Shown here: positions 1 through 64,000 of the stretch, one piece after another
Numbering within the stretch: position 1 is the stretch's first letter
Layout: each line of letters begins with the position of its first letter
NCBI GenBank assembly: GCA_951406725.2
Contig: OX597814.1
Coordinates: 110,236,001-110,300,000, forward strand
Direction of reading: 5' to 3'
DNA length: 64,000 nucleotides
Source of the DNA: Octopus vulgaris
Taxonomy: Eukaryota
Program-made: the position numbers and the translations under genes
Notes under the pieces: model-generated
The model's input: the letters and a program-made list of their open reading frames with translations, nothing else
Database searches by the model: none
Told to the model about the DNA's origin: nothing

Positions 1-287
1 TAGCCAAAACCTCCTATGTGAAATTTTGTAGATGGAAACTGTGTGGAAGCCCAGCTAAGGGATCATCCCTGTTCTTGGGTGTTAGGCTTAATGTGGCCCC
101 AGACTAGACTGGGGATCTAGTCTGTATGCAAGCATAGAGACAAGATCTCTAGTCTGAAGGTAACTTCTCCCTTCCTCCCAACATTCCTGGAGACCTTCAA
201 AAAAACAAAATTGTCTCAATGCTCTCCTTTGTCCTCTAAGTTCTGTCTGTATAATAAGATAATAATAATAATAATAATAATAATAAT

Positions 288-841
288 GTCCTGATGCAGT
301 ACCAGGCAGTGGCTTTCATGGCTTCTGATCTTAACCGATTGGAAGTGTTATCATGTACATTGTTTTGTCTTAGTATAAAAGATGGGCCACAGCAAATATT
401 CTGCTCAATACCACAGATTTGCTTGTCAGTTGTTTGACCTTAACCAGTTGAGCATGTCTCTTAGTGGCTGACGATATGTGCATCTCTGATCACGAGCAGA
501 AGTAGTGGGGGAGCATCATAGCCGTGTGTTGAAAGGAATTCTTAGAGGTTTGGATAATTCACCTTTGGAAACATGGGTGGTTCATTCAACATCCTTAAGC
601 AACCCTTATTCAGGGACATTTTGAGTGGGATGGGCTATTCAACCTGAAGAAAATTCTAACTGGGTCCTACCTGCAAGGTCATGTGCTGTTTATCTTGATA
701 TGAGATCACCATGTCGCACACATATGGTTGTGTTGCATGTGCATGATGTACCCTTATCAGATGCGTTATCATGATGGGTATACTGGGCTTAATATATTTT
801 ACCCCAGTGTCACTTTGATGGCATGCACTGCTCTCTTACTC
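288..841 (+). mobile_element. Unclassified ~550-bp retroposon-like repeat between (AAT)n tracts
   Basis: A 5'-shorter copy lies on the minus strand at 24647-25108. Both copies are bounded on both sides by (AAT)n/(ATT)n. No ORF or TIRs. Confidence 0.6.
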
Positions 842-1222
842 AATAATAATAATAATAATAACAATAATAATAATTATTATTATTATTGTTTCTAATGTTG
901 GCACTAGGTCAAAATTAGACTGCTTTGACTTTGTACATATGAACAGACCTCTGACCTCGTACTTAACTACAGAAAAACAACACATACAACAACAGATAAA
1001 TAAGAATTAACATTGAGGAAGGCATAACAAAAGAAAAAAATGCAACGAAGAAAATATATAAATGAACATAGATCGATGAACATAGATCTGTGTAAAACAT
1101 CTGCTCTAATTACGCATGAGTGAGCAGCTCCAGAAAAAAAATAAATGTTGCCAGGCCACAGAAACAAGCTATGTGAATTTCAACAGACAGGATGATCTGG
1201 TTTATTAAGTGCAGTCATAATC

Positions 1223-1440
1223 TATTTCTTTACTACTCACAAGGGGCTAAACACAGAGAGGACAGGCAAACGGATTAAGTCGATTATATCGACCCCAGTG
1301 CGCAACTGGTACTTATTTAATCGACCCCGAAAGGATGAAAGGCAAAGTCGACCTCGGCGGAATTTGAACTCAGAACGTAGCGGCAGATGAAATACCGCTA
1401 AGCATTTCGCCCAGCGTTCTAATGTTTCTGTCAGCTCATC
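1223..1440 (-). mobile_element. tRNA-headed SINE, family A
   Basis: Matches the ~230-bp family ggcggcgagctggcagaa...gagttcaaattcc (B-box-like)...aaagaaata. Direct repeat cagtcataa at 1212-1220 and 1442-1450 looks like a TSD. More than 20 further copies (approx. starts 2890, 4385, 8560, 17860, 22020, 24093, 24421, 25908, 26121, 27757, 28121, 33024, 34286, 36667, 36868, 40876, 52306, 57229). Confidence 0.85.
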
Positions 1441-1990
1441 ACAGTCATAACCGAAGCCGTCAAGTGATGGTGGAATTCATCCAGTACATTGATTTGGAGG
1501 TGAGGGCCCTGTGAATATCTCCAAGGGCTACTCTTACAATTAAATAAATGATTACATAAATAAATAAAGTGACAGCCTGTTGAGATTTGAGAGGAAATTC
1601 CCTGGGGCCTGGAAGCTGCTGTGTTTCACTTTGTAGACTTCCTCTCTGGAGATCCTGACCATAAACACAGTAAAATGGGATTAGTTTAATGGAGTCAATT
1701 CTTCTTGTAATTTGAATGATAAACCACCACCTCTCAGCTTGTCATCATAGAAACAATACTTGCAAGTTGGCCCACCTTCAATATTTACTCCACATTGAAG
1801 ATGGATATTGATATAAAGATGTTACTGTGGTTGTGTGGTTGAGAAGTTTGCTTCCTGACTACGTGGCCCTGAGTTCAGTTCCACTGCATTGCATCACAGG
1901 CAAGTGTCTTCTAAAATAGCTCTGGGCTAACCGAAACCGTGTTAGTAGATTTGGTGGATGGAAATTGAATGAAGCCTACCGTATGTGTGT

Positions 1991-2360
1991 GACACCAGTG
2001 TAGAATCACCTCCCTCCGACAAGTCATCCTAACTAGACGTCTGCGTTGGCCGGATCATGCCCTCCATCGTCAACCAGGAGAATTCATCTACGAAGCAATT
2101 GCCCCAGCTCCCCTTCAGGGTTGGCGAAAGCGATGTGGCGGACCACCATAAACCTAGCTGATGACGGTCAAGGCTGATCTGGAACCCAACCTAGGCCCCC
2201 ATGTCTACGGCGTTCGCCGCTGGAATAGGAAGTGGTTGGAGATTACGCGGTCGTTAGCCTCAAATCACCATGCCTGGTCAGCATTTGTGAGAGATGCAGC
2301 ATTGAGGATGAATGAAGCCAGCTCAACCCACCTCGGGTGAATGCAGTCTCAAGTCAAGTC
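1991..2360 (+). pseudogene. RTE-clade LINE ORF2 C-terminal fragment
   Basis: Reads ...LMTVKADLEPNLGPHVYGVRRWNRKWLEITRSLASNHHAWSAFVRDA..., with stops, and ends in caagtcaagtc. Similar to 16277-16700. Confidence 0.7.
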
Positions 2361-3155
2361 ATGTGTGTGCAGTAGAGGAGTGTAGCAAGTGTTAGTGTGT
2401 GTTAGTGCCTCTTTATCTTGACATCGAATGAGTTGTAAATGAGCTTCACTGTCCTACAAGCAGTCATTCGTTTTCAATATTCTGGCCCTGGGGAAATATT
2501 ACCTTGCTTGGAAACAGGTGAAGGTTAGTGACAGGAAAGGCATCCAACTGTAGAAAAGAATCTGCTTCAACATACTCTGCCCAACCCATACAAGCATGGA
2601 AAGGTGGATATTAGAACAGTAGTGATGACAATGAAGAGATATCATCATCATCATCATCATTTAAGGTCCATTTTCCATGCTGGCAGGAGTTGGACGGGTT
2701 GACTGGCAAGCCAGGTGGCCTCACCAGGCTCCAGTCTGATCTGGCAAGGTTTCTACAGCCGGATGCCCTTCCTAATGCCAACCACTCCAAGAGTGTAGTG
2801 GGTGCTTTTTATGTGCCATTTGATGAGAAGGAAGCTATCACAGTACAACAGGTATAGTAATAATTTTCAACCACAAAGGTTTGATGATAATGGTTTCAAA
2901 TTTTAGCACAGGGCCAGCAAGTTCATGGTGGGGGTAAATCATTTATATTGACCCCAGTGCATGACTGTTACTTATTTTATCAACTCCAAAAGTATAAAAT
3001 GCAAAGTCGACCTCTGTGGGATTTGAACTCAGAATGTAAAGATGGACAAAATGCCACTAAGCATTCTGCCTGGCATGCTAACAATGCTGCCAGTTTGCTG
3101 CCTGACGATTTGATGATATTAATGGATTTCTATGTGTATGGCCATTCTATTTTAA

Positions 3156-3377
3156 CCCTTTCGTTACTGTATTTATTTAGAGATGTTCTGTGTTTCTTTC
3201 AATTACTTTTAAATATAACAAAGAATTTAGTAAAATAACTTAGTTATCATTCAACTAGTGTTAGGACCATAAATTGTGACTAAGGTTTGGTGGAAGATTT
3301 TAATTCAGAACTTATGAAAACAAGACATTTGTACTACAGAGCCAGAAGTGATTTCAGCCAGGTTGGTAAAGAAAGGG
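3156..3377 (+). mobile_element. piggyBac-type MITE, family 1
   Basis: TTAA|CCCTTTCG...GAAAGGG|TTAA termini, ~220 bp. Confidence 0.85.
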
Positions 3378-3409
3378 TTAAGAATTGTTTCTCTATTATA
3401 TATTTTTAA

Positions 3410-3627
3410 CCCTTTTGTTACCATATATCTGTTGAGATGCTGTGTTTCTTTCAATTACTTGAAATATAACAAAGAATTTAGTAAAATAACTCAGTTATTA
3501 TTAAGCTAGTGTTGGAAACATAAATTGTGACTGAGGTTTGGTGGAAGATTTTAATTCAAAACTTATGAAAACAAGACATTTGTACTCAGAGCTAGAGCTG
3601 GTTTCAGCCAGGTTGATAATGAAAAGG
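3410..3627 (+). mobile_element. piggyBac-type MITE, family 1 (adjacent second copy)
   Basis: Same body as 3156-3377, flanked by TTAA. Confidence 0.8.
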
Positions 3628-5421
3628 TTAACTGGGAATCTTGGGCAAATTACAGCTAGAATCTGCCCATTCTTCTACATTTGGGCATTTGGATTTTAGC
3701 CGAATCACTATAGCGACAACGAGTATTTTTACTACTGTTTACTGACAGCATAACTGAACAATGGTGATGGATGAAATTGGAATATTTTGTGAGTAGGTGG
3801 GGAGGGAAAGGAAGTCCTATTAAATAGGAAGTATAAAATGAGAAATAAAGTTTAGAAGATGAATATATCATTACCGTGTATACAGACATGAATATACACA
3901 CATACACACACTTGACTATATCATTATCTACACTTACATATGGTGATATTAAGTGAACCTGAGTTGCTGCCAAGACTACCAACAGAAACCTAGCATAATG
4001 AGTGTGTGTGTGTGTGTTTATATATGTATGTGTGTGTGTGTCTTGATGCAGACATTTACATGCGTACACACACGCACACACGCATGCATGCAATCAAATG
4101 ACTAACATACTATTAAATGTTATAAATAACTAATGGAAAATTTAAAAACAATTCAACAAACATGCCAAGTTGCATAATAGTTTTGTAGAGGAAGCAAGGT
4201 GATTGGTGAAGCTAAATTTATATTTTTTAACAAGTATCCTTGTCAGAAAATCTTTTTTAGTTTAGTCATTCTCACTGACCTGTGTGGCTTGAATTACAGC
4301 CCCAGCAACAAGAAGCTCAATATTTCAATATTGGAATGTTTTAAATCTTACATTTTTGTTTGTCTCTTTACACAAATATGTTTATATTTCTTTACTACCC
4401 ACAAGGGGCTAAACACAGAGTGGACAAACAAGGACAGACAAAGGGATTAAGTCGATTACATCGAACCCCCCCCCCCCCCCAGTGCGTAACTGGTACTTAA
4501 TTTATCGAACCCGAAAGAATGAAAGGCAAAGTTGACCTTGGCGGAATTTGAACTTGGAATGTAATGACAGATGAAATACGGCTACACATTTCGCCCGGTG
4601 TAAACAGCGCTGTGTATCTATGATGTACAGACACCTTTGTCTCACGAGATAAATATTGATGTAAAGACGCAGGTGTGGCTGTATGGTTAAGAAGTTTGCT
4701 TCACAACCACATGGTTTTGGGTTCAATCCCAGTTAGAGGTACTTTGAGCAAGAGTCTTCTACTAGAGCTCTGGGCCAACGAAAGCCTTGTGAGTGGATTT
4801 GCTAGATGGAAACTGAAAGAAACCTATTGTGTGTGTGTGTGTGTTTCCTTGTCTTGGCATTGTGATAGTCGTAAATGAGTGTCACTGTCCTACAAGCAGT
4901 GTCATTCATTTCCAATATTCTGCTTGTCTCGGCATGGGGAAAATATTATCTTGCTTAGAAATAGGTGAAGATTAGCAATGGGAAGGACAAATCGCTGAAA
5001 AAAAATTCAGCCTCAACAAACTAATAAGAAAAAATACTTAACATAAAATCATTAACAAAAAATGTTTTATTAAATTGAAAAAACAATTTTTTTTGTTTTA
5101 TGTTTGTTTTACCACCTCTCACCTTCTCCTCCATGAACCATTCTTTTTTTCTTTACATCCCCTGCCACCAAACTGAGACTTCCCATTGCTCATACCTTTA
5201 TCCATATTCATTATTCACTTCTATCCTGATCTCTACTGTCTGCCTCTCTTTCATACTCTTACAAAACCTATCTACCCCCTCCAGCTATCCTCTATTCTCT
5301 GCCCTTGTTCTTTGTCCTTGTTTGACCTTCTTGTATCTTAGGGTGCACCTTGATATCTCATCTCCTCCATCCTTTCTCCTTTTCTAGCTGTGGTAGGCAT
5401 GTGTCTCAATGGTAAGGCACC

Positions 5422-5628
5422 ACCATCCAAGAATTTGGACCTGGAGATCTCCATTTCCAGCGACTTCGAAGGCCACCTCCCAGTGGTGTCGGGCATCAAC
5501 GAAGAGCCCTCGACTACAACAAGACAACCAAAGTTTTTTTTTTCCCAAGGTCTGGGGTCTCCCGCTCCTAAGCCCTAGACCATCACCTAATCACCCTTAC
5601 CCGTCTTGTTGCTTAACAACAACAACAA
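5422..5628 (+). mobile_element. 5'-truncated non-LTR retroposon with (CAA)n tail
   Basis: Exact 14-bp TSD aatggtaaggcacc at 5408-5421 and 5629-5642; ends in aacaacaacaacaa. Confidence 0.75.
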
Positions 5629-7386
5629 AATGGTAAGGCACCCGTTCCTGTCTGTCTTTCATACTTCAGCCTCTCAACATCTGACTCAAAGCTTCCTCCC
5701 TCAATAGAACCCCCTCTCCACTCTCATGGTATCTGGTCATGCAAATTACTTTGTTACCTCATGAGTGCTGATGTCACAAACACATGCACCCAGTACACTC
5801 TGTAAAGTGGTTAGCATTGGGGCAGGCATCCTGTCAAAGAAACTTTGCCAAAACACACACTCACTGGAGACCAGCATAATCTTCACGTTAGTCAGATCCT
5901 GTTGAAATGTCCAACCCATGCCAGCATGGAAGGCAGGTGTTATATGATGATAATGCTGATGATGATGAAACTGAGAAGAAATGAGTTTTAGCTAACATTT
6001 TAACAATATCATATTTCAAGATTTATTACCATATATTACACTCCAGGGAATATTTTTCTTTCTCACTGAAATGTAACATCCCCAGCTTGCAGTTAACTGT
6101 GATGAGATCTTTCTATTAACATTCGTTAATAAAGACACATGTTATTGCTGACAGCTAAATAATTTTTCCCATACATGTAATATATATCCTGCAAGAATTA
6201 TTGTACTTGTTAAGCTACTCAATAGCTATTTAAATATTATTCATAAAAGAATATTAACGATAGTTTTATGAAGTTTAATTTGTGTCAGCCAATGTCAGTT
6301 TAACCTCATGCGATTTCTCTATTTATTTACTCTCTATATTTTATTTTGCAAGAGCTAACTTTCTGCCTACTAAATCCTATGTCCTGTGAAAGAAATGAGA
6401 TTTTAATATAGTCTTACACCACAACTAACAGTTTCACCTTTTACCTAGTAATTTTACCCTTCATATTTTTGCATTAATATTTAGTTTTGCAGACAAGTTT
6501 AACCCTTTAGCATTTGGATAACTCTGTCAAATTTAATACCTATTAATTCCCATTGATCTTTCAGTATCTTGTAACTTTGAGATTTCTATGATATGACTGT
6601 GTACTTTTAGAATGACATTGTAGGGGCCAGATTTTGACATTTTGAACATAAAACAGGCAGAACATTTGAGCCAGATATCGCTGGTTTCAGTACAGATCAA
6701 ATGATGTAAATGGAACGTGGTGTAATCTAATCAAGGACAGTCCTACTAAATTCTTGTGATTTCAGACATTTGGCAATGAAGCATTTTGAAAATTTTGGAA
6801 CCAAGCTGCTATTAATCTAGTCATTAAATCTCTCTTTTTATTCTTTAGTCAATTTCACAGCCTTTTTTTCCTTTAACAAACTTCATAGTTTTCTTCTTTT
6901 TTTTTTTAACCTAGATCTTCGTCCTTCATTACTTCACAATTGCCATTTTAAGAAATGTTGTCTTTAAACATATCTCTTGTAGGGGGGGGGGGGTAAAGTT
7001 AAGTTCCTTTATTCATTTATTTAAACCAGCTATATCCAGCCAAAATATTCTTCCTGTTTAATGTTCAAATTGGCCTTGTCCACCTTGTCACACTTATCCT
7101 ACAATTTCACTCTAAAAATAATCACATAATCAGAATCTCAAAATTGCAAGATAATCCATGATTAATTCAAAGCAATGTAAATAAATGAGTAAGACATTTG
7201 ACAGAATAATTTGAATGCTAAAGGGTTAAATCAGAAGCCAGTTAAGGGGTCGGTATTGATCCCTGGAGTTCTCTGGGGTTTTCCAAGAGATCAATAAGCA
7301 CCTGAAACAATTCTAACATTAAGGATACTGAATTATTAACGAACTGAATCTGGAAGAGTTTTGGTAATTTAAGGTTTAAACTCTCT

Positions 7387-7575
7387 ACAGTTCTATATTT
7401 AAGAGTTGAGGAATTATATACATTATTTACATTTGACAGATATTTGTCCTCATCTTGTTTGTGTTAACACAACGTTTTGGTTGATATACACTCCAGCCTT
7501 CATCAGGTGTCTTGGGGAAATTTCAAACCTGGGTTCTCATTCCTAAGGTATTTTTCGATGTTATTCAGTGACCTG
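7387..7575 (-). mobile_element. Short hammerhead-bearing repeat, family H1 (Penelope-like, inferred)
   Basis: Homologous copies at about 8784-9090, 45806-45922 and 52532-52654; contains a hammerhead fold. Confidence 0.7.
7466..7511 (-). ncRNA. Minimal type I hammerhead ribozyme motif (C3:G8), decayed
   Basis: Minus strand reads GACAC-CUGAUGA-A-GGCUG-gagtgtatat-CAACC-AAA-ACGU-U-GUGUU. Helix I GACAC/GUGUU, palindromic helix III ACGU. G12>A and one helix II change relative to the 8826 copy. Confidence 0.75.
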
Positions 7576-7598
7576 AATAATAATAATAATTTTGATAA

Positions 7599-7682
<84 letters not shown>

Positions 7683-7684
<2 letters not shown>

Positions 7685-8070
7685 CGCAGGTGTGGCTGTG
7701 TGGTAAGAAGCTTGCTTCCCAACCACATGGTTCCAGCTTCAGTTCCACTGCAGGACATCTTGGGCAAGTGTCTGCTACTATAGGCTTTGGATGGAGTTGA
7801 TTTGGTAGATGGAAACTGTCATATATATATATATATATGTTTGTGTGTGTGTGAGTGTGTGTCTTTTTGTCTGTGTTTGTACCCCCACTATTGCTTGACA
7901 ACCAATGTTGGTGTGTTTATGTCCCTGTAACTTAGCGGTTCAGCAAAAGAGACTGATAGAATAAGTATTAGGCTTACAAAGAATAAATCTGGGATTGATT
8001 TCTCCGACTAAAAGCCTTTAAGGTACTCCAGTATGGCTGCAGTCAAATGACTGAAACAAGTAAAATAATA
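7683..8070 (+). mobile_element. CORE-type SINE, family B
   Basis: tRNA-like head ggcgcagg...ggttcagtccc, CORE-like cttgggcaagtg, internal TA/GT microsatellite, tail gactgaaacaagtaaaa. About 20 copies (approx. starts 1827, 4667, 19595, 22281, 23230, 23690, 41374, 42148, 48798, 49209, 51472, 53638, 60793). Confidence 0.85.
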
Positions 8071-8825
8071 AAACAATATTAAATTTGAAATTTATAAGAA
8101 GTTTCTAGACAGAGTACACTTCAATAATTGCTACAGCTATCGTTATTGGTCTGATAATTATTTCATTTGAGCACTTTCAACCTTTTTCTATTCTGAATAT
8201 CACAATCAGACAGTACTAGGAATGTTATCCCAGACAAATAATGAAGAATACCTGCTGATCATATATCTTTCTCAGCTAACTTACCTGTTAATGAAATGTG
8301 TTTCAGCTTCATACCTGTCAATCATATATGCCTCACCTGTCTCAACTACACTACCTGTCAATCCTATGTTGCAGCCAAACTACCTGTTCATCACATCTGT
8401 CTGGCTTTCATTACCTGTCCATCATGAATCTCTGCTACATTACCTGTTGCATTATTAATCCTTTTTGTTACCATATTTTCATTGAAAATTGTTTCAGTTA
8501 ATTTTGGAAATAACGAAGAATTTTGGATGTTTGGAACATAAATCAACCTGAAGCATTAGTTCCAAATTTTGACACAAGGCCAGCAATTTCAGGAAGGGGG
8601 TAAACCGTTTATATCGACACCAGCACATGACTGGTACTTATTTTATCAATCTGCAAAGGATGAAAGGCAAAGTTGGCCTCAATGGAATTTGAACCTAGAA
8701 CATAAAGATGGACAAAATACCACTAAGCATGCTAATGATTCTGTTTATTCACTGCCCTAAGGTTTGATAATGTTAATGGATTTATTAACAATGGACAGAT
8801 AGGTGTTCTCATCTGGTTTGTTGTT

Positions 8826-8868
8826 ACCACGTTTCGGCTGATGTATTCTCCAGCCTTCATCAGGTGTT
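8826..8868 (-). ncRNA. Hammerhead motif, family H1 copy 2
   Basis: AACAC-CUGAUGA-A-GGCUG-gagaauacau-CAGCC-GAAACGU-G-. Core and helix II intact; cleavage site and 3' helix I damaged. Confidence 0.7.
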
Positions 8869-9734
8869 CTGGTGAAATTTCAAACCCAACCCTTTATTTG
8901 ACTAATGGGGTAATCTGTTCTCATTCCTAAGGTATTCTCTTTTTTTTGCTGGTGTTATTTTGTTTAGCTTTGAGTCTCGACATCTCCACAGGAACGTTAG
9001 ATGGTTTGAAAGACGAGTTAGCTTCTGATAAAGTTTCTCTGTATGTCTCCATTGAAGTCTAATGTCAGCTCCGTGCCAATGTATTAATGGTATTAATGGA
9101 TTTCCTTAGGGATTTCTATATGTGTGGCCATTCCAATTTTAACTAAGCAATGTGGGCAAACTACAGCTAAAGTCTGAAGGGCTAACAATTTCAGAAGAGG
9201 GGGTTAAGTTGATTACATCAATCCCAGTGTTCAGCTGGTGTTTTGTTTTTCAGCCATGAAAGGATGAAAGCCAGTCGACCTTGGCGGAATATAAATCAAC
9301 ATAAAATATTGAGGGAAGGTTTTAATTTAGATAAGATTTAAAATGAGATGTTTGTTTCACGGAACAGATGCGATCTCAGATTAGAATCAGAAGATCTAAA
9401 GATGTTTGCAGCTGAAACATATCTCTGCTATTATCATCAAAGCGAATAACATTTAGTTTATATCATAGCCTCCTTTTTATTCTCTAAATTCTTCCGTTCC
9501 TTTCTGCCTGTTCTCTGGTTTTGCTGGCAGCCAACAATAGTTGCGTGATAACCCAGGTGTGTAGCTAATTTCTATATGGCTATAGAACTGACAGCGAGGT
9601 CAACCCATTGACATGTTGATGGGTGTCAAAGGTCAAAAACCAACATTTCTTTGCTTATTAACAGCACTGACTTTGTCGACTTAAACAGATGTTGCTGTTC
9701 AGAGGTGTATAAAATTTCATCCCTTCACTCTCAT

Positions 9735-9960
9735 CAGCATCATCATCATCATCATAAATAACATCATAACCATTACTATCACAAAGAATCTCATCATCAT
9801 CATCATCACCACCATCATAAACATCATCATCACAAGTATCATCATCACCATTGTAAACATCATTATCATCACTATCATAAACATCAACAACATCATCATC
9901 ATTATTATCAACAAAAGCAACATCATCTTCACCAACACAAACATCATCATTATTGTCATC
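9735..9960. repeat. Degenerate (CAT)n microsatellite
   Basis: Read directly; explains the Met-rich ORF 9717-10055. Confidence 0.9.
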
Positions 9961-10204
9961 CTCGTATTAGCTTCCACTTTTCCATGCTCACATGAGTCAG
10001 ACAGAACTTGTTCAGACAGATATTTTCTACAAGTGGACGCACTTGCTGTCACCAACCTTTAGCTGTTTTCAAATCAGGTAATTTTTCCTTTTAGCCAGAC
10101 ACATTTTTCATGAAATACTAGAAACAAACAACATTGATTGTATGACAGTGATATTAGTTCACTAACAACCATCACACTATGTGACGAGACAAAGCCGCAC
10201 ACGA

Positions 10205-10632
10205 GCATGTGCACTCTATAAATATGGAGGCAAAGTGGCTGAGTTCCTTTTGAGCATTGGTCCTCATAGAGGCAAAGTGGCTGAGTTCCTTTCGAGTGTT
10301 GGGCCTCATAGAGGCAATGACCGAGACATTTGGCATTATGTCATGCTTGAGAAGACCCCTCAAGCTGAGCAAAATTGCAGTTGTGGCAGATACTGGTGTC
10401 ACACAAATTGGCACCCATGCCAGTGGCATGTAAATGTACCCTGGCACCTGTGCCAGTGGAACGTAGAAGCACCCATTACACTCTCAGAGTGGTTGGCATT
10501 AGGAAGGGCACCCAGCCATAGAAAACCATACCAAATAAGACTGGAGTCTGGTGCAGCCTTCCAGCTTACCAGCCCTGGTCAAACCATCCAACTCATGCCA
10601 GCATGGACAACACACATTAAATGATGATGATG

Positions 10633-10633
<1 letters not shown>
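10205..10633 (+). mobile_element. 3' end of RTE-like LINE, family D, with (GAT)n tail
   Basis: DRDIWHYVMLEKT-type C-terminus, gtggcac(g/a)taaaaagcacc subrepeats, ttggcgttaggaagggcatccag box, ...ttaaatgatgatgat. Many other copies (approx. 2641, 11203, 12069, 13494, 14345, 17330, 28630, 30835, 44343, 47380, 48505, 54204, 56056, 56660, 63812). Confidence 0.8.
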
Positions 10634-10686
<53 letters not shown>

Positions 10687-10688
<2 letters not shown>

Positions 10689-10818
10689 AAAATGTGTTGC
10701 TGAAAATGCACTTAAATTTTAAAAACTCGTGAATGTTTAAAATACATATGTAAATAAATGTATTTTAAACATTCACGAGTTTTTGAAATTTAAGTGCATT
10801 TTCAGCAACACATTTTCC
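10687..10818. repeat. Inverted repeat, 61-bp arms, 10-nt spacer, (TA)n flanks
   Basis: 10687-10747 is the reverse complement of 10758-10818 with one mismatch. Confidence 0.95.
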
Positions 10819-11077
10819 TATATATTTTTTTCCTGCGTGGAGTCACCACTCCCTCTTTTGCTATATATGTATGTATTTATGTATGTATATATGATGGCGA
10901 TCTTTCTGCTTCTGCTGACCTTCATTTCCAATATTCTCTGAAAACGTGTCCGACGATGAAGAAATATTTCCTTGTTTGGAAATGGATGAGGATTGGCCAT
11001 AGGGAGGGCATCCAACTGTAGAATCTCTACCTGAACCAATTCTGTCTGACTAATATATATATATAATATCATTTAAT

Positions 11078-11202
11078 AAACACAATATATGTTTTTATGT
11101 GCTACTATTAGTTCCATGTGATGAGAGCATGCTGGGCAGCACATTCTTCAGGCACTGCCCACATAGAAGTAATAGTAGCACATAAAAACATATATTGTGT
11201 TT
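11078..11202. repeat. Inverted repeat, 43-bp arms, enclosing a hammerhead motif
   Basis: 11078-11120 versus 11160-11202, two mismatches. Confidence 0.9.
11099..11155 (-). ncRNA. Type I hammerhead motif, family H2 (C3:G8; A13>G)
   Basis: GUGC-CUGAAGA-AUGUG-(19 nt)-CACAU-GGA-ACUA-a-UAGU-A-GCAC. All three helices pair; GUA triplet. Confidence 0.65.
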
Positions 11203-11841
11203 CATCATCATCATCATTGTTTAACATCCGCTTTCCATGCTGGCATGGGTCGAACAGTTTACACTGAGAACTGGTAAGCCAGAGAGCTGCATCAGGTTCC
11301 AATCTGATCTGGCAAGCTTTCTACAGCTGGATGCCCTTCATAATGCCAACCACTCTGAGAGTGTAGTGGGTGCTTTTTATGTGCTGCCAATATGGGAGCC
11401 AGTCAGGCAGCACTAGCATCGCCACACTTGAATGGTGCTTTTTACATGCCACCAGCACAGGTGCCAGTCAAGCGGAACTGGCATCGGCCACGACTATGAT
11501 TTCACTAGACTCAACAGGTCTTCTCAAGCACAGTATAATACCCAATAATTGAAGGGTACTTTTAAACGGGTCGGTTATGCGACATCGGCATCAGCCACAG
11601 CTACAATCTCACTTTACTTGCCGGGTCTTCTCAAGCACAGCATATCTCCAAAGGTCTCAGTCGCTTGTCATTGCTTCTGTGAGGCCTAAAGTTTGAAGGT
11701 CGTGCTTCACCACCTCATCCCATGTCTTCCTGGGTCTACCTCTTCCACAGGTTCCCTCCACTGTTAGGGTGTGACACTTCTTATCTCTCACCAAATAGAG
11801 CACTTTTTTATTGATCTTACCATCATAGAGCGGTACACTAT

Positions 11842-11993
11842 ATATATAAAATATAAATTAGAGATAAAACCACTATTATGCAACTCAAACAGTTGTTTTT
11901 TTATATATTATTTGTTATTTATGTTTTGGTTTATGTCTATCACTGTTTGAATTGCATAATAGTGGTTTTATCTCTAATTTATATTTTATATAT
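11842..11993. repeat. Inverted repeat, 52-bp arms, part of a dispersed family
   Basis: 11842-11893 versus 11942-11993, one mismatch. A single-arm homolog lies at about 55950-56038. Confidence 0.9.
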
Positions 11994-12379
11994 TTATACT
12001 GTGAAATTTGATTTAATACTAAATTGAATTTTTCCCTGTAAGTTTGGAGTTATACTCCCTAATATTCTTCATCATCATCATCGTCATCATCATTGTTTAG
12101 CATCTGCTTTCCATGCTAGCATGGGTTGGACGGTTCATCTGGGGTCTGGGAAGCCAGAAGGCTGCACCAGGCCCAGTCTGATCTGGTAATGTTTCTACAG
12201 CTGGATGCCTTTCCTAATGCCAACCACTCGTGAGTGTAGAGGGTGCTTTTTACATGCCACTGGCACAGGTGCCAGACGAGGCTGGCAAACGGCCCTGATT
12301 GGATGGTGCATTTTACGTGCCACCGGCACGGGAAAAGTGTTAACAGGTTCTGGTGACGATTGAACTCACGACTTTCTGC

Positions 12380-12455
12380 GTGTATATATATATATGTATA
12401 TATATATGTATATATATATGTATATATATATATATATATATATGTATATGTATAT

Positions 12456-12489
<34 letters not shown>

Positions 12490-12764
12490 GTATATGTATA
12501 TATATATATGTATATATATATATGTATATATGTATATGTATATATATGTATATATATATATGTATATATATATATGTATATATATATATGTATATGTATA
12601 TATGTATATGTATATATGTATATGTATATATGTATATGTATATATGTATATGTATATATGTATATATATATATATGTATATATATATATGTATATGTATA
12701 TATGTATATGTATATATATGTATATGTATATATATATATGTATGTATATGTATATGTGTATATA

Positions 12765-12811
<47 letters not shown>

Positions 12812-12820
12812 ATGTATGAT
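12380..12820. repeat. (TA)n/(TATG)n compound microsatellite
   Basis: Read directly; explains the YI/IY ORFs. Confidence 0.98.
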
Positions 12821-13942
12821 AAAGAGAGGGCTTATTGAATGTCTACTTGATCTATTGGTGAAATTTAGGGTGGTTCCACCTTGCAACTGTAGTTTTGGTA
12901 CTGCAAAGAACTGAAGTCAAAGACAGACCTTCAGAAATTACCAAATGACAGTGTGCAGAGGAAGTGTGTAGAACTTTACTGTCTGACCTATTAGGTTTGC
13001 AGAAATATCAGTTTTTATTTAGAAATACCACTCTTCATTTCAATCTTGGTTGTTTACTGACTTTTCGTATGACATTCACATCAGCTGGAGAACTGGAATC
13101 TACTGCAACACACATGTTTGGTTTTCCCGCCTCCATGAAATAGTATCTGTTGTGCTTAGAACTGAAGTCTGGCAGCAGAATTACGCGAGGATCTTCTCAC
13201 CAATATTCCTTCTCCACACTGCAAGTATCAAGATTTTATTTAGTTTGTCTTTGTCAATTATTATGATGTTGATGGTTACAGGTTTTTCACTGGGTCACTG
13301 CATGTACAGTGGTCAGAGAGTATCGAGGGAGTGTCTGTGTACAATACGGGTGGAACAAATATCACAATGTTTTTTTTATTGTTCAGAAGCGTTTGTTTAT
13401 TTTATTTGACAACATTTTCATTTTTGTCAGTATACATCAGCAAAAGATATAAAAAATACACTCATTCATGTATGCGTGCACACACACACACACATCATCA
13501 TCATCATCATCATGTTTTTTTCCCATGCTGGCACACGTTGGATGGTTTCAAAGGTTCAAATGACTTGTAGGACACACATGTCTTACTCCAAGTCTCAGTT
13601 CTTGCGTAGTTTCTGTGGCTGGGTGTCTCTCCTAATGCCAACCACTCCAAGAGTGTAGTAGGTGCCTTTTACATGCCACCAGCACAAGTGCCATTGATAT
13701 GACACCGGGCATGACCATGATCTCACCTGGCTTGACAGGTCTACACAAGCACAGTACATCTGGTGATATTACTGGGGAATGCTTCTCACTTCTGGGTTTA
13801 TTTTTTCCTGATGTTGAAAAATCATTATCAGAGAGTACAAGATTGTTCCGAAGAGGCTGGTGTTGGTGTGAACTTGCCATGAGCAGCAGAAAATCCAACA
13901 TTTTTGGCAGCACTAGGCCATGTGCCTTCAGCATGTGTATGT

Positions 13943-13985
<43 letters not shown>

Positions 13986-14046
13986 TACGTATGTGAATGT
14001 ATATGTATGCATGTGTATATATATCATATATATGTGTGTGTGTGTG

Positions 14047-14290
14047 AAGGTTCATGGCTTAGTGGTTAGGGTGTTGCACTCATGATTGTGAGATCGTGGG
14101 TTCAATTCTCAGACCGGGTGTTGCATTGTGTTCTTGAGCAAAAGCACTTCATTTCATGTTGCTCTGCGATCATTTTGACATCTGACATGTGACATCCATT
14201 GCACCTTTACAGGTAATGTCAATTTGATGGAGGGAGTGAGCTTATGTCTACACAAACATTTGATTACTATAAACAAATCATCTGTGTGGT
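14047..14290 (+). mobile_element. tRNA-headed CORE-like SINE, family C
   Basis: tggcttagtggttagg A-box, gggttcaattc B-box, tgtgttcttgagcaa. Same head as 45196-45445. Confidence 0.7.
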
Positions 14291-14871
14291 TGGTTGTTTA
14301 GTAAGAAATTGTCGAACCCTCATACGTCACCTAACAACAGGAGAAATTGAAATCAAATTCGATGACTGGCATCTGTGCTAGTGGAGCGCTAAGAGTACCA
14401 TACGAGTGAGATCGGAGCCAGAGCAACAAGCTGGCCTCCAAGCCAATGGCATTTAAAAAGCACCATTCAAGCATGATCGTTACCGCGTCGCCTTACTAGT
14501 ACTTGTGCTGGTGGCATGTAAAAAACATTTGAGCGAGGTCGTTGCCAGTGCCGCTGGACTGGCTCCTGTGCAGGTGGCACATAAAAAGCACCATTTGAGC
14601 ATGGCCATTGCCAGTACTGCCTGACTGGTACTTGTACCGGTGGCACGTAAAAGCACCCACTACACTCTCGGAGAGGTTGGCGTTAGGAAGGGCATCCAGC
14701 TGTTGAAACTCTGCCAGATCAGATTGGTGTCTGGTGCAGCCATCTGGTTTGCCAGACCTCAGTCAAATCGTCCAACCCATGCTAGCATGGAAAACAGATG
14801 TTAAACGATGATGATGATGATATGGGGAAAAAGTCAAGGTAGAAAATGCTAAAATAATTTTATAAAAAATA

Positions 14872-14913
14872 TTTCTGTACCGGTTTCAGTCATTGAGACC
14901 TTTTCAACTGTAA
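14872..14913 (-). ncRNA. Hammerhead-like motif, family H3 (U3:A8 variant), decayed
   Basis: UUACAG-UUGAAAA-GGUC-ucaau-GACU-GAA-ACCGGU-A-CAGAAA. Palindromic helix III, GUA triplet; helix I pairs only 4 of 6. Confidence 0.55.
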
Positions 14914-15094
14914 GTTTGGAAAACAATTAAATTTTGGAAAAATTAAAAGAAAAGTTTTTTAAAAGAATATTCGCATAGTATTCAAATACAAGGGGCATTT
15001 TCCTTGATTCTGCCTGTCTCTGTCTCTCTTGTTTACTCTTGCAGATCAACTTGTGTGTTCCTTTTCAACCTTCTACACACACACATATATATAG

Positions 15095-15125
<31 letters not shown>

Positions 15126-15215
15126 CAACAATTGAGGGTAAAATTAATTAATTAATCAATTTCACCAAGTATTCAGTATACAAAGGGACCATTTAAGGCG
15201 AATTCAAATTATTAC

Positions 15216-15433
15216 ATTATATAAAAGGGCTTAGTAAAATAAATTACTTTGCCGCATACTGAACTCATTAGAAATAGCAGCTAAAAAAACTTTTTTAAAA
15301 CTATCTCCAATACTTAAAGAAAAGGTTTTCTTTAAGTATTGGAGATAGTTTTAAAAAAGTTTTTTTAGCTGCTATTTCTAATGAGTTCAGTATGCGGCAA
15401 AGTAATTTATTTTACTAAGCCCTTTTATATAAT
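15216..15433. repeat. Perfect palindrome, 108-bp arms, 2-nt spacer
   Basis: 15216-15323 versus 15326-15433; no mismatch seen. Confidence 0.95.
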
Positions 15434-15556
15434 ATATATATATATATATATATTAATAAAAATGGTAAGATAACAATAGAAAGAAAGAGACCTTGATATT
15501 ATGTAAATAGAGGAATTTATCTGTAAATGTAATATGTGACAATTATTCAGTAGCCA

Positions 15557-15619
15557 AGATAAAACTCCAAGTTTCGGATGCCGAGGTGGAGATCCCCGCC
15601 ACCATCTCTTCAGTTATCC
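15557..15619 (-). ncRNA. Type I hammerhead motif, family H4 (C3:G8)
   Basis: GGAUAA-CUGAAGA-GAUGGUGG...CCACC..CAUC-C-GAA-ACU-ugg-AGU-U-UUAUCU. 6-bp helix I, intact core, GUU triplet. Confidence 0.75.
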
Positions 15620-15964
15620 AGCCATATGGATGGTGGTTGCCTCACCTTGTACATTATTAGTATTGTTTTCTTGAATCTAGTCACATTTACAAAATGACTT
15701 TTCTGTCCAACTGCAAACTGTTTAAATAAACAACACAATGAAAGAAGACTTTCTCAGCAATGCCACTCTGCTACTATACACTGACCAAATGTTGTTTTGG
15801 CCTTGGAAGATTTTGCATACAATAAGATCTGTGAATTAAACTGTTTACAGTTTATCAGTTAAAACCATGCAACAAAATAATCTCTTAAAGGATTAAGAGA
15901 TTACTTTCATTTAATCAATCTGGCCAAACCCAAAATACTTCTGGTATGTGTCAACACAATATAG

Positions 15965-16268
15965 AGCAACAGTTTTCAACTGGGGTCCATGTAAGCAAAA
16001 TAGGAAAATTGGGGGTCCGTATTAGTATTTTAAAGGTCCAGTGGAAAACTTTTGGTTTAGACATATTCATTGCTAGAAACAGTTAAATTTCTTTCTCGAA
16101 TGTTTTTCATTGTTCAAACTACTCAGGTTAACGTGTGAAAAGTAAAACAGGAATTTTGAATGAAGCATCTTGAAAACTAGTTTTTAAACATCAAATGGCT
16201 TTGGGAGTTCTCTGGAATAAAATAGTATTTTCAGGGGTCCACAGATTAAGAAAAGTTGTGAGCCATTG
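15965..16268. mobile_element. hAT-type MITE (decayed)
   Basis: Subterminal ggggtcc motifs and ends resembling 20092-20349. Confidence 0.5.
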
Positions 16269-16276
16269 TTTTAGAC

Positions 16277-16700
16277 TTTGTACTTGTACTTGTGACAACG
16301 TTCACCCAGGGCGGGTTGAGCCGGCTTCTTCTCTGGACCTGACGGCATCACGAACCATGGCGGCCCAAGCTCAACGGTCCTGTGCAAGGTCACTGGAGAT
16401 TGCGAGCCATTCGTGGTTCCATCTGCACAGACCGACCTCCTGCGGACCTGAGAGTTCGGAGAGGTCCTCCTTTATCGCCTTTGCCCAGGTCTTCAGCTGC
16501 CCGCCCATGTATTTGCGCCAGTTGGGAAGTGGAGGTGGGAGGAGGACATCACAAATCAGCTCACTCTTTGGACACCAGGCTGCATGAATGAACCACCTTA
16601 AGTGCCGTTGTAGAAGCACTGAAGGGAGGGGCCAGAGATTCAGGCGATGACGAAGACTGGCTGTAGGAACTGTTTTAGAGGAAGAATTTCAACCATGTTT
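16277..16700 (-). pseudogene. RTE-clade LINE ORF2 C-terminal fragment
   Basis: LLQRHLRWFIHAA...WRKYMGGQLKTWAKAIKEDL...DLAQDR*AWAAMVRDA, then a (caagta)n tail. Confidence 0.8.
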
Positions 16701-18569
16701 CGTGGTTTGCTACTTCAACAGCTCCTTTATAAAATCCAGTGGCTAAAGACATCATCAGGCGGAACCATGTCCGGTTTCAGCCCCTACCCTTCTTCTGTTT
16801 GCGACGTGGTGCCCTCTTCTTTCAGAGGTGTCTTCAGCTCTGGTATTGAGTACATTTCTTCTTTCTCTATTTTTTTTTTATTCTTTGGTTTCTTCGCTGC
16901 AGCGTTAACAAATCTCAGTGGGCAAGTGACCATCCTGCCAAATTTTCCTTTGTGGGTTGGAGGAAGTGAAAATACTGTCTGTTATCATAATCATAGCCAT
17001 CATCACCATCAGTGTTATTACCATCATCATCATCGTTTTAATGTCTCTATTTTTTCCATGCTTGCATGGGTCTGACAAAACTTATTGAGGCAGATTTTGT
17101 ATGGCCAAATGTCCTTCCTGTCACCGAACTTCACCTGTTTCCAAATAAGATAATATTTTTCTCCATGGCCAGACATGTTTTCATGGAAGATTGGAACTGA
17201 AGGATACCACATGCATGATGGTGATACTCATTTACATCCATCATGTGGGATGAACACAGGGGTACACAAACATACACACAAAAATATACATTCATACATA
17301 CATATATATACACAACAGGCTTGTCATCATTTAACATCTGTTTCAGGAAGGGCATCCAGCTCCAATCTGATCTGGCAATGTTTTTACAGCTGGATGTAAC
17401 ACCAACCACTCCTAACACCAACCACTCCAAAAGTGTAGTGGGTTCCTTTTACATGCCACCGGCACGGGAGCCAGTCGGGGCAGGGGGGGGCTAACATCGA
17501 CCACATTCAGATAATGCTTTTTACGTGCCACTGCACAGGAAGCCAGTCAGGCAGCATTGGCGATGATCCATGCATGAATGGTGCTTATTGAGTGCCACTA
17601 GCACAGGAGTCAGTCAGGTGGCACTGGGAAATGTCACAACTACAATTTTCATTTGATTTTGTATACAATGAGCTTACACGTACATATATACATTTACGAT
17701 GGGCTTCTTTCAGTTTCCATCTACCAAATCCACTCACAAGTTTTTGATTGGTCTGGAGTTTTAGTAGAAGACACTTAGCCAAGGTAACTCACAGAGGGAT
17801 TGAACTCAAAACCTCATGGTTGGGAAGCAAGCTTTTCAACGACAGAGCCATACTTACTGTCACGAGCTGGCAAAATGCTCAGCAGTATTTCATCTGTTGC
17901 TATGTTGAGTTCAAATTCCACTGAGTTCGACTTTGCCTTTCATCCTTTCAGGGTCGATAAATTAAGTACCAGTCAAGTTCTGGGGTCGATGTGATCAATT
18001 GTTCCCCCTCCTCATAAAAATCCAGGCTTTGTGACAATAGCGGAAAGTATTATGAGCAACATCACCATCATCAACATTACTATCATCTCAACAAGATTAC
18101 CATCATCATCATCATCATCATCATCAACATCACCAACATCACAATTTCAGTATCTCCATTATCATTGCCCTCATCACCACCATCCCCAACAACATTCCCA
18201 TCATCATCACCATCATTGCCATCAGCAGCAGCCGCAGTAGAGACAGGATTTACCTTGTAACCTAATATTTATTGATTTTTTCCTCCACAGCCGATAGCGA
18301 AAAGATCAATCAATGCACAATGTAATTGTGTCAGTTTGGTTTGAATACATTATCTGGAATGAATCCTTGTGTGGAGAGGGAGAGGGGATTGACCAATCTG
18401 GAGGAGGGGAAAGATCCAGAGATATCGAGCCGGTGGGTGGAGGAGATGCAGCAGCAGCCGACCATTTTCTTGGCTTTCTGTCTTGAACACACACACACAC
18501 GCACAGAAATGGGGATATGTATGGGTGTGTTTGTATATAGGCATGCATATATAAACGTATGCATGTGTG

Positions 18570-18853
18570 TGTTTGTTATTGCCCAAGCATATGGTCCTTG
18601 GTTCAATCCCACTGCATAGCAAGTGTCTTCTACTATATAGTCTTGGACCAGTCAAAACCCTGAAAGTGGATTTGGTAGGGGAAACTGAGAGAAGCTCATT
18701 GTGTGTGTGTTTGTTATTTCCCAAGCACATGGTCCTTGGTTCAATCCCACTGCATGGCAAGTGTCTACTACTATATAGCCTTGGATCAGTCAAAGCCTTG
18801 AGAGTGGATTTGGTAGAGGAAACTGAGAGAAGCTCATTGTGTGTGTATGTGAC

Positions 18854-18915
<62 letters not shown>

Positions 18916-19050
18916 CCCAAGCACATGGTCCTTGGTTCAATCCCACTGCATGGCAAGTGTCTTCTACTATATAGCTTTGGATAAGTCAAAGCCTTGAGAG
19001 TGGATTTGGTAGGGGAAACTGAGAGAAGCTCATTGTGTGTGTGTGTGTGT
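18570..19050 (+). repeat. Three tandem 5'-truncated family B SINE units joined by (GT)n
   Basis: Near-identical ~135-bp units start at about 18570, 18710 and 18910. Confidence 0.85.
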
Positions 19051-19069
19051 ATGTAATGGTACAAGTCAT

Positions 19070-19290
19070 GAAAGGGTCAGAGAGAGAATTATAGTGAAGC
19101 TAATCTGAGTGAGACTTAATTGAGAAGGGTTATGGTTTGGATGAGTGCCAGGGTGTAGAACCACCAATGCAATCTTCATAGTGAAGCAACTGCAGGGGGC
19201 GAAGTTCTTAACCAATCCCAAACCATTGCACCTATCACCTGGAGGTTTAGAGAAGTTTTGAAACAGAGAAACAGGGTCCAGAATCACGAT
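19070..19290 (+). pseudogene. Decayed non-LTR reverse transcriptase fragment
   Basis: FG*VPGCRTTNAIFIVKQLQ matches the QxGFxPGRSTxDAIFxxRQLQEK motif of RTE-type RT. Confidence 0.65.
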
Positions 19291-19296
19291 GCTTAA

Positions 19297-19517
19297 CCCT
19301 TTTGTTACCAACCCGGCTGAAACCGGCTCTGGCTCTGTTGTACAAATGTCTTGTTTTCTTAAGGTTTTAATTAAAATTTTCCACCAAACCTTAGTCACAA
19401 TTTATGTTCCTAACACTAGCTGAATGATAACTAAGTTATTTTACTAAATTCTTTGTTATATTTAAAGTAATTGAAAGAAACACAGAACATCTCAAAATAA
19501 ATACAGTAACGAAAGGG
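19297..19517 (-). mobile_element. piggyBac-type MITE, family 1
   Basis: TTAA|CCC...GGG|TTAA; reverse complement of 3156-3377. Confidence 0.85.
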
Positions 19518-20091
19518 TTAACCCTTTTGTTACAATATTTCTGTTGAAATCTATGTCTTTGCTTCAATTAAGTTTGAAGTTACTCTTTACTCTCTTTACT
19601 GTTTTACTTGTTTCCAGTCATTTGACTGTGGCCATGCTGGAGCACCGCCTTTAGTCGAACAAATCGACCCCAGGACTTCTTCTTTGTAAGCCTAATACTT
19701 ATTTTATCGTTCTCTTATGCTGAAGCACTAAGTTACGGGGATGTAAACGCACCAGCATCGGTTGTCAAGCGATGTTGGGGTGGGGGTGGGGGAAAGCACT
19801 GACACACAAACATATACACACACTCACACATATATACACATATATACGATGGGCTTCTTTCAGTTTCTGTCTACCAAATCCACTCACAAGGCTTTGGTCG
19901 ACCCGAGGCTATAGTAGAATACACTTGCCCAAGGTGCCATGCAGTGGGACGGAACCCAGCACCATGTGGTTCATAAGCAAGCTACTTACCACACAGCCAC
20001 TCCTATGCCTATAGTTCTTGAAGAATTTAGTGAAATTATTTTGTTGTTATTAAAGTGGTGCTTGGAACATTAATTAACATCTAATTTCGAT

Positions 20092-20349
20092 CAGTGGTTC
20101 TCAGCTGGGGTTCATATGGTCCTTGCAGGGGTCCATGTAAGATTTTGTCTTTTAAATTCATGTGCAATAAATTAGTTGTACTTCTGCAAGACACAAAATA
20201 TTTTGACAACCATTTTCTACAATTCTTAATTTTATTCAATTATAAGAACACGAAAAGATTTTTTTAAACACTGAATGGTTAGGAGGGTGCAGTAAAGCAA
20301 AATAGGAATCAAAAAGGGTCCACTGGTAAAAAATGGTTGAAAACCACCA
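20092..20349. mobile_element. hAT-type MITE
   Basis: cagtggttctca / tgaaaaccacca ends; 8-bp flanks atttcgat and atttagat (7/8). Confidence 0.7.
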
Positions 20350-20373
20350 ATTTAGATCAATATAAAATATAAA

Positions 20374-20924
20374 TTACAGAGATGTACTTGCATAGCAAGT
20401 GACTTGATCTGAGATCATGGGCTGAAAGAAAAAAAACTGCAGCAGGGAAGATGTTTGTAAGCCATTTAAGAACACACAAAAACCCGTTAGTTTCACTTCA
20501 ACATTTAAACCTTTCATTACTGTATTTATTTTGAGATGCTCTGTGTTTCTTTCAATTAATTTTAAATATAACAAAGAATTTAGTGAAATAACTTAATTAT
20601 CATTAAGCTAGTGTTAGGAACATAAATTGTGACTAAGGTTTGGTGGAAGATTTTAATTTAAAACTTTTGAAAACAAGACATTTGTACTACAGAGCCAGAG
20701 CTGGTTTTAGGTGGGTTGGTAATGAAAGGGTTAAACTTAATTTGTGTCAAAATATTTTCATAGCTTTGAAACCGTGACCTGTTCACTGACAAAACTTCGA
20801 AGTTTTGTCAGTGAACAGGTCACGGTTTCAAAGCTACAAACATATTTTGACACAAATTAAGTTTAAATGTTGAAGTGAAACCAACGGTTTTTTTGTGTGT
20901 TCTTAAATGGCTTACAAACATCTT
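20374..20924. mobile_element. Fold-back copy of family H5 with two opposed G3:C8 hammerhead motifs
   Basis: Palindrome centre at 20798/20799; homologous to 61883-62088; motifs at 20745-20793 (-) and 20804-20852 (+). Confidence 0.75.
20509..20730 (+). mobile_element. piggyBac-type MITE, family 1, in the left palindrome arm
   Basis: TTAA on both sides; the right arm has a single TTAA at the equivalent (empty) site. Confidence 0.9.
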
Positions 20925-21019
20925 ACACACTGAAATTAAATATAAAATTTATATTATAGATCCAGGGCTATTCCAGGCATGTTGGTATCAAAAGAGATGT
21001 GAATTTAAGCTAAGAGGAA

Positions 21020-21720
21020 AGACTTAGCAGTAAAAATAATAGAATAGAATAACTATTATCTTGGAAGTAACCATGGTCAGTATGCAGAAACAGAGCAGGT
21101 AGGCACTGTATACCAGTAGGCACTGTATATTGCATAGCAATACAAACATTGTGCATACAAAGTGTGCAGTGAGATCTTGGCAGAAAGATGTTTTTGATAA
21201 TGGAAAAGATGTTTTTCATACGTAACAGATATACAGGAGTTGTTTGCAGTTAGAGTTAGCCAAAAAATGAAGCCTTTTGACTGCTCAGATAGAATTAGCT
21301 GATAGCTTCTGTTACCAAGGTGATCTAATAACACAGTTATCAGTAGTGGAGGTGAGTGTATTGAAAGCATAGCAGCCAAATTAAGAACAGATGAAAAAAT
21401 TTCAAGGAGTTTTATTGCCTTAGTTGGCAAAGAGAGTGAAAGGCCAGTTGTGTGATGTTTGCTTAGGAAATACATTATTATATGGCATGAAAACAGGGAC
21501 ATGTAATGGAAAGATTTGCCAAGATTGTTCAGAAGGAAAATGCTTGGATGCGTTGACATACATGAGCCATGGCTCATAAAGGAAGTGATTGGCAGGGGCA
21601 TGTGGCTATAAAAGAAACCAGATGTTGTGTTCAAGATTAAAGACTGCAGTTGATGCATATAGTCTGTGCTTGTAGAAATATGTGATACATACAGTCGAGT
21701 GAAGAAATATCAAACAATCC
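21020..21720 (+). pseudogene. Highly decayed RTE RT C-terminal region
   Basis: Remnants of the Cys-rich motif (PWSVCR...VHTKCS) and DSFCYQGDLI (FxYLG-like); many stops. Confidence 0.55.
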
Positions 21721-23625
21721 AAATGTAATAAAAAGCTTGTGGAAGGAAAAGGACATGGGCAGAATTAAGTACAGATGTGTGTGTGTGTGTGCTTCCTTGT
21801 CTTGTCATCATGTGATAGTTGTAAATGAGTGTTACTGTCATACAAGCGGTGTCATTCCTTTCCAATATTCTACAAAAACATGTCTGGCTATGGAGAAACT
21901 ATTACTTTGCTTGGAAACAAATGAAGGTTGGTGACAGGAAGAGTGCCCAGCCAAAGAAAATCTACCTCACTGAATTCCATCCAATCCATGGAAAAGAGGA
22001 TATTAAAATGAAAATAAAAGATGGTGAGCCGTCAGAATCATGAGGAAGCCAGGAAAAATGCTTAGTGTCCGTTTGTCTTTACATTCTGAGTTCAAATTCT
22101 GCCAAGGTCAACCTTGCTTTTCACTTTTTTGGAGTTGATAAAAAAGGTACCAGCTGAGCATTGGGGTTGATGTAATCGACTTGCCCTCAGCTCCTGAAAT
22201 TGCTGGCCTTGTGCCAAAATTAGAAACCAGTAGAAAATCTTCTGTATTTTAAGTTGTGTTCAGTCTAAAGCACTTTCATCAGGAGTGGCTGTGTAGTAAG
22301 TAGCTTGCTTATCAACTACATGGTTCCGGGTTCAGTCCCATTGCATGGTATCTTGGGCAAGTGTCTTCTATAGCCTCAGGCCAACCAAAGCTTTATGAGT
22401 GGATTTGGTAGACGGAAACTGAAAGAAGCCTATCATATATACATATGTGTATGTATGTTTGTGTGCATGTCTGTGTTTGTCCCCCACACCATCGCTTGAC
22501 AACTGATGGTGGTGTGTCTACATCACCGTAACTTCGCAGTTCGGCAAAAGAGGCCAATAGAATAAGTACTAGGCTTACAAAGAATAAGTCCTGGGGTCGA
22601 TGTGTTCGGCTAAAAATATGATGCTCCAGCATCATATTAAATAAGTACCAGTTACGCACTGGGGTCGATGTAATCGACTTAATCCATTTGTCTGTCCTTG
22701 TTTGTCCTCTCTTTGTTTAGCCCTCTGTGGGTAGTAAAGAAATAGGTTGTTGATTTATTTATTTTGGAAGTGTCAAGGAACATGGGGGAAAAGTTATTTT
22801 AGACAACAGTACAAACCTCAAGCGCCAAAAGCATCAGCTTTCTCTTGGTTTGTTTGTTTCTTTGTTTTTTCCATAGTAAAAATCACTGTCAAGAGGTTGT
22901 AAGTAGTCTCTGTGAGGCGGGTGGGGGGTGGCTGAGCTGGGGCTGCAACTGTTTTCTCTTATCAGTAGATAGCAGTGCTGGTGGTGAAGGTGATGGGAGT
23001 TGTTTGTTTTCGCTTCTTTTTTTGCTTCTTTGCTGTTGTTTTTTCTGATGTTAAAATGTTTTAATATTTTAATCAAGCAGGATTAATCCCTCCCACATCA
23101 GCGTTTCTGAATTACTGTTATATATTATTATATACACTCATACGCACGCACACACACACACATATATGTAATGCAGCTATATATATATATCTGTATCTAT
23201 ATCTATCTATATATATATTTATATATGTTCTTTCTATTCTTTTACTTGTTTATCATTTGACTGTGGCCATGCTGGAGCACCACCTTTAGTTGAACAAATT
23301 GACTCCAGGACTCATTCTTTGTAAGCCTAATACTTATTCTATCAGTCTCTTTTGCTGAACCACTAAGTTACGGGGATGTGAACTCAACAGCATTGGTTGT
23401 CAAGCGATGATGGGGGGCACAAACAGATACACAAACACACACACACATATATATACGACGGGCTTCTATCAGTTTCCGTCTACCAAATCCACTCACAAGG
23501 GTTTGGTTGGCCCGAGGCTGTAGTAGAAGACATTTGCCTAAGGTATCATGCAGTGGGACTGAACCCAGAACTATGTGGTTGGTAAGCAAGCTACTTACTC
23601 TATATATATATATACATATATATAT

Positions 23626-23660
<35 letters not shown>

Positions 23661-24372
23661 TACACACATGTGAAAATGTTGGCACAAATGTGGCTCTGTG
23701 ATGAAAAGATTGCATCTCAACCACATGGTTCTGGGTTCAGTCTCATTGTGTGGCACTATGAGTAAGTGTCTCCTGCTATAGCCTTGGGCCGACTGGAGCC
23801 TTGTGAGTGGATTTGGTAGACAGAAACTGAAAGAAGCCCATCATGTGTGTGTGTCTTTGAGTCTGTGTTTGTCCCCCACCTACATCACTTCACAACCAGT
23901 GCTGGTGTGTTTACATCCCTAGAAATAAAGAATGCAGTTATCAATAAAAGCATTAAAGCTAATGCATGCAAGATCTCACAAGCCTAGCATCACTCCTTCA
24001 TAGCTTCTGAAATTTTCAACCCACCCTCATACTGTCCCTCTTATCCATTGCCATGATGGCAGCTAAAGTAGAAATCGTTGATATTATTATTAAAGCAGTG
24101 AGCTGGCGGATTCGTTATGCACATTGGGCAAAATGCTTAACTGCATTTCGTTCTGAGTTCAAATTCCACCAAAGTCAACTTTCCCTGTCATCCTTTCAGG
24201 GGTGATAAAAATAAGTACCAGTTGAGTACTGGGGTCAATGTAATCAACTATCCCCCTCCCCCACATTTCAGGCCTTGTGCCTGTAGTAGAAAGGATTCTT
24301 CTTCTTCTTCTTCTTCTTCTTCTCCTCCCCTTCCTCTCCTCCTCCTCCTCCTCCTTCTTCTTCTTCTTCTTC

Positions 24373-24410
<38 letters not shown>

Positions 24411-24646
24411 AATATTATTTGAGGCGACAAGCTAGCAGAATTGTTAGCATGCTGAACTGTATTTTGCCTGTTGCTACATTCTGAGTTCAAATTCCACCAA
24501 GGTTGACTTTGTCTTTCTTCCTTTCGGGGTTCATAAATTAAGTATCAGTTGCATACTAGAGTCGATCTAATCGACTGCCCCACCCTCCACCCAAAATTTC
24601 GGGCCTTGTGCCTATAGTACTAAGGATTATTATTATCATTATTATT

Positions 24647-25108
24647 CAGTGAGAGAGCAGTGCATGCCATCAAAGTGACACTGGGGTAAAATAGACAAAG
24701 CCCAGTATACCCATCGTGACTACCCATTTTATAAAGGTACACTAGGCACATGCATCACAACCATATGGGCGCGACATGGTGATCTCATATCAAGATAAAC
24801 ACCGCATGAACATGCAGGGGGCGGGCAGTTAGAATTTTTCTTCTGGTCGAGTAACCCTTTCTGCTCAAAAGGTCCCTGAATAAGGTTTTGTTTAAGGATG
24901 TTGAACAAAACACCCATGTTTCCAGAGGTGAATTATTCAAACCCCAAAGAATCCCTCTCAACACATGGCTATGATGCTCTCCCACTACTTCTGCTCATGA
25001 TCAGAGATGCACATATCGTCAGCCACTAAGGGACATGCTCAACTGGTTATGGTCAAACAAGTGACAAACAAACATGTGGTATTGAGCAGAATATTTGCTG
25101 TAGTCCAT
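24647..25108 (-). mobile_element. 5'-truncated copy of the 288-841 repeat
   Basis: Reverse complement aligns to about 382-841; (ATT)n on both sides. Confidence 0.7.
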
Positions 25109-25139
25109 ATTATCATTATTATTATTGTTATTATTATTA

Positions 25140-25730
25140 AGTTCCACCTGGAAAGGGAAGTGCTAACTTCCAGTGAATTTGTAAAAAGATGGGTGACAGT
25201 GGCACACATAGTTTAAAGTGAATGGCCCTACTCTAAGTATGCACCTTTTGATTGGAGAACAGGAGAGAGGGCTTGTATCTTTATTGGCCCAAGTATTCTT
25301 GGATCTATGGGGTCCCTTGATTGGTCCCCTAGCTGGAGTTTCTCCTCTATCAGGAGAACCGTATCATTCATATATATCACATACTTTGTATATTCTGCAT
25401 CCTTTCATCACATTCCACTGTTTTCTCCTAAGTATCCTAATTACAGTTTCCTGCAACAGCACTAAAGTAGCTTTTAGGCCCATTTCCTCTCTCCATTTGT
25501 TCAAATCTTTAGGAATAGTTCCTTTTCTATCATCCTCCCTGCCACTTTTTCCTTTTTTTTTTAAACCTTTTTATTTTATGCATATGTCCCTTTTTTTTAA
25601 GTGTATACCGTGTATACTTTCTTTCTTTCACTTTTTTTTAATCATTTCATTATAAGTAAACCCTTACACTTCATATCTGTCTTTGTATTGTCCCCCTCAC
25701 CCTTTGCCCTTGTGGCAAATAAATTAAATC
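25140..25730 (+). mobile_element. Possible L1/Tx1-like LINE 3' end
   Basis: KFHLEREVLTSSEFVKRWVTVA resembles a Tx1/L1 C-terminus; pyrimidine-rich UTR, aataaa, then (ATT)n. Confidence 0.4.
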
Positions 25731-26904
25731 ATTATTATTATTATTATTATTATTATTTTGAACTTGACAAAGATAGGTGTACTGTTGAAATATCGTTCAA
25801 CTAATAAAATATCTTACAATCGAATTGCACTCTTCATCCATCATGACTGTTTACCTTTGTGAAGAGTTATGTCACAATCCTTTTTAAAATATTATTATTA
25901 TTATTTAAGGCAGCATGCTGGACAAAATGTTTGGCAGTATTTCGCCTGTCACTACTTTCTGAGTTCAAATTCCACCAAAGTTGACTTTGCCTTTCATCCT
26001 TTCAGTGTTGATAGATTAAGTACCTGTTGAGTCCTGGGGTCAATCTAATCAACTGTCCCCCTCATCACAAAATCCGGCCTGGTGCCTTTAGTAGAAATGA
26101 TTAATATTATTATTATAATTAAGGCATTGAGCTGGCAGAATCGTTAGCACGCTGGGCAAAATGCTTAGCGGTATTTCATCTGCTGCTATATTCTGAGTTC
26201 AAATTCCGCCAAGGTTGACTTTACCTTTAATCCTTTCGGGGTCGATAAATTAAGTACCAATTACGCACTGGGGTTGATGTAATTGACTTAATCCCTTTGT
26301 CTGTCCTTGTTTGTCCCCTCTATGTTTAGCCCCTTGTGGTTAGTAAAGAAATAAGAAGCTTCACACAACTTATCCTAGTATATCATGGTTTATAGACAAT
26401 ACGGATGAACCAGGAAAGAAGATTCAGTAGAATTTCAAGTGAAACGCTTTTCCATCTTAAACAAACACATCAATGCATTCATACCTCATTATGCAAACGG
26501 CAACGACAATTCTCTAGAAATCACTTTCGGCTCCATACATCGCACTACAACAACAACAACATAGTAGAAAGATAACCTACCCCCCAACTCTATTCTGACC
26601 ACTTCATCAAAATACACTTGCACATCAATAAACAAAATCACTTCTTTACAAAGCTCAAAAATTCCAGGTGGAACTATTTCTGTCAAGATACAAGATTGGT
26701 TTAGAGAATTGCCCATTATCAAAATCATCGACATAGGCTCTGCAATGTGCAGGGTGTACTTTCAATGAAATATTTATAATATAATGATAAAACCCATGTA
26801 AAAGTCACATCCCACAAGGTTACGTGGAATGCTACAAGTCTAATTACACAACTGCAATAAGCGATCTGATAAAAACTGAGGTTGATCTGAAAAGCACACA
26901 TCAT

Positions 26905-27265
26905 ACATGAAACAAACAAACACACACACGCACATACACACACACACACTTGCATACACACACATACTTGCACACACACACATACTTACACACACACATA
27001 TACACACACATGAAGCACAACACATACACACATATATATATACACACACACACACACACTTGTACACACTCACACACACAAACACGTACACATGCACACA
27101 TGAAGCACCACACACACACATACTTGCACACACACACATACTTGCACACACACACGAAACACCACACACAGACACACACACATATATATATACATACACA
27201 CACACACATAATTGCATGCACACATACTTGCATGCACACATAAACACACACTTGCGCACACAAAT
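26905..27265. repeat. CA-rich compound microsatellite
   Basis: Read directly. Confidence 0.95.
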
Positions 27266-28629
27266 ACCACATGCAATAGAAACAAAATTCAACAAGAAAA
27301 CAAGAAGATAGTAAAGAGAGAATGGCTGGTAGAAAATGAGAAAACTGGCAAATATTAGTATGCAAAACCAACAACAAAACAAAAAGTAATTAACAGTAAC
27401 AACAAAAACAGCTTCAATCAGCATACCACCCACACTTCAACAGTAGGCAGACTTCTTTATCAAACACCTTTTTAAAAAAAAAGCAGACATCAAAACTCTA
27501 CACACAAAGAAGACAGAAAGAAAATCACAAAGTAGGCACAGGTCACCTTGTCCTAGACTTTGACCTTGACTCTTCTCTTTAGGCAGATTCCAAGCAAAAA
27601 AAAACAAAAAAAACAAAGAAAAAGCTATTAAAAAAAAGCTGAATGTAAAATAACAAAATTTTAAGTCTAAGTCTGACAAAAATCTCGTCCTTATCATTTA
27701 GCATCCGCTTTTCTATCCTTGCATGAGTCGGATGGAATTTGTTGAGGCAGAGTTTCTTATTTCTTTACTGCCCACAAGGGGCTACACACAGAGGGGACAA
27801 ACAAGGACAAACAAACAGATTAAGTCGATTATTTCAACCCCAGTGCATAACTGGTACTTATTTAAATGACCCCGAAAGGATGAAAGGCAAAGTCAACCTT
27901 GGCAGAGTTTCTACAGCTGGATGCTCTTCCTATCACCAACCCTCTCCTGTTTCCAAATTAGGTAATATTTCCTCTTGGTCAGACATGTTTTTCATGGAAG
28001 ATTACCTACATCGCTTGTTTAACAATGATATATATTTACAATCATTACGTGATATCATGACAAAGATACATACACACACATATAGGCAGACACATAGATA
28101 CAATGGGCTTCTTTCAGTTTCTTATTTCTTTATTGCCCACAATGGGTCAAACAAGGACAGACAAAGGGGTTAAGTCGATTACATCAACCCCAGTGTGTAA
28201 CTGGTACTTAATTTATCGACCCCGAAAGGATGAAAGGCAAAGTTGACCTCGGCGGAATTTGAACTCAGAACGTAAAGACAGACGAAATCTCACTAAGCAT
28301 TTCGCCCGGTGCGCTAACGTTTCTGCCAGCTCACCACTTCTTTCAGTTTCTCTCAAGCAAATTTACTCACAAGGTTTTTGGTAGGCTCAGGGTCATAGTG
28401 GAGTATACTTGCCCAAGGTGCCACACAGCAGGACTATACCTTAAACTGCATGGTTGGGAAGAAAGCTTCTCAGCTGCACAGCCATACCTGTGCCTATACA
28501 TATGTCTAAAATTTCATACTCTATCGTTAAGATATTTCTGTTGAAATTCACCACCATGTTTCAGTTAATTTTGAAAATTATAAAGAATCTAGTAAAATAT
28601 CATTGTTGTTATTTAGCTGGTTTTCAAAA

Positions 28630-29290
28630 TACAGATGATCTTCAAACATTGGGCCTCACAGAGGCAATGGCTAGTGATTCAGACCATTGGCGATATGCCA
28701 TGCTTGAGAAGACCTATCAAGCCAAGTGAAATCAGTAATGGCCAATACTGGCATCATGTAACTGGAACCCATGCTGGTGGCATGTAAAAAGCACCATTTG
28801 AGGGTTGAGCCTCACAAAGGCAATGTGGCCAATGTCACCTAACTGGCACCCATACCAGTGACACATCAAAAGCACCAATTGGGTGTTGGGCCTAACAGAG
28901 GCAGTGTGACTGAAGTCGGTGTTAGGTGACTGGCATGTAAAAAGCACCTTTCAAGCTTTGGGCCTCACAATAACAGTATCGCTGATACCAGTGTCACATA
29001 ACTGGCACCTGTGCCAGTGGCACATAAAAAGCACCATTCGAGCATTGGACTCCATTGAGGCTGTGTGGCTGATGTTGGTGTCATGTAACTGGCTTCTGTG
29101 ACACTGACTTTTTAAGATGTGATTTTTAAGTAACAAATTTTGTCGGTGTGGTTGGTGTTAGGAAGGGTATCCAGCTGTAGAAACCTTGCCAGATCAGACT
29201 GAATTCTGGTGCAGCCTCTCAGCTTACAACCTCTGATCAAACCATCCAACCCATGCCAGCATAGACAACAGACGTTAAATGATGATATTG
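28630..29290 (+). mobile_element. Family D LINE 3' end with ORF2 C-terminus
   Basis: DDLQTLGLTEAMASDSDHWRYAMLEKTYQAK* (RTE-like DLxxLGL...DRxxWR), then ~80-bp UTR subrepeats and tail. Confidence 0.8.
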
Positions 29291-29298
29291 ATTATGAT

Positions 29299-29528
29299 GG
29301 CGGCGAGCTGGCAGAACCGTTAGCACACCGGGCGAAATGCGTAGCCGTATTTCGTCTGCCATTACGTTCTGAGTTCAAATTCCGCCGAGGTCGACTTTGC
29401 CTTTCATCCTTTCGGGGTCGATAAATTAAGTACCAGTTACACACTGGGGTCAATGTAATCGACTTAATCTGTTTGTCTGTCCTTGTTTGTCCCCTCTATG
29501 TTTAGCCCCTTGTGGGTAATAAAGAAAC
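29299..29528 (+). mobile_element. SINE family A, near-consensus copy
   Basis: Full head to tail; flanked by gatattgat-like direct repeats. Confidence 0.9.
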
Positions 29529-29932
29529 AGATATTGATGATGATGAATTGACCCACCCCCCCAGGAATTTTTTTCTTCAGCCAAGTACTTACCCTATCAG
29601 TGTCTTTTACTAAATAATTAAGTTACAGAGATGCTTAGACACATACACAGTTGGTTAAGAATCCATCAGTTAGAAAAAATATGCACTTGTATGGATTTTC
29701 TTCCATAACATCCAACTCTGAAGAGTGCAAGGTTACATAATTAGGCAGTATCTAACATCCTGTTGAATCCATAGTGCAAAACCAGTTGGTAAGACCAGCC
29801 TTAATGGATAGATAATACTGCACACTTTGATTAATATATTAATCCTGGTTTGACCAGGATTGGTGAGCTGAGGGGCTGCATCAGAATTCAGTCTGATCTG
29901 GTAAGGTTTCTACAGCGGGATGCCCTTCCTAC

Positions 29933-29978
<46 letters not shown>

Positions 29979-31004
29979 AGATATAGAGAGATAGATAGGC
30001 AGACAAATAGACAGATACACACACACAAACAAACAGGCTTCTTTCAGTTTTCTGGCCCAGAGCTATAGTGGAAGACACCTGCCCAAGGTGCCATGCAGTG
30101 GGACTGAACCTGGGACCATGTGGTTGGGAAGTGACCTTCTTATCACACAGTCATGCATGTGCCTATACACACACACAGCAGACTTCTTTCAGTTTCCATC
30201 CACCAAATCCTCTCACAAGGGTTTTAGTTGACCTGGAGCTATATAATAAGAGGCTCTTATCCAAAGCACCACACAGTGGGACTGAACCTGGAACCATCTG
30301 GTTGGGAACCAAACTTCTTACCACACAGCTATGCAAAAGGGTTAAACATCTCTAGAGACAGATTTTCTTCTTCTTTTCCTTTCTTTTTTTTCCCCTGCTG
30401 ACTGCACAAATAATCTCAGTCAAAGTTTTTTGTTTTAACACATTGCACAAGATCCTTTCTGTCACCAGTGATCTAAGTTTACCAAATGAAACCCGATCAC
30501 CACTGCCCCCCCCCCCCTGCACCTCCTGTCAGCACATACGAAATGTGCTCCCAATTCTAAGTGAGTAACATAATCACAGTCTAGGTTTACTGAAGCTAAA
30601 AGGAGTTGAATTACTTGGATCTTTTCTTTGTTTTAGGCGCAGGCAAGGCTGTGTGGTTAAGAAATTCACTTCACAACGAAGTGGTTTCAAGTTCAGTCCC
30701 ACTGCACTGTACCTTGGGCATGTGTCTTTTTACCCACAGTCTTGGGCTGACCAGAACCTTGTGAATGGATCTGGTAGGCAGTGGACAAACATTAAATAGG
30801 AACCTATAGTGTGTGTGTGTGATCTTCACTGTCATCAGTTTTCCGGGCTGGCATGAGTTGGACAGTTTGACTGGAACTGGTAAGGCCAGGCTGTGCATAT
30901 GGTTCCATAGTCTGTTTTGGTATGATTTCTGTAGTTGGATGCCCACCCTTATGCCAAGCACTCTACAGAGTATATTGGGTGCCATTTATGTAACACTAAC
31001 GCCA

Positions 31005-31280
31005 GTACTTTTTACATGGCACCACCATCTCCAGTGTTTTTTATGTGGCACCATCACCAGTGCTTTTTACATGGCACCATCTCCAGTGCTTTTTACGTGG
31101 CACCATCCCCCGTGCTTTTTACGTCACACCAGTGCTTTTTACATGGCACCATCTTCAGTGCTTTTTATGTGACACCGGCACCAGTGCTTATTATGTAGCA
31201 CCAGTGACTTTTACATGGAACTAGCACCAGTTCTTTTTACATGGAACTAGCATCAATGCTTTTTATGTGGGACCAGCACC
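31005..31280. repeat. ~23-bp minisatellite (gcaccatcyccagtgctttttayrtg) inside a family D tail
   Basis: About 12 degenerate units visible. Confidence 0.8.
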
Positions 31281-32250
31281 AACAGGGTCACCAAGTACCT
31301 TGCATGACAAAAAGCCCTCAACTGGGAGTGGGGTGAGTACTATTGAAGGTGTGTGGCTTTGTGCCAGTTGAGATATCATTTAATATCCCTTTTCCATGCT
31401 GGCATGGGTTGAATGCTTCGAGAGGAACTGGCCAGTTGGGGAACTGCCTAAGCTCCATTTCTCTGTTTTGGCACTGTGTTCTATGGCTTGACGCCCTTCC
31501 TAATGCCAACCATTTTACAGAGTGTACTGGGCGATTTTCACATGACACTGGTACAAGAGCTTTTATATGGCACTGATATGGGTACCTTTGTGTGGCACCA
31601 GCATAGGTGCTTTAACATAGCACTGGGGCGAGCACTTTTTACATGGCACCAGCTCCCACAAGCCTGCAATAGAGGGACTTCTCAGCTGAGAGAGGGAGTG
31701 GGGGGGCATGGTCATAAAGGACATGCCTGTATGTATGGATGGCCATATTTTTACTTAGTTTGGCATGTCTTCTGGAGCACAGCAAACCACCAAGTCCTGG
31801 TCGCTTGTCGGCTCCTCTATGAGGCCCAACATCTTTACACACTCACACATACATACCATAGAACCTTTACACACTCACACATACATACAATGTATTCACC
31901 CCACATTTTATGCACTTCACTCACCCCTCAACCATGTCTAATCTCTACAGTTATCACCTACACTTCCTTATCTTCCTCACTCATCAGCCACTCAACACTT
32001 GTTCTTCGTTTATTATATTCACCCCCTCTCCCATTCCCCATTTCTCACTCCCCTACACACTCACGTAACCTTCTGCCCCAATTCAATTCTACTCACCTCA
32101 TACCTTGAGGTCCACACAGACACCTCATCAACACAGTTTGTATCTCTTCCAAGCTCCACCCCCAATTCCACTCCACCCTCTCTTCTAAAATGTAAGGAAC
32201 CATGTGGCTCCTCTACTGCAAGAAACCAGTTCTTTTTCTGGCCATTTTCT

Positions 32251-32516
32251 ATCATCATCATCATTGTTCGACCATGGTCGAGAGAATGGAATTTACTATC
32301 CTACGCCAGACTTCACGGTCCATCCTGTTGCTGGATGCCTGTATCCCTGGAGATTACATCAGGGTAGGAGAGTGTGCACCCTCTGGTATCACGAGCAGAT
32401 GGCTTCCAGAGGAGAAGAGTAAAAATTACCTCGTTTTCAGCTCTACAACAATGTCCAGCAAACTGGACTCTTCTACCTTTCACAAGAGATGATACAGGTG
32501 GTAATTTCCCATATAT
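32251..32516 (-). pseudogene. RTE-like LINE 3' fragment
   Basis: IYGKLPPVSSLVKGRRVQFAGHCCR... followed by a (GAT)n tail. Confidence 0.75.
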
Positions 32517-33238
32517 TTCTCTCATACATTAACTTCCTTTAAGCCAACTCTTCACCTTGTGATTCATAGTCTTGTAAGCTGCATGGTGACCTCACTGGTG
32601 CTGGTGGCATCAAACAAAGAAAAGGCACCCAGTCACACACCGTAAAGTGGTTGGTATTAGGAAGGACATCCAGCCATAGAAGCCATGCAAAATAAACAAT
32701 GGAGCATGATGCAGTTCTTGGAGGCATTGGAGTTTGTTGGGCATTAAATGACAATGATGATGGTGTATGTGTGTGTCTATGAACTGAACAGGATTGCAGG
32801 GGTGCAAAGATAATGCGAATTATGCAAGCCCAAAGCCAATTCTTTGCTTTCCGTCCCTACAGACACCAGTGACCAACCTGTGGCAGAGCTCTCCAAGCAC
32901 CTAACTAATTGGCCACAGTTGAAAATACTTTACCTCATCTTTTTCCCCCATGTGATATCCTTGATTATCATCAACAACAACAACAGACAAACTAATAATA
33001 ATAAGAAGAAAAAGAAGAAGAAGAATCCTTTCTACTGAAGGCACAAGGCCTGAAATTTGTGGGGAGAGGACTAGTTGATTACATTGACCCCAGTGTTTCA
33101 CTGGTAGTTAATTTATCAACCCCAAAAAGATGACAGGCAAAGTCAACCTCAGCAGAATTTGAACTCAGAATGTAAGGACAGACAAAATACTGCTAAGCAT
33201 TTTGTCAACTGTGTTAACAATTCTGCCAGTTCCCCACC

Positions 33239-33271
<33 letters not shown>

Positions 33272-33726
33272 TGTATGTCTGTGTGTGTGTATTTATATTT
33301 GCAGTTTACAAAAAAATTACTGCTGTACAAGCGATAGTGTTATTGTCATTTTCTTTGTCAACAAACCATCTTGCCGGCTTTGCACCTTCAGAGATATGTG
33401 TGCAATGGGAGATCTTTTACTTGAAAAGCAGATAAGGGTCGGTGACAGGAAGATCATCTAGTTGTTGCCAAAATCTTTCAAATAATATATCAATATATCC
33501 ATCCAGCCTATGCAAACATGGAGAAACAGATGCAAAAAAAAAAAAAAGAAAAAAAAAGATTGAAAACAACCCTGAATTTTGTGTTTGTGACGTCCTTTAC
33601 ATGTTCGGTGTTCTAAGTTTACCAAATGAAACCTGATACCCAGCATCCCATCTCTTGGCAGATTATACGAGATATACTTCAGTACTAAGTTAGTAATGTA
33701 ACTAGTTCTAGGTTTACCAATGTTAA

Positions 33727-33946
33727 CCCTTTCATTACTGTATTTATTTTGAGATACTCAGTGTTTCTTTCAATTACTTTAAATTTAACAAAGAATTTAG
33801 TAAAATAACTTAGTTATCATTCAACTAGTGCTAGGAACATAAATTGTGACTAAGATTTGGTGGAAGATTTTAATTCAAAACTTATGAAAACAAAACATTT
33901 GTACTCAGAGCCAGAGCCAATTTAAGCTGGGTTGGTAACAAAAGGG
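33727..33946 (+). mobile_element. piggyBac-type MITE, family 1
   Basis: TTAA|CCC...GGG|TTAA. Confidence 0.85.
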
Positions 33947-34523
33947 TTAAACAGAGACTACTTTGATCTTCTTTTATTCTGGTGAAGCATTAAGCAAGAA
34001 TTTAAATGAAAAGAATATAATAATAGAATCGACAGAAATATGTAACAGAAAACACAATCTCTCAGACATTAAAACAAAATTGCTTATTTTTGATAAACTT
34101 CTTTTTAAAAAAATTAAATATATTTATTTTATAAAATTTATTTGTTGGTTGGTTATTTTATGCTGAGAACAGTGCAACCAAACCAGTCAAGTACTGGGTT
34201 TGATTTTATTAACTTGCCCTTCCCCTCAAAATTGTCAGTTCCATGCTAAAATTTGAAATCATCATTATTATTATTATTATTATTAAGGGTGGTGAGCTTG
34301 CAGTATCGTTAGCATGCTGGACAAAATACTTAACAGTATTTCACCCGTTAGTTCATTCTGAGTTCAAATTCTGCTGAGGTTGATTTTACCGTTCATCCTT
34401 TCGGGGTTGATAAAATAAGTACCAGTTAAACACTGGGGATCAATGTAATTGACTCATACCCTCTCCATAAAAATTGCTGCCCTTGTGGCAAAATTTGAAA
34501 CCATTATTATTATTATTATTATT

Positions 34524-36538
34524 ACCTGTGTCGGTGGCACATAAAAACACCATCCGAAGACCCGGCAAGACTAGTCAGGCCATAACCCATGGCCCCTACC
34601 TGGGACGTAGTCAGTCCACCTGTGCATACCTTCCTCCTTGTGATACTTGTGAAGGCCTGTTGAGGCAAGTGAAAATAAAAATAAAAATAAAATCAAAACA
34701 AATCAAAATAGATGAACATCAATGGAATTTGTATCTTTGTGGTACCAGTGCCGGTGGCACACAAGAGAAAACCATCCGAAAGTGGCCGTAGCCAGTACCG
34801 CATCGACTGGCCTCCGTGCTGTGGGCACATGACAAACACCATCCGATCGTGGCCGTTCGCCAGCCTCATCTAGCACCTGTGTCGGTGGCACATAAAAACA
34901 CCATCCGAAGACCCGGCAAGACTAGTCAGGCCATTACCCATGGCCCCTACCTGGGACGTAGTCAGTCCACCTGTGCATACCTTCCTTCTTGTGACACTTG
35001 TGAAGACCTGTTGAGGCAAGTGAAAATCAAAATCAAAACAAATCAAAATAGATGAACATCAATGGAATCTGTATCTTTGTGGTACCAGTGCCGGTGGCAC
35101 ACAAGAGAACCATCCGAACGTGGCCGTAGTCAGTTCCGCATCGACCGGCCTCCGTGCTGTGGGCATGTAACAAAAACCATCCGATCATGGCCATTCGCCA
35201 GCCTCATCTGGCACCTGTGTCGGTGGCACATAAAAACACCTTCCGAAGACCCGGCAAGACTAGTCAGTCCACCTGTGCATACCTTCCTTCTTGTGACACT
35301 TGTGAAGACCTGTTGAGGCAAGTGAAAATCAAATCAAATCAAATCAAAATAGATGAACATCAATGGAATTTGTATCTTTGTGGTACCAGTGCCTGTGGCA
35401 CACAAGAAATCCATCCGAACGTGGCCGTAGTCAGTACCGCATCGACTGGCCATCGTGCTGTGGGCACATAACAAACACCATCCGATCGTGGCCGTTCGCC
35501 AGCCTCATCTGGCACCTGTGTCGGTGGCACATAAAAACACCATCCGAAGACCCGGCAAGACTAGTCAGGCCATATCCCATGGCCCCTACCTGGGACGTAG
35601 TCAGTCCACCTGTGCATACCTTCCTCCTTGTGATACTTGTGAAGGCCTGTTGAGGCAAGTGAAAATCAAAATGAAATCAAAACAAATCAAATCAAAACAA
35701 ATCAAAATAGATGAACATTAATGGAATTGTATCTTGTGGTACCAGTGCCGGTGGCACACAAGAAAACCATCCGAACGTGGCCGTAGCCAGTACCGCACCG
35801 ACTGGCCTCCGTGCTGTGGGCACGTAACAAACACCATCCGATTGTGGCCGTTCGCCAGCCTCATCTGGCACCTGTGTCGGTGGCACATAAAAACACCATC
35901 CGAAGACCTGGCAAGACTAGTCAGGCCATAACCTGTGGCCCCTACCTGGGACGTAGTCAGTCCACCTGTGCATACCTTCCTTCTTGTGACACTTGTGAAG
36001 ACCTGTTGAGGCAAGTGAAAATCAAATCAAATCAAAACAAATCAAAATAGATGAACATCAATGGAATTTGTATCTTTGTGGTACCAGTGCCGGTGGCACG
36101 TGGCACACAAGAAAACCATCCGAACGTGGCCGTAGCCAGTACCGCATCGACTGGCCTCCGTGCTGTGGGCACGTAACAAACACCATCCGATCGTGGCCGT
36201 TTGCCAGCCTCATCTGGCACCTGTGTCGGTGGCACATAAAAACACCATCCGAGCGTGGCCGTCTGCCAGCCTCGTCTGGTACCTGTGTCGGTGGCACATA
36301 AAAAACACCATCCGAGCGTGGCCGTTTGCCAGCCTCGTCTGGCACCTGTGTTGGTGGCACATAAAATCACCCACTACACTCTCGGAGTGGTTGGCGTTAG
36401 GAAGGGCATCCAGTTGTAGAAACACTGCCAGATCTGACTGGACTGGTGCAGCTTTCGGGCTCCCCAGACCCCAGTTGAACCGTCCAACCCATGCTAGCAT
36501 TGAAAGCGGACGTTAAATGATGATGATGATGATGATGA
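34524..36538 (+). repeat. Five tandem ~300-356-bp units of a family D-related 3' region plus one terminal tail
   Basis: Unit starts at 34524, 34875, 35213, 35514 and 35870; ~62-bp subrepeats from 36219, then a (GAT)n tail. Confidence 0.9.
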
Positions 36539-36557
36539 TTATTATTATTACTATTAT

Positions 36558-36622
<65 letters not shown>

Positions 36623-37761
36623 TATTATTATTATTTATTATTGTTATTATTATTGCTGCTGCTGCTGCTGGCAGAACAGTTAGCAACATTTCATCCATCT
36701 TCACATCCTGAATTCCAGTGCCGCCAGGGTTGACCTTACCTTTCATCTTTCAGGGTCAATAAAATAAATACCAGTTGAATCCTAGGGTTGACATAATCGA
36801 CTTATTCCCCACACATCCCTGAACTTGCTGGCCTTGTGCCAAAGACTGGAAATCATCATTATTATAAAGGCAGAGAGCTGGCAAAACCATTAACACACCG
36901 GGCAAAATTCTTAACAGTATCTTATCTGCCTTTACATTCTCATTTCAAATTCCACCAAGGTCGGCTTCACCTTTCATCTTTTCGGGGTCGATAAAATAAG
37001 TACCAGTCAACTTCCCCTCCCTTCAAAAATTGCTAGCCTTGTGCCAAAATTAGAAAGAGTTCTTCTTCTTCACCTTCTCCTCTTCATTCCTCTTCTTCTC
37101 CTTCTTTTCCTTCTTCTTTTCCTCCTTCTTTTGCTTCTTCTTCTTCTTCTTCTTCTTCTTATTATTATTATTATTATTATCGTCAATCTATGTTGCTTTG
37201 TAATCTTTTAGCTAAACATATTTATTCTGTTGTACAGATGGCTCTGACATGAACACTTGATAATTCATGATATCTTTAATGTAAAACACAGCATTTTAAT
37301 AATAATGATAATAATAACAATAATTGCTGTTGCTGTCAGAGTAGCATGTCTCCTCAAACTGCTGCTGCTACCGGTGCTGCTGCTGCTGTTTTAATGCAAC
37401 AAACAGTAATGTTTCTGCTGATATTGCATTAGCTGTGTTTATTAATGCACTTGTTGTTCTCTCTAATTAGGCGACTTTATACTAACGAAGACAGCAACTA
37501 CTACCAGACACCCTGGAGTTTTTGGTGGTTATTATTGAGGACTGTTACCATGTTGGAGACGGAGGGGGGGGGGGGGTTGTCATTGTTTTGGTTGAGTAAT
37601 TAATGCTTGACATATTAGCTCTAGTTCTCTGTTCTCTCTCTCCCCTTTGTACATGCACACACACACACACACATATCTTGTTCCCCCACACTATCTTTTC
37701 ATTTCTTTGTGAGTATTTATGAGACTGTGTGGTTGTGTGCATATATATATGTCTGTGTAAA

Positions 37762-37993
37762 GGCGGCGAGCTGGCAGAAACGTTAGCACGGCGGGCGAAA
37801 TGCGTAGCCGTATTTCGTCTGCCGTTATGTTCTGAGTTCAAATTCCGCCAAGGTCGACTTTGCCTTTCATCCTTTCAGGGTCGATAAATTAAGTACCAGT
37901 TACGCACTGGAGTCGATATAATCAACTTAATCCATTTTCTGTCCTTGTTTGTCCCTTCTGTGTATAGCCCCTTGTGGGTAGTAAAGAAATAGG
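37762..37993 (+). mobile_element. SINE family A, near-consensus copy
   Basis: Full length; gtctgtgta occurs on both sides. Confidence 0.9.
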
Positions 37994-38023
37994 TATTTCG
38001 TCTGTGTAGTTGCGTACATATAT

Positions 38024-38061
<38 letters not shown>

Positions 38062-38471
38062 TTGTGTGCACATGTTTGTGTATAGTTGTGTGCATATATT
38101 TGTGTGTATAGTTGTGTATAAATACCTGTGTGTGCATGGTTGTGTGCACTTATGTGTATGTAGTTGTGCATATGTGTGTGTGGTTGTATGCACGTGTGTG
38201 TGTAGTTGTGTGCATATATCTGTGTGTATGCATGGTTGTGTGCATATGGTTGTGTACACGTATATGTGTTGTTCTGTACATATATCTGAGTGTGTGTATA
38301 AGTACAGACTATTGTTGAGAGCGTGATGTGTTCAGTATAGAAAGCATGCAGTAGAGCTCAAATGAATTTTGAACTTAAACTCCAAATTCTTCATCCTGGA
38401 CTAGATCCATGGTGTCAAGAATGGCTACAAGAGAAATCCAAGGAGAGCTGATATGGAGGTAGTGATGTAGA

Positions 38472-38649
38472 CAAGTGCTCCTCAATCAGTACGCTGCAGC
38501 ATACTGGTGTGCCACAAGACAATGCCACAGTGAAGCATGAATATAGTTTTTTTCCCTATACTTTTACTCATGTTTTTAGTTCATGTGTGCCACCGAATTC
38601 TGAAAAGAACATAGGTGCACCACAAGAGAAAAAAGGTTGTGGAGCACTG
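38472..38649. mobile_element. Short hAT-like MITE
   Basis: agtgctcctcaa / ttgtggagcactg inverted ends; tgtgcc subterminal motifs. Confidence 0.55.
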
Positions 38650-38700
38650 ATGTAAATAAACACAACTAGGCTTCACACACACACATATTCAGAAAGATAC

Positions 38701-38757
<57 letters not shown>

Positions 38758-38777
38758 CATATATATAATTACATATA

Positions 38778-39362
38778 CAGGGTGTTCAAAAAGTAGCTCC
38801 GCAGTGAATTTTTTTCATCCTGTGCATGTGCAACTTGGCTCTCACTGCATGAGTGGCTGGTGTCAACCATTGTCCCTCAGTCATTGTGTACCTTTCAGCG
38901 TGTCGACATGCTAACCATTGAAGAACGTACGTTTTTAGTTGAATGGGTGTTTCGAGCTGGAAACAAACACACAGATACTGTGAAACAGAAGTTCAGTGAA
39001 ACTTTTCCAAATACTGTTGTTCTACATCGTGACACTGTTTGGGGGATTTGATAAGAAAATTTAGAAACACAGGCTCAGTCGAAGATGCAGCAAGAAGTGG
39101 TAGGCCTACAGTTCTTTCAGACGCAACACTCTCCAATATTTCTGACAAACTGTTGGCAAGCCCGTCAAAGTCCTTACGCAAATTGTCACAGGAAACGTGT
39201 GTAGAAGAGTCAACTTATGTATTGAAAATGAAGGACAACACTTTCAACACCTTTTATAAAGTTTTGTAAAGTCTAATATATTCTTTTGTAGTCTTATACC
39301 ATCTTATAAATATTTACTTTGCAGTAAAACACTTACTGCGGAGAGACTTTTTGAACACCCTG
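38778..39362 (+). mobile_element. Internally deleted Tc1/mariner-superfamily transposon
   Basis: TIRs cagggtgttcaaaaagt / actttttgaacaccctg with TA on the left. N-terminal HTH remnant MLTIEERTFLVE...KFRNTGSVEDAARSGRP fused directly to a C-terminal RRVNLCIENEGQHFQHLL*. Confidence 0.85.
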
Positions 39363-39578
39363 TCTATGCTTAGTTGTACTAGCAGATACATGTGTTTATG
39401 CTATAATAGTTTCTATTGTGTAACTAGACGTAGAGGCCAACATTTGTGTATGTCAGAGAAGAGGTGGGGGCGAAAGAAGAGAAATAAACGAGGATGGGGG
39501 AGAGAGAGAGAGAAAGATGTAATTAAAAGATATGGAAATGAATGGTGTTTTCTGTATATATTGTAAACATGTATTATA

Positions 39579-40842
39579 TCAGGTTGAATAGAAAGTAAGC
39601 AACGTTTTGAACCATGAAGAATTTGTACTGGATTTTGGCAGAGTTTTGAATTGTTTTTAAACTTGTTTTTGCATTTGTCTGATAATACAGACATAGACTT
39701 GCCCAAATGCATCAATAAATCAACATTGATATTTTTTTCACCATTGTTACAAACATCTGAAATGGAATTGTCAAACTGCGATATTCAAGCAATGTTGTTA
39801 TTCAATTTCAAAAACGGACGTAAAGCAGCTGAAACTGCTCGTGGTATCAACGAAACGTTTGGTGAGGAAATGACCAATGAGTGGTCAGCTCGAAAATGGT
39901 TTAAATGATTTTGCAGTGGAGACTCGAGCCTTGAAGATCGTGAGCGCAGTGGACACCCATCTGCCTTCGATGATGGTCAATTAAAGATCATCATTGAGAA
40001 ACCTCCATGTAAAACCACTCGAGAACTGGCAAAAGAACTGTAAGTTAGCCAGAAAACTGCTTGCAACCATTTGCATGCGATTGGAAAATAAAAAAGCTCG
40101 ACAAATGGGTACCACACGATTTGAATGAAAATCAGAAAATGCACAGATATGAAATTTGCTCGTTGCTTCTTCTCTGTAACCAGACTGATCCATTTCTCAA
40201 CCGTATTGTAACTTGCAATAAAAGGTGGATTTTATACAATAAAAAAAAAAATGTTCTTCGCAGTGGTTGGACCAAAATGAAGCACCTAATCCCAAGCTCT
40301 TCAAAAAGAAGGTTATGGTGACTGTTTGGTGGTATACTGCTGGACTCATCCACTATAACTTCTTAAAACCTGGAAAAACCATTACTGCAAAAACATATTG
40401 CCATGAAATTGCCAAAATGAACGAAAAACTGCTTCTCCTCCATTCCACACTGGTCAACAGAAGAGGGCCAATTGTTCTTCATGACAATACCTGACCACAT
40501 GTTTCACTAATGACGCTCCAGAAGTTGAGGGAACTTGGTTTATTCCCCAAGACCTTTCTCCTACTGACTGCCACTTTTTCAAGCACGTTGATGATTTCCT
40601 GCGAGAGAGAGAGAGAGAGAAGAGTTCAAAAATCAAACCAATGCTGAAAGTGTGTTCAAAGAGTTCATCAGCCCTAGAACTCCAGATTTTTATGTTACCA
40701 AGATAAACAAACTTGTAACTCATTGGCAAAAATGCATTGATTGTAATGGTCCTTACTTTGATGAATAAAATTTCCACATTGTTGAAATATATTATGATGA
40801 ATTTCATGTTTCGAAAGGTTGCTTACTTGTTACTCAGCCTGA
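39579..40842 (+). mobile_element. Full-length mariner element (~1.26 kb)
   Basis: Imperfect TIRs tcaggttgaatagaaagtaagcaac / gttgcttacttgttactcagcctga, flanked by TA. Confidence 0.9.
39762..40768 (+). pseudogene. Mariner transposase pseudogene (Hsmar1/cecropia-like)
   Basis: KAAETARGINETFG, WVPHDL, IVTCNKRWILYN (first catalytic D>N), LHDNT, SPTDCHFF, WQKCIDCNGPYFDE*; stops and frameshifts. Confidence 0.9.
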
Positions 40843-42316
40843 TATCATACATTTACAAATATATTGTATGTATATGGCGGCAAGTTGGCAGAAACATTAG
40901 CATGCTGGGCGAAATGCTTAGCGGTATTTCGTCTGCTGTTACATTCTGAGTTCAAATTCCGCTGAGGTCGACTTTGTCTTTCATCTTTTTGGGGTTGATA
41001 AATTAAGTACCAGTTGTGTACTGGGGTTGATCTAATTGACTGGCCCCCTCCCCCAAAATTTCGGGCCTTGTGCCTAGAATAGAAAAGAATATATTGTATG
41101 TTTAAATGGAAACTGCCTCCATAGACCATGCCTCAATGAACACACACATACATTCATGCATTCAGATCAAAGGATGCACAGACAACCTCCCCACACACAC
41201 ACACACACACAACCACACCTGCATGCATACACACAGACACGTATATACAACATATGTTGGTCTCAAATCAACAAGAGGGCCTCTACACAGTTACTAGATC
41301 TGCTAAAAATAGCAAGAGACAAATTTAAATCTGGTTGCGTTTACCTTCTTTCAAAATGCACAAGTAAGATAGGGTGCTGGTGTAGCTGTGTGGTAAGAAA
41401 TTTGCTTCCCAACCACGTGGTTCCAGGTTCAATTCTACTGCTTGACACTTTGGGTGAGTGTCTTCTGCTATAGACCCAGCTTGTGAGTGGATTTGGTTGA
41501 CAGAAACTGAAAGAAGCCTGCCATATGTGTGTGTTGGTGTTGGTGTGTTTCCATCCCCGTAACTTAGTGGTTCTGCAAAAGAGACCAATAAGTATTGGGG
41601 TCAATTCATTTGATCCAAATACAAAAAAAATGATACAAGCTGGTCATGGCTGGAGTGTCTCTGCTAATAGTTTTGTTTGATCAGGTTGCCTAATATCTCT
41701 CTTATCTTTTTACTTGTTTCAATCATTGGACTGTGGCCAAGCTGGGGCACCACCTCGAAGAGTTTAGTCGAATAAATCTTGTCTTTGTAAGGCTAGTGCT
41801 TATTCTATCAGTCTCTTTAGCCAAACCACTAAGTTACAGGAATGTAAACAAACCATCTCTAGTTGTCAAAAAGTGATGATGGGGACAAACACAAAGACAC
41901 GCACACACACTCTGAGTGGGTTTCCACACAGTTTTCATCTACCAGATTCACTCACAAGGCACTGCTCAGCCCAGGGTTATAATAGAAGACACTTGCCCTC
42001 AAAATGCTGTGCAGTGGAACTGAATCCAAAGCCATGAGTTTGCGAAGTGAGCTTCTGGACCACACAGCCTTGATTCAAAGAAATTTTTATCATCATTTTA
42101 TTTTACCATACTGATGTGGGTTAGATAAGACTTTTGAGGATATTATCCTGTGTGGTAAGTAGCTTGCTTATGAACCACATGGTTCCGGCTTCAGTCCCAT
42201 TGCGTGGCACCTTGGGCAAGTGCCTTCTACTATAGCTTCAGGCCGACCAAAGCCTTGTGAGTGAATTTGGTAGACGGAAACTGAAAGAAGCCCATCATAT
42301 ATATGTATATGTGTAC

Positions 42317-42356
<40 letters not shown>

Positions 42357-43483
42357 TTGTTCCCCCAACATCGCTTGACAACCGATGCTGGTGTGTTTAC
42401 ATCCCCGTAACTTAGCGGTTTGGCAAAAGAAACCGATAGAATAAGTACTAGGCTTACAAAGAATAAGTCCTGGGGTCGATTTGCTCGACTAAAGGCGGTG
42501 CTCCAGCATGGCTGCAGTCAAATGACTGAAACAAGTAAAAGAATAAAGTACACACACACATTGAATAGATCCAAGGAAGCTTTAGGATGTTGCACAAGCT
42601 CTCTGCTCTGAGTGAACTGCTTGTTGTAGCTGAAACAGTCGTAAGCTAATGAATGTGATTATATTATTCCTGGAGTAAAGATTATTTGCTAACATAACAT
42701 GGCAGTCCTGGTTTAGGACGAATGTTGCTGTAATTTAACCCTAGGCAAATAATCTTTACTCCAAAGTACTGTTACTGAATATCTCTCATTGTGAGATTTA
42801 CAAATAGTAATTTTCTATATAATTCCTGCTCACTTGTTATTTATTAATTAATGTCTGTGTAAGGTGGGCCTTCATCCTTACAGTTTCTGTGTATGAATTT
42901 TGCCCACAAGGCATTGGTTAGTCGAAGGCCAAAGTAGAAGATACTTGTTCAAGTTGTTATACAATGGGATCAACCTTAAACCAAGTGGTTACAAAATTAA
43001 TTTTTCGTACATCTCAGACATTCCTGCACCTCATTTTAGCACCCGAAAATATTTTCATATTTAAATGAATAATTGAAGTGGCTGAAACCAATAAAACACA
43101 GGTTCATTAATTGCTTCATATGCACATATTTCTTCTATCAAGTTCCATGTTTAGTCTAACCAACCATTTTATTACTCTCTCTCTCTTTCTCTTTCTCTTT
43201 CTCTCTGGAATGGTGTTTATCTGTTCTATCAACTCCAGAAACTTTGATCCAAAAACCGTAGATAAAAACCATGTCTTAATATTCTGAAATTTATCTTAAT
43301 CTGTAGGTTAGCTTTTGCTGGTATGTGTGCACATGTATATGTGTGTATGAATCTGTGTGTGTGTATTTATATATACATACTTATATGTGTGTGTGTATTT
43401 GTATATTTACTTAGTCATATATTTAGTACTTTTTTTAAATTTTATTTTTGTTCTTCTACTCATTCTTTTAGTCTGGTATTTAA

Positions 43484-43708
43484 CCCTTTCACATTCAAAT
43501 TATTTTGTCAAAAGTATTGCTTATTTATTCACATTGTTTTGAATTAATCATACTTTAATCTCATGGCTTCAAGGTTTCAATGGTGAGATTGTATACTTTT
43601 AGAATAGCATTCTAGGGTAGGTGAAAAAAAAAGGCAAGGTCTGGACAGTTTGAACATAAAACGAGGAGAATCTTTGGGCCTGGTGTGGCCAGTTTAAATG
43701 CTAAAGGG
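43484..43708 (+). mobile_element. piggyBac-type MITE, family 2
   Basis: TTAA|CCCTTT...AAAGGG|TTAA; relatives at about 6503-6690 and 7020-7225. Confidence 0.8.
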
Positions 43709-44240
43709 TTAAACTCATAACAATTTTTCTCATTAACACTGCATTCCTGATGATTTGGATTTTTAAATTTAACTGAATTTATATTACCTATCACAATTAT
43801 GTAATACATTTGATATCATTTATCTTAATGAAACAGCTATTGGACACCATTAAAGTATGAACTATATGTGAAATTTATGCTTTTATGCTAAATATTTTGC
43901 ATTTTGATTAATTTACCTTAATTTTACCCTAGTTTTTGCACATTGCTTTAGTTTTCTCTTTATATTTATATCTTTGCTGAATTTGTAAATAAGGCATCTG
44001 TCACTTGAAAACAGTGTTTAGGTTATGTATACTTATTCAAGATATGATTCGTAGATTTTTTTTTTAGTTTACAGCTATGGCTATGAAGTTAATAAGCTTG
44101 CTTTCAACCACGTGGTTTCAGATTCAGGCTCATTGCATGCATCTTCTACAATGGTTCTGGATTGATCGAAGCCTTGTGAATGAATTTGTAGACAATAGTT
44201 AAAAGAAGCTCATTGGTATGACCATGTGTATATATATATA

Positions 44241-44289
<49 letters not shown>

Positions 44290-44663
44290 TTGTGTATATA
44301 TATATATACACACACACACATATATATATATGTGTAAAAAGATGGTGGCACGTGTAAAAAGATTCGAGTGAGGTCATTGCCAGTACCACCTAACTGGCCC
44401 CGTGCTGGTGGCACATAAAAAACATCCACTACACTCAGAGTGGTTGGCGTTAGGAAGGGCATCCAGCAGTAGAAACTCTGCCACATCAAGATTGGAACCT
44501 GGTGCGGCCATCTGGTTCGCCAGCCCTCAGTCAAAATCGTCCAACCCATGCTAGCATGGAAAGCAGACGTTAAACAATGATGATGATGATGTATATAAGC
44601 CTTATCTTCAGATTCGAGGTTAGTTGTAAATGAGAGCTATCATACAAACTGCATAGTATAGTC

Positions 44664-44742
44664 CAGCGGTTCCCAACCCTTTTATTTATATGAGTTTTCC
44701 CACAGACCCCTTTTAATATACTTATTCTTTTGTATGTGTGTG

Positions 44743-44784
<42 letters not shown>

Positions 44785-45164
44785 TATATATACACACACA
44801 CACACATAAATAGTTACCAGGGTAGCAATTCATTTATCGCACTACATCTCTCCACTCTTAGTTTTCTGATATTCTCTTTCTTTCTCCTCTTTCTCTAAAT
44901 TGCATTTGACGTTTAATCTATTAACGGTATTTTTAAAAAATAACTTGCCAGCATTCCTTTCATCATATACGCAGTCATCATATTCAGTTAAAATGGTTTA
45001 TTGATGTGTGTTGTTTCTTTTTTTTTTCCCTGATAAGAAGATTGCATTGTTTTACATCATTTTATTCCCTCTAGAATAATACCAATGTTTTCTTCGAAAC
45101 ATATGTCAGAAGTATAAAGTTTTGAATAACACCTGTGTTTAACTCTATTTCTTTATTTATCCAT

Positions 45165-45196
<32 letters not shown>

Positions 45197-45549
45197 GAGG
45201 TGCGTGGCTTAGTGGTTAGGGTGTCAGCATCATGATCGTAAGATTGTGGTTTCGATTCCTGGACTGGACGACGTGTTGTGTTCTTGAGCAAAACACTTCA
45301 TTTCATGTTGCTCTCATCCACTCAGCTGGCAAAAATGAGTAACGCTGCGATGGACTGGTGTCCCATCCAGTTGGGGAACACATACGCCATAGAAACCTGG
45401 AAACCGGGCCCATGAGCCTGGCTAGGCTTTTAAAGAGGTGCATTTATTTATTATTATATATGTATGAAATTTTGAATTTAGTTCGCAGACCCCCAGTACT
45501 ACCTTTGTGGACCACCAGGGGTCTGTGGAACCCAGATTGGGAACCACTT
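44664..45549. mobile_element. hAT-type non-autonomous element containing a family C SINE
   Basis: TIR cagcggttcccaa / ttgggaaccactt; 8-bp flanks gtatagtc and gtatagta. Confidence 0.75.
45196..45445 (+). mobile_element. SINE family C
   Basis: tRNA-like A/B boxes and CORE-like tgtgttcttgagcaaaacactt. Confidence 0.8.
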
Positions 45550-45605
45550 GTATAGTAAGACAACGGGGTAACGCTGTTGGTAGGAGAGGTTAGCCAGGTA
45601 AAGGA

Positions 45606-46130
45606 CAAAGGTGGGCACCGTTAATTGCAAAGTTAACTTTGTTAACTGTTAATCCATTAACCAAAAAGTTAACTTCGATAACTGTTAATCAGTTGATTTT
45701 TTAAAAATGTAACGGAAGTTATCGATAAACCATTAATGTTAATTTTTATTATAGAAAAAAAACAACAAAAATAGCAGTTTTTACTCTAAAACCACCTAAA
45801 AACATACAGTTCTATATTTAAGAGATGAGGAATTATGTGAATTATTTACATTTGATGGATATTTGTCCACATCTTGTCTGTTGTTAAAATGTTTCGGCTG
45901 ATGTATCCTCCAGCCTTCATCACTTTAAAAAGTACCAAAACTGTAAAATTCGTTAACTTCAATTGAACTGAAGATAACTTAAATTGACTTGAGTTAACGG
46001 AACTTAAATGTAACTGAAGTAAATTAGTCCAATAATGATTTCCAAAGTTAACTTAGAAGTTAAATCATCACGAAAATGTTAACTTCGTTAGTTAACGATT
46101 AATGGATTAATGGTTTGGTGCGCAGGTTTG
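45606..46130. mobile_element. hAT-like element rich in gttaac motifs
   Basis: Exact 8-bp TSD gtaaagga (45598-45605 and 46131-46138); imperfect 14-bp TIR. Confidence 0.7.
45806..45922 (-). mobile_element. Family H1 fragment truncated inside the hammerhead core
   Basis: UGAUGA-A-GGCUG...CAGCC-GAAAC retained (45890-45922); downstream sequence matches 7387-7465. Confidence 0.75.
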
Positions 46131-46842
46131 GTAAAGGAGGGGTATGAAATACTGTGACTGAACAAATGAAATGAAGTTAAAAGCAATTCAGAACAAGACA
46201 AGAAAAGCTGGAAAGGGTTTTTTTTTTGTTGTTTTTTAAAATCTCAAAAATCGCTTGAAGAGAAAATTGCTTAAAGAAAGAATTTGTTAAAGAAAAAATT
46301 TGTTTCTTGTTAAAGCTTAGAATACCATAAGAATTGTGCTTGAGATACCCCAGCACACCATACAAGTTGTGTCCTTCGTTTATGATCTGCTAAGATAAAC
46401 ATGGCCATGGGTAAATATTACCTTACTTGGAAACAGAAAGTAGGTGAGGTTGGTGACAGGAAGAGAATCTGACCTTAGAACACCTGCCTCCATAAATGCC
46501 ATTCAACCCATGGAAAAGTGGACATTGAAACAGTGATGATGATAAGGAATGACCATAGTGTTTTTTATCTTTTACTTGTTTGGTCAATAGACTATGGCCA
46601 TGCTGGAGCACTGCCTCGAAGGGTTTTGTTGAACAAATTTATTCCAGGTTTTTTTATTTTTATGTAAGCCTAGAACTTAATTATTATGTTACAGGGGCGT
46701 AAACAAACCAACACTGATTATCAAGCAGTGGTGCAGACAAAGACACACATACACATGCACACACACGATGGGCTTCTTTCAGTTTCCATCTACTAAATCC
46801 ACTCACAAGGCTTTGGTTAGCCCAAGGCTATAGTAGAAGACA

Positions 46843-47207
46843 GGGTTGTGGATTGTGATTTTCTTCACTACTTCAGGGAGTGACGACCCTGCCTGACACG
46901 AGTCCTGGGCTCAGCTGGCTCCGGGTGATAGTACCCAGTGTGGGCCCCTTCAAAGATATCCAGAGTGGAGCCCTGTAGGTGGTTTAGTATTCGACTCGGC
47001 ACTCTTCCAGCAGCTCCTGCAACCAAGCTGGTGCCAAACATAATATGCTGCACTCTTTTGGACTACGTCAGCAAGGTTGAGAGAGGAATCCTGACGATTG
47101 GGCTACCCAGGATTTTTTTTGTATCTAGTCCAGGCCTGCGCAAAACTGATTTTATGCACAATTCCATTGTCTCCTGAGACGAAAGGATGCCAACAACAGC
47201 AACAACA
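46843..47207 (+). mobile_element. 365-bp non-autonomous retroposon with (CAA)n tail, inserted in a family B SINE
   Basis: Exact 13-bp TSD atagtagaagaca (46830-46842 and 47208-47220); 3' end ccattgtctcctgagacgaaaggatgccaacaac is RTE-like. Confidence 0.8.
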
Positions 47208-49648
47208 ATAGTAGAAGACACTTGCCTAAAGTGTCACACTATGGGATGGAACCAGGAACCATGTGGTTGGGAAGCAAGCTTCTTACCACACAGCCAACAA
47301 ATATTAATATTATTACATTGCTAAGTAATAGAAACAGTCTCCTTGAAAGTTTCAAACTCATTTAGGGACCAGGCTCCCCCTGGCCTGACTGGCACCCAGC
47401 CGCTGCCAGTGCTGCTGGACTGACTCCTGTGCAGGTACAAGTAAAGAAACACCGTTTTGACCCTGTGCTTGAGGAGCTATATTGAGTCAAGTACATCAAC
47501 ATCAAAAATCAATGGAAATTGTAGTTGTGATCCCTGTGCCAGTCGCACGTAAAGAGCACCAATCCGATTGTGGACGTTGCCAGCCTTGCCTGGCATGTAA
47601 AAAGCACCCACTACACTCACTGAGTTGTTGGCGTTAGGAAGGGCATCCAGCTGTAGAAACACTGCCAGATCAGACTGGAGCCTCGCACAGCCTCCTGGCT
47701 TCCCAGACCCCGGTCAAACCGTCCAACCCACGCTAGCATGGAAAACGGACGTTAAACGATGATGATGATGATGATGAATACACACAACACAAGATTATGA
47801 AGGAGTTTTTTTTCTCCCCCCTCCCCGGGTTTTCTTCTTTTTCTAATTGTCATTGTGTATAAGTTTGTGTCTCAAATATCTCCAACTGTAATAAAATATC
47901 AAAACCTTTCTTGTACATCAGCCACACCAGGTTTTATTATATTTTGTTTCTTTCTTATGACTACTTTATTCCCTCTTAACTAATGGTTGTTCAAGAATGC
48001 TTTTTTTTTTCTTCTTGCTCATCCTCCTCCTTTTTTCTTCTTCTTTGTCTTCTTTTTCATTCTCTTTCCCCTTCTTTTTTCTTCTATAAGTTATAGCTAT
48101 TTGCCTGTTAAATAGCTGCCTGTCTGTTTAAAGAGAGAGAGAAAAAATAGGGGAAAGAGAGAGAGAGAGAGAATGGGGGGGGAGAGATTTATGATTGCTG
48201 TATCTGTTATTGGTTATAAACATGTATTTTATGAGATACTGTTGTGTATGGAGGCCAGGTGGGGGGGGGGGACCTTGAAGGAGTGGTTTGCTTTTATACT
48301 ATTTTTATTTCAGGCAATAAATGTTGGCTTCTAACTCAAGACACATTATAGGGAGAAGTATGGCTGGAAGTTAAGAAGCTGGCTTTGCAACCTTATCGTT
48401 TCAGGTTTAGTCCCATTGCTCAGCACCTTAGGCCAGTGTCTTTTACTGTGGGCCCAGATGATCCGATGCCTTGTAAGTGAAGATGGTAGTTGGCAGAGGT
48501 CTGCAAGTGTTGGGACTCATGGAGGCAATTGACTAAGGCCTTTGGCATTATGTTGAGCTTGAGAAGAAAACCCATCAAGCCAAGCAAAATCGCAGTTGTG
48601 GCAGATTTCGGTGTCACAGAAATAGCACATAAAAGCACCCACTACACTCACGGAGTTAGGAAGGGCATCCAGCTGTAGAAACCTCACCAGATCAGATTGG
48701 AGCCAGTCCTCAGTCAAACCATCCAACCCATGCCAGCATGGAAAGCAGACGTTAAACAACGATGATGATGGTGATGATATATATGTATGTAGATAGATGC
48801 AGGTATGGCTGTGTGGTAAGAAGCTTGCTTCCCAATCACATGGTTTAAGTTCAATCCCACTGTGTGGCACCTTGTGTCTTCTGCTATAGCCCTGGGCTGA
48901 CCAAAGCCTTGTGAGTGGATTTGGTAGACAGAAACTGAAATAAACTCATATATATATATATATGTATATATATTCATGTGTGTGTGTCTTTGTCCATCCC
49001 CACCTTCCACCCCCATCATTTCACAACCAATGCTTGTGTGTTAATTTCCCCAAAACTTAGTGGCTCAGCAAAAGAGAATGATAGAATAAGCACTAAGGCT
49101 TACAAAGAATAAGTACTGGGGTTGATTTCTTTGACTACAAAAACCCTTCAAAGTGGTGCTCCAGCATGGCTGCAGTCAAATGATTGTTTGAAGTATTGTG
49201 ATTATAATAGGTGCAGGAGTAGCTATGTAGTAAGTAGCTTGCTTACCAACCAAGTGGTTCTGGGTTGAGTCCCACTGCATGGCACCTTGGGCAAGCGGCT
49301 TCTACTACAGCCCAGGGCTGACCAAAGCCTTGTGAGTGGATTTGGTAGACAGAAACGGAAAGAAGCCTGTCATATATACAAATATATATGTAATATGTTT
49401 TTATGTCGGTGTTTGTTCCCCCCACCCCCACCATTACTTGACAACCAATGTTGGTGTGTTTAAATCCCCATAACTTAACAGTTCGGCAAAAGAGACTACT
49501 AGAATCAGTACTAGGCTTACAAAAAATAATTCTTGGGTCAATTTGTTCGACTAAAGGTGATGCTCCAGCGTGGCTGCAGTCAAGTAACTGAATCAAGTAA
49601 AAGAATAAGAAAAAAGTATTTAAGATTTAATTCTTTATATTTAAATAT

Positions 49649-50330
49649 CTTGGAAAATGAAATTAGTGTTAAATTATCCAAGGCTTCAAGTTCTTTTGGA
49701 AAACTTTCTCTTCATTTGTGGGATGAGCACAGTGTCAGTTTGAAAACTAAAATAAGTTCATACAAATTTTGAATTTTGCGCACACTTTTGTAAGAAGCAA
49801 TGGACTCCCTCCTACAGATGTATAAAGAAACTTGAAACCTTTCATATGTTGTCTGCGCAATATCAATAAAACAAAATGGCAAGATAAGATATCAGATGTC
49901 AAAATGTTTTAAAATGTGATATCTTCAGTTTTAAAACCACTCTTTTGAGAGTTCAGTGCAGATGGTCTGGAGATGTTTGAATGCAAGATGATTGCATTTA
50001 AAAAATTCTTTTATATGGCCAAGTAGAGGGATTCCATGGTAAAGGAAGACCCTCTGCTTAGGTTTAAGGATAAATCGAAGCAATCACTAAAACCCCTGCA
50101 GCTTAATTTAACATCTTGGGGAAAGTTATTGCCTCGCTCGATCTGAGTGGTATAAAACATGTCATGATACATCTAAACAATTCTGAGCTGAAGAAACAGA
50201 ACAATAAAAGAATTCTATCCTGCAATCTACAGACACATCTGTCCAATCCCAGGCAAAATCAAAATCATCAATGTCCCCACTTTAATAGCAAAATCCAAAC
50301 CTGGACTCCAATTACATTCAAGCATCCATC
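49649..50330 (+). pseudogene. Decayed RTE (BovB-like) ORF2 C-terminal half
   Basis: LENEISVKLSKASSSFGKLSLHLWDEHSVSLKTKI; later a GRP motif and a CPH zinc-finger remnant. Confidence 0.7.
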
Positions 50331-50502
50331 GCAAATAGATGCAGCTCCTTTTGTGTTCAACCCTTTTGTCTTTTCTTTAAATCCTTTCCTTCTAACACTC
50401 AGGTGTCCAAATCAACAGGAGTAACCATCATATTTCAGGTAACATACCCATTCTCAAACGAAAACAGTGAAATATCCATTAAAGTAACATCAGTCCTTGG
50501 TG

Positions 50503-50549
<47 letters not shown>

Positions 50550-50714
50550 TTAATTGAATTTGAATTCAATATGAATTGAACTTAAATTTCTTTTTTTGTG
50601 TATTACAACAACCTAAGATAATATAAAATGGAGAACATTTTTTTTTCTTTTAGTCTGTTTCCTCTACTTTATCTTCGTTACATCCTAGCAGTCAGTAAGT
50701 TTCACAGTATATAG

Positions 50715-50756
<42 letters not shown>

Positions 50757-51045
50757 GTTATTAGTAGTGTTATTATTATTGTTGTTGTTGTTATTGTTGT
50801 TGTTATTATTATTGTTATTGTTGTTATTATTGTTATTGTTGTTGTTATTATTATTGTTATTATTATTATTGTTGTTATTATTATTATTATTGTTATTATT
50901 ATTATTATTATTGTTATTATTATTATTAATACTGTTATTATTATTGTTATTGTTATTATTACTGTTATTATTATTACTGTTATTATCATTACTGTTATTA
51001 TCATTACTATTATTATTATTACTATTACTATTATTATTATTATTA
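50715..51045. repeat. (ATT/GTT)n microsatellite
   Basis: Read directly; explains the poly-L and poly-I ORFs. Confidence 0.97.
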
Positions 51046-52531
51046 TCCTCTTATCTTCTGTCTGAACTGAAACTCATAAACTTCTGGACTAAAATAATGA
51101 ACTTATTTCACAACTACCAACTTCATCACTCAGGAATCCTGGCCACTGCTGACGTAGACCCCCCACTAAACACACACACACTCACACACACCTCCACTGC
51201 TGCTGAATATTGGAACATTACTAGAATGGAATCCAGGGTTCACCTACATAGAACAACATTCCTCTTCTTGTCTGTAACTTAATGAAATCATGGCTGTAAC
51301 AATGACAACGAAGGTGATATTGGGATAAAAGTTTGGTTTATATAACATCCTACATTCATCCACCCTGTTTCTTGGGGAACGAATGGAGGTAAAGCATGCC
51401 ATCCATGACCTTCATGCTTATAGGGATGTGTAGGATTCCCTTATAAAATGTGATCTTTCCTTTATTTATGAGGTGCAGGTGTGGCTGTGTGGTTTAAAAG
51501 TTAGCTTCCCAACCACATGGCTCTTGGTTCAGTCCTTCTGCATGCCACCTTGGAGAAAGTGACTTCTACCAAGCCCTGGGCCAATCGTAACAATCAAAGC
51601 ATTGTGAGTAGATTTGGTAGATGGAAACTGAAAGAAGCCCATTGTTTCTGTGTGTGTGTGTGTGCGCACATATTGTGTGTGTCAATCCTTGCTTTGACAT
51701 CTTGTGATAATTGGAAACAAGCTTACTGTTATAAAAGTGGTGTCTTTCATTTCTGAACATCCATGAAACATGTCTAACCATGTGGAACTATTACTTTTCT
51801 TGAAAACAGATTAGGGTTAATGACAGGAAGGACATCCAGCCATAGAAATACTGCCTCTACAAATTCTGTCTGACATATGCAAGCAGGAAAAAGTGGACAT
51901 TAAAATAATAAGAATACATTTTGAGGGAACTTTAACTGCTATTTCTAGTAGTTTGAATGGCTACTTCCAGACACCATGGTTGGAGGCTTATTATGGATAA
52001 TAGTGAAGACTTATTTATTAGTGTGGTATATCAAATGTTTAATTATAAACATTCAGATCAAGTCTCAGGTCAACTTATATCTTGATCGGCTGAGGCCCAC
52101 AGCCTGACTGAGATGCTCTGAAACCTGTCTCGTTGATGGGTGAGGGCAAAAGAGAACCAGCCACTGGATGCATTGTATCTATTTTTCTTCTCTCGCAATG
52201 TGTGTAGTTCCAAATGAGGTCAAACGAGGAAATGTAGTACTTATAAATGTCTTGGGCTCTCAGCCCCTCTTTATGGGGTCAATAGGTGTAGGTGTAGTGT
52301 CATAAGGTGGTGAGCTGGCAGAAGCATTAGCACACCAGGTGAAATGCTAAGCAGTATTTCGTCTGCTATGTTCTGAGTTCAAATTCTGCCGAGGTCGACT
52401 TTGCCTTTCATCTTTTGGGGTTGCTTAAATAAGTACCAGTTACGTACTGGGGTTGATGTAACCGACTCAATCTCTTAGTCTGTCTTTGTTTAGCCCCCTA
52501 TGAGCAATAAAGAAATAAGGAAATAGGTAAT

Positions 52532-52654
52532 ACAGTTCTATATTTAAGAGATGAGGAATTATGTACATTATTTACATTTGACAGATATTTATCCTCATTT
52601 TGTTTGTTGTTAACAACAAACAAGATGAGGACAAATATCGTCAAATGTAAATAA
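52532..52654 (-). mobile_element. Family H1 3' segment with snap-back palindrome
   Basis: Arms 52568-52611 and 52612-52654 centred on GTT|AAC. Confidence 0.85.
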
Positions 52655-52924
52655 CATAAATAACGAAGAAAATAGGTGTAGTGACATGACATACAAGGTG
52701 TCTTGTGCACATTTGGTTCTTCCAAATGAGAGAAGGTTAGATAAGACACATAGAAAGGGTGAGGGGAAAGAAGAATTGGCCCCCAGTACTATACTGGTAC
52801 TTTATTTGTTGAGCCCTGAATGGTAAAGTTAACCTCAGTAGGATTTCAACTCAGGGCATAGAAAGCTGAAATGATTGCCACAAAACAATCTGTCTGATAA
52901 ACTAAACACTGCCGGTCACCTACC

Positions 52925-52963
<39 letters not shown>

Positions 52964-53049
52964 ATGTGTGTGTGTGTATATGAATGTGTGTGTGTATATA
53001 TATATACATACGTATGTATGCATGTGTGTGAATATATATATATATATAA

Positions 53050-53515
53050 TAAATTAATAAATAAAACATATGCATATATACATACATATATGTACGTACC
53101 TACGTCTACATGTATATATACATGCATATATGGGTACAGGACACCAAAAAAACGTCGAACACAATGAGAAACGAAAACATAAACACAAAACCAAGGAACT
53201 GGACATTTTTCTTAAACAACGAAAAGATAGAGTACAGGACACAAGGAAAATTCTCCTTCTTCAGTCGCCATGGTTTCATCTACTCTGCGTTCGAAGGTGA
53301 AGGCGATACGCATCTTCGATAGAAACTTTCCTTCCCGCGAAAAGCAAATTAAATAAAATTTGAGATCTTTTTGCGGAGGGGTAAAAATAGTAACAAAAAC
53401 AGGACAGTAATGACAGTACAAAATAAAAACAGTAAAAGACAGGACAAGGAGAATAACAAGACAAGAAGGGCTGTTAAGCCGAACGAGATAAAGTGTTACG
53501 AACGCTATTTTTTAG
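53050..53515. mobile_element. Unclassified TA-flanked dispersed repeat
   Basis: Colinear with about 61201-61690. Confidence 0.65.
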
Positions 53516-55724
53516 ATATATGTGTGCGTGTATGTGTATGTGTGTATATATATATGTGTGTATATCAACTATGCATGCACACACAAATATGTTTGAAGCA
53601 TTATAAAAGTTAACTGTCTGACTTAACAGAACATATAAGTGTGGAAGTGTAGTAAGAAGCTTGCTCCCCAACCATATGGTTCCAGGTTCAGCCCCACTGC
53701 ATGGCACCTTGGTCAAGTGTCTTTTACTATAGGCTCTGGCTGACCAAAGCTTTGTGAGTGGATTTGTTAGAGGGAAACTGAATGAAGCCTGTCATATATG
53801 TGTTTGTGTTTCTGCCCCCCCACCACCACTTTATAACCAGTGTTGGTGTATTTACATCCCTGTAACTTAGCAGTTTGACAAAAGAGACCAATAGAATAGG
53901 TAGCAGTCATAAAAAGATACATACTGAGGTTGACTCATCATCATGATCATTTAATGATGATGATGAATCAACCTCATTATTTATTTATTTATTTTTTATA
54001 ACTGGTACCTATTCTATTGGTCTCTTTTGCCAAACGTAAATACAGACTGAAAATTCTTCAAAGCCATGCTCCAGCTTGGCCACAGTCAGATGGCTGTAAA
54101 AGATGAAAGATATAAACAAATTTAAACATGAAACAATCCAAAACATTTCATTCTACCTTTCATGGTATTTAAAGACACTGACTTTTTGAAGATGTGGTTT
54201 TTCATCATTATCATCGTTTAATGTCCGCTTTCCATGCTGGCACAGGTTGGATGGTTTGACTGGGGACTGGCAAGCCAGATGGCTGCACCAGGCTCCAATC
54301 TGATCTGGCAGAGTTTCTACGGCTGGATGCCCTTCCTAATGCCAACTGCTCCAAGAGTGTAGTGGGTATCTTTTACATGACACTGGCATGAGGGCCAGTC
54401 AGATGGTACTGGCAATGGCCACATCAAATGGTACTTTTTATGTGTCACCTGCACAGGAGCCAGTCAAGTGGCACTGGCAACGACCTTGCTCAAATGTTGT
54501 TTTTTAAGTAACAACATTTGTGGCACATAAAAGCACCCATTACACTCTCGGAGTGGTTGGTGTTAGGAAGGGCATCCAGCCATAGAAACCATGCCAAATC
54601 AGACTGGAGTCTAGTGCAGCCTTCCAGTTTGCCAGCTCTGGTCAAACTGTCTGTCCAACCCATGCCAGCATGGACAACAGTCATTAAATGATGATGATGA
54701 TGAAATTTTAATAACTATAGTGTTCCAGTATATGATATATTTCCTATTTTGCATAAAAGAAATAAATGAGAATGTGTGTGTGTGTGTGTGTATAAGAGAG
54801 AGAGAGCTCTTACCACTCTATTACAACTCTTTCACCATTTCTTTCTTGAATCTTCCCTGTTTTACCTCAATTTGGCCTCAGGCCCTGGATTCTTTCCATC
54901 ATTCATTATTCTGGGATAATTTTTGGAAAACATTCATTTAGAAATGCTGATACTGTTTCACGACAGACAAACAAATATCCATGCTAAATAGCCATGCTGT
55001 TTCCTACAGCAGCAATCAATGAACAAGGAAGGGTCTCTCCACCCCCACCCCCACACATACACACACTTCACCAGTCTTGGAAATATTACAAAGGTCATGG
55101 ACACTGACCTTTTCTCCTTTCAAAAATCCATTACAAACGTTATTGTCGGTAGTTTGTTATTGATATCTATGAACACACACTTTATGTACCCATTTATTGA
55201 GTCTGGTTTGGGACTGGAAAATATATCAATGTGTTTATACATCCAGAAAGGATTATTGTGGATAATCTGATGTATAAGAATTTGATTTATCCATATTGAT
55301 TTTGTTATTGAAATACTTTATTGACAAATGTTTTCTGCATTTTTCTCTCTCTCTGTAGAATTGGTAATATTTACCTATGACTTGTGGATTTGCTGTAATC
55401 TTTCTTCACGCATGGATTATTGTCTTTGAAACTAGGAGGTAAGTTTTGGCCTTAATTCTCACACACCAGACAATATCAGTCTCACACAAAATCAATCAAC
55501 ATCACATTTGTATCATCACATCATCATCATCATCATAATCATTGTCAGTTTAACAACCACATGGTCGTATGCAATTTGTTCTGTCAGATTTTCTACAACC
55601 AGATACCCTTCCTGTTGCCAACCTTCACCTATTTTGAAGGAAGCTAATATTTCCTTGTGATCAGAACACACAACACACACACACATACACATGCGCACTA
55701 TATATTTCGTTTTTATACACAACA

Positions 55725-55774
<50 letters not shown>

Positions 55775-55830
55775 TTGTAATTTCAACACACGACTTCACA
55801 TAAAAAATCTTGCACAACAAATATTTAAAC

Positions 55831-55873
<43 letters not shown>

Positions 55874-58261
55874 CATAATTTTTTTACTTATTATATATTG
55901 ATTATTCATTTTTATACTTTTTGAGACCTAGTTATGTTTTATAAAATATATTTTATTTGTTATTTATGTTTTGGTTTATATCTATCATTGTTTGAGTTGC
56001 ATAATAGTGATTTTATCTCTAATTTATATTTTACATATATATATATACATATATGACATGTAAAAAGTGCCACTTGAGCGTGGTTGTTGCCAGTGTCGCC
56101 AGACTGGCTCCTGTACCAGTGGCACATAAAAAGCACCATTCAAGCATGGTTGATGCTAGTACTACTTGACTGGCACATAAAAAGCACCCATTACACTCTC
56201 AAGAGTGGTTGGCGTTAGGAAAGGCATCCTTGCCAGATCAGATTGAAGTCTGGTGCAGCCTTCTGGCTTGCCAGCCCACTGTCAAACCGTCAAACCCATG
56301 CCAGCATGGAAAACGGATGTTAAACGATAACGATGATGATGATGATATAGGTGTGGCTGTGTGGTGTGAAATTTACTTCCCAATCATATGTTTTTAGGTT
56401 CAGTCCCACCATGTGGCACCTTGAGCAAGTGTCTTCTACTATAGCCCCAGGTTGACTAAACTGACCGTTGCTTTATTTCAGCCACCCTGAAAGACAAAGT
56501 TGACCTCAGCAGATTTTAGGCTCACACTGTAAATAATTAGAACAAATGGTGCAAGGCATTATCTATGACACTGTAACAATTCTGCCAGCTTGCCACCTTG
56601 GTGGTGGTGGTGGTGGTGGTGGTAGTAGTAGTAGTAGATGGTGAAGCTTGATTTTTCGAACTTTGAGCCTCAGAGAGGCAATGACTGGTGACCAAGACCT
56701 TAAGCAATGTGCTGTACTTGAGAAGACCCATCAAGACAAGTGAAATCGTAGTTGTGGTTGATGCAGGTGTCACATAACAGGTAGCATGTAAAAAGCACCT
56801 TGTGAGCATTGGGCTTCACGGAGGCAAAGTGGCTGATGTTGGTGGCATGTGAAATGCTCCTTTCAAGTGTTGAGTCTCATGGAGGCAATGACAAATGACC
56901 AAGACCTTTAGCATTATGTCATGCTTGAGAAGAAGACCCTTCAAACCAAGTAAAATCACAGTTGTGGCAGATACCAATGTCATGCAAATGGCAACCATGC
57001 CAGTGGCACATAAAAGCACCCATCACACTCTTGAAATAGTTGGCATTAGGATGCCAAATCAGACTGGAGTTTGGAGCAGCCTTCCAGCATGTCAGCCCTG
57101 GTCAAACCATCTAACCCATGCCAACACAGACAACAGATGTTAAATAATGATGATGATGATGATGAATAATGCAACTTTTTCTGCTGCACTCAAAACCAGC
57201 TTGAGATCAAACAGTTTAAATATTTTTTTATTTCTTTATTGCCCACCAAGTGCTAAACAGAGGGGACAAACAAAAACAGGTAAAGGGATTAAGTCGATTA
57301 CATCAGCCCAGTGTGTAACTGGTACTTAATTTATCAACCCCCGAAAGGATGAAAGTCAAAGTTGACCTCGGTGGAATTTGAACTCAGAATGTCATGGCAG
57401 ACGAAATACCGCTTAGCATTTCGCCCGGCGTGCTAACGTTTCTGCCAGCTTGCCACCTTTAAACAGTTTGAATATTGATTACAAGCTGAAATCAATCAGA
57501 TTGAAAAAGGTAACCACTATTAGATGTGAAGAAACAAATACATAATAACAATAATACTAATAATCCTTCCTGTTGTCAGCACAAGGCCTGAAATTTTGGG
57601 GGGAGGGGGCTAGTCACTGCCATTGCCCCAGCACTGAAGTAAAGCAAAGTTGATCTTGGTAGAATCTGAACTCAGAACGTACAGAGCCAGAAGAAATGCC
57701 CCTAAACATTTGGTTCAACAGGATTTGGTCTCAAGGCTCCAGTTTCATCCTTGACATGGTTTCTGTGGCTGGATGTCCTTCTAATGCCAACCACTTTACA
57801 GTGTGTACTGGATGCTACCAGTATTGATGAGGTTGCCAGGGGACTTACAAGACAGGGGAACTGAGAGAGAAAAAGGAAAAAGGTATTTGAGAGGGGGAGA
57901 TGACTTTATACTGGATGTTGGAAGGTGAAAGTAAGATAAAGGAACAGGCGTTGGTGTCTTGCTATTGAGGAGATACATGACTACCCTACATTATGTATAG
58001 AGGTGGGTGGGAGTAGTTAGGAAGGAGACAAGGTAGGGATGGAATGCGAGAGCAAACTCTCAATGTAAGCATGAAGGAGGATCTGGACAGTGGGTCATAG
58101 AGAGTGGATGCTTTGATAGTGTGTAAAGATGGGGTGAGTAACAGGCAGTCAAAGATGGGGTTGAAGGTGAATGTGGAGAGCAATGAACTAGAGTGGAGGT
58201 GCAGTTGAGGGAAAAACCAATATAAAGGGGTGTAGAGTGATATATATATATATATATATAT

Positions 58262-58719
58262 ACGGCATCACAATTCTCTCTCACACACTGTCTTGCAACA
58301 CGAAATACCTCAAGTCTTTGGTCCTCACGGCTCAGAACATTGGCAATTCTTTTCTTATCTGCTTCCCCTCTGACTAAAAAAACCTATCTCCTAGCTTCCC
58401 TTCTGGCAGTCTGATACAATTTCCTGCTACCACCGTTCTTCCAGTCCTTCCAAGCCTATTTCTTTTCTCTAATAGCTCTGTCAACAGCATTGTTCCACCA
58501 CCACATTATTTTGGGTCGAGAGGGGACTTTGCACCATCCACAGACCTGGTCAGTGGCTCTCAGCAGGTTGTACCGTAGAAACCTCCAGTTGTCTTCCACA
58601 TCATGTGAAGTTATATCTCCTTCTATTTCATCGAAAGCTTCAAGTAATACATCCCTAAATCTCTGTCCATTCGCAGGGTCCTTAAGCTTTCAAACCCTTC
58701 TCCTCCATGCTGGTCGTCT
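58262..58719 (-). pseudogene. RTE LINE endonuclease-RT linker fragment
   Basis: KLKDPANGQRF...NWRFLRYNLLRATDQVCG...WWWNNAVDRAIREKK*AWKDWK. Confidence 0.8.
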
Positions 58720-59970
58720 TATATATATAATATGTGTGTGCATTTGCATGTGAGTTTGTCTGCCAACACCACTTGGCAACCGATGTTGGTGTGTTTACTT
58801 TTTTGTAACTTGGTTCAACAAAAAGGAACCAGAATAGAATAGGTACCACACTTTAAAAAAAAAGTACTGGGGTAGATTCATTCTACTGAAAATCTTTCAA
58901 AGTGGTGACCCAGCATGGCTGCAATCTAATGACTGAAACAAGTAAAAGATAAAAGACACACACACACACACACAACAAGCTTCTTTCAGTTTCCAGTTTC
59001 CATCCTACCAAATCCATTCACAAGGATTCGGCCAGCCAGGGGCTATAGTAGGAGACATTTCCCTAAAATGCCTTGTAATGGGACTGAACCCAAGACCACG
59101 TGGCTCAGAAGCAAACTTCTTAACCACGCAGCCATGCTTGTGCTTATGTCCACATCTGCATCTTTTAAACACACAAAATATTTACATCATTACAAAACTA
59201 CACAGAACAGAAAACGAAAAACAAAACCAAGATCTTCCTCTCTTAGTCATTTCACCAGGATCCAAACAAGAGATGCTTCACTGTGGTTTTGTTTTGACTA
59301 AAAAAATGTAGGTGGGGGCTATTACTAGTCTTTTACTTCGTTCCTGCTCTTTTTTAAAAGCATGAATGAACAAAATATTGGCTCATTTATCCCAATTATT
59401 CCTCACTAATGCCAAGAAAGAAGAGAAAGAAAATATTTTAAAGAGATATCAAAATTGAGGCTGAAGGGTGTTTTCTTTTTTTATTTGTGTGATGGGGGTG
59501 GTGTAGTTTTGTAGGTTTTTTCTTGTTAACTTTTATTTCTTTTTCCTTTTTTATTTCTCCTGTGATTTTCAAAATGGCCACTGCTGTAAATAGAAGCAGA
59601 ATTGTGGACTGTTTTTTAACTTCCTCCTAAACAGCGAGCCAGGTCAAGGCCAAACAACCATATGTGCGTGTGTTTAAAGAGGTGTATATGTGTGCACATG
59701 CGTATGTACATGTATATATATGTGTGTGTGTGTGTATGCATATATATATATATATGTATGCATATTGATTACAAGTATAGCAATCAGATTGAAAAGGTAA
59801 TCATGTTTATGAGCTGTGGGGGAAATAAATAGAAAATATAATAGTCATAATAATAATAATAATAATAATAACAGAAATACAATTAAGCTAAAAGTGCAGT
59901 GGAGGGTGAATATGAGAGTTGAATGATGGAATTTCAATATTATATATTCTAATGATTTTGAAATTGGATG

Positions 59971-59974
59971 GCTC

Positions 59975-60059
<85 letters not shown>

Positions 60060-60084
60060 TCTTTCTTTCTTTCTTTCTTTCTTT
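59971..60084. repeat. (CT)n/(CTTT)n microsatellite
   Basis: Read directly. Confidence 0.97.
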
Positions 60085-60792
60085 CTAGGAAGATGGAAGC
60101 TGAGGGTTTGCAGAACACTCACTTAACCATTCTATAATTTGTTGTTTGTTTTATTTTAATGACTCCAAAAACATCAGTTTATTTTCTGAAATAGATAGTG
60201 CCATTGAAAATACAGAGAGAGAAAGGTTATCAACTGTTTTATTTTCTTTGTTTTGCCATAATAATGCAGTCTTCCTTGATGCTAATTTGACAGTAACTCA
60301 ACTTAAAGGTCTGTGAAAAATAATGTCAAAACTGCTTTCAGTACAGTGCAGATAGAGTTTTACTATTTACAAGCACTTTGGGGGAAGAAATGGTGAAAAG
60401 GAAGGAGGCATGACATCAGGTCATTGAGATCCACTGGTTTGAATGCAATAACATAATGCCATATAATTGCTTTGAATTTATTAAAAATGTATGTGTTTAC
60501 ATTGTGTGTGTGTGTGTGTACACACCCACTGCTGTCATTCAATACACAAGCTCACAAGGCTGTTCTATAGCTGGAATAAGTATTGTCCATTGTCCGGATA
60601 TTTGGCTTAAGAGAAAGACAAAGAATAATCTTGTGGCTTAGTGGCTTTTTGATTGGTTACTTAGTTACAGTAGTATGTGTGTGTGTATGTGTACTCGCCC
60701 ACTCATTATCTGTGTTTGTATGCATGTCATTTAGTGTCCGTTTTCCATGCTGGCATGAATTGTGTGTACGTGTGTGTATATATATATATATA

Positions 60793-61177
60793 GGCGCAGG
60801 AGTGGCTGTGTGGTAAGTAGCTTGCTTACCAGCCATATGGTTCCGGGTTCAGTCCCACTGCGTGGCACCTTGGGCTAGCTTCGGGCCGAGGCTATAGCCT
60901 TGTGAGTGGATTTGGTAGATGGAAACTGAAAGAAGCCCGTCGTATATATGTATATGTATATATGTGTGTGTTTGTCGCCTCCCCCCCCCCCCCCGTCCCC
61001 AACATTGCTTGACAACCAATGCTGTTGTGTTTATGTCCCTGTAACTTAGCGGTTCAGCAAAAGAGACCGATAGAATAAGTACTAGGCTTACAAAGAATAA
61101 GTCCTGGGGTCGATTTACTCGACTAAAGGCAGTGCTCCAGCATGGCCGCAGTCAAATGACTGAAACAAGTAAAAGAG
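60793..61177 (+). mobile_element. SINE family B, near-consensus copy
   Basis: Full head to tail, between (TA)n tracts. Confidence 0.9.
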
Positions 61178-61200
61178 TATATATATATATATATATATAT

Positions 61201-61866
61201 GTTAATAAAATATATGCATATATATAAACATATATGTACGTACCTACCTCTACATGTACATATACACGCATATATGTGTACAGGACACCAAAAGGACGTC
61301 GAACACATAGAGAGACGAAAAACATAGACACAAACCAAGGAACAAGACAAGCAAAAAAAAAGGAAATACAGGACAATAAGCACAACGAAAAATCCCCTTC
61401 TTCAGTCGCTAAAGTTTCATCTACTAAACGTTTCGAAGGATAAAAGCGAGACGTATACTTCGAATGAAAAATTCCTTCCCGCGAAAAGCAAATCAATTAA
61501 AATTCTGAGATCTTGTCGCAGAGGGGTAAAAAAAAGGCAAGACGGTAACGACAGTACAAACATATAAACAGTAAAAAATATATATATAAACAGTGGAAAA
61601 ATAAATATATAACAGTGAGAGACAGGACAAGGAGAACAAGATAAGAAGGGCTGTTAACGCCAGACGAAAAAAATATTGCAAACGCTGGATTATAGTGGAC
61701 GACGAGAGAGGAAGATGTCGACCAGTGGCCTTAGAAGGCAGGCGAAAAAGGACGGGATAGCAGTTACGACGGAAGTACGTCGCAGATGGACGACGGGAAT
61801 GGGGGAGGAGGAGCAAGAGGAAGAGAGAGAAGAAGGGGAATGGTGCGAGGAGACCATGAAGAGCAG
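61201..61866. mobile_element. Unclassified TA-flanked dispersed repeat (longer copy)
   Basis: Homolog of 53050-53515; CpG-rich; bounded by (TA)n. Confidence 0.65.
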
Positions 61867-61882
61867 TATATATATATATATA

Positions 61883-62088
61883 CAATACAGCACGGACTTT
61901 GTCAGTGAACAGGTCGCGGATTTTAGCGACGAAAATATTTTGACAAATTAAACTTAAATGTTGGAGTGAACTGAACGGCTTTTGTGTGTTTCTTAAATGG
62001 CTTATAAACACCTTCCACGCTGCAATTGTTTTCGTTTCAGCACACGATCTCAGATCAAATTACTTGCTATGCGAGTACATCTCCGTAA
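61883..62088 (+). mobile_element. Short hammerhead-bearing repeat, family H5
   Basis: Homologous to both arms of 20374-20924; (TA)n on both sides. Confidence 0.75.
61898..61947 (+). ncRNA. Minimal type I hammerhead motif with G3:C8 core swap
   Basis: UUUGUCA-GUGAACA-G-GUCGC-ggauuuua-GCGAC-GAA-AAUAUU-U-UGACAAA. Perfect 7-bp helix I, 5-bp helix II, palindromic helix III. Confidence 0.75.
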
Positions 62089-62099
62089 ATATATATATA

Positions 62100-62485
62100 C
62101 TAGCAGTATCGCCCGGCGTTGCTCAGGTTTGTAAGGGAAATAACTATAAAGCATTTTTAGAGAGTTATAGCCAAAAAATAGCAAAAAAATGGAAAAAAAT
62201 TTATGGTAAATTTTTTTTTGAGATTTAAAAAAGGTGGAGTTGCGTCCCCTAGACAGTTTGTGGTTCGTGTTTCTGATTCTCGACCCCATGTAGAATTTAT
62301 CGATTTTTTTCAGAACTGGGGGAACTTTTCAAAATTTTCGCTGTGTTAGTTTTGAATTATGACATTGGGCTATGTGTGTGTCAAGTTTCATCAGAATTGG
62401 TTGAAAGCCGTGGTCAGGGTGAGGGTACAAGCAAACAGACACACAGAAACACGCACAGACAAACTGCCGTTTATATAGAGAGAGA
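62100..62485 (-). mobile_element. Non-autonomous Helitron
   Basis: Minus strand starts TC and ends with a GC hairpin (cctgagcaacgccggg) then CTAG; sits between A and T. Confidence 0.8.
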
Positions 62486-62654
62486 TATATATATATATAT
62501 ATTTTGTGAAATAGAAAGATGAATAATCTTGTTGCAGATTAATCAAAAGTTTAACCGATACCTTGGTAGCAAAAATCACAGCAGAAGACAGCACGGTTGG
62601 AGGTACAACCATATGGTGTTGCAACCGTGCGTTGGTGCGGATAATTGAATTTTA

Positions 62655-62802
62655 ATATTATTAGTGAATTGAAGAAATGGAGTTGAACGAAGATTGAACA
62701 GAAATCGTTTTATTGCATAAAACGATTTCTGTTCAACGATTGCATAAAACGATTTCTGTTCAATCTTCATTCAACTCCATTTCTTCAATTCACTAATAAT
62801 AT
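62655..62802. repeat. Inverted repeat, 59-bp arms, with a 27-bp direct duplication at the centre
   Basis: 62655-62713 versus 62744-62802, one mismatch. Confidence 0.9.
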
Positions 62803-63518
62803 ATATATATATGTATATATATATGTATATATATATGTATATATGTATGTATATATGTATGTATATATATATGTATATATATATGTATATATGTATATAT
62901 ATATGTATATGTATGTATATATGTATGTATATATGTATATGTATATATATATGTATATGTATATATATATATGTATATGTATATATATATATGTATATGT
63001 ATATATATATGTATATGTATATATATATATGTATATGTATATATATATGTATATGTATATATATATGTATATGTATATATATATGTATATGTATATATAT
63101 ATGTATATATATGTATATATGTATATATATATGTATATGTATATATATGTATATATGTGTATATATATGTGTATATATATATATATATGTGTGTATATAT
63201 ATATATATATATGTGTATATATATATATATATATGTGTATATATATATATATGTGTGTATATATATGTGTGTATATATATATATATATGTGTATATATAT
63301 ATATATGTGTGTATATATATGTATATATGTGTATATATATGTATATATGTGTATATATATATATATATGTGTATATATATATGTATATATGTGTATATAT
63401 ATATGTATATATGTGTATATATATGTATATATGTGTATATATATGTATATATGTGTATATATATATATATATATATGTGTATATATATGTATGTATATAT
63501 GTCTATATATGTATATAT
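62800..63518. repeat. ~720-bp (TA)n/(TATG)n/(TGTA)n tract
   Basis: Read directly. Confidence 0.98.
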
Positions 63519-64000
63519 AAACTTCAATATGAATAGAAGATTGATTATAATTATTAGAAGTTGTTAATTTCAATTTGAGACTTCACAAGTCTAATTTATT
63601 ACAGTAGGTGTAAAATTATTAATTACATCCAGAAAGCAATATTTTTCTCTCCTCCTTCTGCTTCCAATAAATAGCACTTCCAGATTATTTTCTCATTCTT
63701 GTTCTGTTAATTTGAGTCCAAAGTTGATTTTTACCTTTCACCCATCTGAGGGTTGACAAAATAAGAATCACTTCAATTACTGGGTTAACCTTTATTATTA
63801 TTAATGCTGTGATTGAGAAGACCCGGCAAGTAAAGTGAGATCACAGCCATAGCCTACATCAGTGTCACATAAGCAGCCCATTTAAAAAGTACCTTTGGAC
63901 CTTTGGGCAACACGCTGTGCTTGAGGAGACCTAGTGAGTCAGGTAAAATAAAAATAAAAAATCAAATCAAAATCAAAATGGAAATTGTAGTTGTGGCTGA

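Follow-up and report, generated by a model that had tools for sequence, protein, structure and literature searches.

Minimal hammerheads in the pLTRs of metazoan Penelope-like elements (PLEs) were described by Cervera and De la Pena (2014, PMC4209133), and minimal PLE hammerheads, their solo copies and the U3:A8 pair have been known since 2014. In the classification of Craig et al. (2021, PMC8557442), the Hydra clade of PLEs includes Hydra-1_Obim from Octopus bimaculoides, and an RT insertion between motifs A and B' is reported for N-terminal-EN PLEs only. We analyzed a 64,000-nt stretch of the Octopus vulgaris genome (the window), for which an initial annotation had listed nine hammerhead motifs in five families (H1 to H5). 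It is very probable that these motifs are minimal type I hammerheads in the pLTRs of at least five unrelated protein-coding PLE families, and that the window holds short, mostly decayed stumps likely made in cis by the elements' own RT-endonuclease. Since the PLE hammerhead system was already known, the window is ordinary for a PLE-rich genome. Of interest is the young H5 family, with its many identical coding copies, natural G3:C8 pair and C3:G8 sister family.

Hammerhead motifs in the window and the genome

Hammerhead-type sequence with the type I topology described earlier was present at all nine listed places, on the minus strand for H1-H4 and, for H5, on the plus strand at 61898 and 20804 and the minus strand at 20745. 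The features of the window are:

7391..7552, minus strand: H1a, 5'-truncated pLTR of a Penelope/Poseidon-like PLE; C3 at 7506, G12 mutated; 79% to L025, which encodes RT thumb plus GIY-YIG upstream
8782..8961, minus strand: H1b, H1 family; C3 at 8863, helix I without 3' strand
11056..11202, minus strand: H2, Hydra-like PLE pLTR stump plus short inverted arm; C3 at 11151, GAA changed to GGA, helix II/loop 2 shortened
14820..15085, minus strand: H3, Neptune-like PLE pLTR stump; U3 at 14907 (U3:A8), inverted tail at 15045-15085
15438..15625, minus strand: H4, pLTR stump of a second Hydra-like PLE; motif intact, C3 at 15613, (TA)n end
20367..20793, minus strand: H5b, left arm of a head-to-head pair; G3 at 20786, interrupted by a MITE-like insert
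20509..20730, strand not assigned: MITE-like repeat inside the H5b left arm; terminal inverted repeats, TTAA duplication; not PLE
20804..20958, plus strand: H5b, right arm; G3 at 20811, GAAA mutated
25755..25814, plus strand: H6, intact U3:A8 hammerhead; U3 at 25764; 80% to a motif head-to-head with a Neptune-type GIY-YIG fragment (one locus)
45800..45923, minus strand: H1c, H1 family; core-truncated, G at position 3
52530..52663, strand not assigned: H1d, core-less H1 3' tails as a palindromic pair
61885..62089, plus strand: H5a, young solo pLTR within (TA)n; intact G3:C8, G3 at 61905, predicted cut after 61940
61997..62089, plus strand: ATG and 31 codons at the H5a 3' end, likely a PLE ORF start

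With any Watson-Crick 3:8 pair permitted, a strict scan for type I hammerheads matched the window three times, whereas 30 dinucleotide shuffles averaged 0.067 matches. There were four matches against 0.43 (n = 30) when helix mismatches were allowed, and 11 against 3.1 in 15 shuffles (maximum 5) with one core mismatch. In the shuffle test proposed by the initial annotation, hit density thus fell well below that of the window. Two of the nine listed copies passed the strict scan (position 3 at 15613 and 61905) and four passed the one-core-mismatch scan (7506 and 11151 added). A scan of the window at the Rfam gathering threshold returned no matches.

The copies at 15557 and 61898 alone are intact, the other listed copies being decayed. 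GAA is replaced by AAA in the H1 copy at 7466 and by GGA in the H2 copy at 11099; the 8826 copy (H1) has lost the 3' strand of helix I; and one helix I pair is broken in the 14872 copy (H3). For H5, the 20804 copy reads AAAC instead of GAAA and the 20745 copy has a broken helix II. The copy at 45890, listed as CUGAUGA, reads GUGAUGA and is cut at the core. The match at 14907 in the relaxed scan is in the wrong register, and the H3 fold was taken from other family copies. The initial annotation had not listed a sixth family, whose U3:A8 motif at 25764 is intact, nor the distal part of the 20745 arm (20367-20508), nor an H1 tail without a core at 52530-52663.

Genome-wide, the 3:8 pair was counted by eye with positions 3 and 8 left free, in the first 100 places listed. 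The pair was C:G in 94 (H1) and 90 (H4) of these first 100 places, U:A in 96 (H3) and G:C in 98 (H5), and C:G in 10/11 places for H2. Because each family's majority keeps its pair, the earlier observation of three different 3:8 pairs was borne out. Nor does the family consensus lose the core: the minimal type I core (N3UGAN-N8A ... GAAA ... UH, with helices I and II) is kept in the family majorities. In the single families where they are fixed, the U3:A8 and G3:C8 cores represent compensatory swaps, predicted to retain the 3:8 pair. Exact-pattern counts of 8,684 (H1), 4,937 (H5), 667 (H4) and 552 (H3), each with a control count of 0, agree with the description of the system as Penelope-like, diverse and high-copy. 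Thousands of copies in the octopus genome escape hammerhead searches that fix C3 and G8. The families have no helix sequence in common because they belong to different PLE clades.

Coding parents of the families

The five families are short stumps, truncated or solo pLTRs, of protein-coding PLEs. They had been described as non-autonomous and without a recognizable ORF. The latter holds for RT and endonuclease in the window, where tblastn with five PLE proteins gave no match, but not for the families; the former is wrong or not needed, as every family H1-H5 has copies continuing upstream into the coding end of a GIY-YIG element. Extending the families, as had been suggested, revealed a GIY-YIG frame in long copies of H1-H5 and RT parts in those of H1, H2, H4 and H5.

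For H1, the sequence upstream of the hammerhead codes for RT thumb and/or GIY-YIG in loci L025, L029 and L030, and the L025 peptide was matched in 5/25 loci, L025 among the five. ORF links were found in 3/20 loci for H2 (L133, L145 and L150; decayed fragments), in 3/20 loci for H3 (L119, L122 and L125; decayed fragments, EN only) and in L175, L176, L182 and L189 for H4. A Neptune-type protein was matched by L122 and L125. The coding parts of H1, H2 and H4 are decayed RT thumb plus EN, and in the long copies of H1-H4 named here the hammerhead lies in the pLTR, 3' of the ORF on the same strand. Independently of these family fetches, a strict U3:A8 hammerhead was located downstream on the same strand in 6/30 GIY-YIG loci. 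The ORF association of H6 comes from one locus, where the GIY-YIG fragment is head-to-head (inverted orientation). Direct pLTRs flanking a full ORF were not found for H1-H6 among the loci fetched, and ARAGORN was negative for a tRNA in the H1 3' UTR in 20/20 sequences.

Compared by eye with published alignments rather than in a tree, H1 appears Poseidon-like, H2 and H4 Hydra-like and H3 Neptune-like. The H2/H4 parents have a CxCX5C linker, no CCHH, and CxxC and CxH near the EN end, as read by eye from the decayed translations of L189, L182, L150 and L145 against PMC8557442.

The H5 family, its sister and its insertions

In the H5 parent, an open frame of 1,025 aa contains RT motifs and a Pfam GIY-YIG match (E = 1.8e-5), and an identical H5 hammerhead lies about 1 kb past the stop codon in 16/16 loci fetched by protein. 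A sister family of the same architecture (55% identity over 807 aa) has direct pLTRs 4.6 kb apart and a C3:G8 pair in 30/30 loci; its motif has a C at position 9, off consensus. Positions 3 and 8 are both swapped between H5 and its sister and helices I-III are kept, which suggests selection on the fold. Judged from sequence, the swapped G3:C8 pair likely leaves the hammerhead fold intact. In a cofold of two 50-nt H5 motif copies, the helix III dimer was not the minimum-energy form. The 2017 survey by Lunse et al. reportedly treats hammerhead variants in PLEs; a natural G3:C8 hammerhead was not found in the literature searched, which excluded this main variant survey.

In an eye comparison with Fig S2 of Craig et al. 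(2021), the H5 parent has a C-terminal GIY-YIG with a short CX3CxxC linker and CCHH. Its RT has a span of 131 aa from motif A to B'; the figure is 62 for two Neptune-type ORFs of the same genome and 129-135 for the 109 homologues in which both motifs were found. The RT thus carries a fingers insertion of about 70 aa, a misfit to the Nematis clade. On motifs compared by eye, with no tree, the parent would represent a Nematis-like, unplaced lineage. A Naiad identity was rejected, as the EN is C-terminal and motif searches of the Craig supplement were blank (a weak blank). A protein atlas yielded only RT-like clusters without a name.

The insertions were described in 43 position-ordered H5 loci (7 duplicates removed from 50). 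Among 57 core-bearing arms, the 5' end lies at -18 to -25 in 35 (mode -22), while 16 end nearer the core, six extend past -30 and none end at -26 to -35. Inverted pairs occur in 27/43 loci, and in 26/27 of these a long 3' end is combined with a short one. Counted from the start of the inferred ORF, the two 3' ends fall at about 33 nt and 98 nt, compared with about 25 nt and 82 nt in the sister family. Across the families, copies end at fixed 3' positions, often in (TA)n, and often form head-to-head pairs. At most one of the 16 H5 copies with the 3' marker and no exact core starts at the cut site. That the 5' edge lies about 22 nt before the core rather than at the cut site is consistent with run-off copies being made from uncleaved RNA. 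The junction of pLTR and ATG is likely and rests on a 25-aa alignment because no fetched H5 copy joins an intact 5' pLTR to the ORF start: the 31-codon frame of H5a is in register with the N terminus of the sister-family ORF (40% over 25 aa, E = 0.005, 60 N termini). The H5 stump is also covered by four contig sets of presumed RNA origin, whose contigs show no ends, strand or level and were given no weight in either direction.

By analogy with an Anolis element studied in vitro, the PLE protein would nick AT-rich DNA, RT would begin internally, at either of two sites just downstream of the ORF start, and copying would proceed toward the RNA 5' end. In H5, templates would mostly stop about 22 nt upstream of the core, at what is probably the transcription start, and the usual product would therefore be a 150-215 nt stump with an uncut hammerhead. 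If both strands were primed, head-to-head pairs would arise in which a long tail is matched with a short one, and full-length copies would need tandem read-through RNA. Cleavage, if any, would likely be weak and dimer- or protein-assisted.

The -22 edge coincides with a branch-point, pyrimidine and AG stretch resembling a 3' splice site, which in the parent ends at -21, and a D. virilis intron is reported to end at helix I (PMC4209133). The edge could then be an RT stall or splice-related end instead of a transcription start; or the G3:C8 motif could be catalytically dead and kept for protein binding or a promoter role, as insertion in vitro was unaffected by hammerhead mutants and C3G/G8C rescue was only partial (PMC11167929). 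We regard these readings as rather unlikely, since the stumps lack a common upstream exon and the double swap relative to the sister family, with helices kept, points to selection on the fold.

A fixed 5' edge near -22 at an initiator-like A, and short copies that greatly outnumber long ones, would also suit self-propagating, non-autonomous, SINE-like solo pLTRs that have an internal promoter and borrow the PLE protein in trans. An internal promoter is reported in the D. virilis Penelope pLTR (PMC2377424), and A. vaga pLTRs are reported as mobilizable in trans (PMC3846280). We nonetheless find this explanation improbable: the hammerhead of young stumps matches that of coding copies letter for letter, inverted-pair junctions vary between loci, and the 5' ends of H1 and H4 vary over hundreds of bases. 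The sole recurring junction, at 6 loci, had hinted at a non-autonomous palindromic H5 master; this was ruled out by the common flanks, which mark a duplicated larger segment. Production in cis is thus preferred, and some stumps could be remobilized in trans, in single subfamilies, because stumps are most copies of every family.

The initial annotation had also called the families retrozyme-like. Metazoan non-LTR retrozymes consist of tandem units of 150-450 nt that are expressed as circular RNA. H5 is similar to them in its unit of about 215 nt, type I hammerhead and low GC, and an origin of retrozymes from PLE pLTRs is proposed in a 2026 preprint (bioRxiv 10.64898/2026.07.22.740005). The genome contains 0 head-to-tail H5 dimers by one exact pattern (H5 being the family tested), the pairs fetched are inverted, head-to-head, and the motifs are of the minimal PLE type with ORFs in longer copies, making a retrozyme identity highly improbable.

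Our fuller reading of H5 is tentative, and we hold it with less than even confidence: H5 would belong to an unnamed, widespread PLE lineage (fingers insertion of about 70 aa, Nematis-type C-terminal EN) in which the octopus family amplifying at present fixed a natural G3:C8 hammerhead and its sister retained C3:G8. The thousands of H5 stumps would then preserve, for a template that was not cleaved, where transcription starts and where RT initiates at each of its two sites.

Comparison with described systems

H5 and its sister form a ready pair for asking if PLE hammerheads must cleave, a question left open in PMC8557442 and PMC11167929. On the scale of a genome, the sharp 5' edge and paired tails of H5 support the view that RT initiates internally on uncut RNA, beyond the single element tested in vitro.

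The families resemble the minimal hammerheads of PMC4209133 in type I topology, palindromic or absent helix III, an extra base after A9, an AU-rich 3' flank, many families per genome with mostly single or inverted copies, and a natural U3-A8 variant. They differ in that the abstract, results, discussion and supplement file 2 of that paper mention no G3-C8 family; octopus is absent from supplement file 2. The non-LTR retrozymes (PMC7229834; bioRxiv 10.64898/2026.07.22.740005) are likewise short type I hammerhead units in animal genomes with a proposed PLE origin, but are defined by head-to-tail tandem units, of which the H5 exact pattern found none here.

The H2/H4 parents resemble the Hydra clade in their CxCX5C-type linker, CxxC, terminal C-x-H/R-like motif and lack of CCHH, and also in (TA)n targets and a helix III of the ACUx-x-xAGU type, as in File S2 (PMC8557442). 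Their hammerhead sequences differ from the listed Hydra-1_Obim motif, loop 2 being longer in H2, and they are therefore other families. The H5 parent shares the C-terminal GIY-YIG, short CX3CxxC linker and CCHH with the Nematis clade (Craig 2021, Figs S1, S2 and S7), from which it differs in its motif A-B' span of 131 aa.

Poseidon_Ac (Frangieh et al., 2024, PMC11167929) is like H5 in that RT starts internally at two sites close to the beginning of the ORF, which makes the tail optional, and in both-strand extension, AT-rich targets and an uncut RNA template. The 3' ends of H5 are about 60-65 nt apart, compared with 30-40 in Poseidon_Ac, and the H5 ATG lies 93 nt after position 3, whereas that of Poseidon_Ac is inside the ribozyme. 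H5 is further distinguished by the sharp edge of its 5' ends.

Hammerhead motifs in the window and the genome

The animal DNA of the window is rich in AT and dense in repeats, and comes from a 2.8-Gb assembly. The genome is that of an octopus: it has loci that match, at 99-100%, a protein attributed by its source to Octopus vulgaris. We scanned both strands for the pattern N3UGAN-N8A, helix II, GAAA, a short palindromic helix III, UH, and helix I, admitting any Watson-Crick pair between core positions 3 and 8 and using block-wise dinucleotide shuffles as controls. The strict scan returned three matches:

15613, minus strand, strict hammerhead match
25764, plus strand, strict hammerhead match
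61905, plus strand, strict hammerhead match

Match density was above that of shuffled sequence, where 30 shuffles gave a mean of 0.067. Permitting helix mismatches gave four matches (0.43 in shuffles) and permitting one core mismatch gave 11 (3.1 over 15 shuffles); a search of the window against Rfam gave zero matches. The initial annotation had listed nine hammerheads in five families (H1 to H5). Two of these pass the strict scan and four pass with one mismatch, while the remainder are decayed members of genuine families. The copy at 45890, listed as CUGAUGA, actually reads GUGAUGA, and the U3:A8 motif at 25764 (H6) represents an additional family outside that list.

When positions 3 and 8 were left free, exact patterns matched the genome at least 8,684 times for H1, 4,937 for H5, 667 for H4, and 552 for H3, all lower bounds, with zero control matches for each. 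The family cores are retained: among the first 100 matches of each, judged by eye, the family's own 3:8 pair was kept in 94 (H1), 98 (H5), 90 (H4), and 96 (H3), and the exceptions change on one side alone, as decay would predict. More hammerhead-like families, one with U at position 6, were met by chance in the flanks of fetched loci (L117, L123, L128, L054, L057, L113, L129, L170), so the genome has more families than the window displays.

Coding parents of the families

No reverse transcriptase (RT) or GIY-YIG endonuclease (EN) remnant was found within the 64-kb window, in line with the earlier remark that the families have no recognisable ORF, but longer copies of H1 to H5 elsewhere reach the coding ends of Penelope-like elements (PLEs), and a non-autonomous or retrozyme reading is unneeded. 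Longer H1 copies (L025, L029, L030) continue upstream into sequence encoding an RT thumb and a GIY-YIG that lacks a zinc linker, and the H1 parent appears Poseidon-like by eye. A Hydra-type coding end was present in three of 20 H2 loci (L133, L145, L150), a Neptune-type EN in three of 20 H3 loci (L119, L122, L125), and, after one upstream walk, a Hydra-type EN in H4 loci L175, L176, L182, and L189; clade labels were assigned by eye against the supplement of Craig 2021 (PMC8557442) and its Hydra section. For H5, loci L016 and L018 pointed to a young family that has numerous identical coding copies. The single locus matching H6 is head-to-head with a GIY-YIG fragment, a tentative link to a coding parent. 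In a search that started from Pfam GIY-YIG instead, a strict U3:A8 hammerhead lay downstream in 6/30 loci.

In the 3' UTR of the H1 family (L023-L045), a stretch ~130-200 nt ahead of the core resembles a tRNA and has A-box- and B-box-like motifs; ARAGORN called no tRNA there. A 137-bp perfect-arm inverted repeat (98%) immediately adjoins the short H4 stump (window 15213-15437). In a Neptune-like family (L079, L082, L085), the pseudo-LTR (pLTR) motif is CCGAAGA, with C at position 4, in both L079 arms and L082, and CUGAAGA in L085. In the H5 parent RT (L165:1971-5045, minus), the stretch from motif A to motif B' is ~70 residues longer (131 vs 62), a feature common to 109 homologues (P0001-P0120); the EN motif was C-terminal wherever detected (40/110).

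H5 insertions and the sister family

H5 was sampled at the first 50 places along contig 1, minus seven (two same-locus overlaps and five that repeat a single duplicated segment). The loci kept gave 57 arms with a core: 35 end 18-25 nt ahead of position 3 (mode 22), 16 end nearer the core, six extend past 30, and none falls at 26-35; L263 was reassigned to the long 5' class from its sequence. Counted from position 3, the 3' ends lie at ~+125 or ~+190, with one of each kind in 26 of 27 inverted pairs. Copies starting at the predicted cut (+37) were sought at 16 places drawn from a 3' marker (8,226 genome matches), all without an exact core: 11 are mutated copies across the core, five are cut within or after it, and at most one fits such a start. 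The 5' edge lies at an Inr-like A and coincides with a stretch resembling a 3' splice site.

A sister PLE family shares 55% identity with the H5 parent over 807 aa and has direct pLTRs 4.6 kb apart. Its motif, in 30/30 loci, has the same build as H5 with C3:G8 and a C at position 9, and because of this the G3:C8 of H5 reads as a two-sided swap between related families. The final 93 nt of H5 contain an ATG and 31 codons, which line up in register with the N terminus of the sister ORF (E 0.005 among 60), so both H5 3' ends likely lie slightly inside the ORF. The sister pLTRs end at ~+161 (18) or +213-220 (13), likewise inside the ORF start. This second young family of the H5 RT lineage (L231-L260) has a 1,311-aa ORF with an Asn-rich insert, a hammerhead-like motif reading CUGAUGC (30/30 loci), and three tandem copies on contig 19.

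One H5 palindrome is common to six contig 1 loci (L208, L265-L268, L270) and, because its flanks are shared too, is part of a larger duplicated or transposed segment. A MITE-like repeat at window 20509-20730 has inverted repeats at its termini and a duplicated TTAA, which we take to be piggyBac-like; more copies lie near 3151, 3402, 19290, and 33721.

Proposed mechanism and known systems

Hammerheads are linked to coding ends, and the insertions have fixed 3' ends, inverted pairs, and a 5' edge. We suggest that RT would initiate internally, on both nicked strands, and that copying would run off at the 5' end of an uncut template RNA, the H5 5' edge being the putative transcription start. Any cleavage by these hammerheads would probably be weak and aided by dimer formation or protein. 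In H5, helices I and II form in the monomer fold, and the dimer form was not the minimum in the cofold.

Sections of PMC4209133 describe minimal hammerheads that lie in pLTRs and occur as single copies by the thousand and as pairs on opposite strands, and they report a U3-A8 variant, a palindromic helix III, and an AU-rich 3' flank. Sections of PMC11167929 report internal initiation and a tail, protein-assisted cleavage that is dispensable in vitro, and partial rescue by C3G/G8C. The published work covered also includes parts of PMC3088659, PMC3884650, PMC2377424, PMC3846280, PMC7229834, PMC6765202, and bioRxiv 10.64898/2026.07.22.740005. Apart from Craig 2021 (PMC8557442), the portions of the literature covered for octopus, Penelope, and hammerhead together did not yield any account of these families. 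In the literature searched, G3-C8 occurs in engineered cases only; Lunse et al. 2017, outside that search, may already contain a natural one, so we claim no priority. The motifs are real and belong to the already known system of PLE hammerheads; what stays of interest is H5, the family with G3:C8, and its RT lineage, unplaced among the named PLE clades.

Follow-up and report, generated by a model that had tools for sequence, protein, structure and literature searches.

The window, a 64,000-nt stretch of the Octopus vulgaris genome, carries at 52531-52654 a palindrome made of two pieces of a repeat, H1, that lie head to head and overlap on the self-complementary 8-mer TGTTAACA (52608-52615). 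When the window was searched with its H1 copy at 7386-7590 (minus strand; hereafter the 7466 copy, our reference), a minus-strand match was found at 52531-52615 (reference 7469-7386; 94% over 85 nt) and a plus-strand match at 52608-52663 (91% over 57 nt), both far above chance with E-values of 1e-15 to 1e-31 within the window. The turn is centred at 52611/52612 and has zero spacer. These opposite-strand matches bear out an earlier, sequence-only reading in which a piece of H1 lacking its hammerhead folds back at this point; the direct arm begins at 52531 rather than 52532.

The direct arm (52531-52615, minus strand) runs from +2 of the predicted ribozyme cleavage product to a tailed 3' end at reference position 7386, and its terminal 34 nt (52531-52564, minus strand) form an optional tail aligning to reference 7386-7419. 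The inverted arm (52608-52654, plus strand) is tail-less: it ends at reference 7423, so that 3 nt separate it from the 7420 end found in the H1 family. The resulting 124-bp insert lies entirely 3' of the hammerhead, and neither arm has hammerhead sequence. The crossover can be placed only within the shared 8-mer, at +2 to +9 from the predicted cut. The +1 G is absent from both arms, each of which stops exactly 1 nt before the cut.

A 22-bp stretch located 2 nt before the direct arm (52507-52528, plus strand) is repeated 1 nt after the inverted arm (52656-52677, plus strand) with 18/22 ungapped identity. Of 1500 random window flanks, one scored as well as this registered 22-mer duplication, and so did one of 1500 shuffles. 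An exact 8-mer by itself was rejected as evidence of target-site duplication, as 719 of 5000 shuffles do as well. Beneath the left copy is another common repeat (52300-52522) with many relatives in the window, and we interpret the 22-bp repeat as a target-site duplication, now decayed, lying in the A-rich tail of this host repeat. The two arms differ at 3 of 40 positions: the direct arm carries two substitutions and the inverted arm a single deletion. Because the arms have diverged and the decayed 22-bp duplication frames them, the palindrome is, judging from its sequence, one real, old head-to-head insertion and no read artefact.

Four H1-related loci were found in the window with the 7466 copy as query: 7386-7565, 8782-8936, 45805-45922 and the 52531-52663 locus. 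All four are solitary. The reference itself consists of a tail, a hammerhead core at about 7508-7471 in which G12 is broken, and a 5' inversion of its own, which turns at 7565/7566, some 95 nt 5' of the cut, and leaves a piece of the upstream head inverted at 7566-7590. In reads and contigs this inversion is supported by joints of 7554, 7562 and 7565 to 7589/7590 on opposite strands, as well as by loose ends. It involves the head and an (AAT)n run, duplicates nothing, and is like twin priming on uncut RNA. The copy at 45805-45922 (minus strand) has a tail and no inversion, and its 5' end falls within the hammerhead core, some 30 nt 5' of the cut position. The remaining locus (8782-9075, minus strand; the 8863 copy) is a divergent relative with a hammerhead core and stem II, preceded by a fragment of the N-terminus of a Penelope-type ORF. 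Three of the four copies retain sequence 5' of the cut position and end elsewhere. Around the cleavage triplet, the 8863 and 45922 copies each lack 3 nt relative to the 7466 copy, and losses of 1-3 nt at 7468-7473 occur in a few percent of reads.

For comparisons across the family, we aligned to the 7466 copy two sets of DNA contigs (29,211 and 23,013 contigs) and two raw RNA runs bearing another species label (8,281 and 6,791 reads, or roughly 6% of each run), and considered the best 15 of 118 joints and the best 24 of 963 loose ends. The 7466 stretch, whole or in part, is present in 21 of the 24 sequencing runs listed; no run listed as containing it is catalogued as RNA. Among the loose ends listed from reads and contigs, the 3' ends of H1 cluster at 7386 and at 7413/7419/7420, and in the two RNA runs depth across the intervening 34 nt is 0.50 and 0.56 of that of the body. 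We take this segment to be the optional tail of a Penelope element.

The hammerhead of the 7466 copy reads CTGATGA, stem II, AAAAC GTT, with a predicted cut after GUU, between 7471 and 7470. The palindrome centre lies between 7466 and 7465, which confirms that the turn is 5 nt from the predicted cut. The core of this copy is broken: it has AAAA in place of GAAA, and at 7461 it lacks one base that most reads have. In the read majority GAAA and the stem II pair are restored and the extra base at 7461 is present. The H1 family accordingly has an intact minimal hammerhead of the type known from metazoan Penelope-like elements (PLEs), and with GAAA and stem II intact in most reads the predicted cut position holds for the family. 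The core with stem II also occurs in the 8863 copy and is absent from the 52612 insert. Rfam gave no match at gathering score in the window, and none of its 18 matches at E ≤ 10 in the region 7300-9100 was a hammerhead.

As in the minimal type I hammerheads of metazoan PLEs described in the accessible text of PMC4209133, helix I is short, an extra base precedes G10.1-C11.1, and a palindromic 15.2-16.2 occurs without loop 3; because of the last feature, the H1 hammerhead is predicted to act as a dimer. Minimal hammerheads cleave poorly in vitro according to that source. H1 differs from them in that its cut triplet is GUU and its activity is only predicted.

At the other end of the repeat, loose ends behind 7562 continue through (AAT)n into a head (788 and 593 reads, among the loose ends listed). 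Loose ends before 7566 (472 reads, agreement 0.87, again among those listed) contain GTTCGATTCC, a word that we take to be B-box-like. No tRNA gene was found in the window, and the H1 head is absent from it. H1 probably carries a tRNA-like head. Its make-up looks like that of a SINE with a tRNA head and, as its 3' part, a Penelope pLTR bearing the hammerhead and the optional tail; such a SINE is likely mobilised by a Penelope-type enzyme.

The fragment upstream of the 8863 relative (8941-9075, minus strand) matched nine proteins at E ≤ 0.001 among 1.84 billion. The matched proteins are unnamed; eight of the nine align on the fragment, and P0001 was left out of the alignment. One of them, P0009, carries KGLNF, which is GxKF-like, and DKG; PMC8557442 names motifs of this type for PLE proteins. 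Another, P0003, matches at its start the hammerhead-spanning frame (13/23, pairwise E 3e-05), an arrangement resembling the Poseidon element of Anolis, the ORF of which begins at stem II (PMC11167929). With an ORF N-terminus lying directly upstream of a pLTR-hammerhead relative, this locus is likely an internally deleted element. The idea that the upstream piece is a GIY-YIG end was rejected, as the fragment matches the N-terminal region. Pfam gave nothing useful for the frames upstream of the 8863 copy or for seven of the nine matched proteins, its matches on P0001 were dismissed as repeat noise, and word-index protein searches gave no matches. Pattern scans of metagenome contigs and of viral contigs also returned nothing. 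The window as a whole is repeat-rich animal-type DNA, its repeat types look octopus-like, and it has no convincing protein gene among its 49 long frames. By eye, none of these 49 stop-to-stop ORFs of at least 120 aa has the RT and GIY-YIG of an autonomous element. Given the minimal hammerhead, the optional tail and the kinship of the 8863 ORF fragment, we consider H1 to be a high-copy non-autonomous Penelope-type element.

The architecture of the insert is that of canonical PLE insertions. A typical one has an inverted 5'-truncated copy and a tail on one end only (PMC8557442), and palindromes at inverted junctions of rotifer Penelopes were reported in 2013 and put down to self-priming (PMC3846280). 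The 52531-52654 insert shares with canonical PLEs the head-to-head inverted copy and palindromic overlap (15 bp in rotifer Pen2a; PMC8557442 Fig. 2; PMC3846280), a tail of 30-40 nt at one end, a target-site duplication and an AT-rich target. It differs from them in size and content: the target-site duplication is 8-10 bp in the rotifer cases and 22 bp here, and the insert has no ORF. The pLTR of canonical PLEs contains the hammerhead, as does the H1 family, whereas the 124-bp insert lies wholly 3' of it. We found no relation between junction and ribozyme cut in the accessible text of either paper. Both the head-to-head architecture and the idea of self-priming are already in print there.

Three further systems bear comparison. 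Poseidon of Anolis carolinensis cuts and extends both target strands in vitro, with starts at two sites, one on either side of the tail (PMC11167929), and H1 likewise has two 3' ends around its tail. Poseidon and H1 also have in common an ATG at the start of hammerhead stem II and AC-rich sequence after the ribozyme. Unlike the non-autonomous H1, Poseidon is autonomous; it was studied in vitro, where its ribozyme is dispensable, and we found no analysis of inverted junctions in the accessible text (PMC11167929). In R2-mediated snap-back 5' junctions the 3' end of the cDNA primes inverted synthesis, often after full-length copying of ribozyme-trimmed RNA (PMC11371274; ribozyme-set 5' ends are background in PMC11331408). 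These junctions involve the R2 protein, an HDV-type ribozyme and cultured cells, and priming is on an internal cDNA position, in contrast to the zero-loop turn at 52611/52612. Non-LTR retrozymes are, like H1, non-coding PLE derivatives with type I hammerheads, but they are defined as tandem arrays (bioRxiv 10.64898/2026.07.22.740005), whereas the H1 copies of the window are dispersed and have an apparent tRNA-like head. We rejected a retrozyme array at this locus, all four copies being solitary and without tandem units. A MITE was also rejected; the arms are unequal (85 and 47 nt), the duplication is of 22 bp, and there are linear siblings.

The 52531-52654 insert is a real, well-explained Penelope-type insertion. 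We assign a probability of about 0.5 to an origin from two cDNAs of uncut RNA, started at opposite nicks of a staggered cut and annealed on TGTTAACA. A Penelope-type RT-endonuclease acting in trans would nick both target strands about 22 bp apart; one nick would prime at the tailed 3' end and the other near the tail-less end. Both cDNAs would reach or pass the palindrome, stopping randomly or pausing at the hammerhead structure, and would then pair over 8 bp, lose their flaps and have their gaps filled in. With cDNAs annealing on a native palindrome, ribozyme cutting would not be needed; the turn would fall near the cut because the palindrome overlaps the 3' strand of hammerhead helix I. TGTTAACA is one of only two palindromes of at least 8 nt in reference 7386-7565, the second being GAAATTTC, upstream of the ribozyme. 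A symmetric microhomology turn therefore has few alternative sites, and microhomology alone favours TGTTAACA.

Joining of two cDNAs is favoured over fold-back because pairing of two cDNA ends yields -8.0 kcal/mol and the zero-loop single-strand hairpin only -0.8 kcal/mol (37 °C), and because of the tail-less end and the target-site duplication. The best single-strand fold at 18 °C is in a different register. The arm ends themselves count for two primers, the direct arm ending at 7386 and the inverted arm no more than 3 nt from a family 3' end. The support from the tail-less end is modest, since about 14 of 77 positions would place an arbitrary arm end within 3 nt of a tail-less end. Against two primers on uncut RNA, both cDNAs must stop near the same place, which a cut RNA end explains neatly, and duplicating the same segment would require a second RNA or reuse of one.

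The sequence-only reading had suggested that the turn would be genomic evidence of cleavage in vivo. This could not be upheld: TGTTAACA is native to H1 by the loose-end majority of reads, any cDNA passing it could anneal there and have its flap trimmed, and the turn alone is therefore no proof of cleavage. The accompanying proposal, that cDNA of a self-cleaved RNA had primed itself on GTTAAC, survives in part. The junction is exactly what a cDNA stopping at or just before the cut leaves after losing one 3' base, but the hairpin is weak, and an inverted arm that stops near the tail-less 3' end of an insert framed by a target-site duplication fits two nicks better. A sharp peak of breakpoints at +0 to +8 across copies had been named as support for it. 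One of the four window copies breaks there, and no sharp peak at the cut appears among the best 15 of 118 joints and the best 24 of 963 loose ends.

In the two RNA runs, which sample transcribed copies under another species label against a divergent reference and are blunt in this respect, read depth 5' of the cut reaches 71% and 75% of that of the 3' body. Depth is lost at 5.3% and 4.1% per 10 nt across the cut, at 7.8% and 9.2% further upstream and at 1.6% and 2.8% in the 3' body, with no excess drop across the cut. Above the detection threshold, RNA ends do not pile up at the cut or elsewhere in these cDNA-library runs, in which both mates are equal on both strands. Among the best 15 of 118 joints, the symmetric fold-back at 7462-7469 is absent, short reads being prone to under-recover palindromes. 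The best-supported genuine head-to-head joint in that set, 7444/7462 (131 and 111 RNA reads and one contig), is asymmetric, with a short side of 25 nt that suits an arm stopping at 7420. Two of the three genuine opposite-strand joints in the set end at 7462, where the missing base of the reference forces clips, and four further opposite-strand rows are the reference's own inverted head. One contig among the best 12 of 65 rows carries an arm to exactly +1 (7462 plus 9 letters, then 7426). The contig data cannot exclude fold-backs, since perfect palindromes tend to interrupt graph assembly.

Several alternatives have to be set against two cDNAs from uncut RNA. The same two-primer geometry could have operated on hammerhead-cut RNA, with both cDNAs running off at +1, pairing over TGTTAACA and losing one mismatched 3' base each. 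The cut would give both cDNAs an identical self-complementary end, the arms do stop 1 nt before it, most reads have an intact minimal hammerhead, and the single contig reaching +1 (best 12 of 65) is of the expected kind. We nevertheless regard this as unlikely, given the lack of excess depth loss and of an RNA end pile-up, the absence of the exact fold-back from the best 15 of 118 joints, the poor in vitro cutting of minimal hammerheads (PMC4209133) and the lack of RNA-seq ends at the Poseidon ribozyme cut in Anolis (PMC11167929). These depth, end and joint results weigh equally against a single cDNA that was extended as far as the cut end, turned back on itself at GTTAAC, used 47 nt of its own sequence as template and then joined the second nick. 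The junction sequence is compatible with such an event, and R2 transgene snap-back often follows full-length cDNA (PMC11371274), but the hairpin is worth only -0.8 kcal/mol at 37 °C and gives way to another register at 18 °C, and fold-back itself leaves the stop near the tail-less end unexplained; we think it improbable.

Only marginally better placed is a reading in which uncut nucleic acid primed itself at the palindrome and the tail-less end came from endonuclease resolution of an intermediate. For rotifer Penelopes, self-priming was put forward because inverted junctions there have palindromes (PMC3846280), and the tail has been attributed to endonuclease resolution (PMC8557442), but the hairpin is again weak, and later in vitro work maps the tail ends to RT start sites (PMC11167929). 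Least credible by far is a later rearrangement at the palindrome, or a fold-back of reads or assembly, rather than transposition. Short palindromes are prone to such events and the evidence for the locus is assembly sequence; against this, the arms bear separate changes and a target duplication abuts both ends. Taken over all its forms, cleavage of the template by the hammerhead is a doubtful contributor to the 52612 junction, and we treat it as a testable lead rather than a result.

PMC8557442 describes the role of the hammerhead in Penelope elements that bear an endonuclease as unclear. In the open literature searched, with subscription papers and repeat databases mostly outside it, we found no link between an inverted junction and a hammerhead cut. 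Nor did we find a tRNA-headed hammerhead SINE of octopus in that literature, which included the accessible text of PMC13282606, PMC10886601, PMC6962438 and bioRxiv 10.64898/2026.07.22.740005. The motifs of the H1 family were found neither in paper text nor in the supplement of PMC8557442, and the supplements of PMC3846280 and PMC13282606 contain nothing on hammerheads. This very high-copy repeat has one native palindrome just past the cut and another 5' of the ribozyme, which gives it a built-in control. An octopus SINE paper of 1994 may describe the H1 family. One copy is insufficient, but H1 copies could show whether cut RNA ever serves as template and how inverted pLTRs arise. Only tentatively do we suggest that a minority of H1 copies came from hammerhead-cut RNA, with two run-off cDNAs pairing through the palindrome just past the cut, so that the ribozyme would set the head-to-head junction of Penelope insertions; H1 would also be a tRNA-headed SINE driven by a Penelope-type enzyme. 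If the cut-RNA reading is true, the many H1 copies would be a fossil record of ribozyme activity in vivo.

The window contains six further fold-backs with arms of at least 40 nt and spacers of 0 to 48 nt, none of which matches H1. A relaxed scan gave hammerhead-like cores with a stem at five places, two of them H1 copies and none at the other turns. Self-priming after cleavage, which had been offered as a mechanism for the palindromes of the window, is not supported for these: they belong to unrelated repeats, their junctions differ, and no hammerhead core lies next to the turns. Two of the six have linear siblings and unequal outer ends, which makes a general Penelope-type origin plausible. 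One, at 20367-20937 (sibling at 61898-62096), is a zero-spacer palindrome of another family, the longer arm of which is interrupted by another repeat. Its arms end about 70 nt apart and the match to the linear sibling starts 5 nt after the turn, so that the head may be a fixed point. The other, at 11839-11998 (sibling at 55947-56043), has head-to-head arms of about 52 and 100 nt that end in TA repeats, and its sibling starts close to where the long arm starts. At 15216-15433, beside (TA)n, is a fold-back with perfect arms of 108 bp and a spacer of 2 nt; it looks far younger than its neighbours and could be recent or an artefact. More fold-backs stand next to TA repeats at 62655-62802, 10680-10825 and 11078-11202, and the one at 62713 has a templated duplication at its centre. 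A tandem unit of about 350 nt is present in six copies at 34388-36382.
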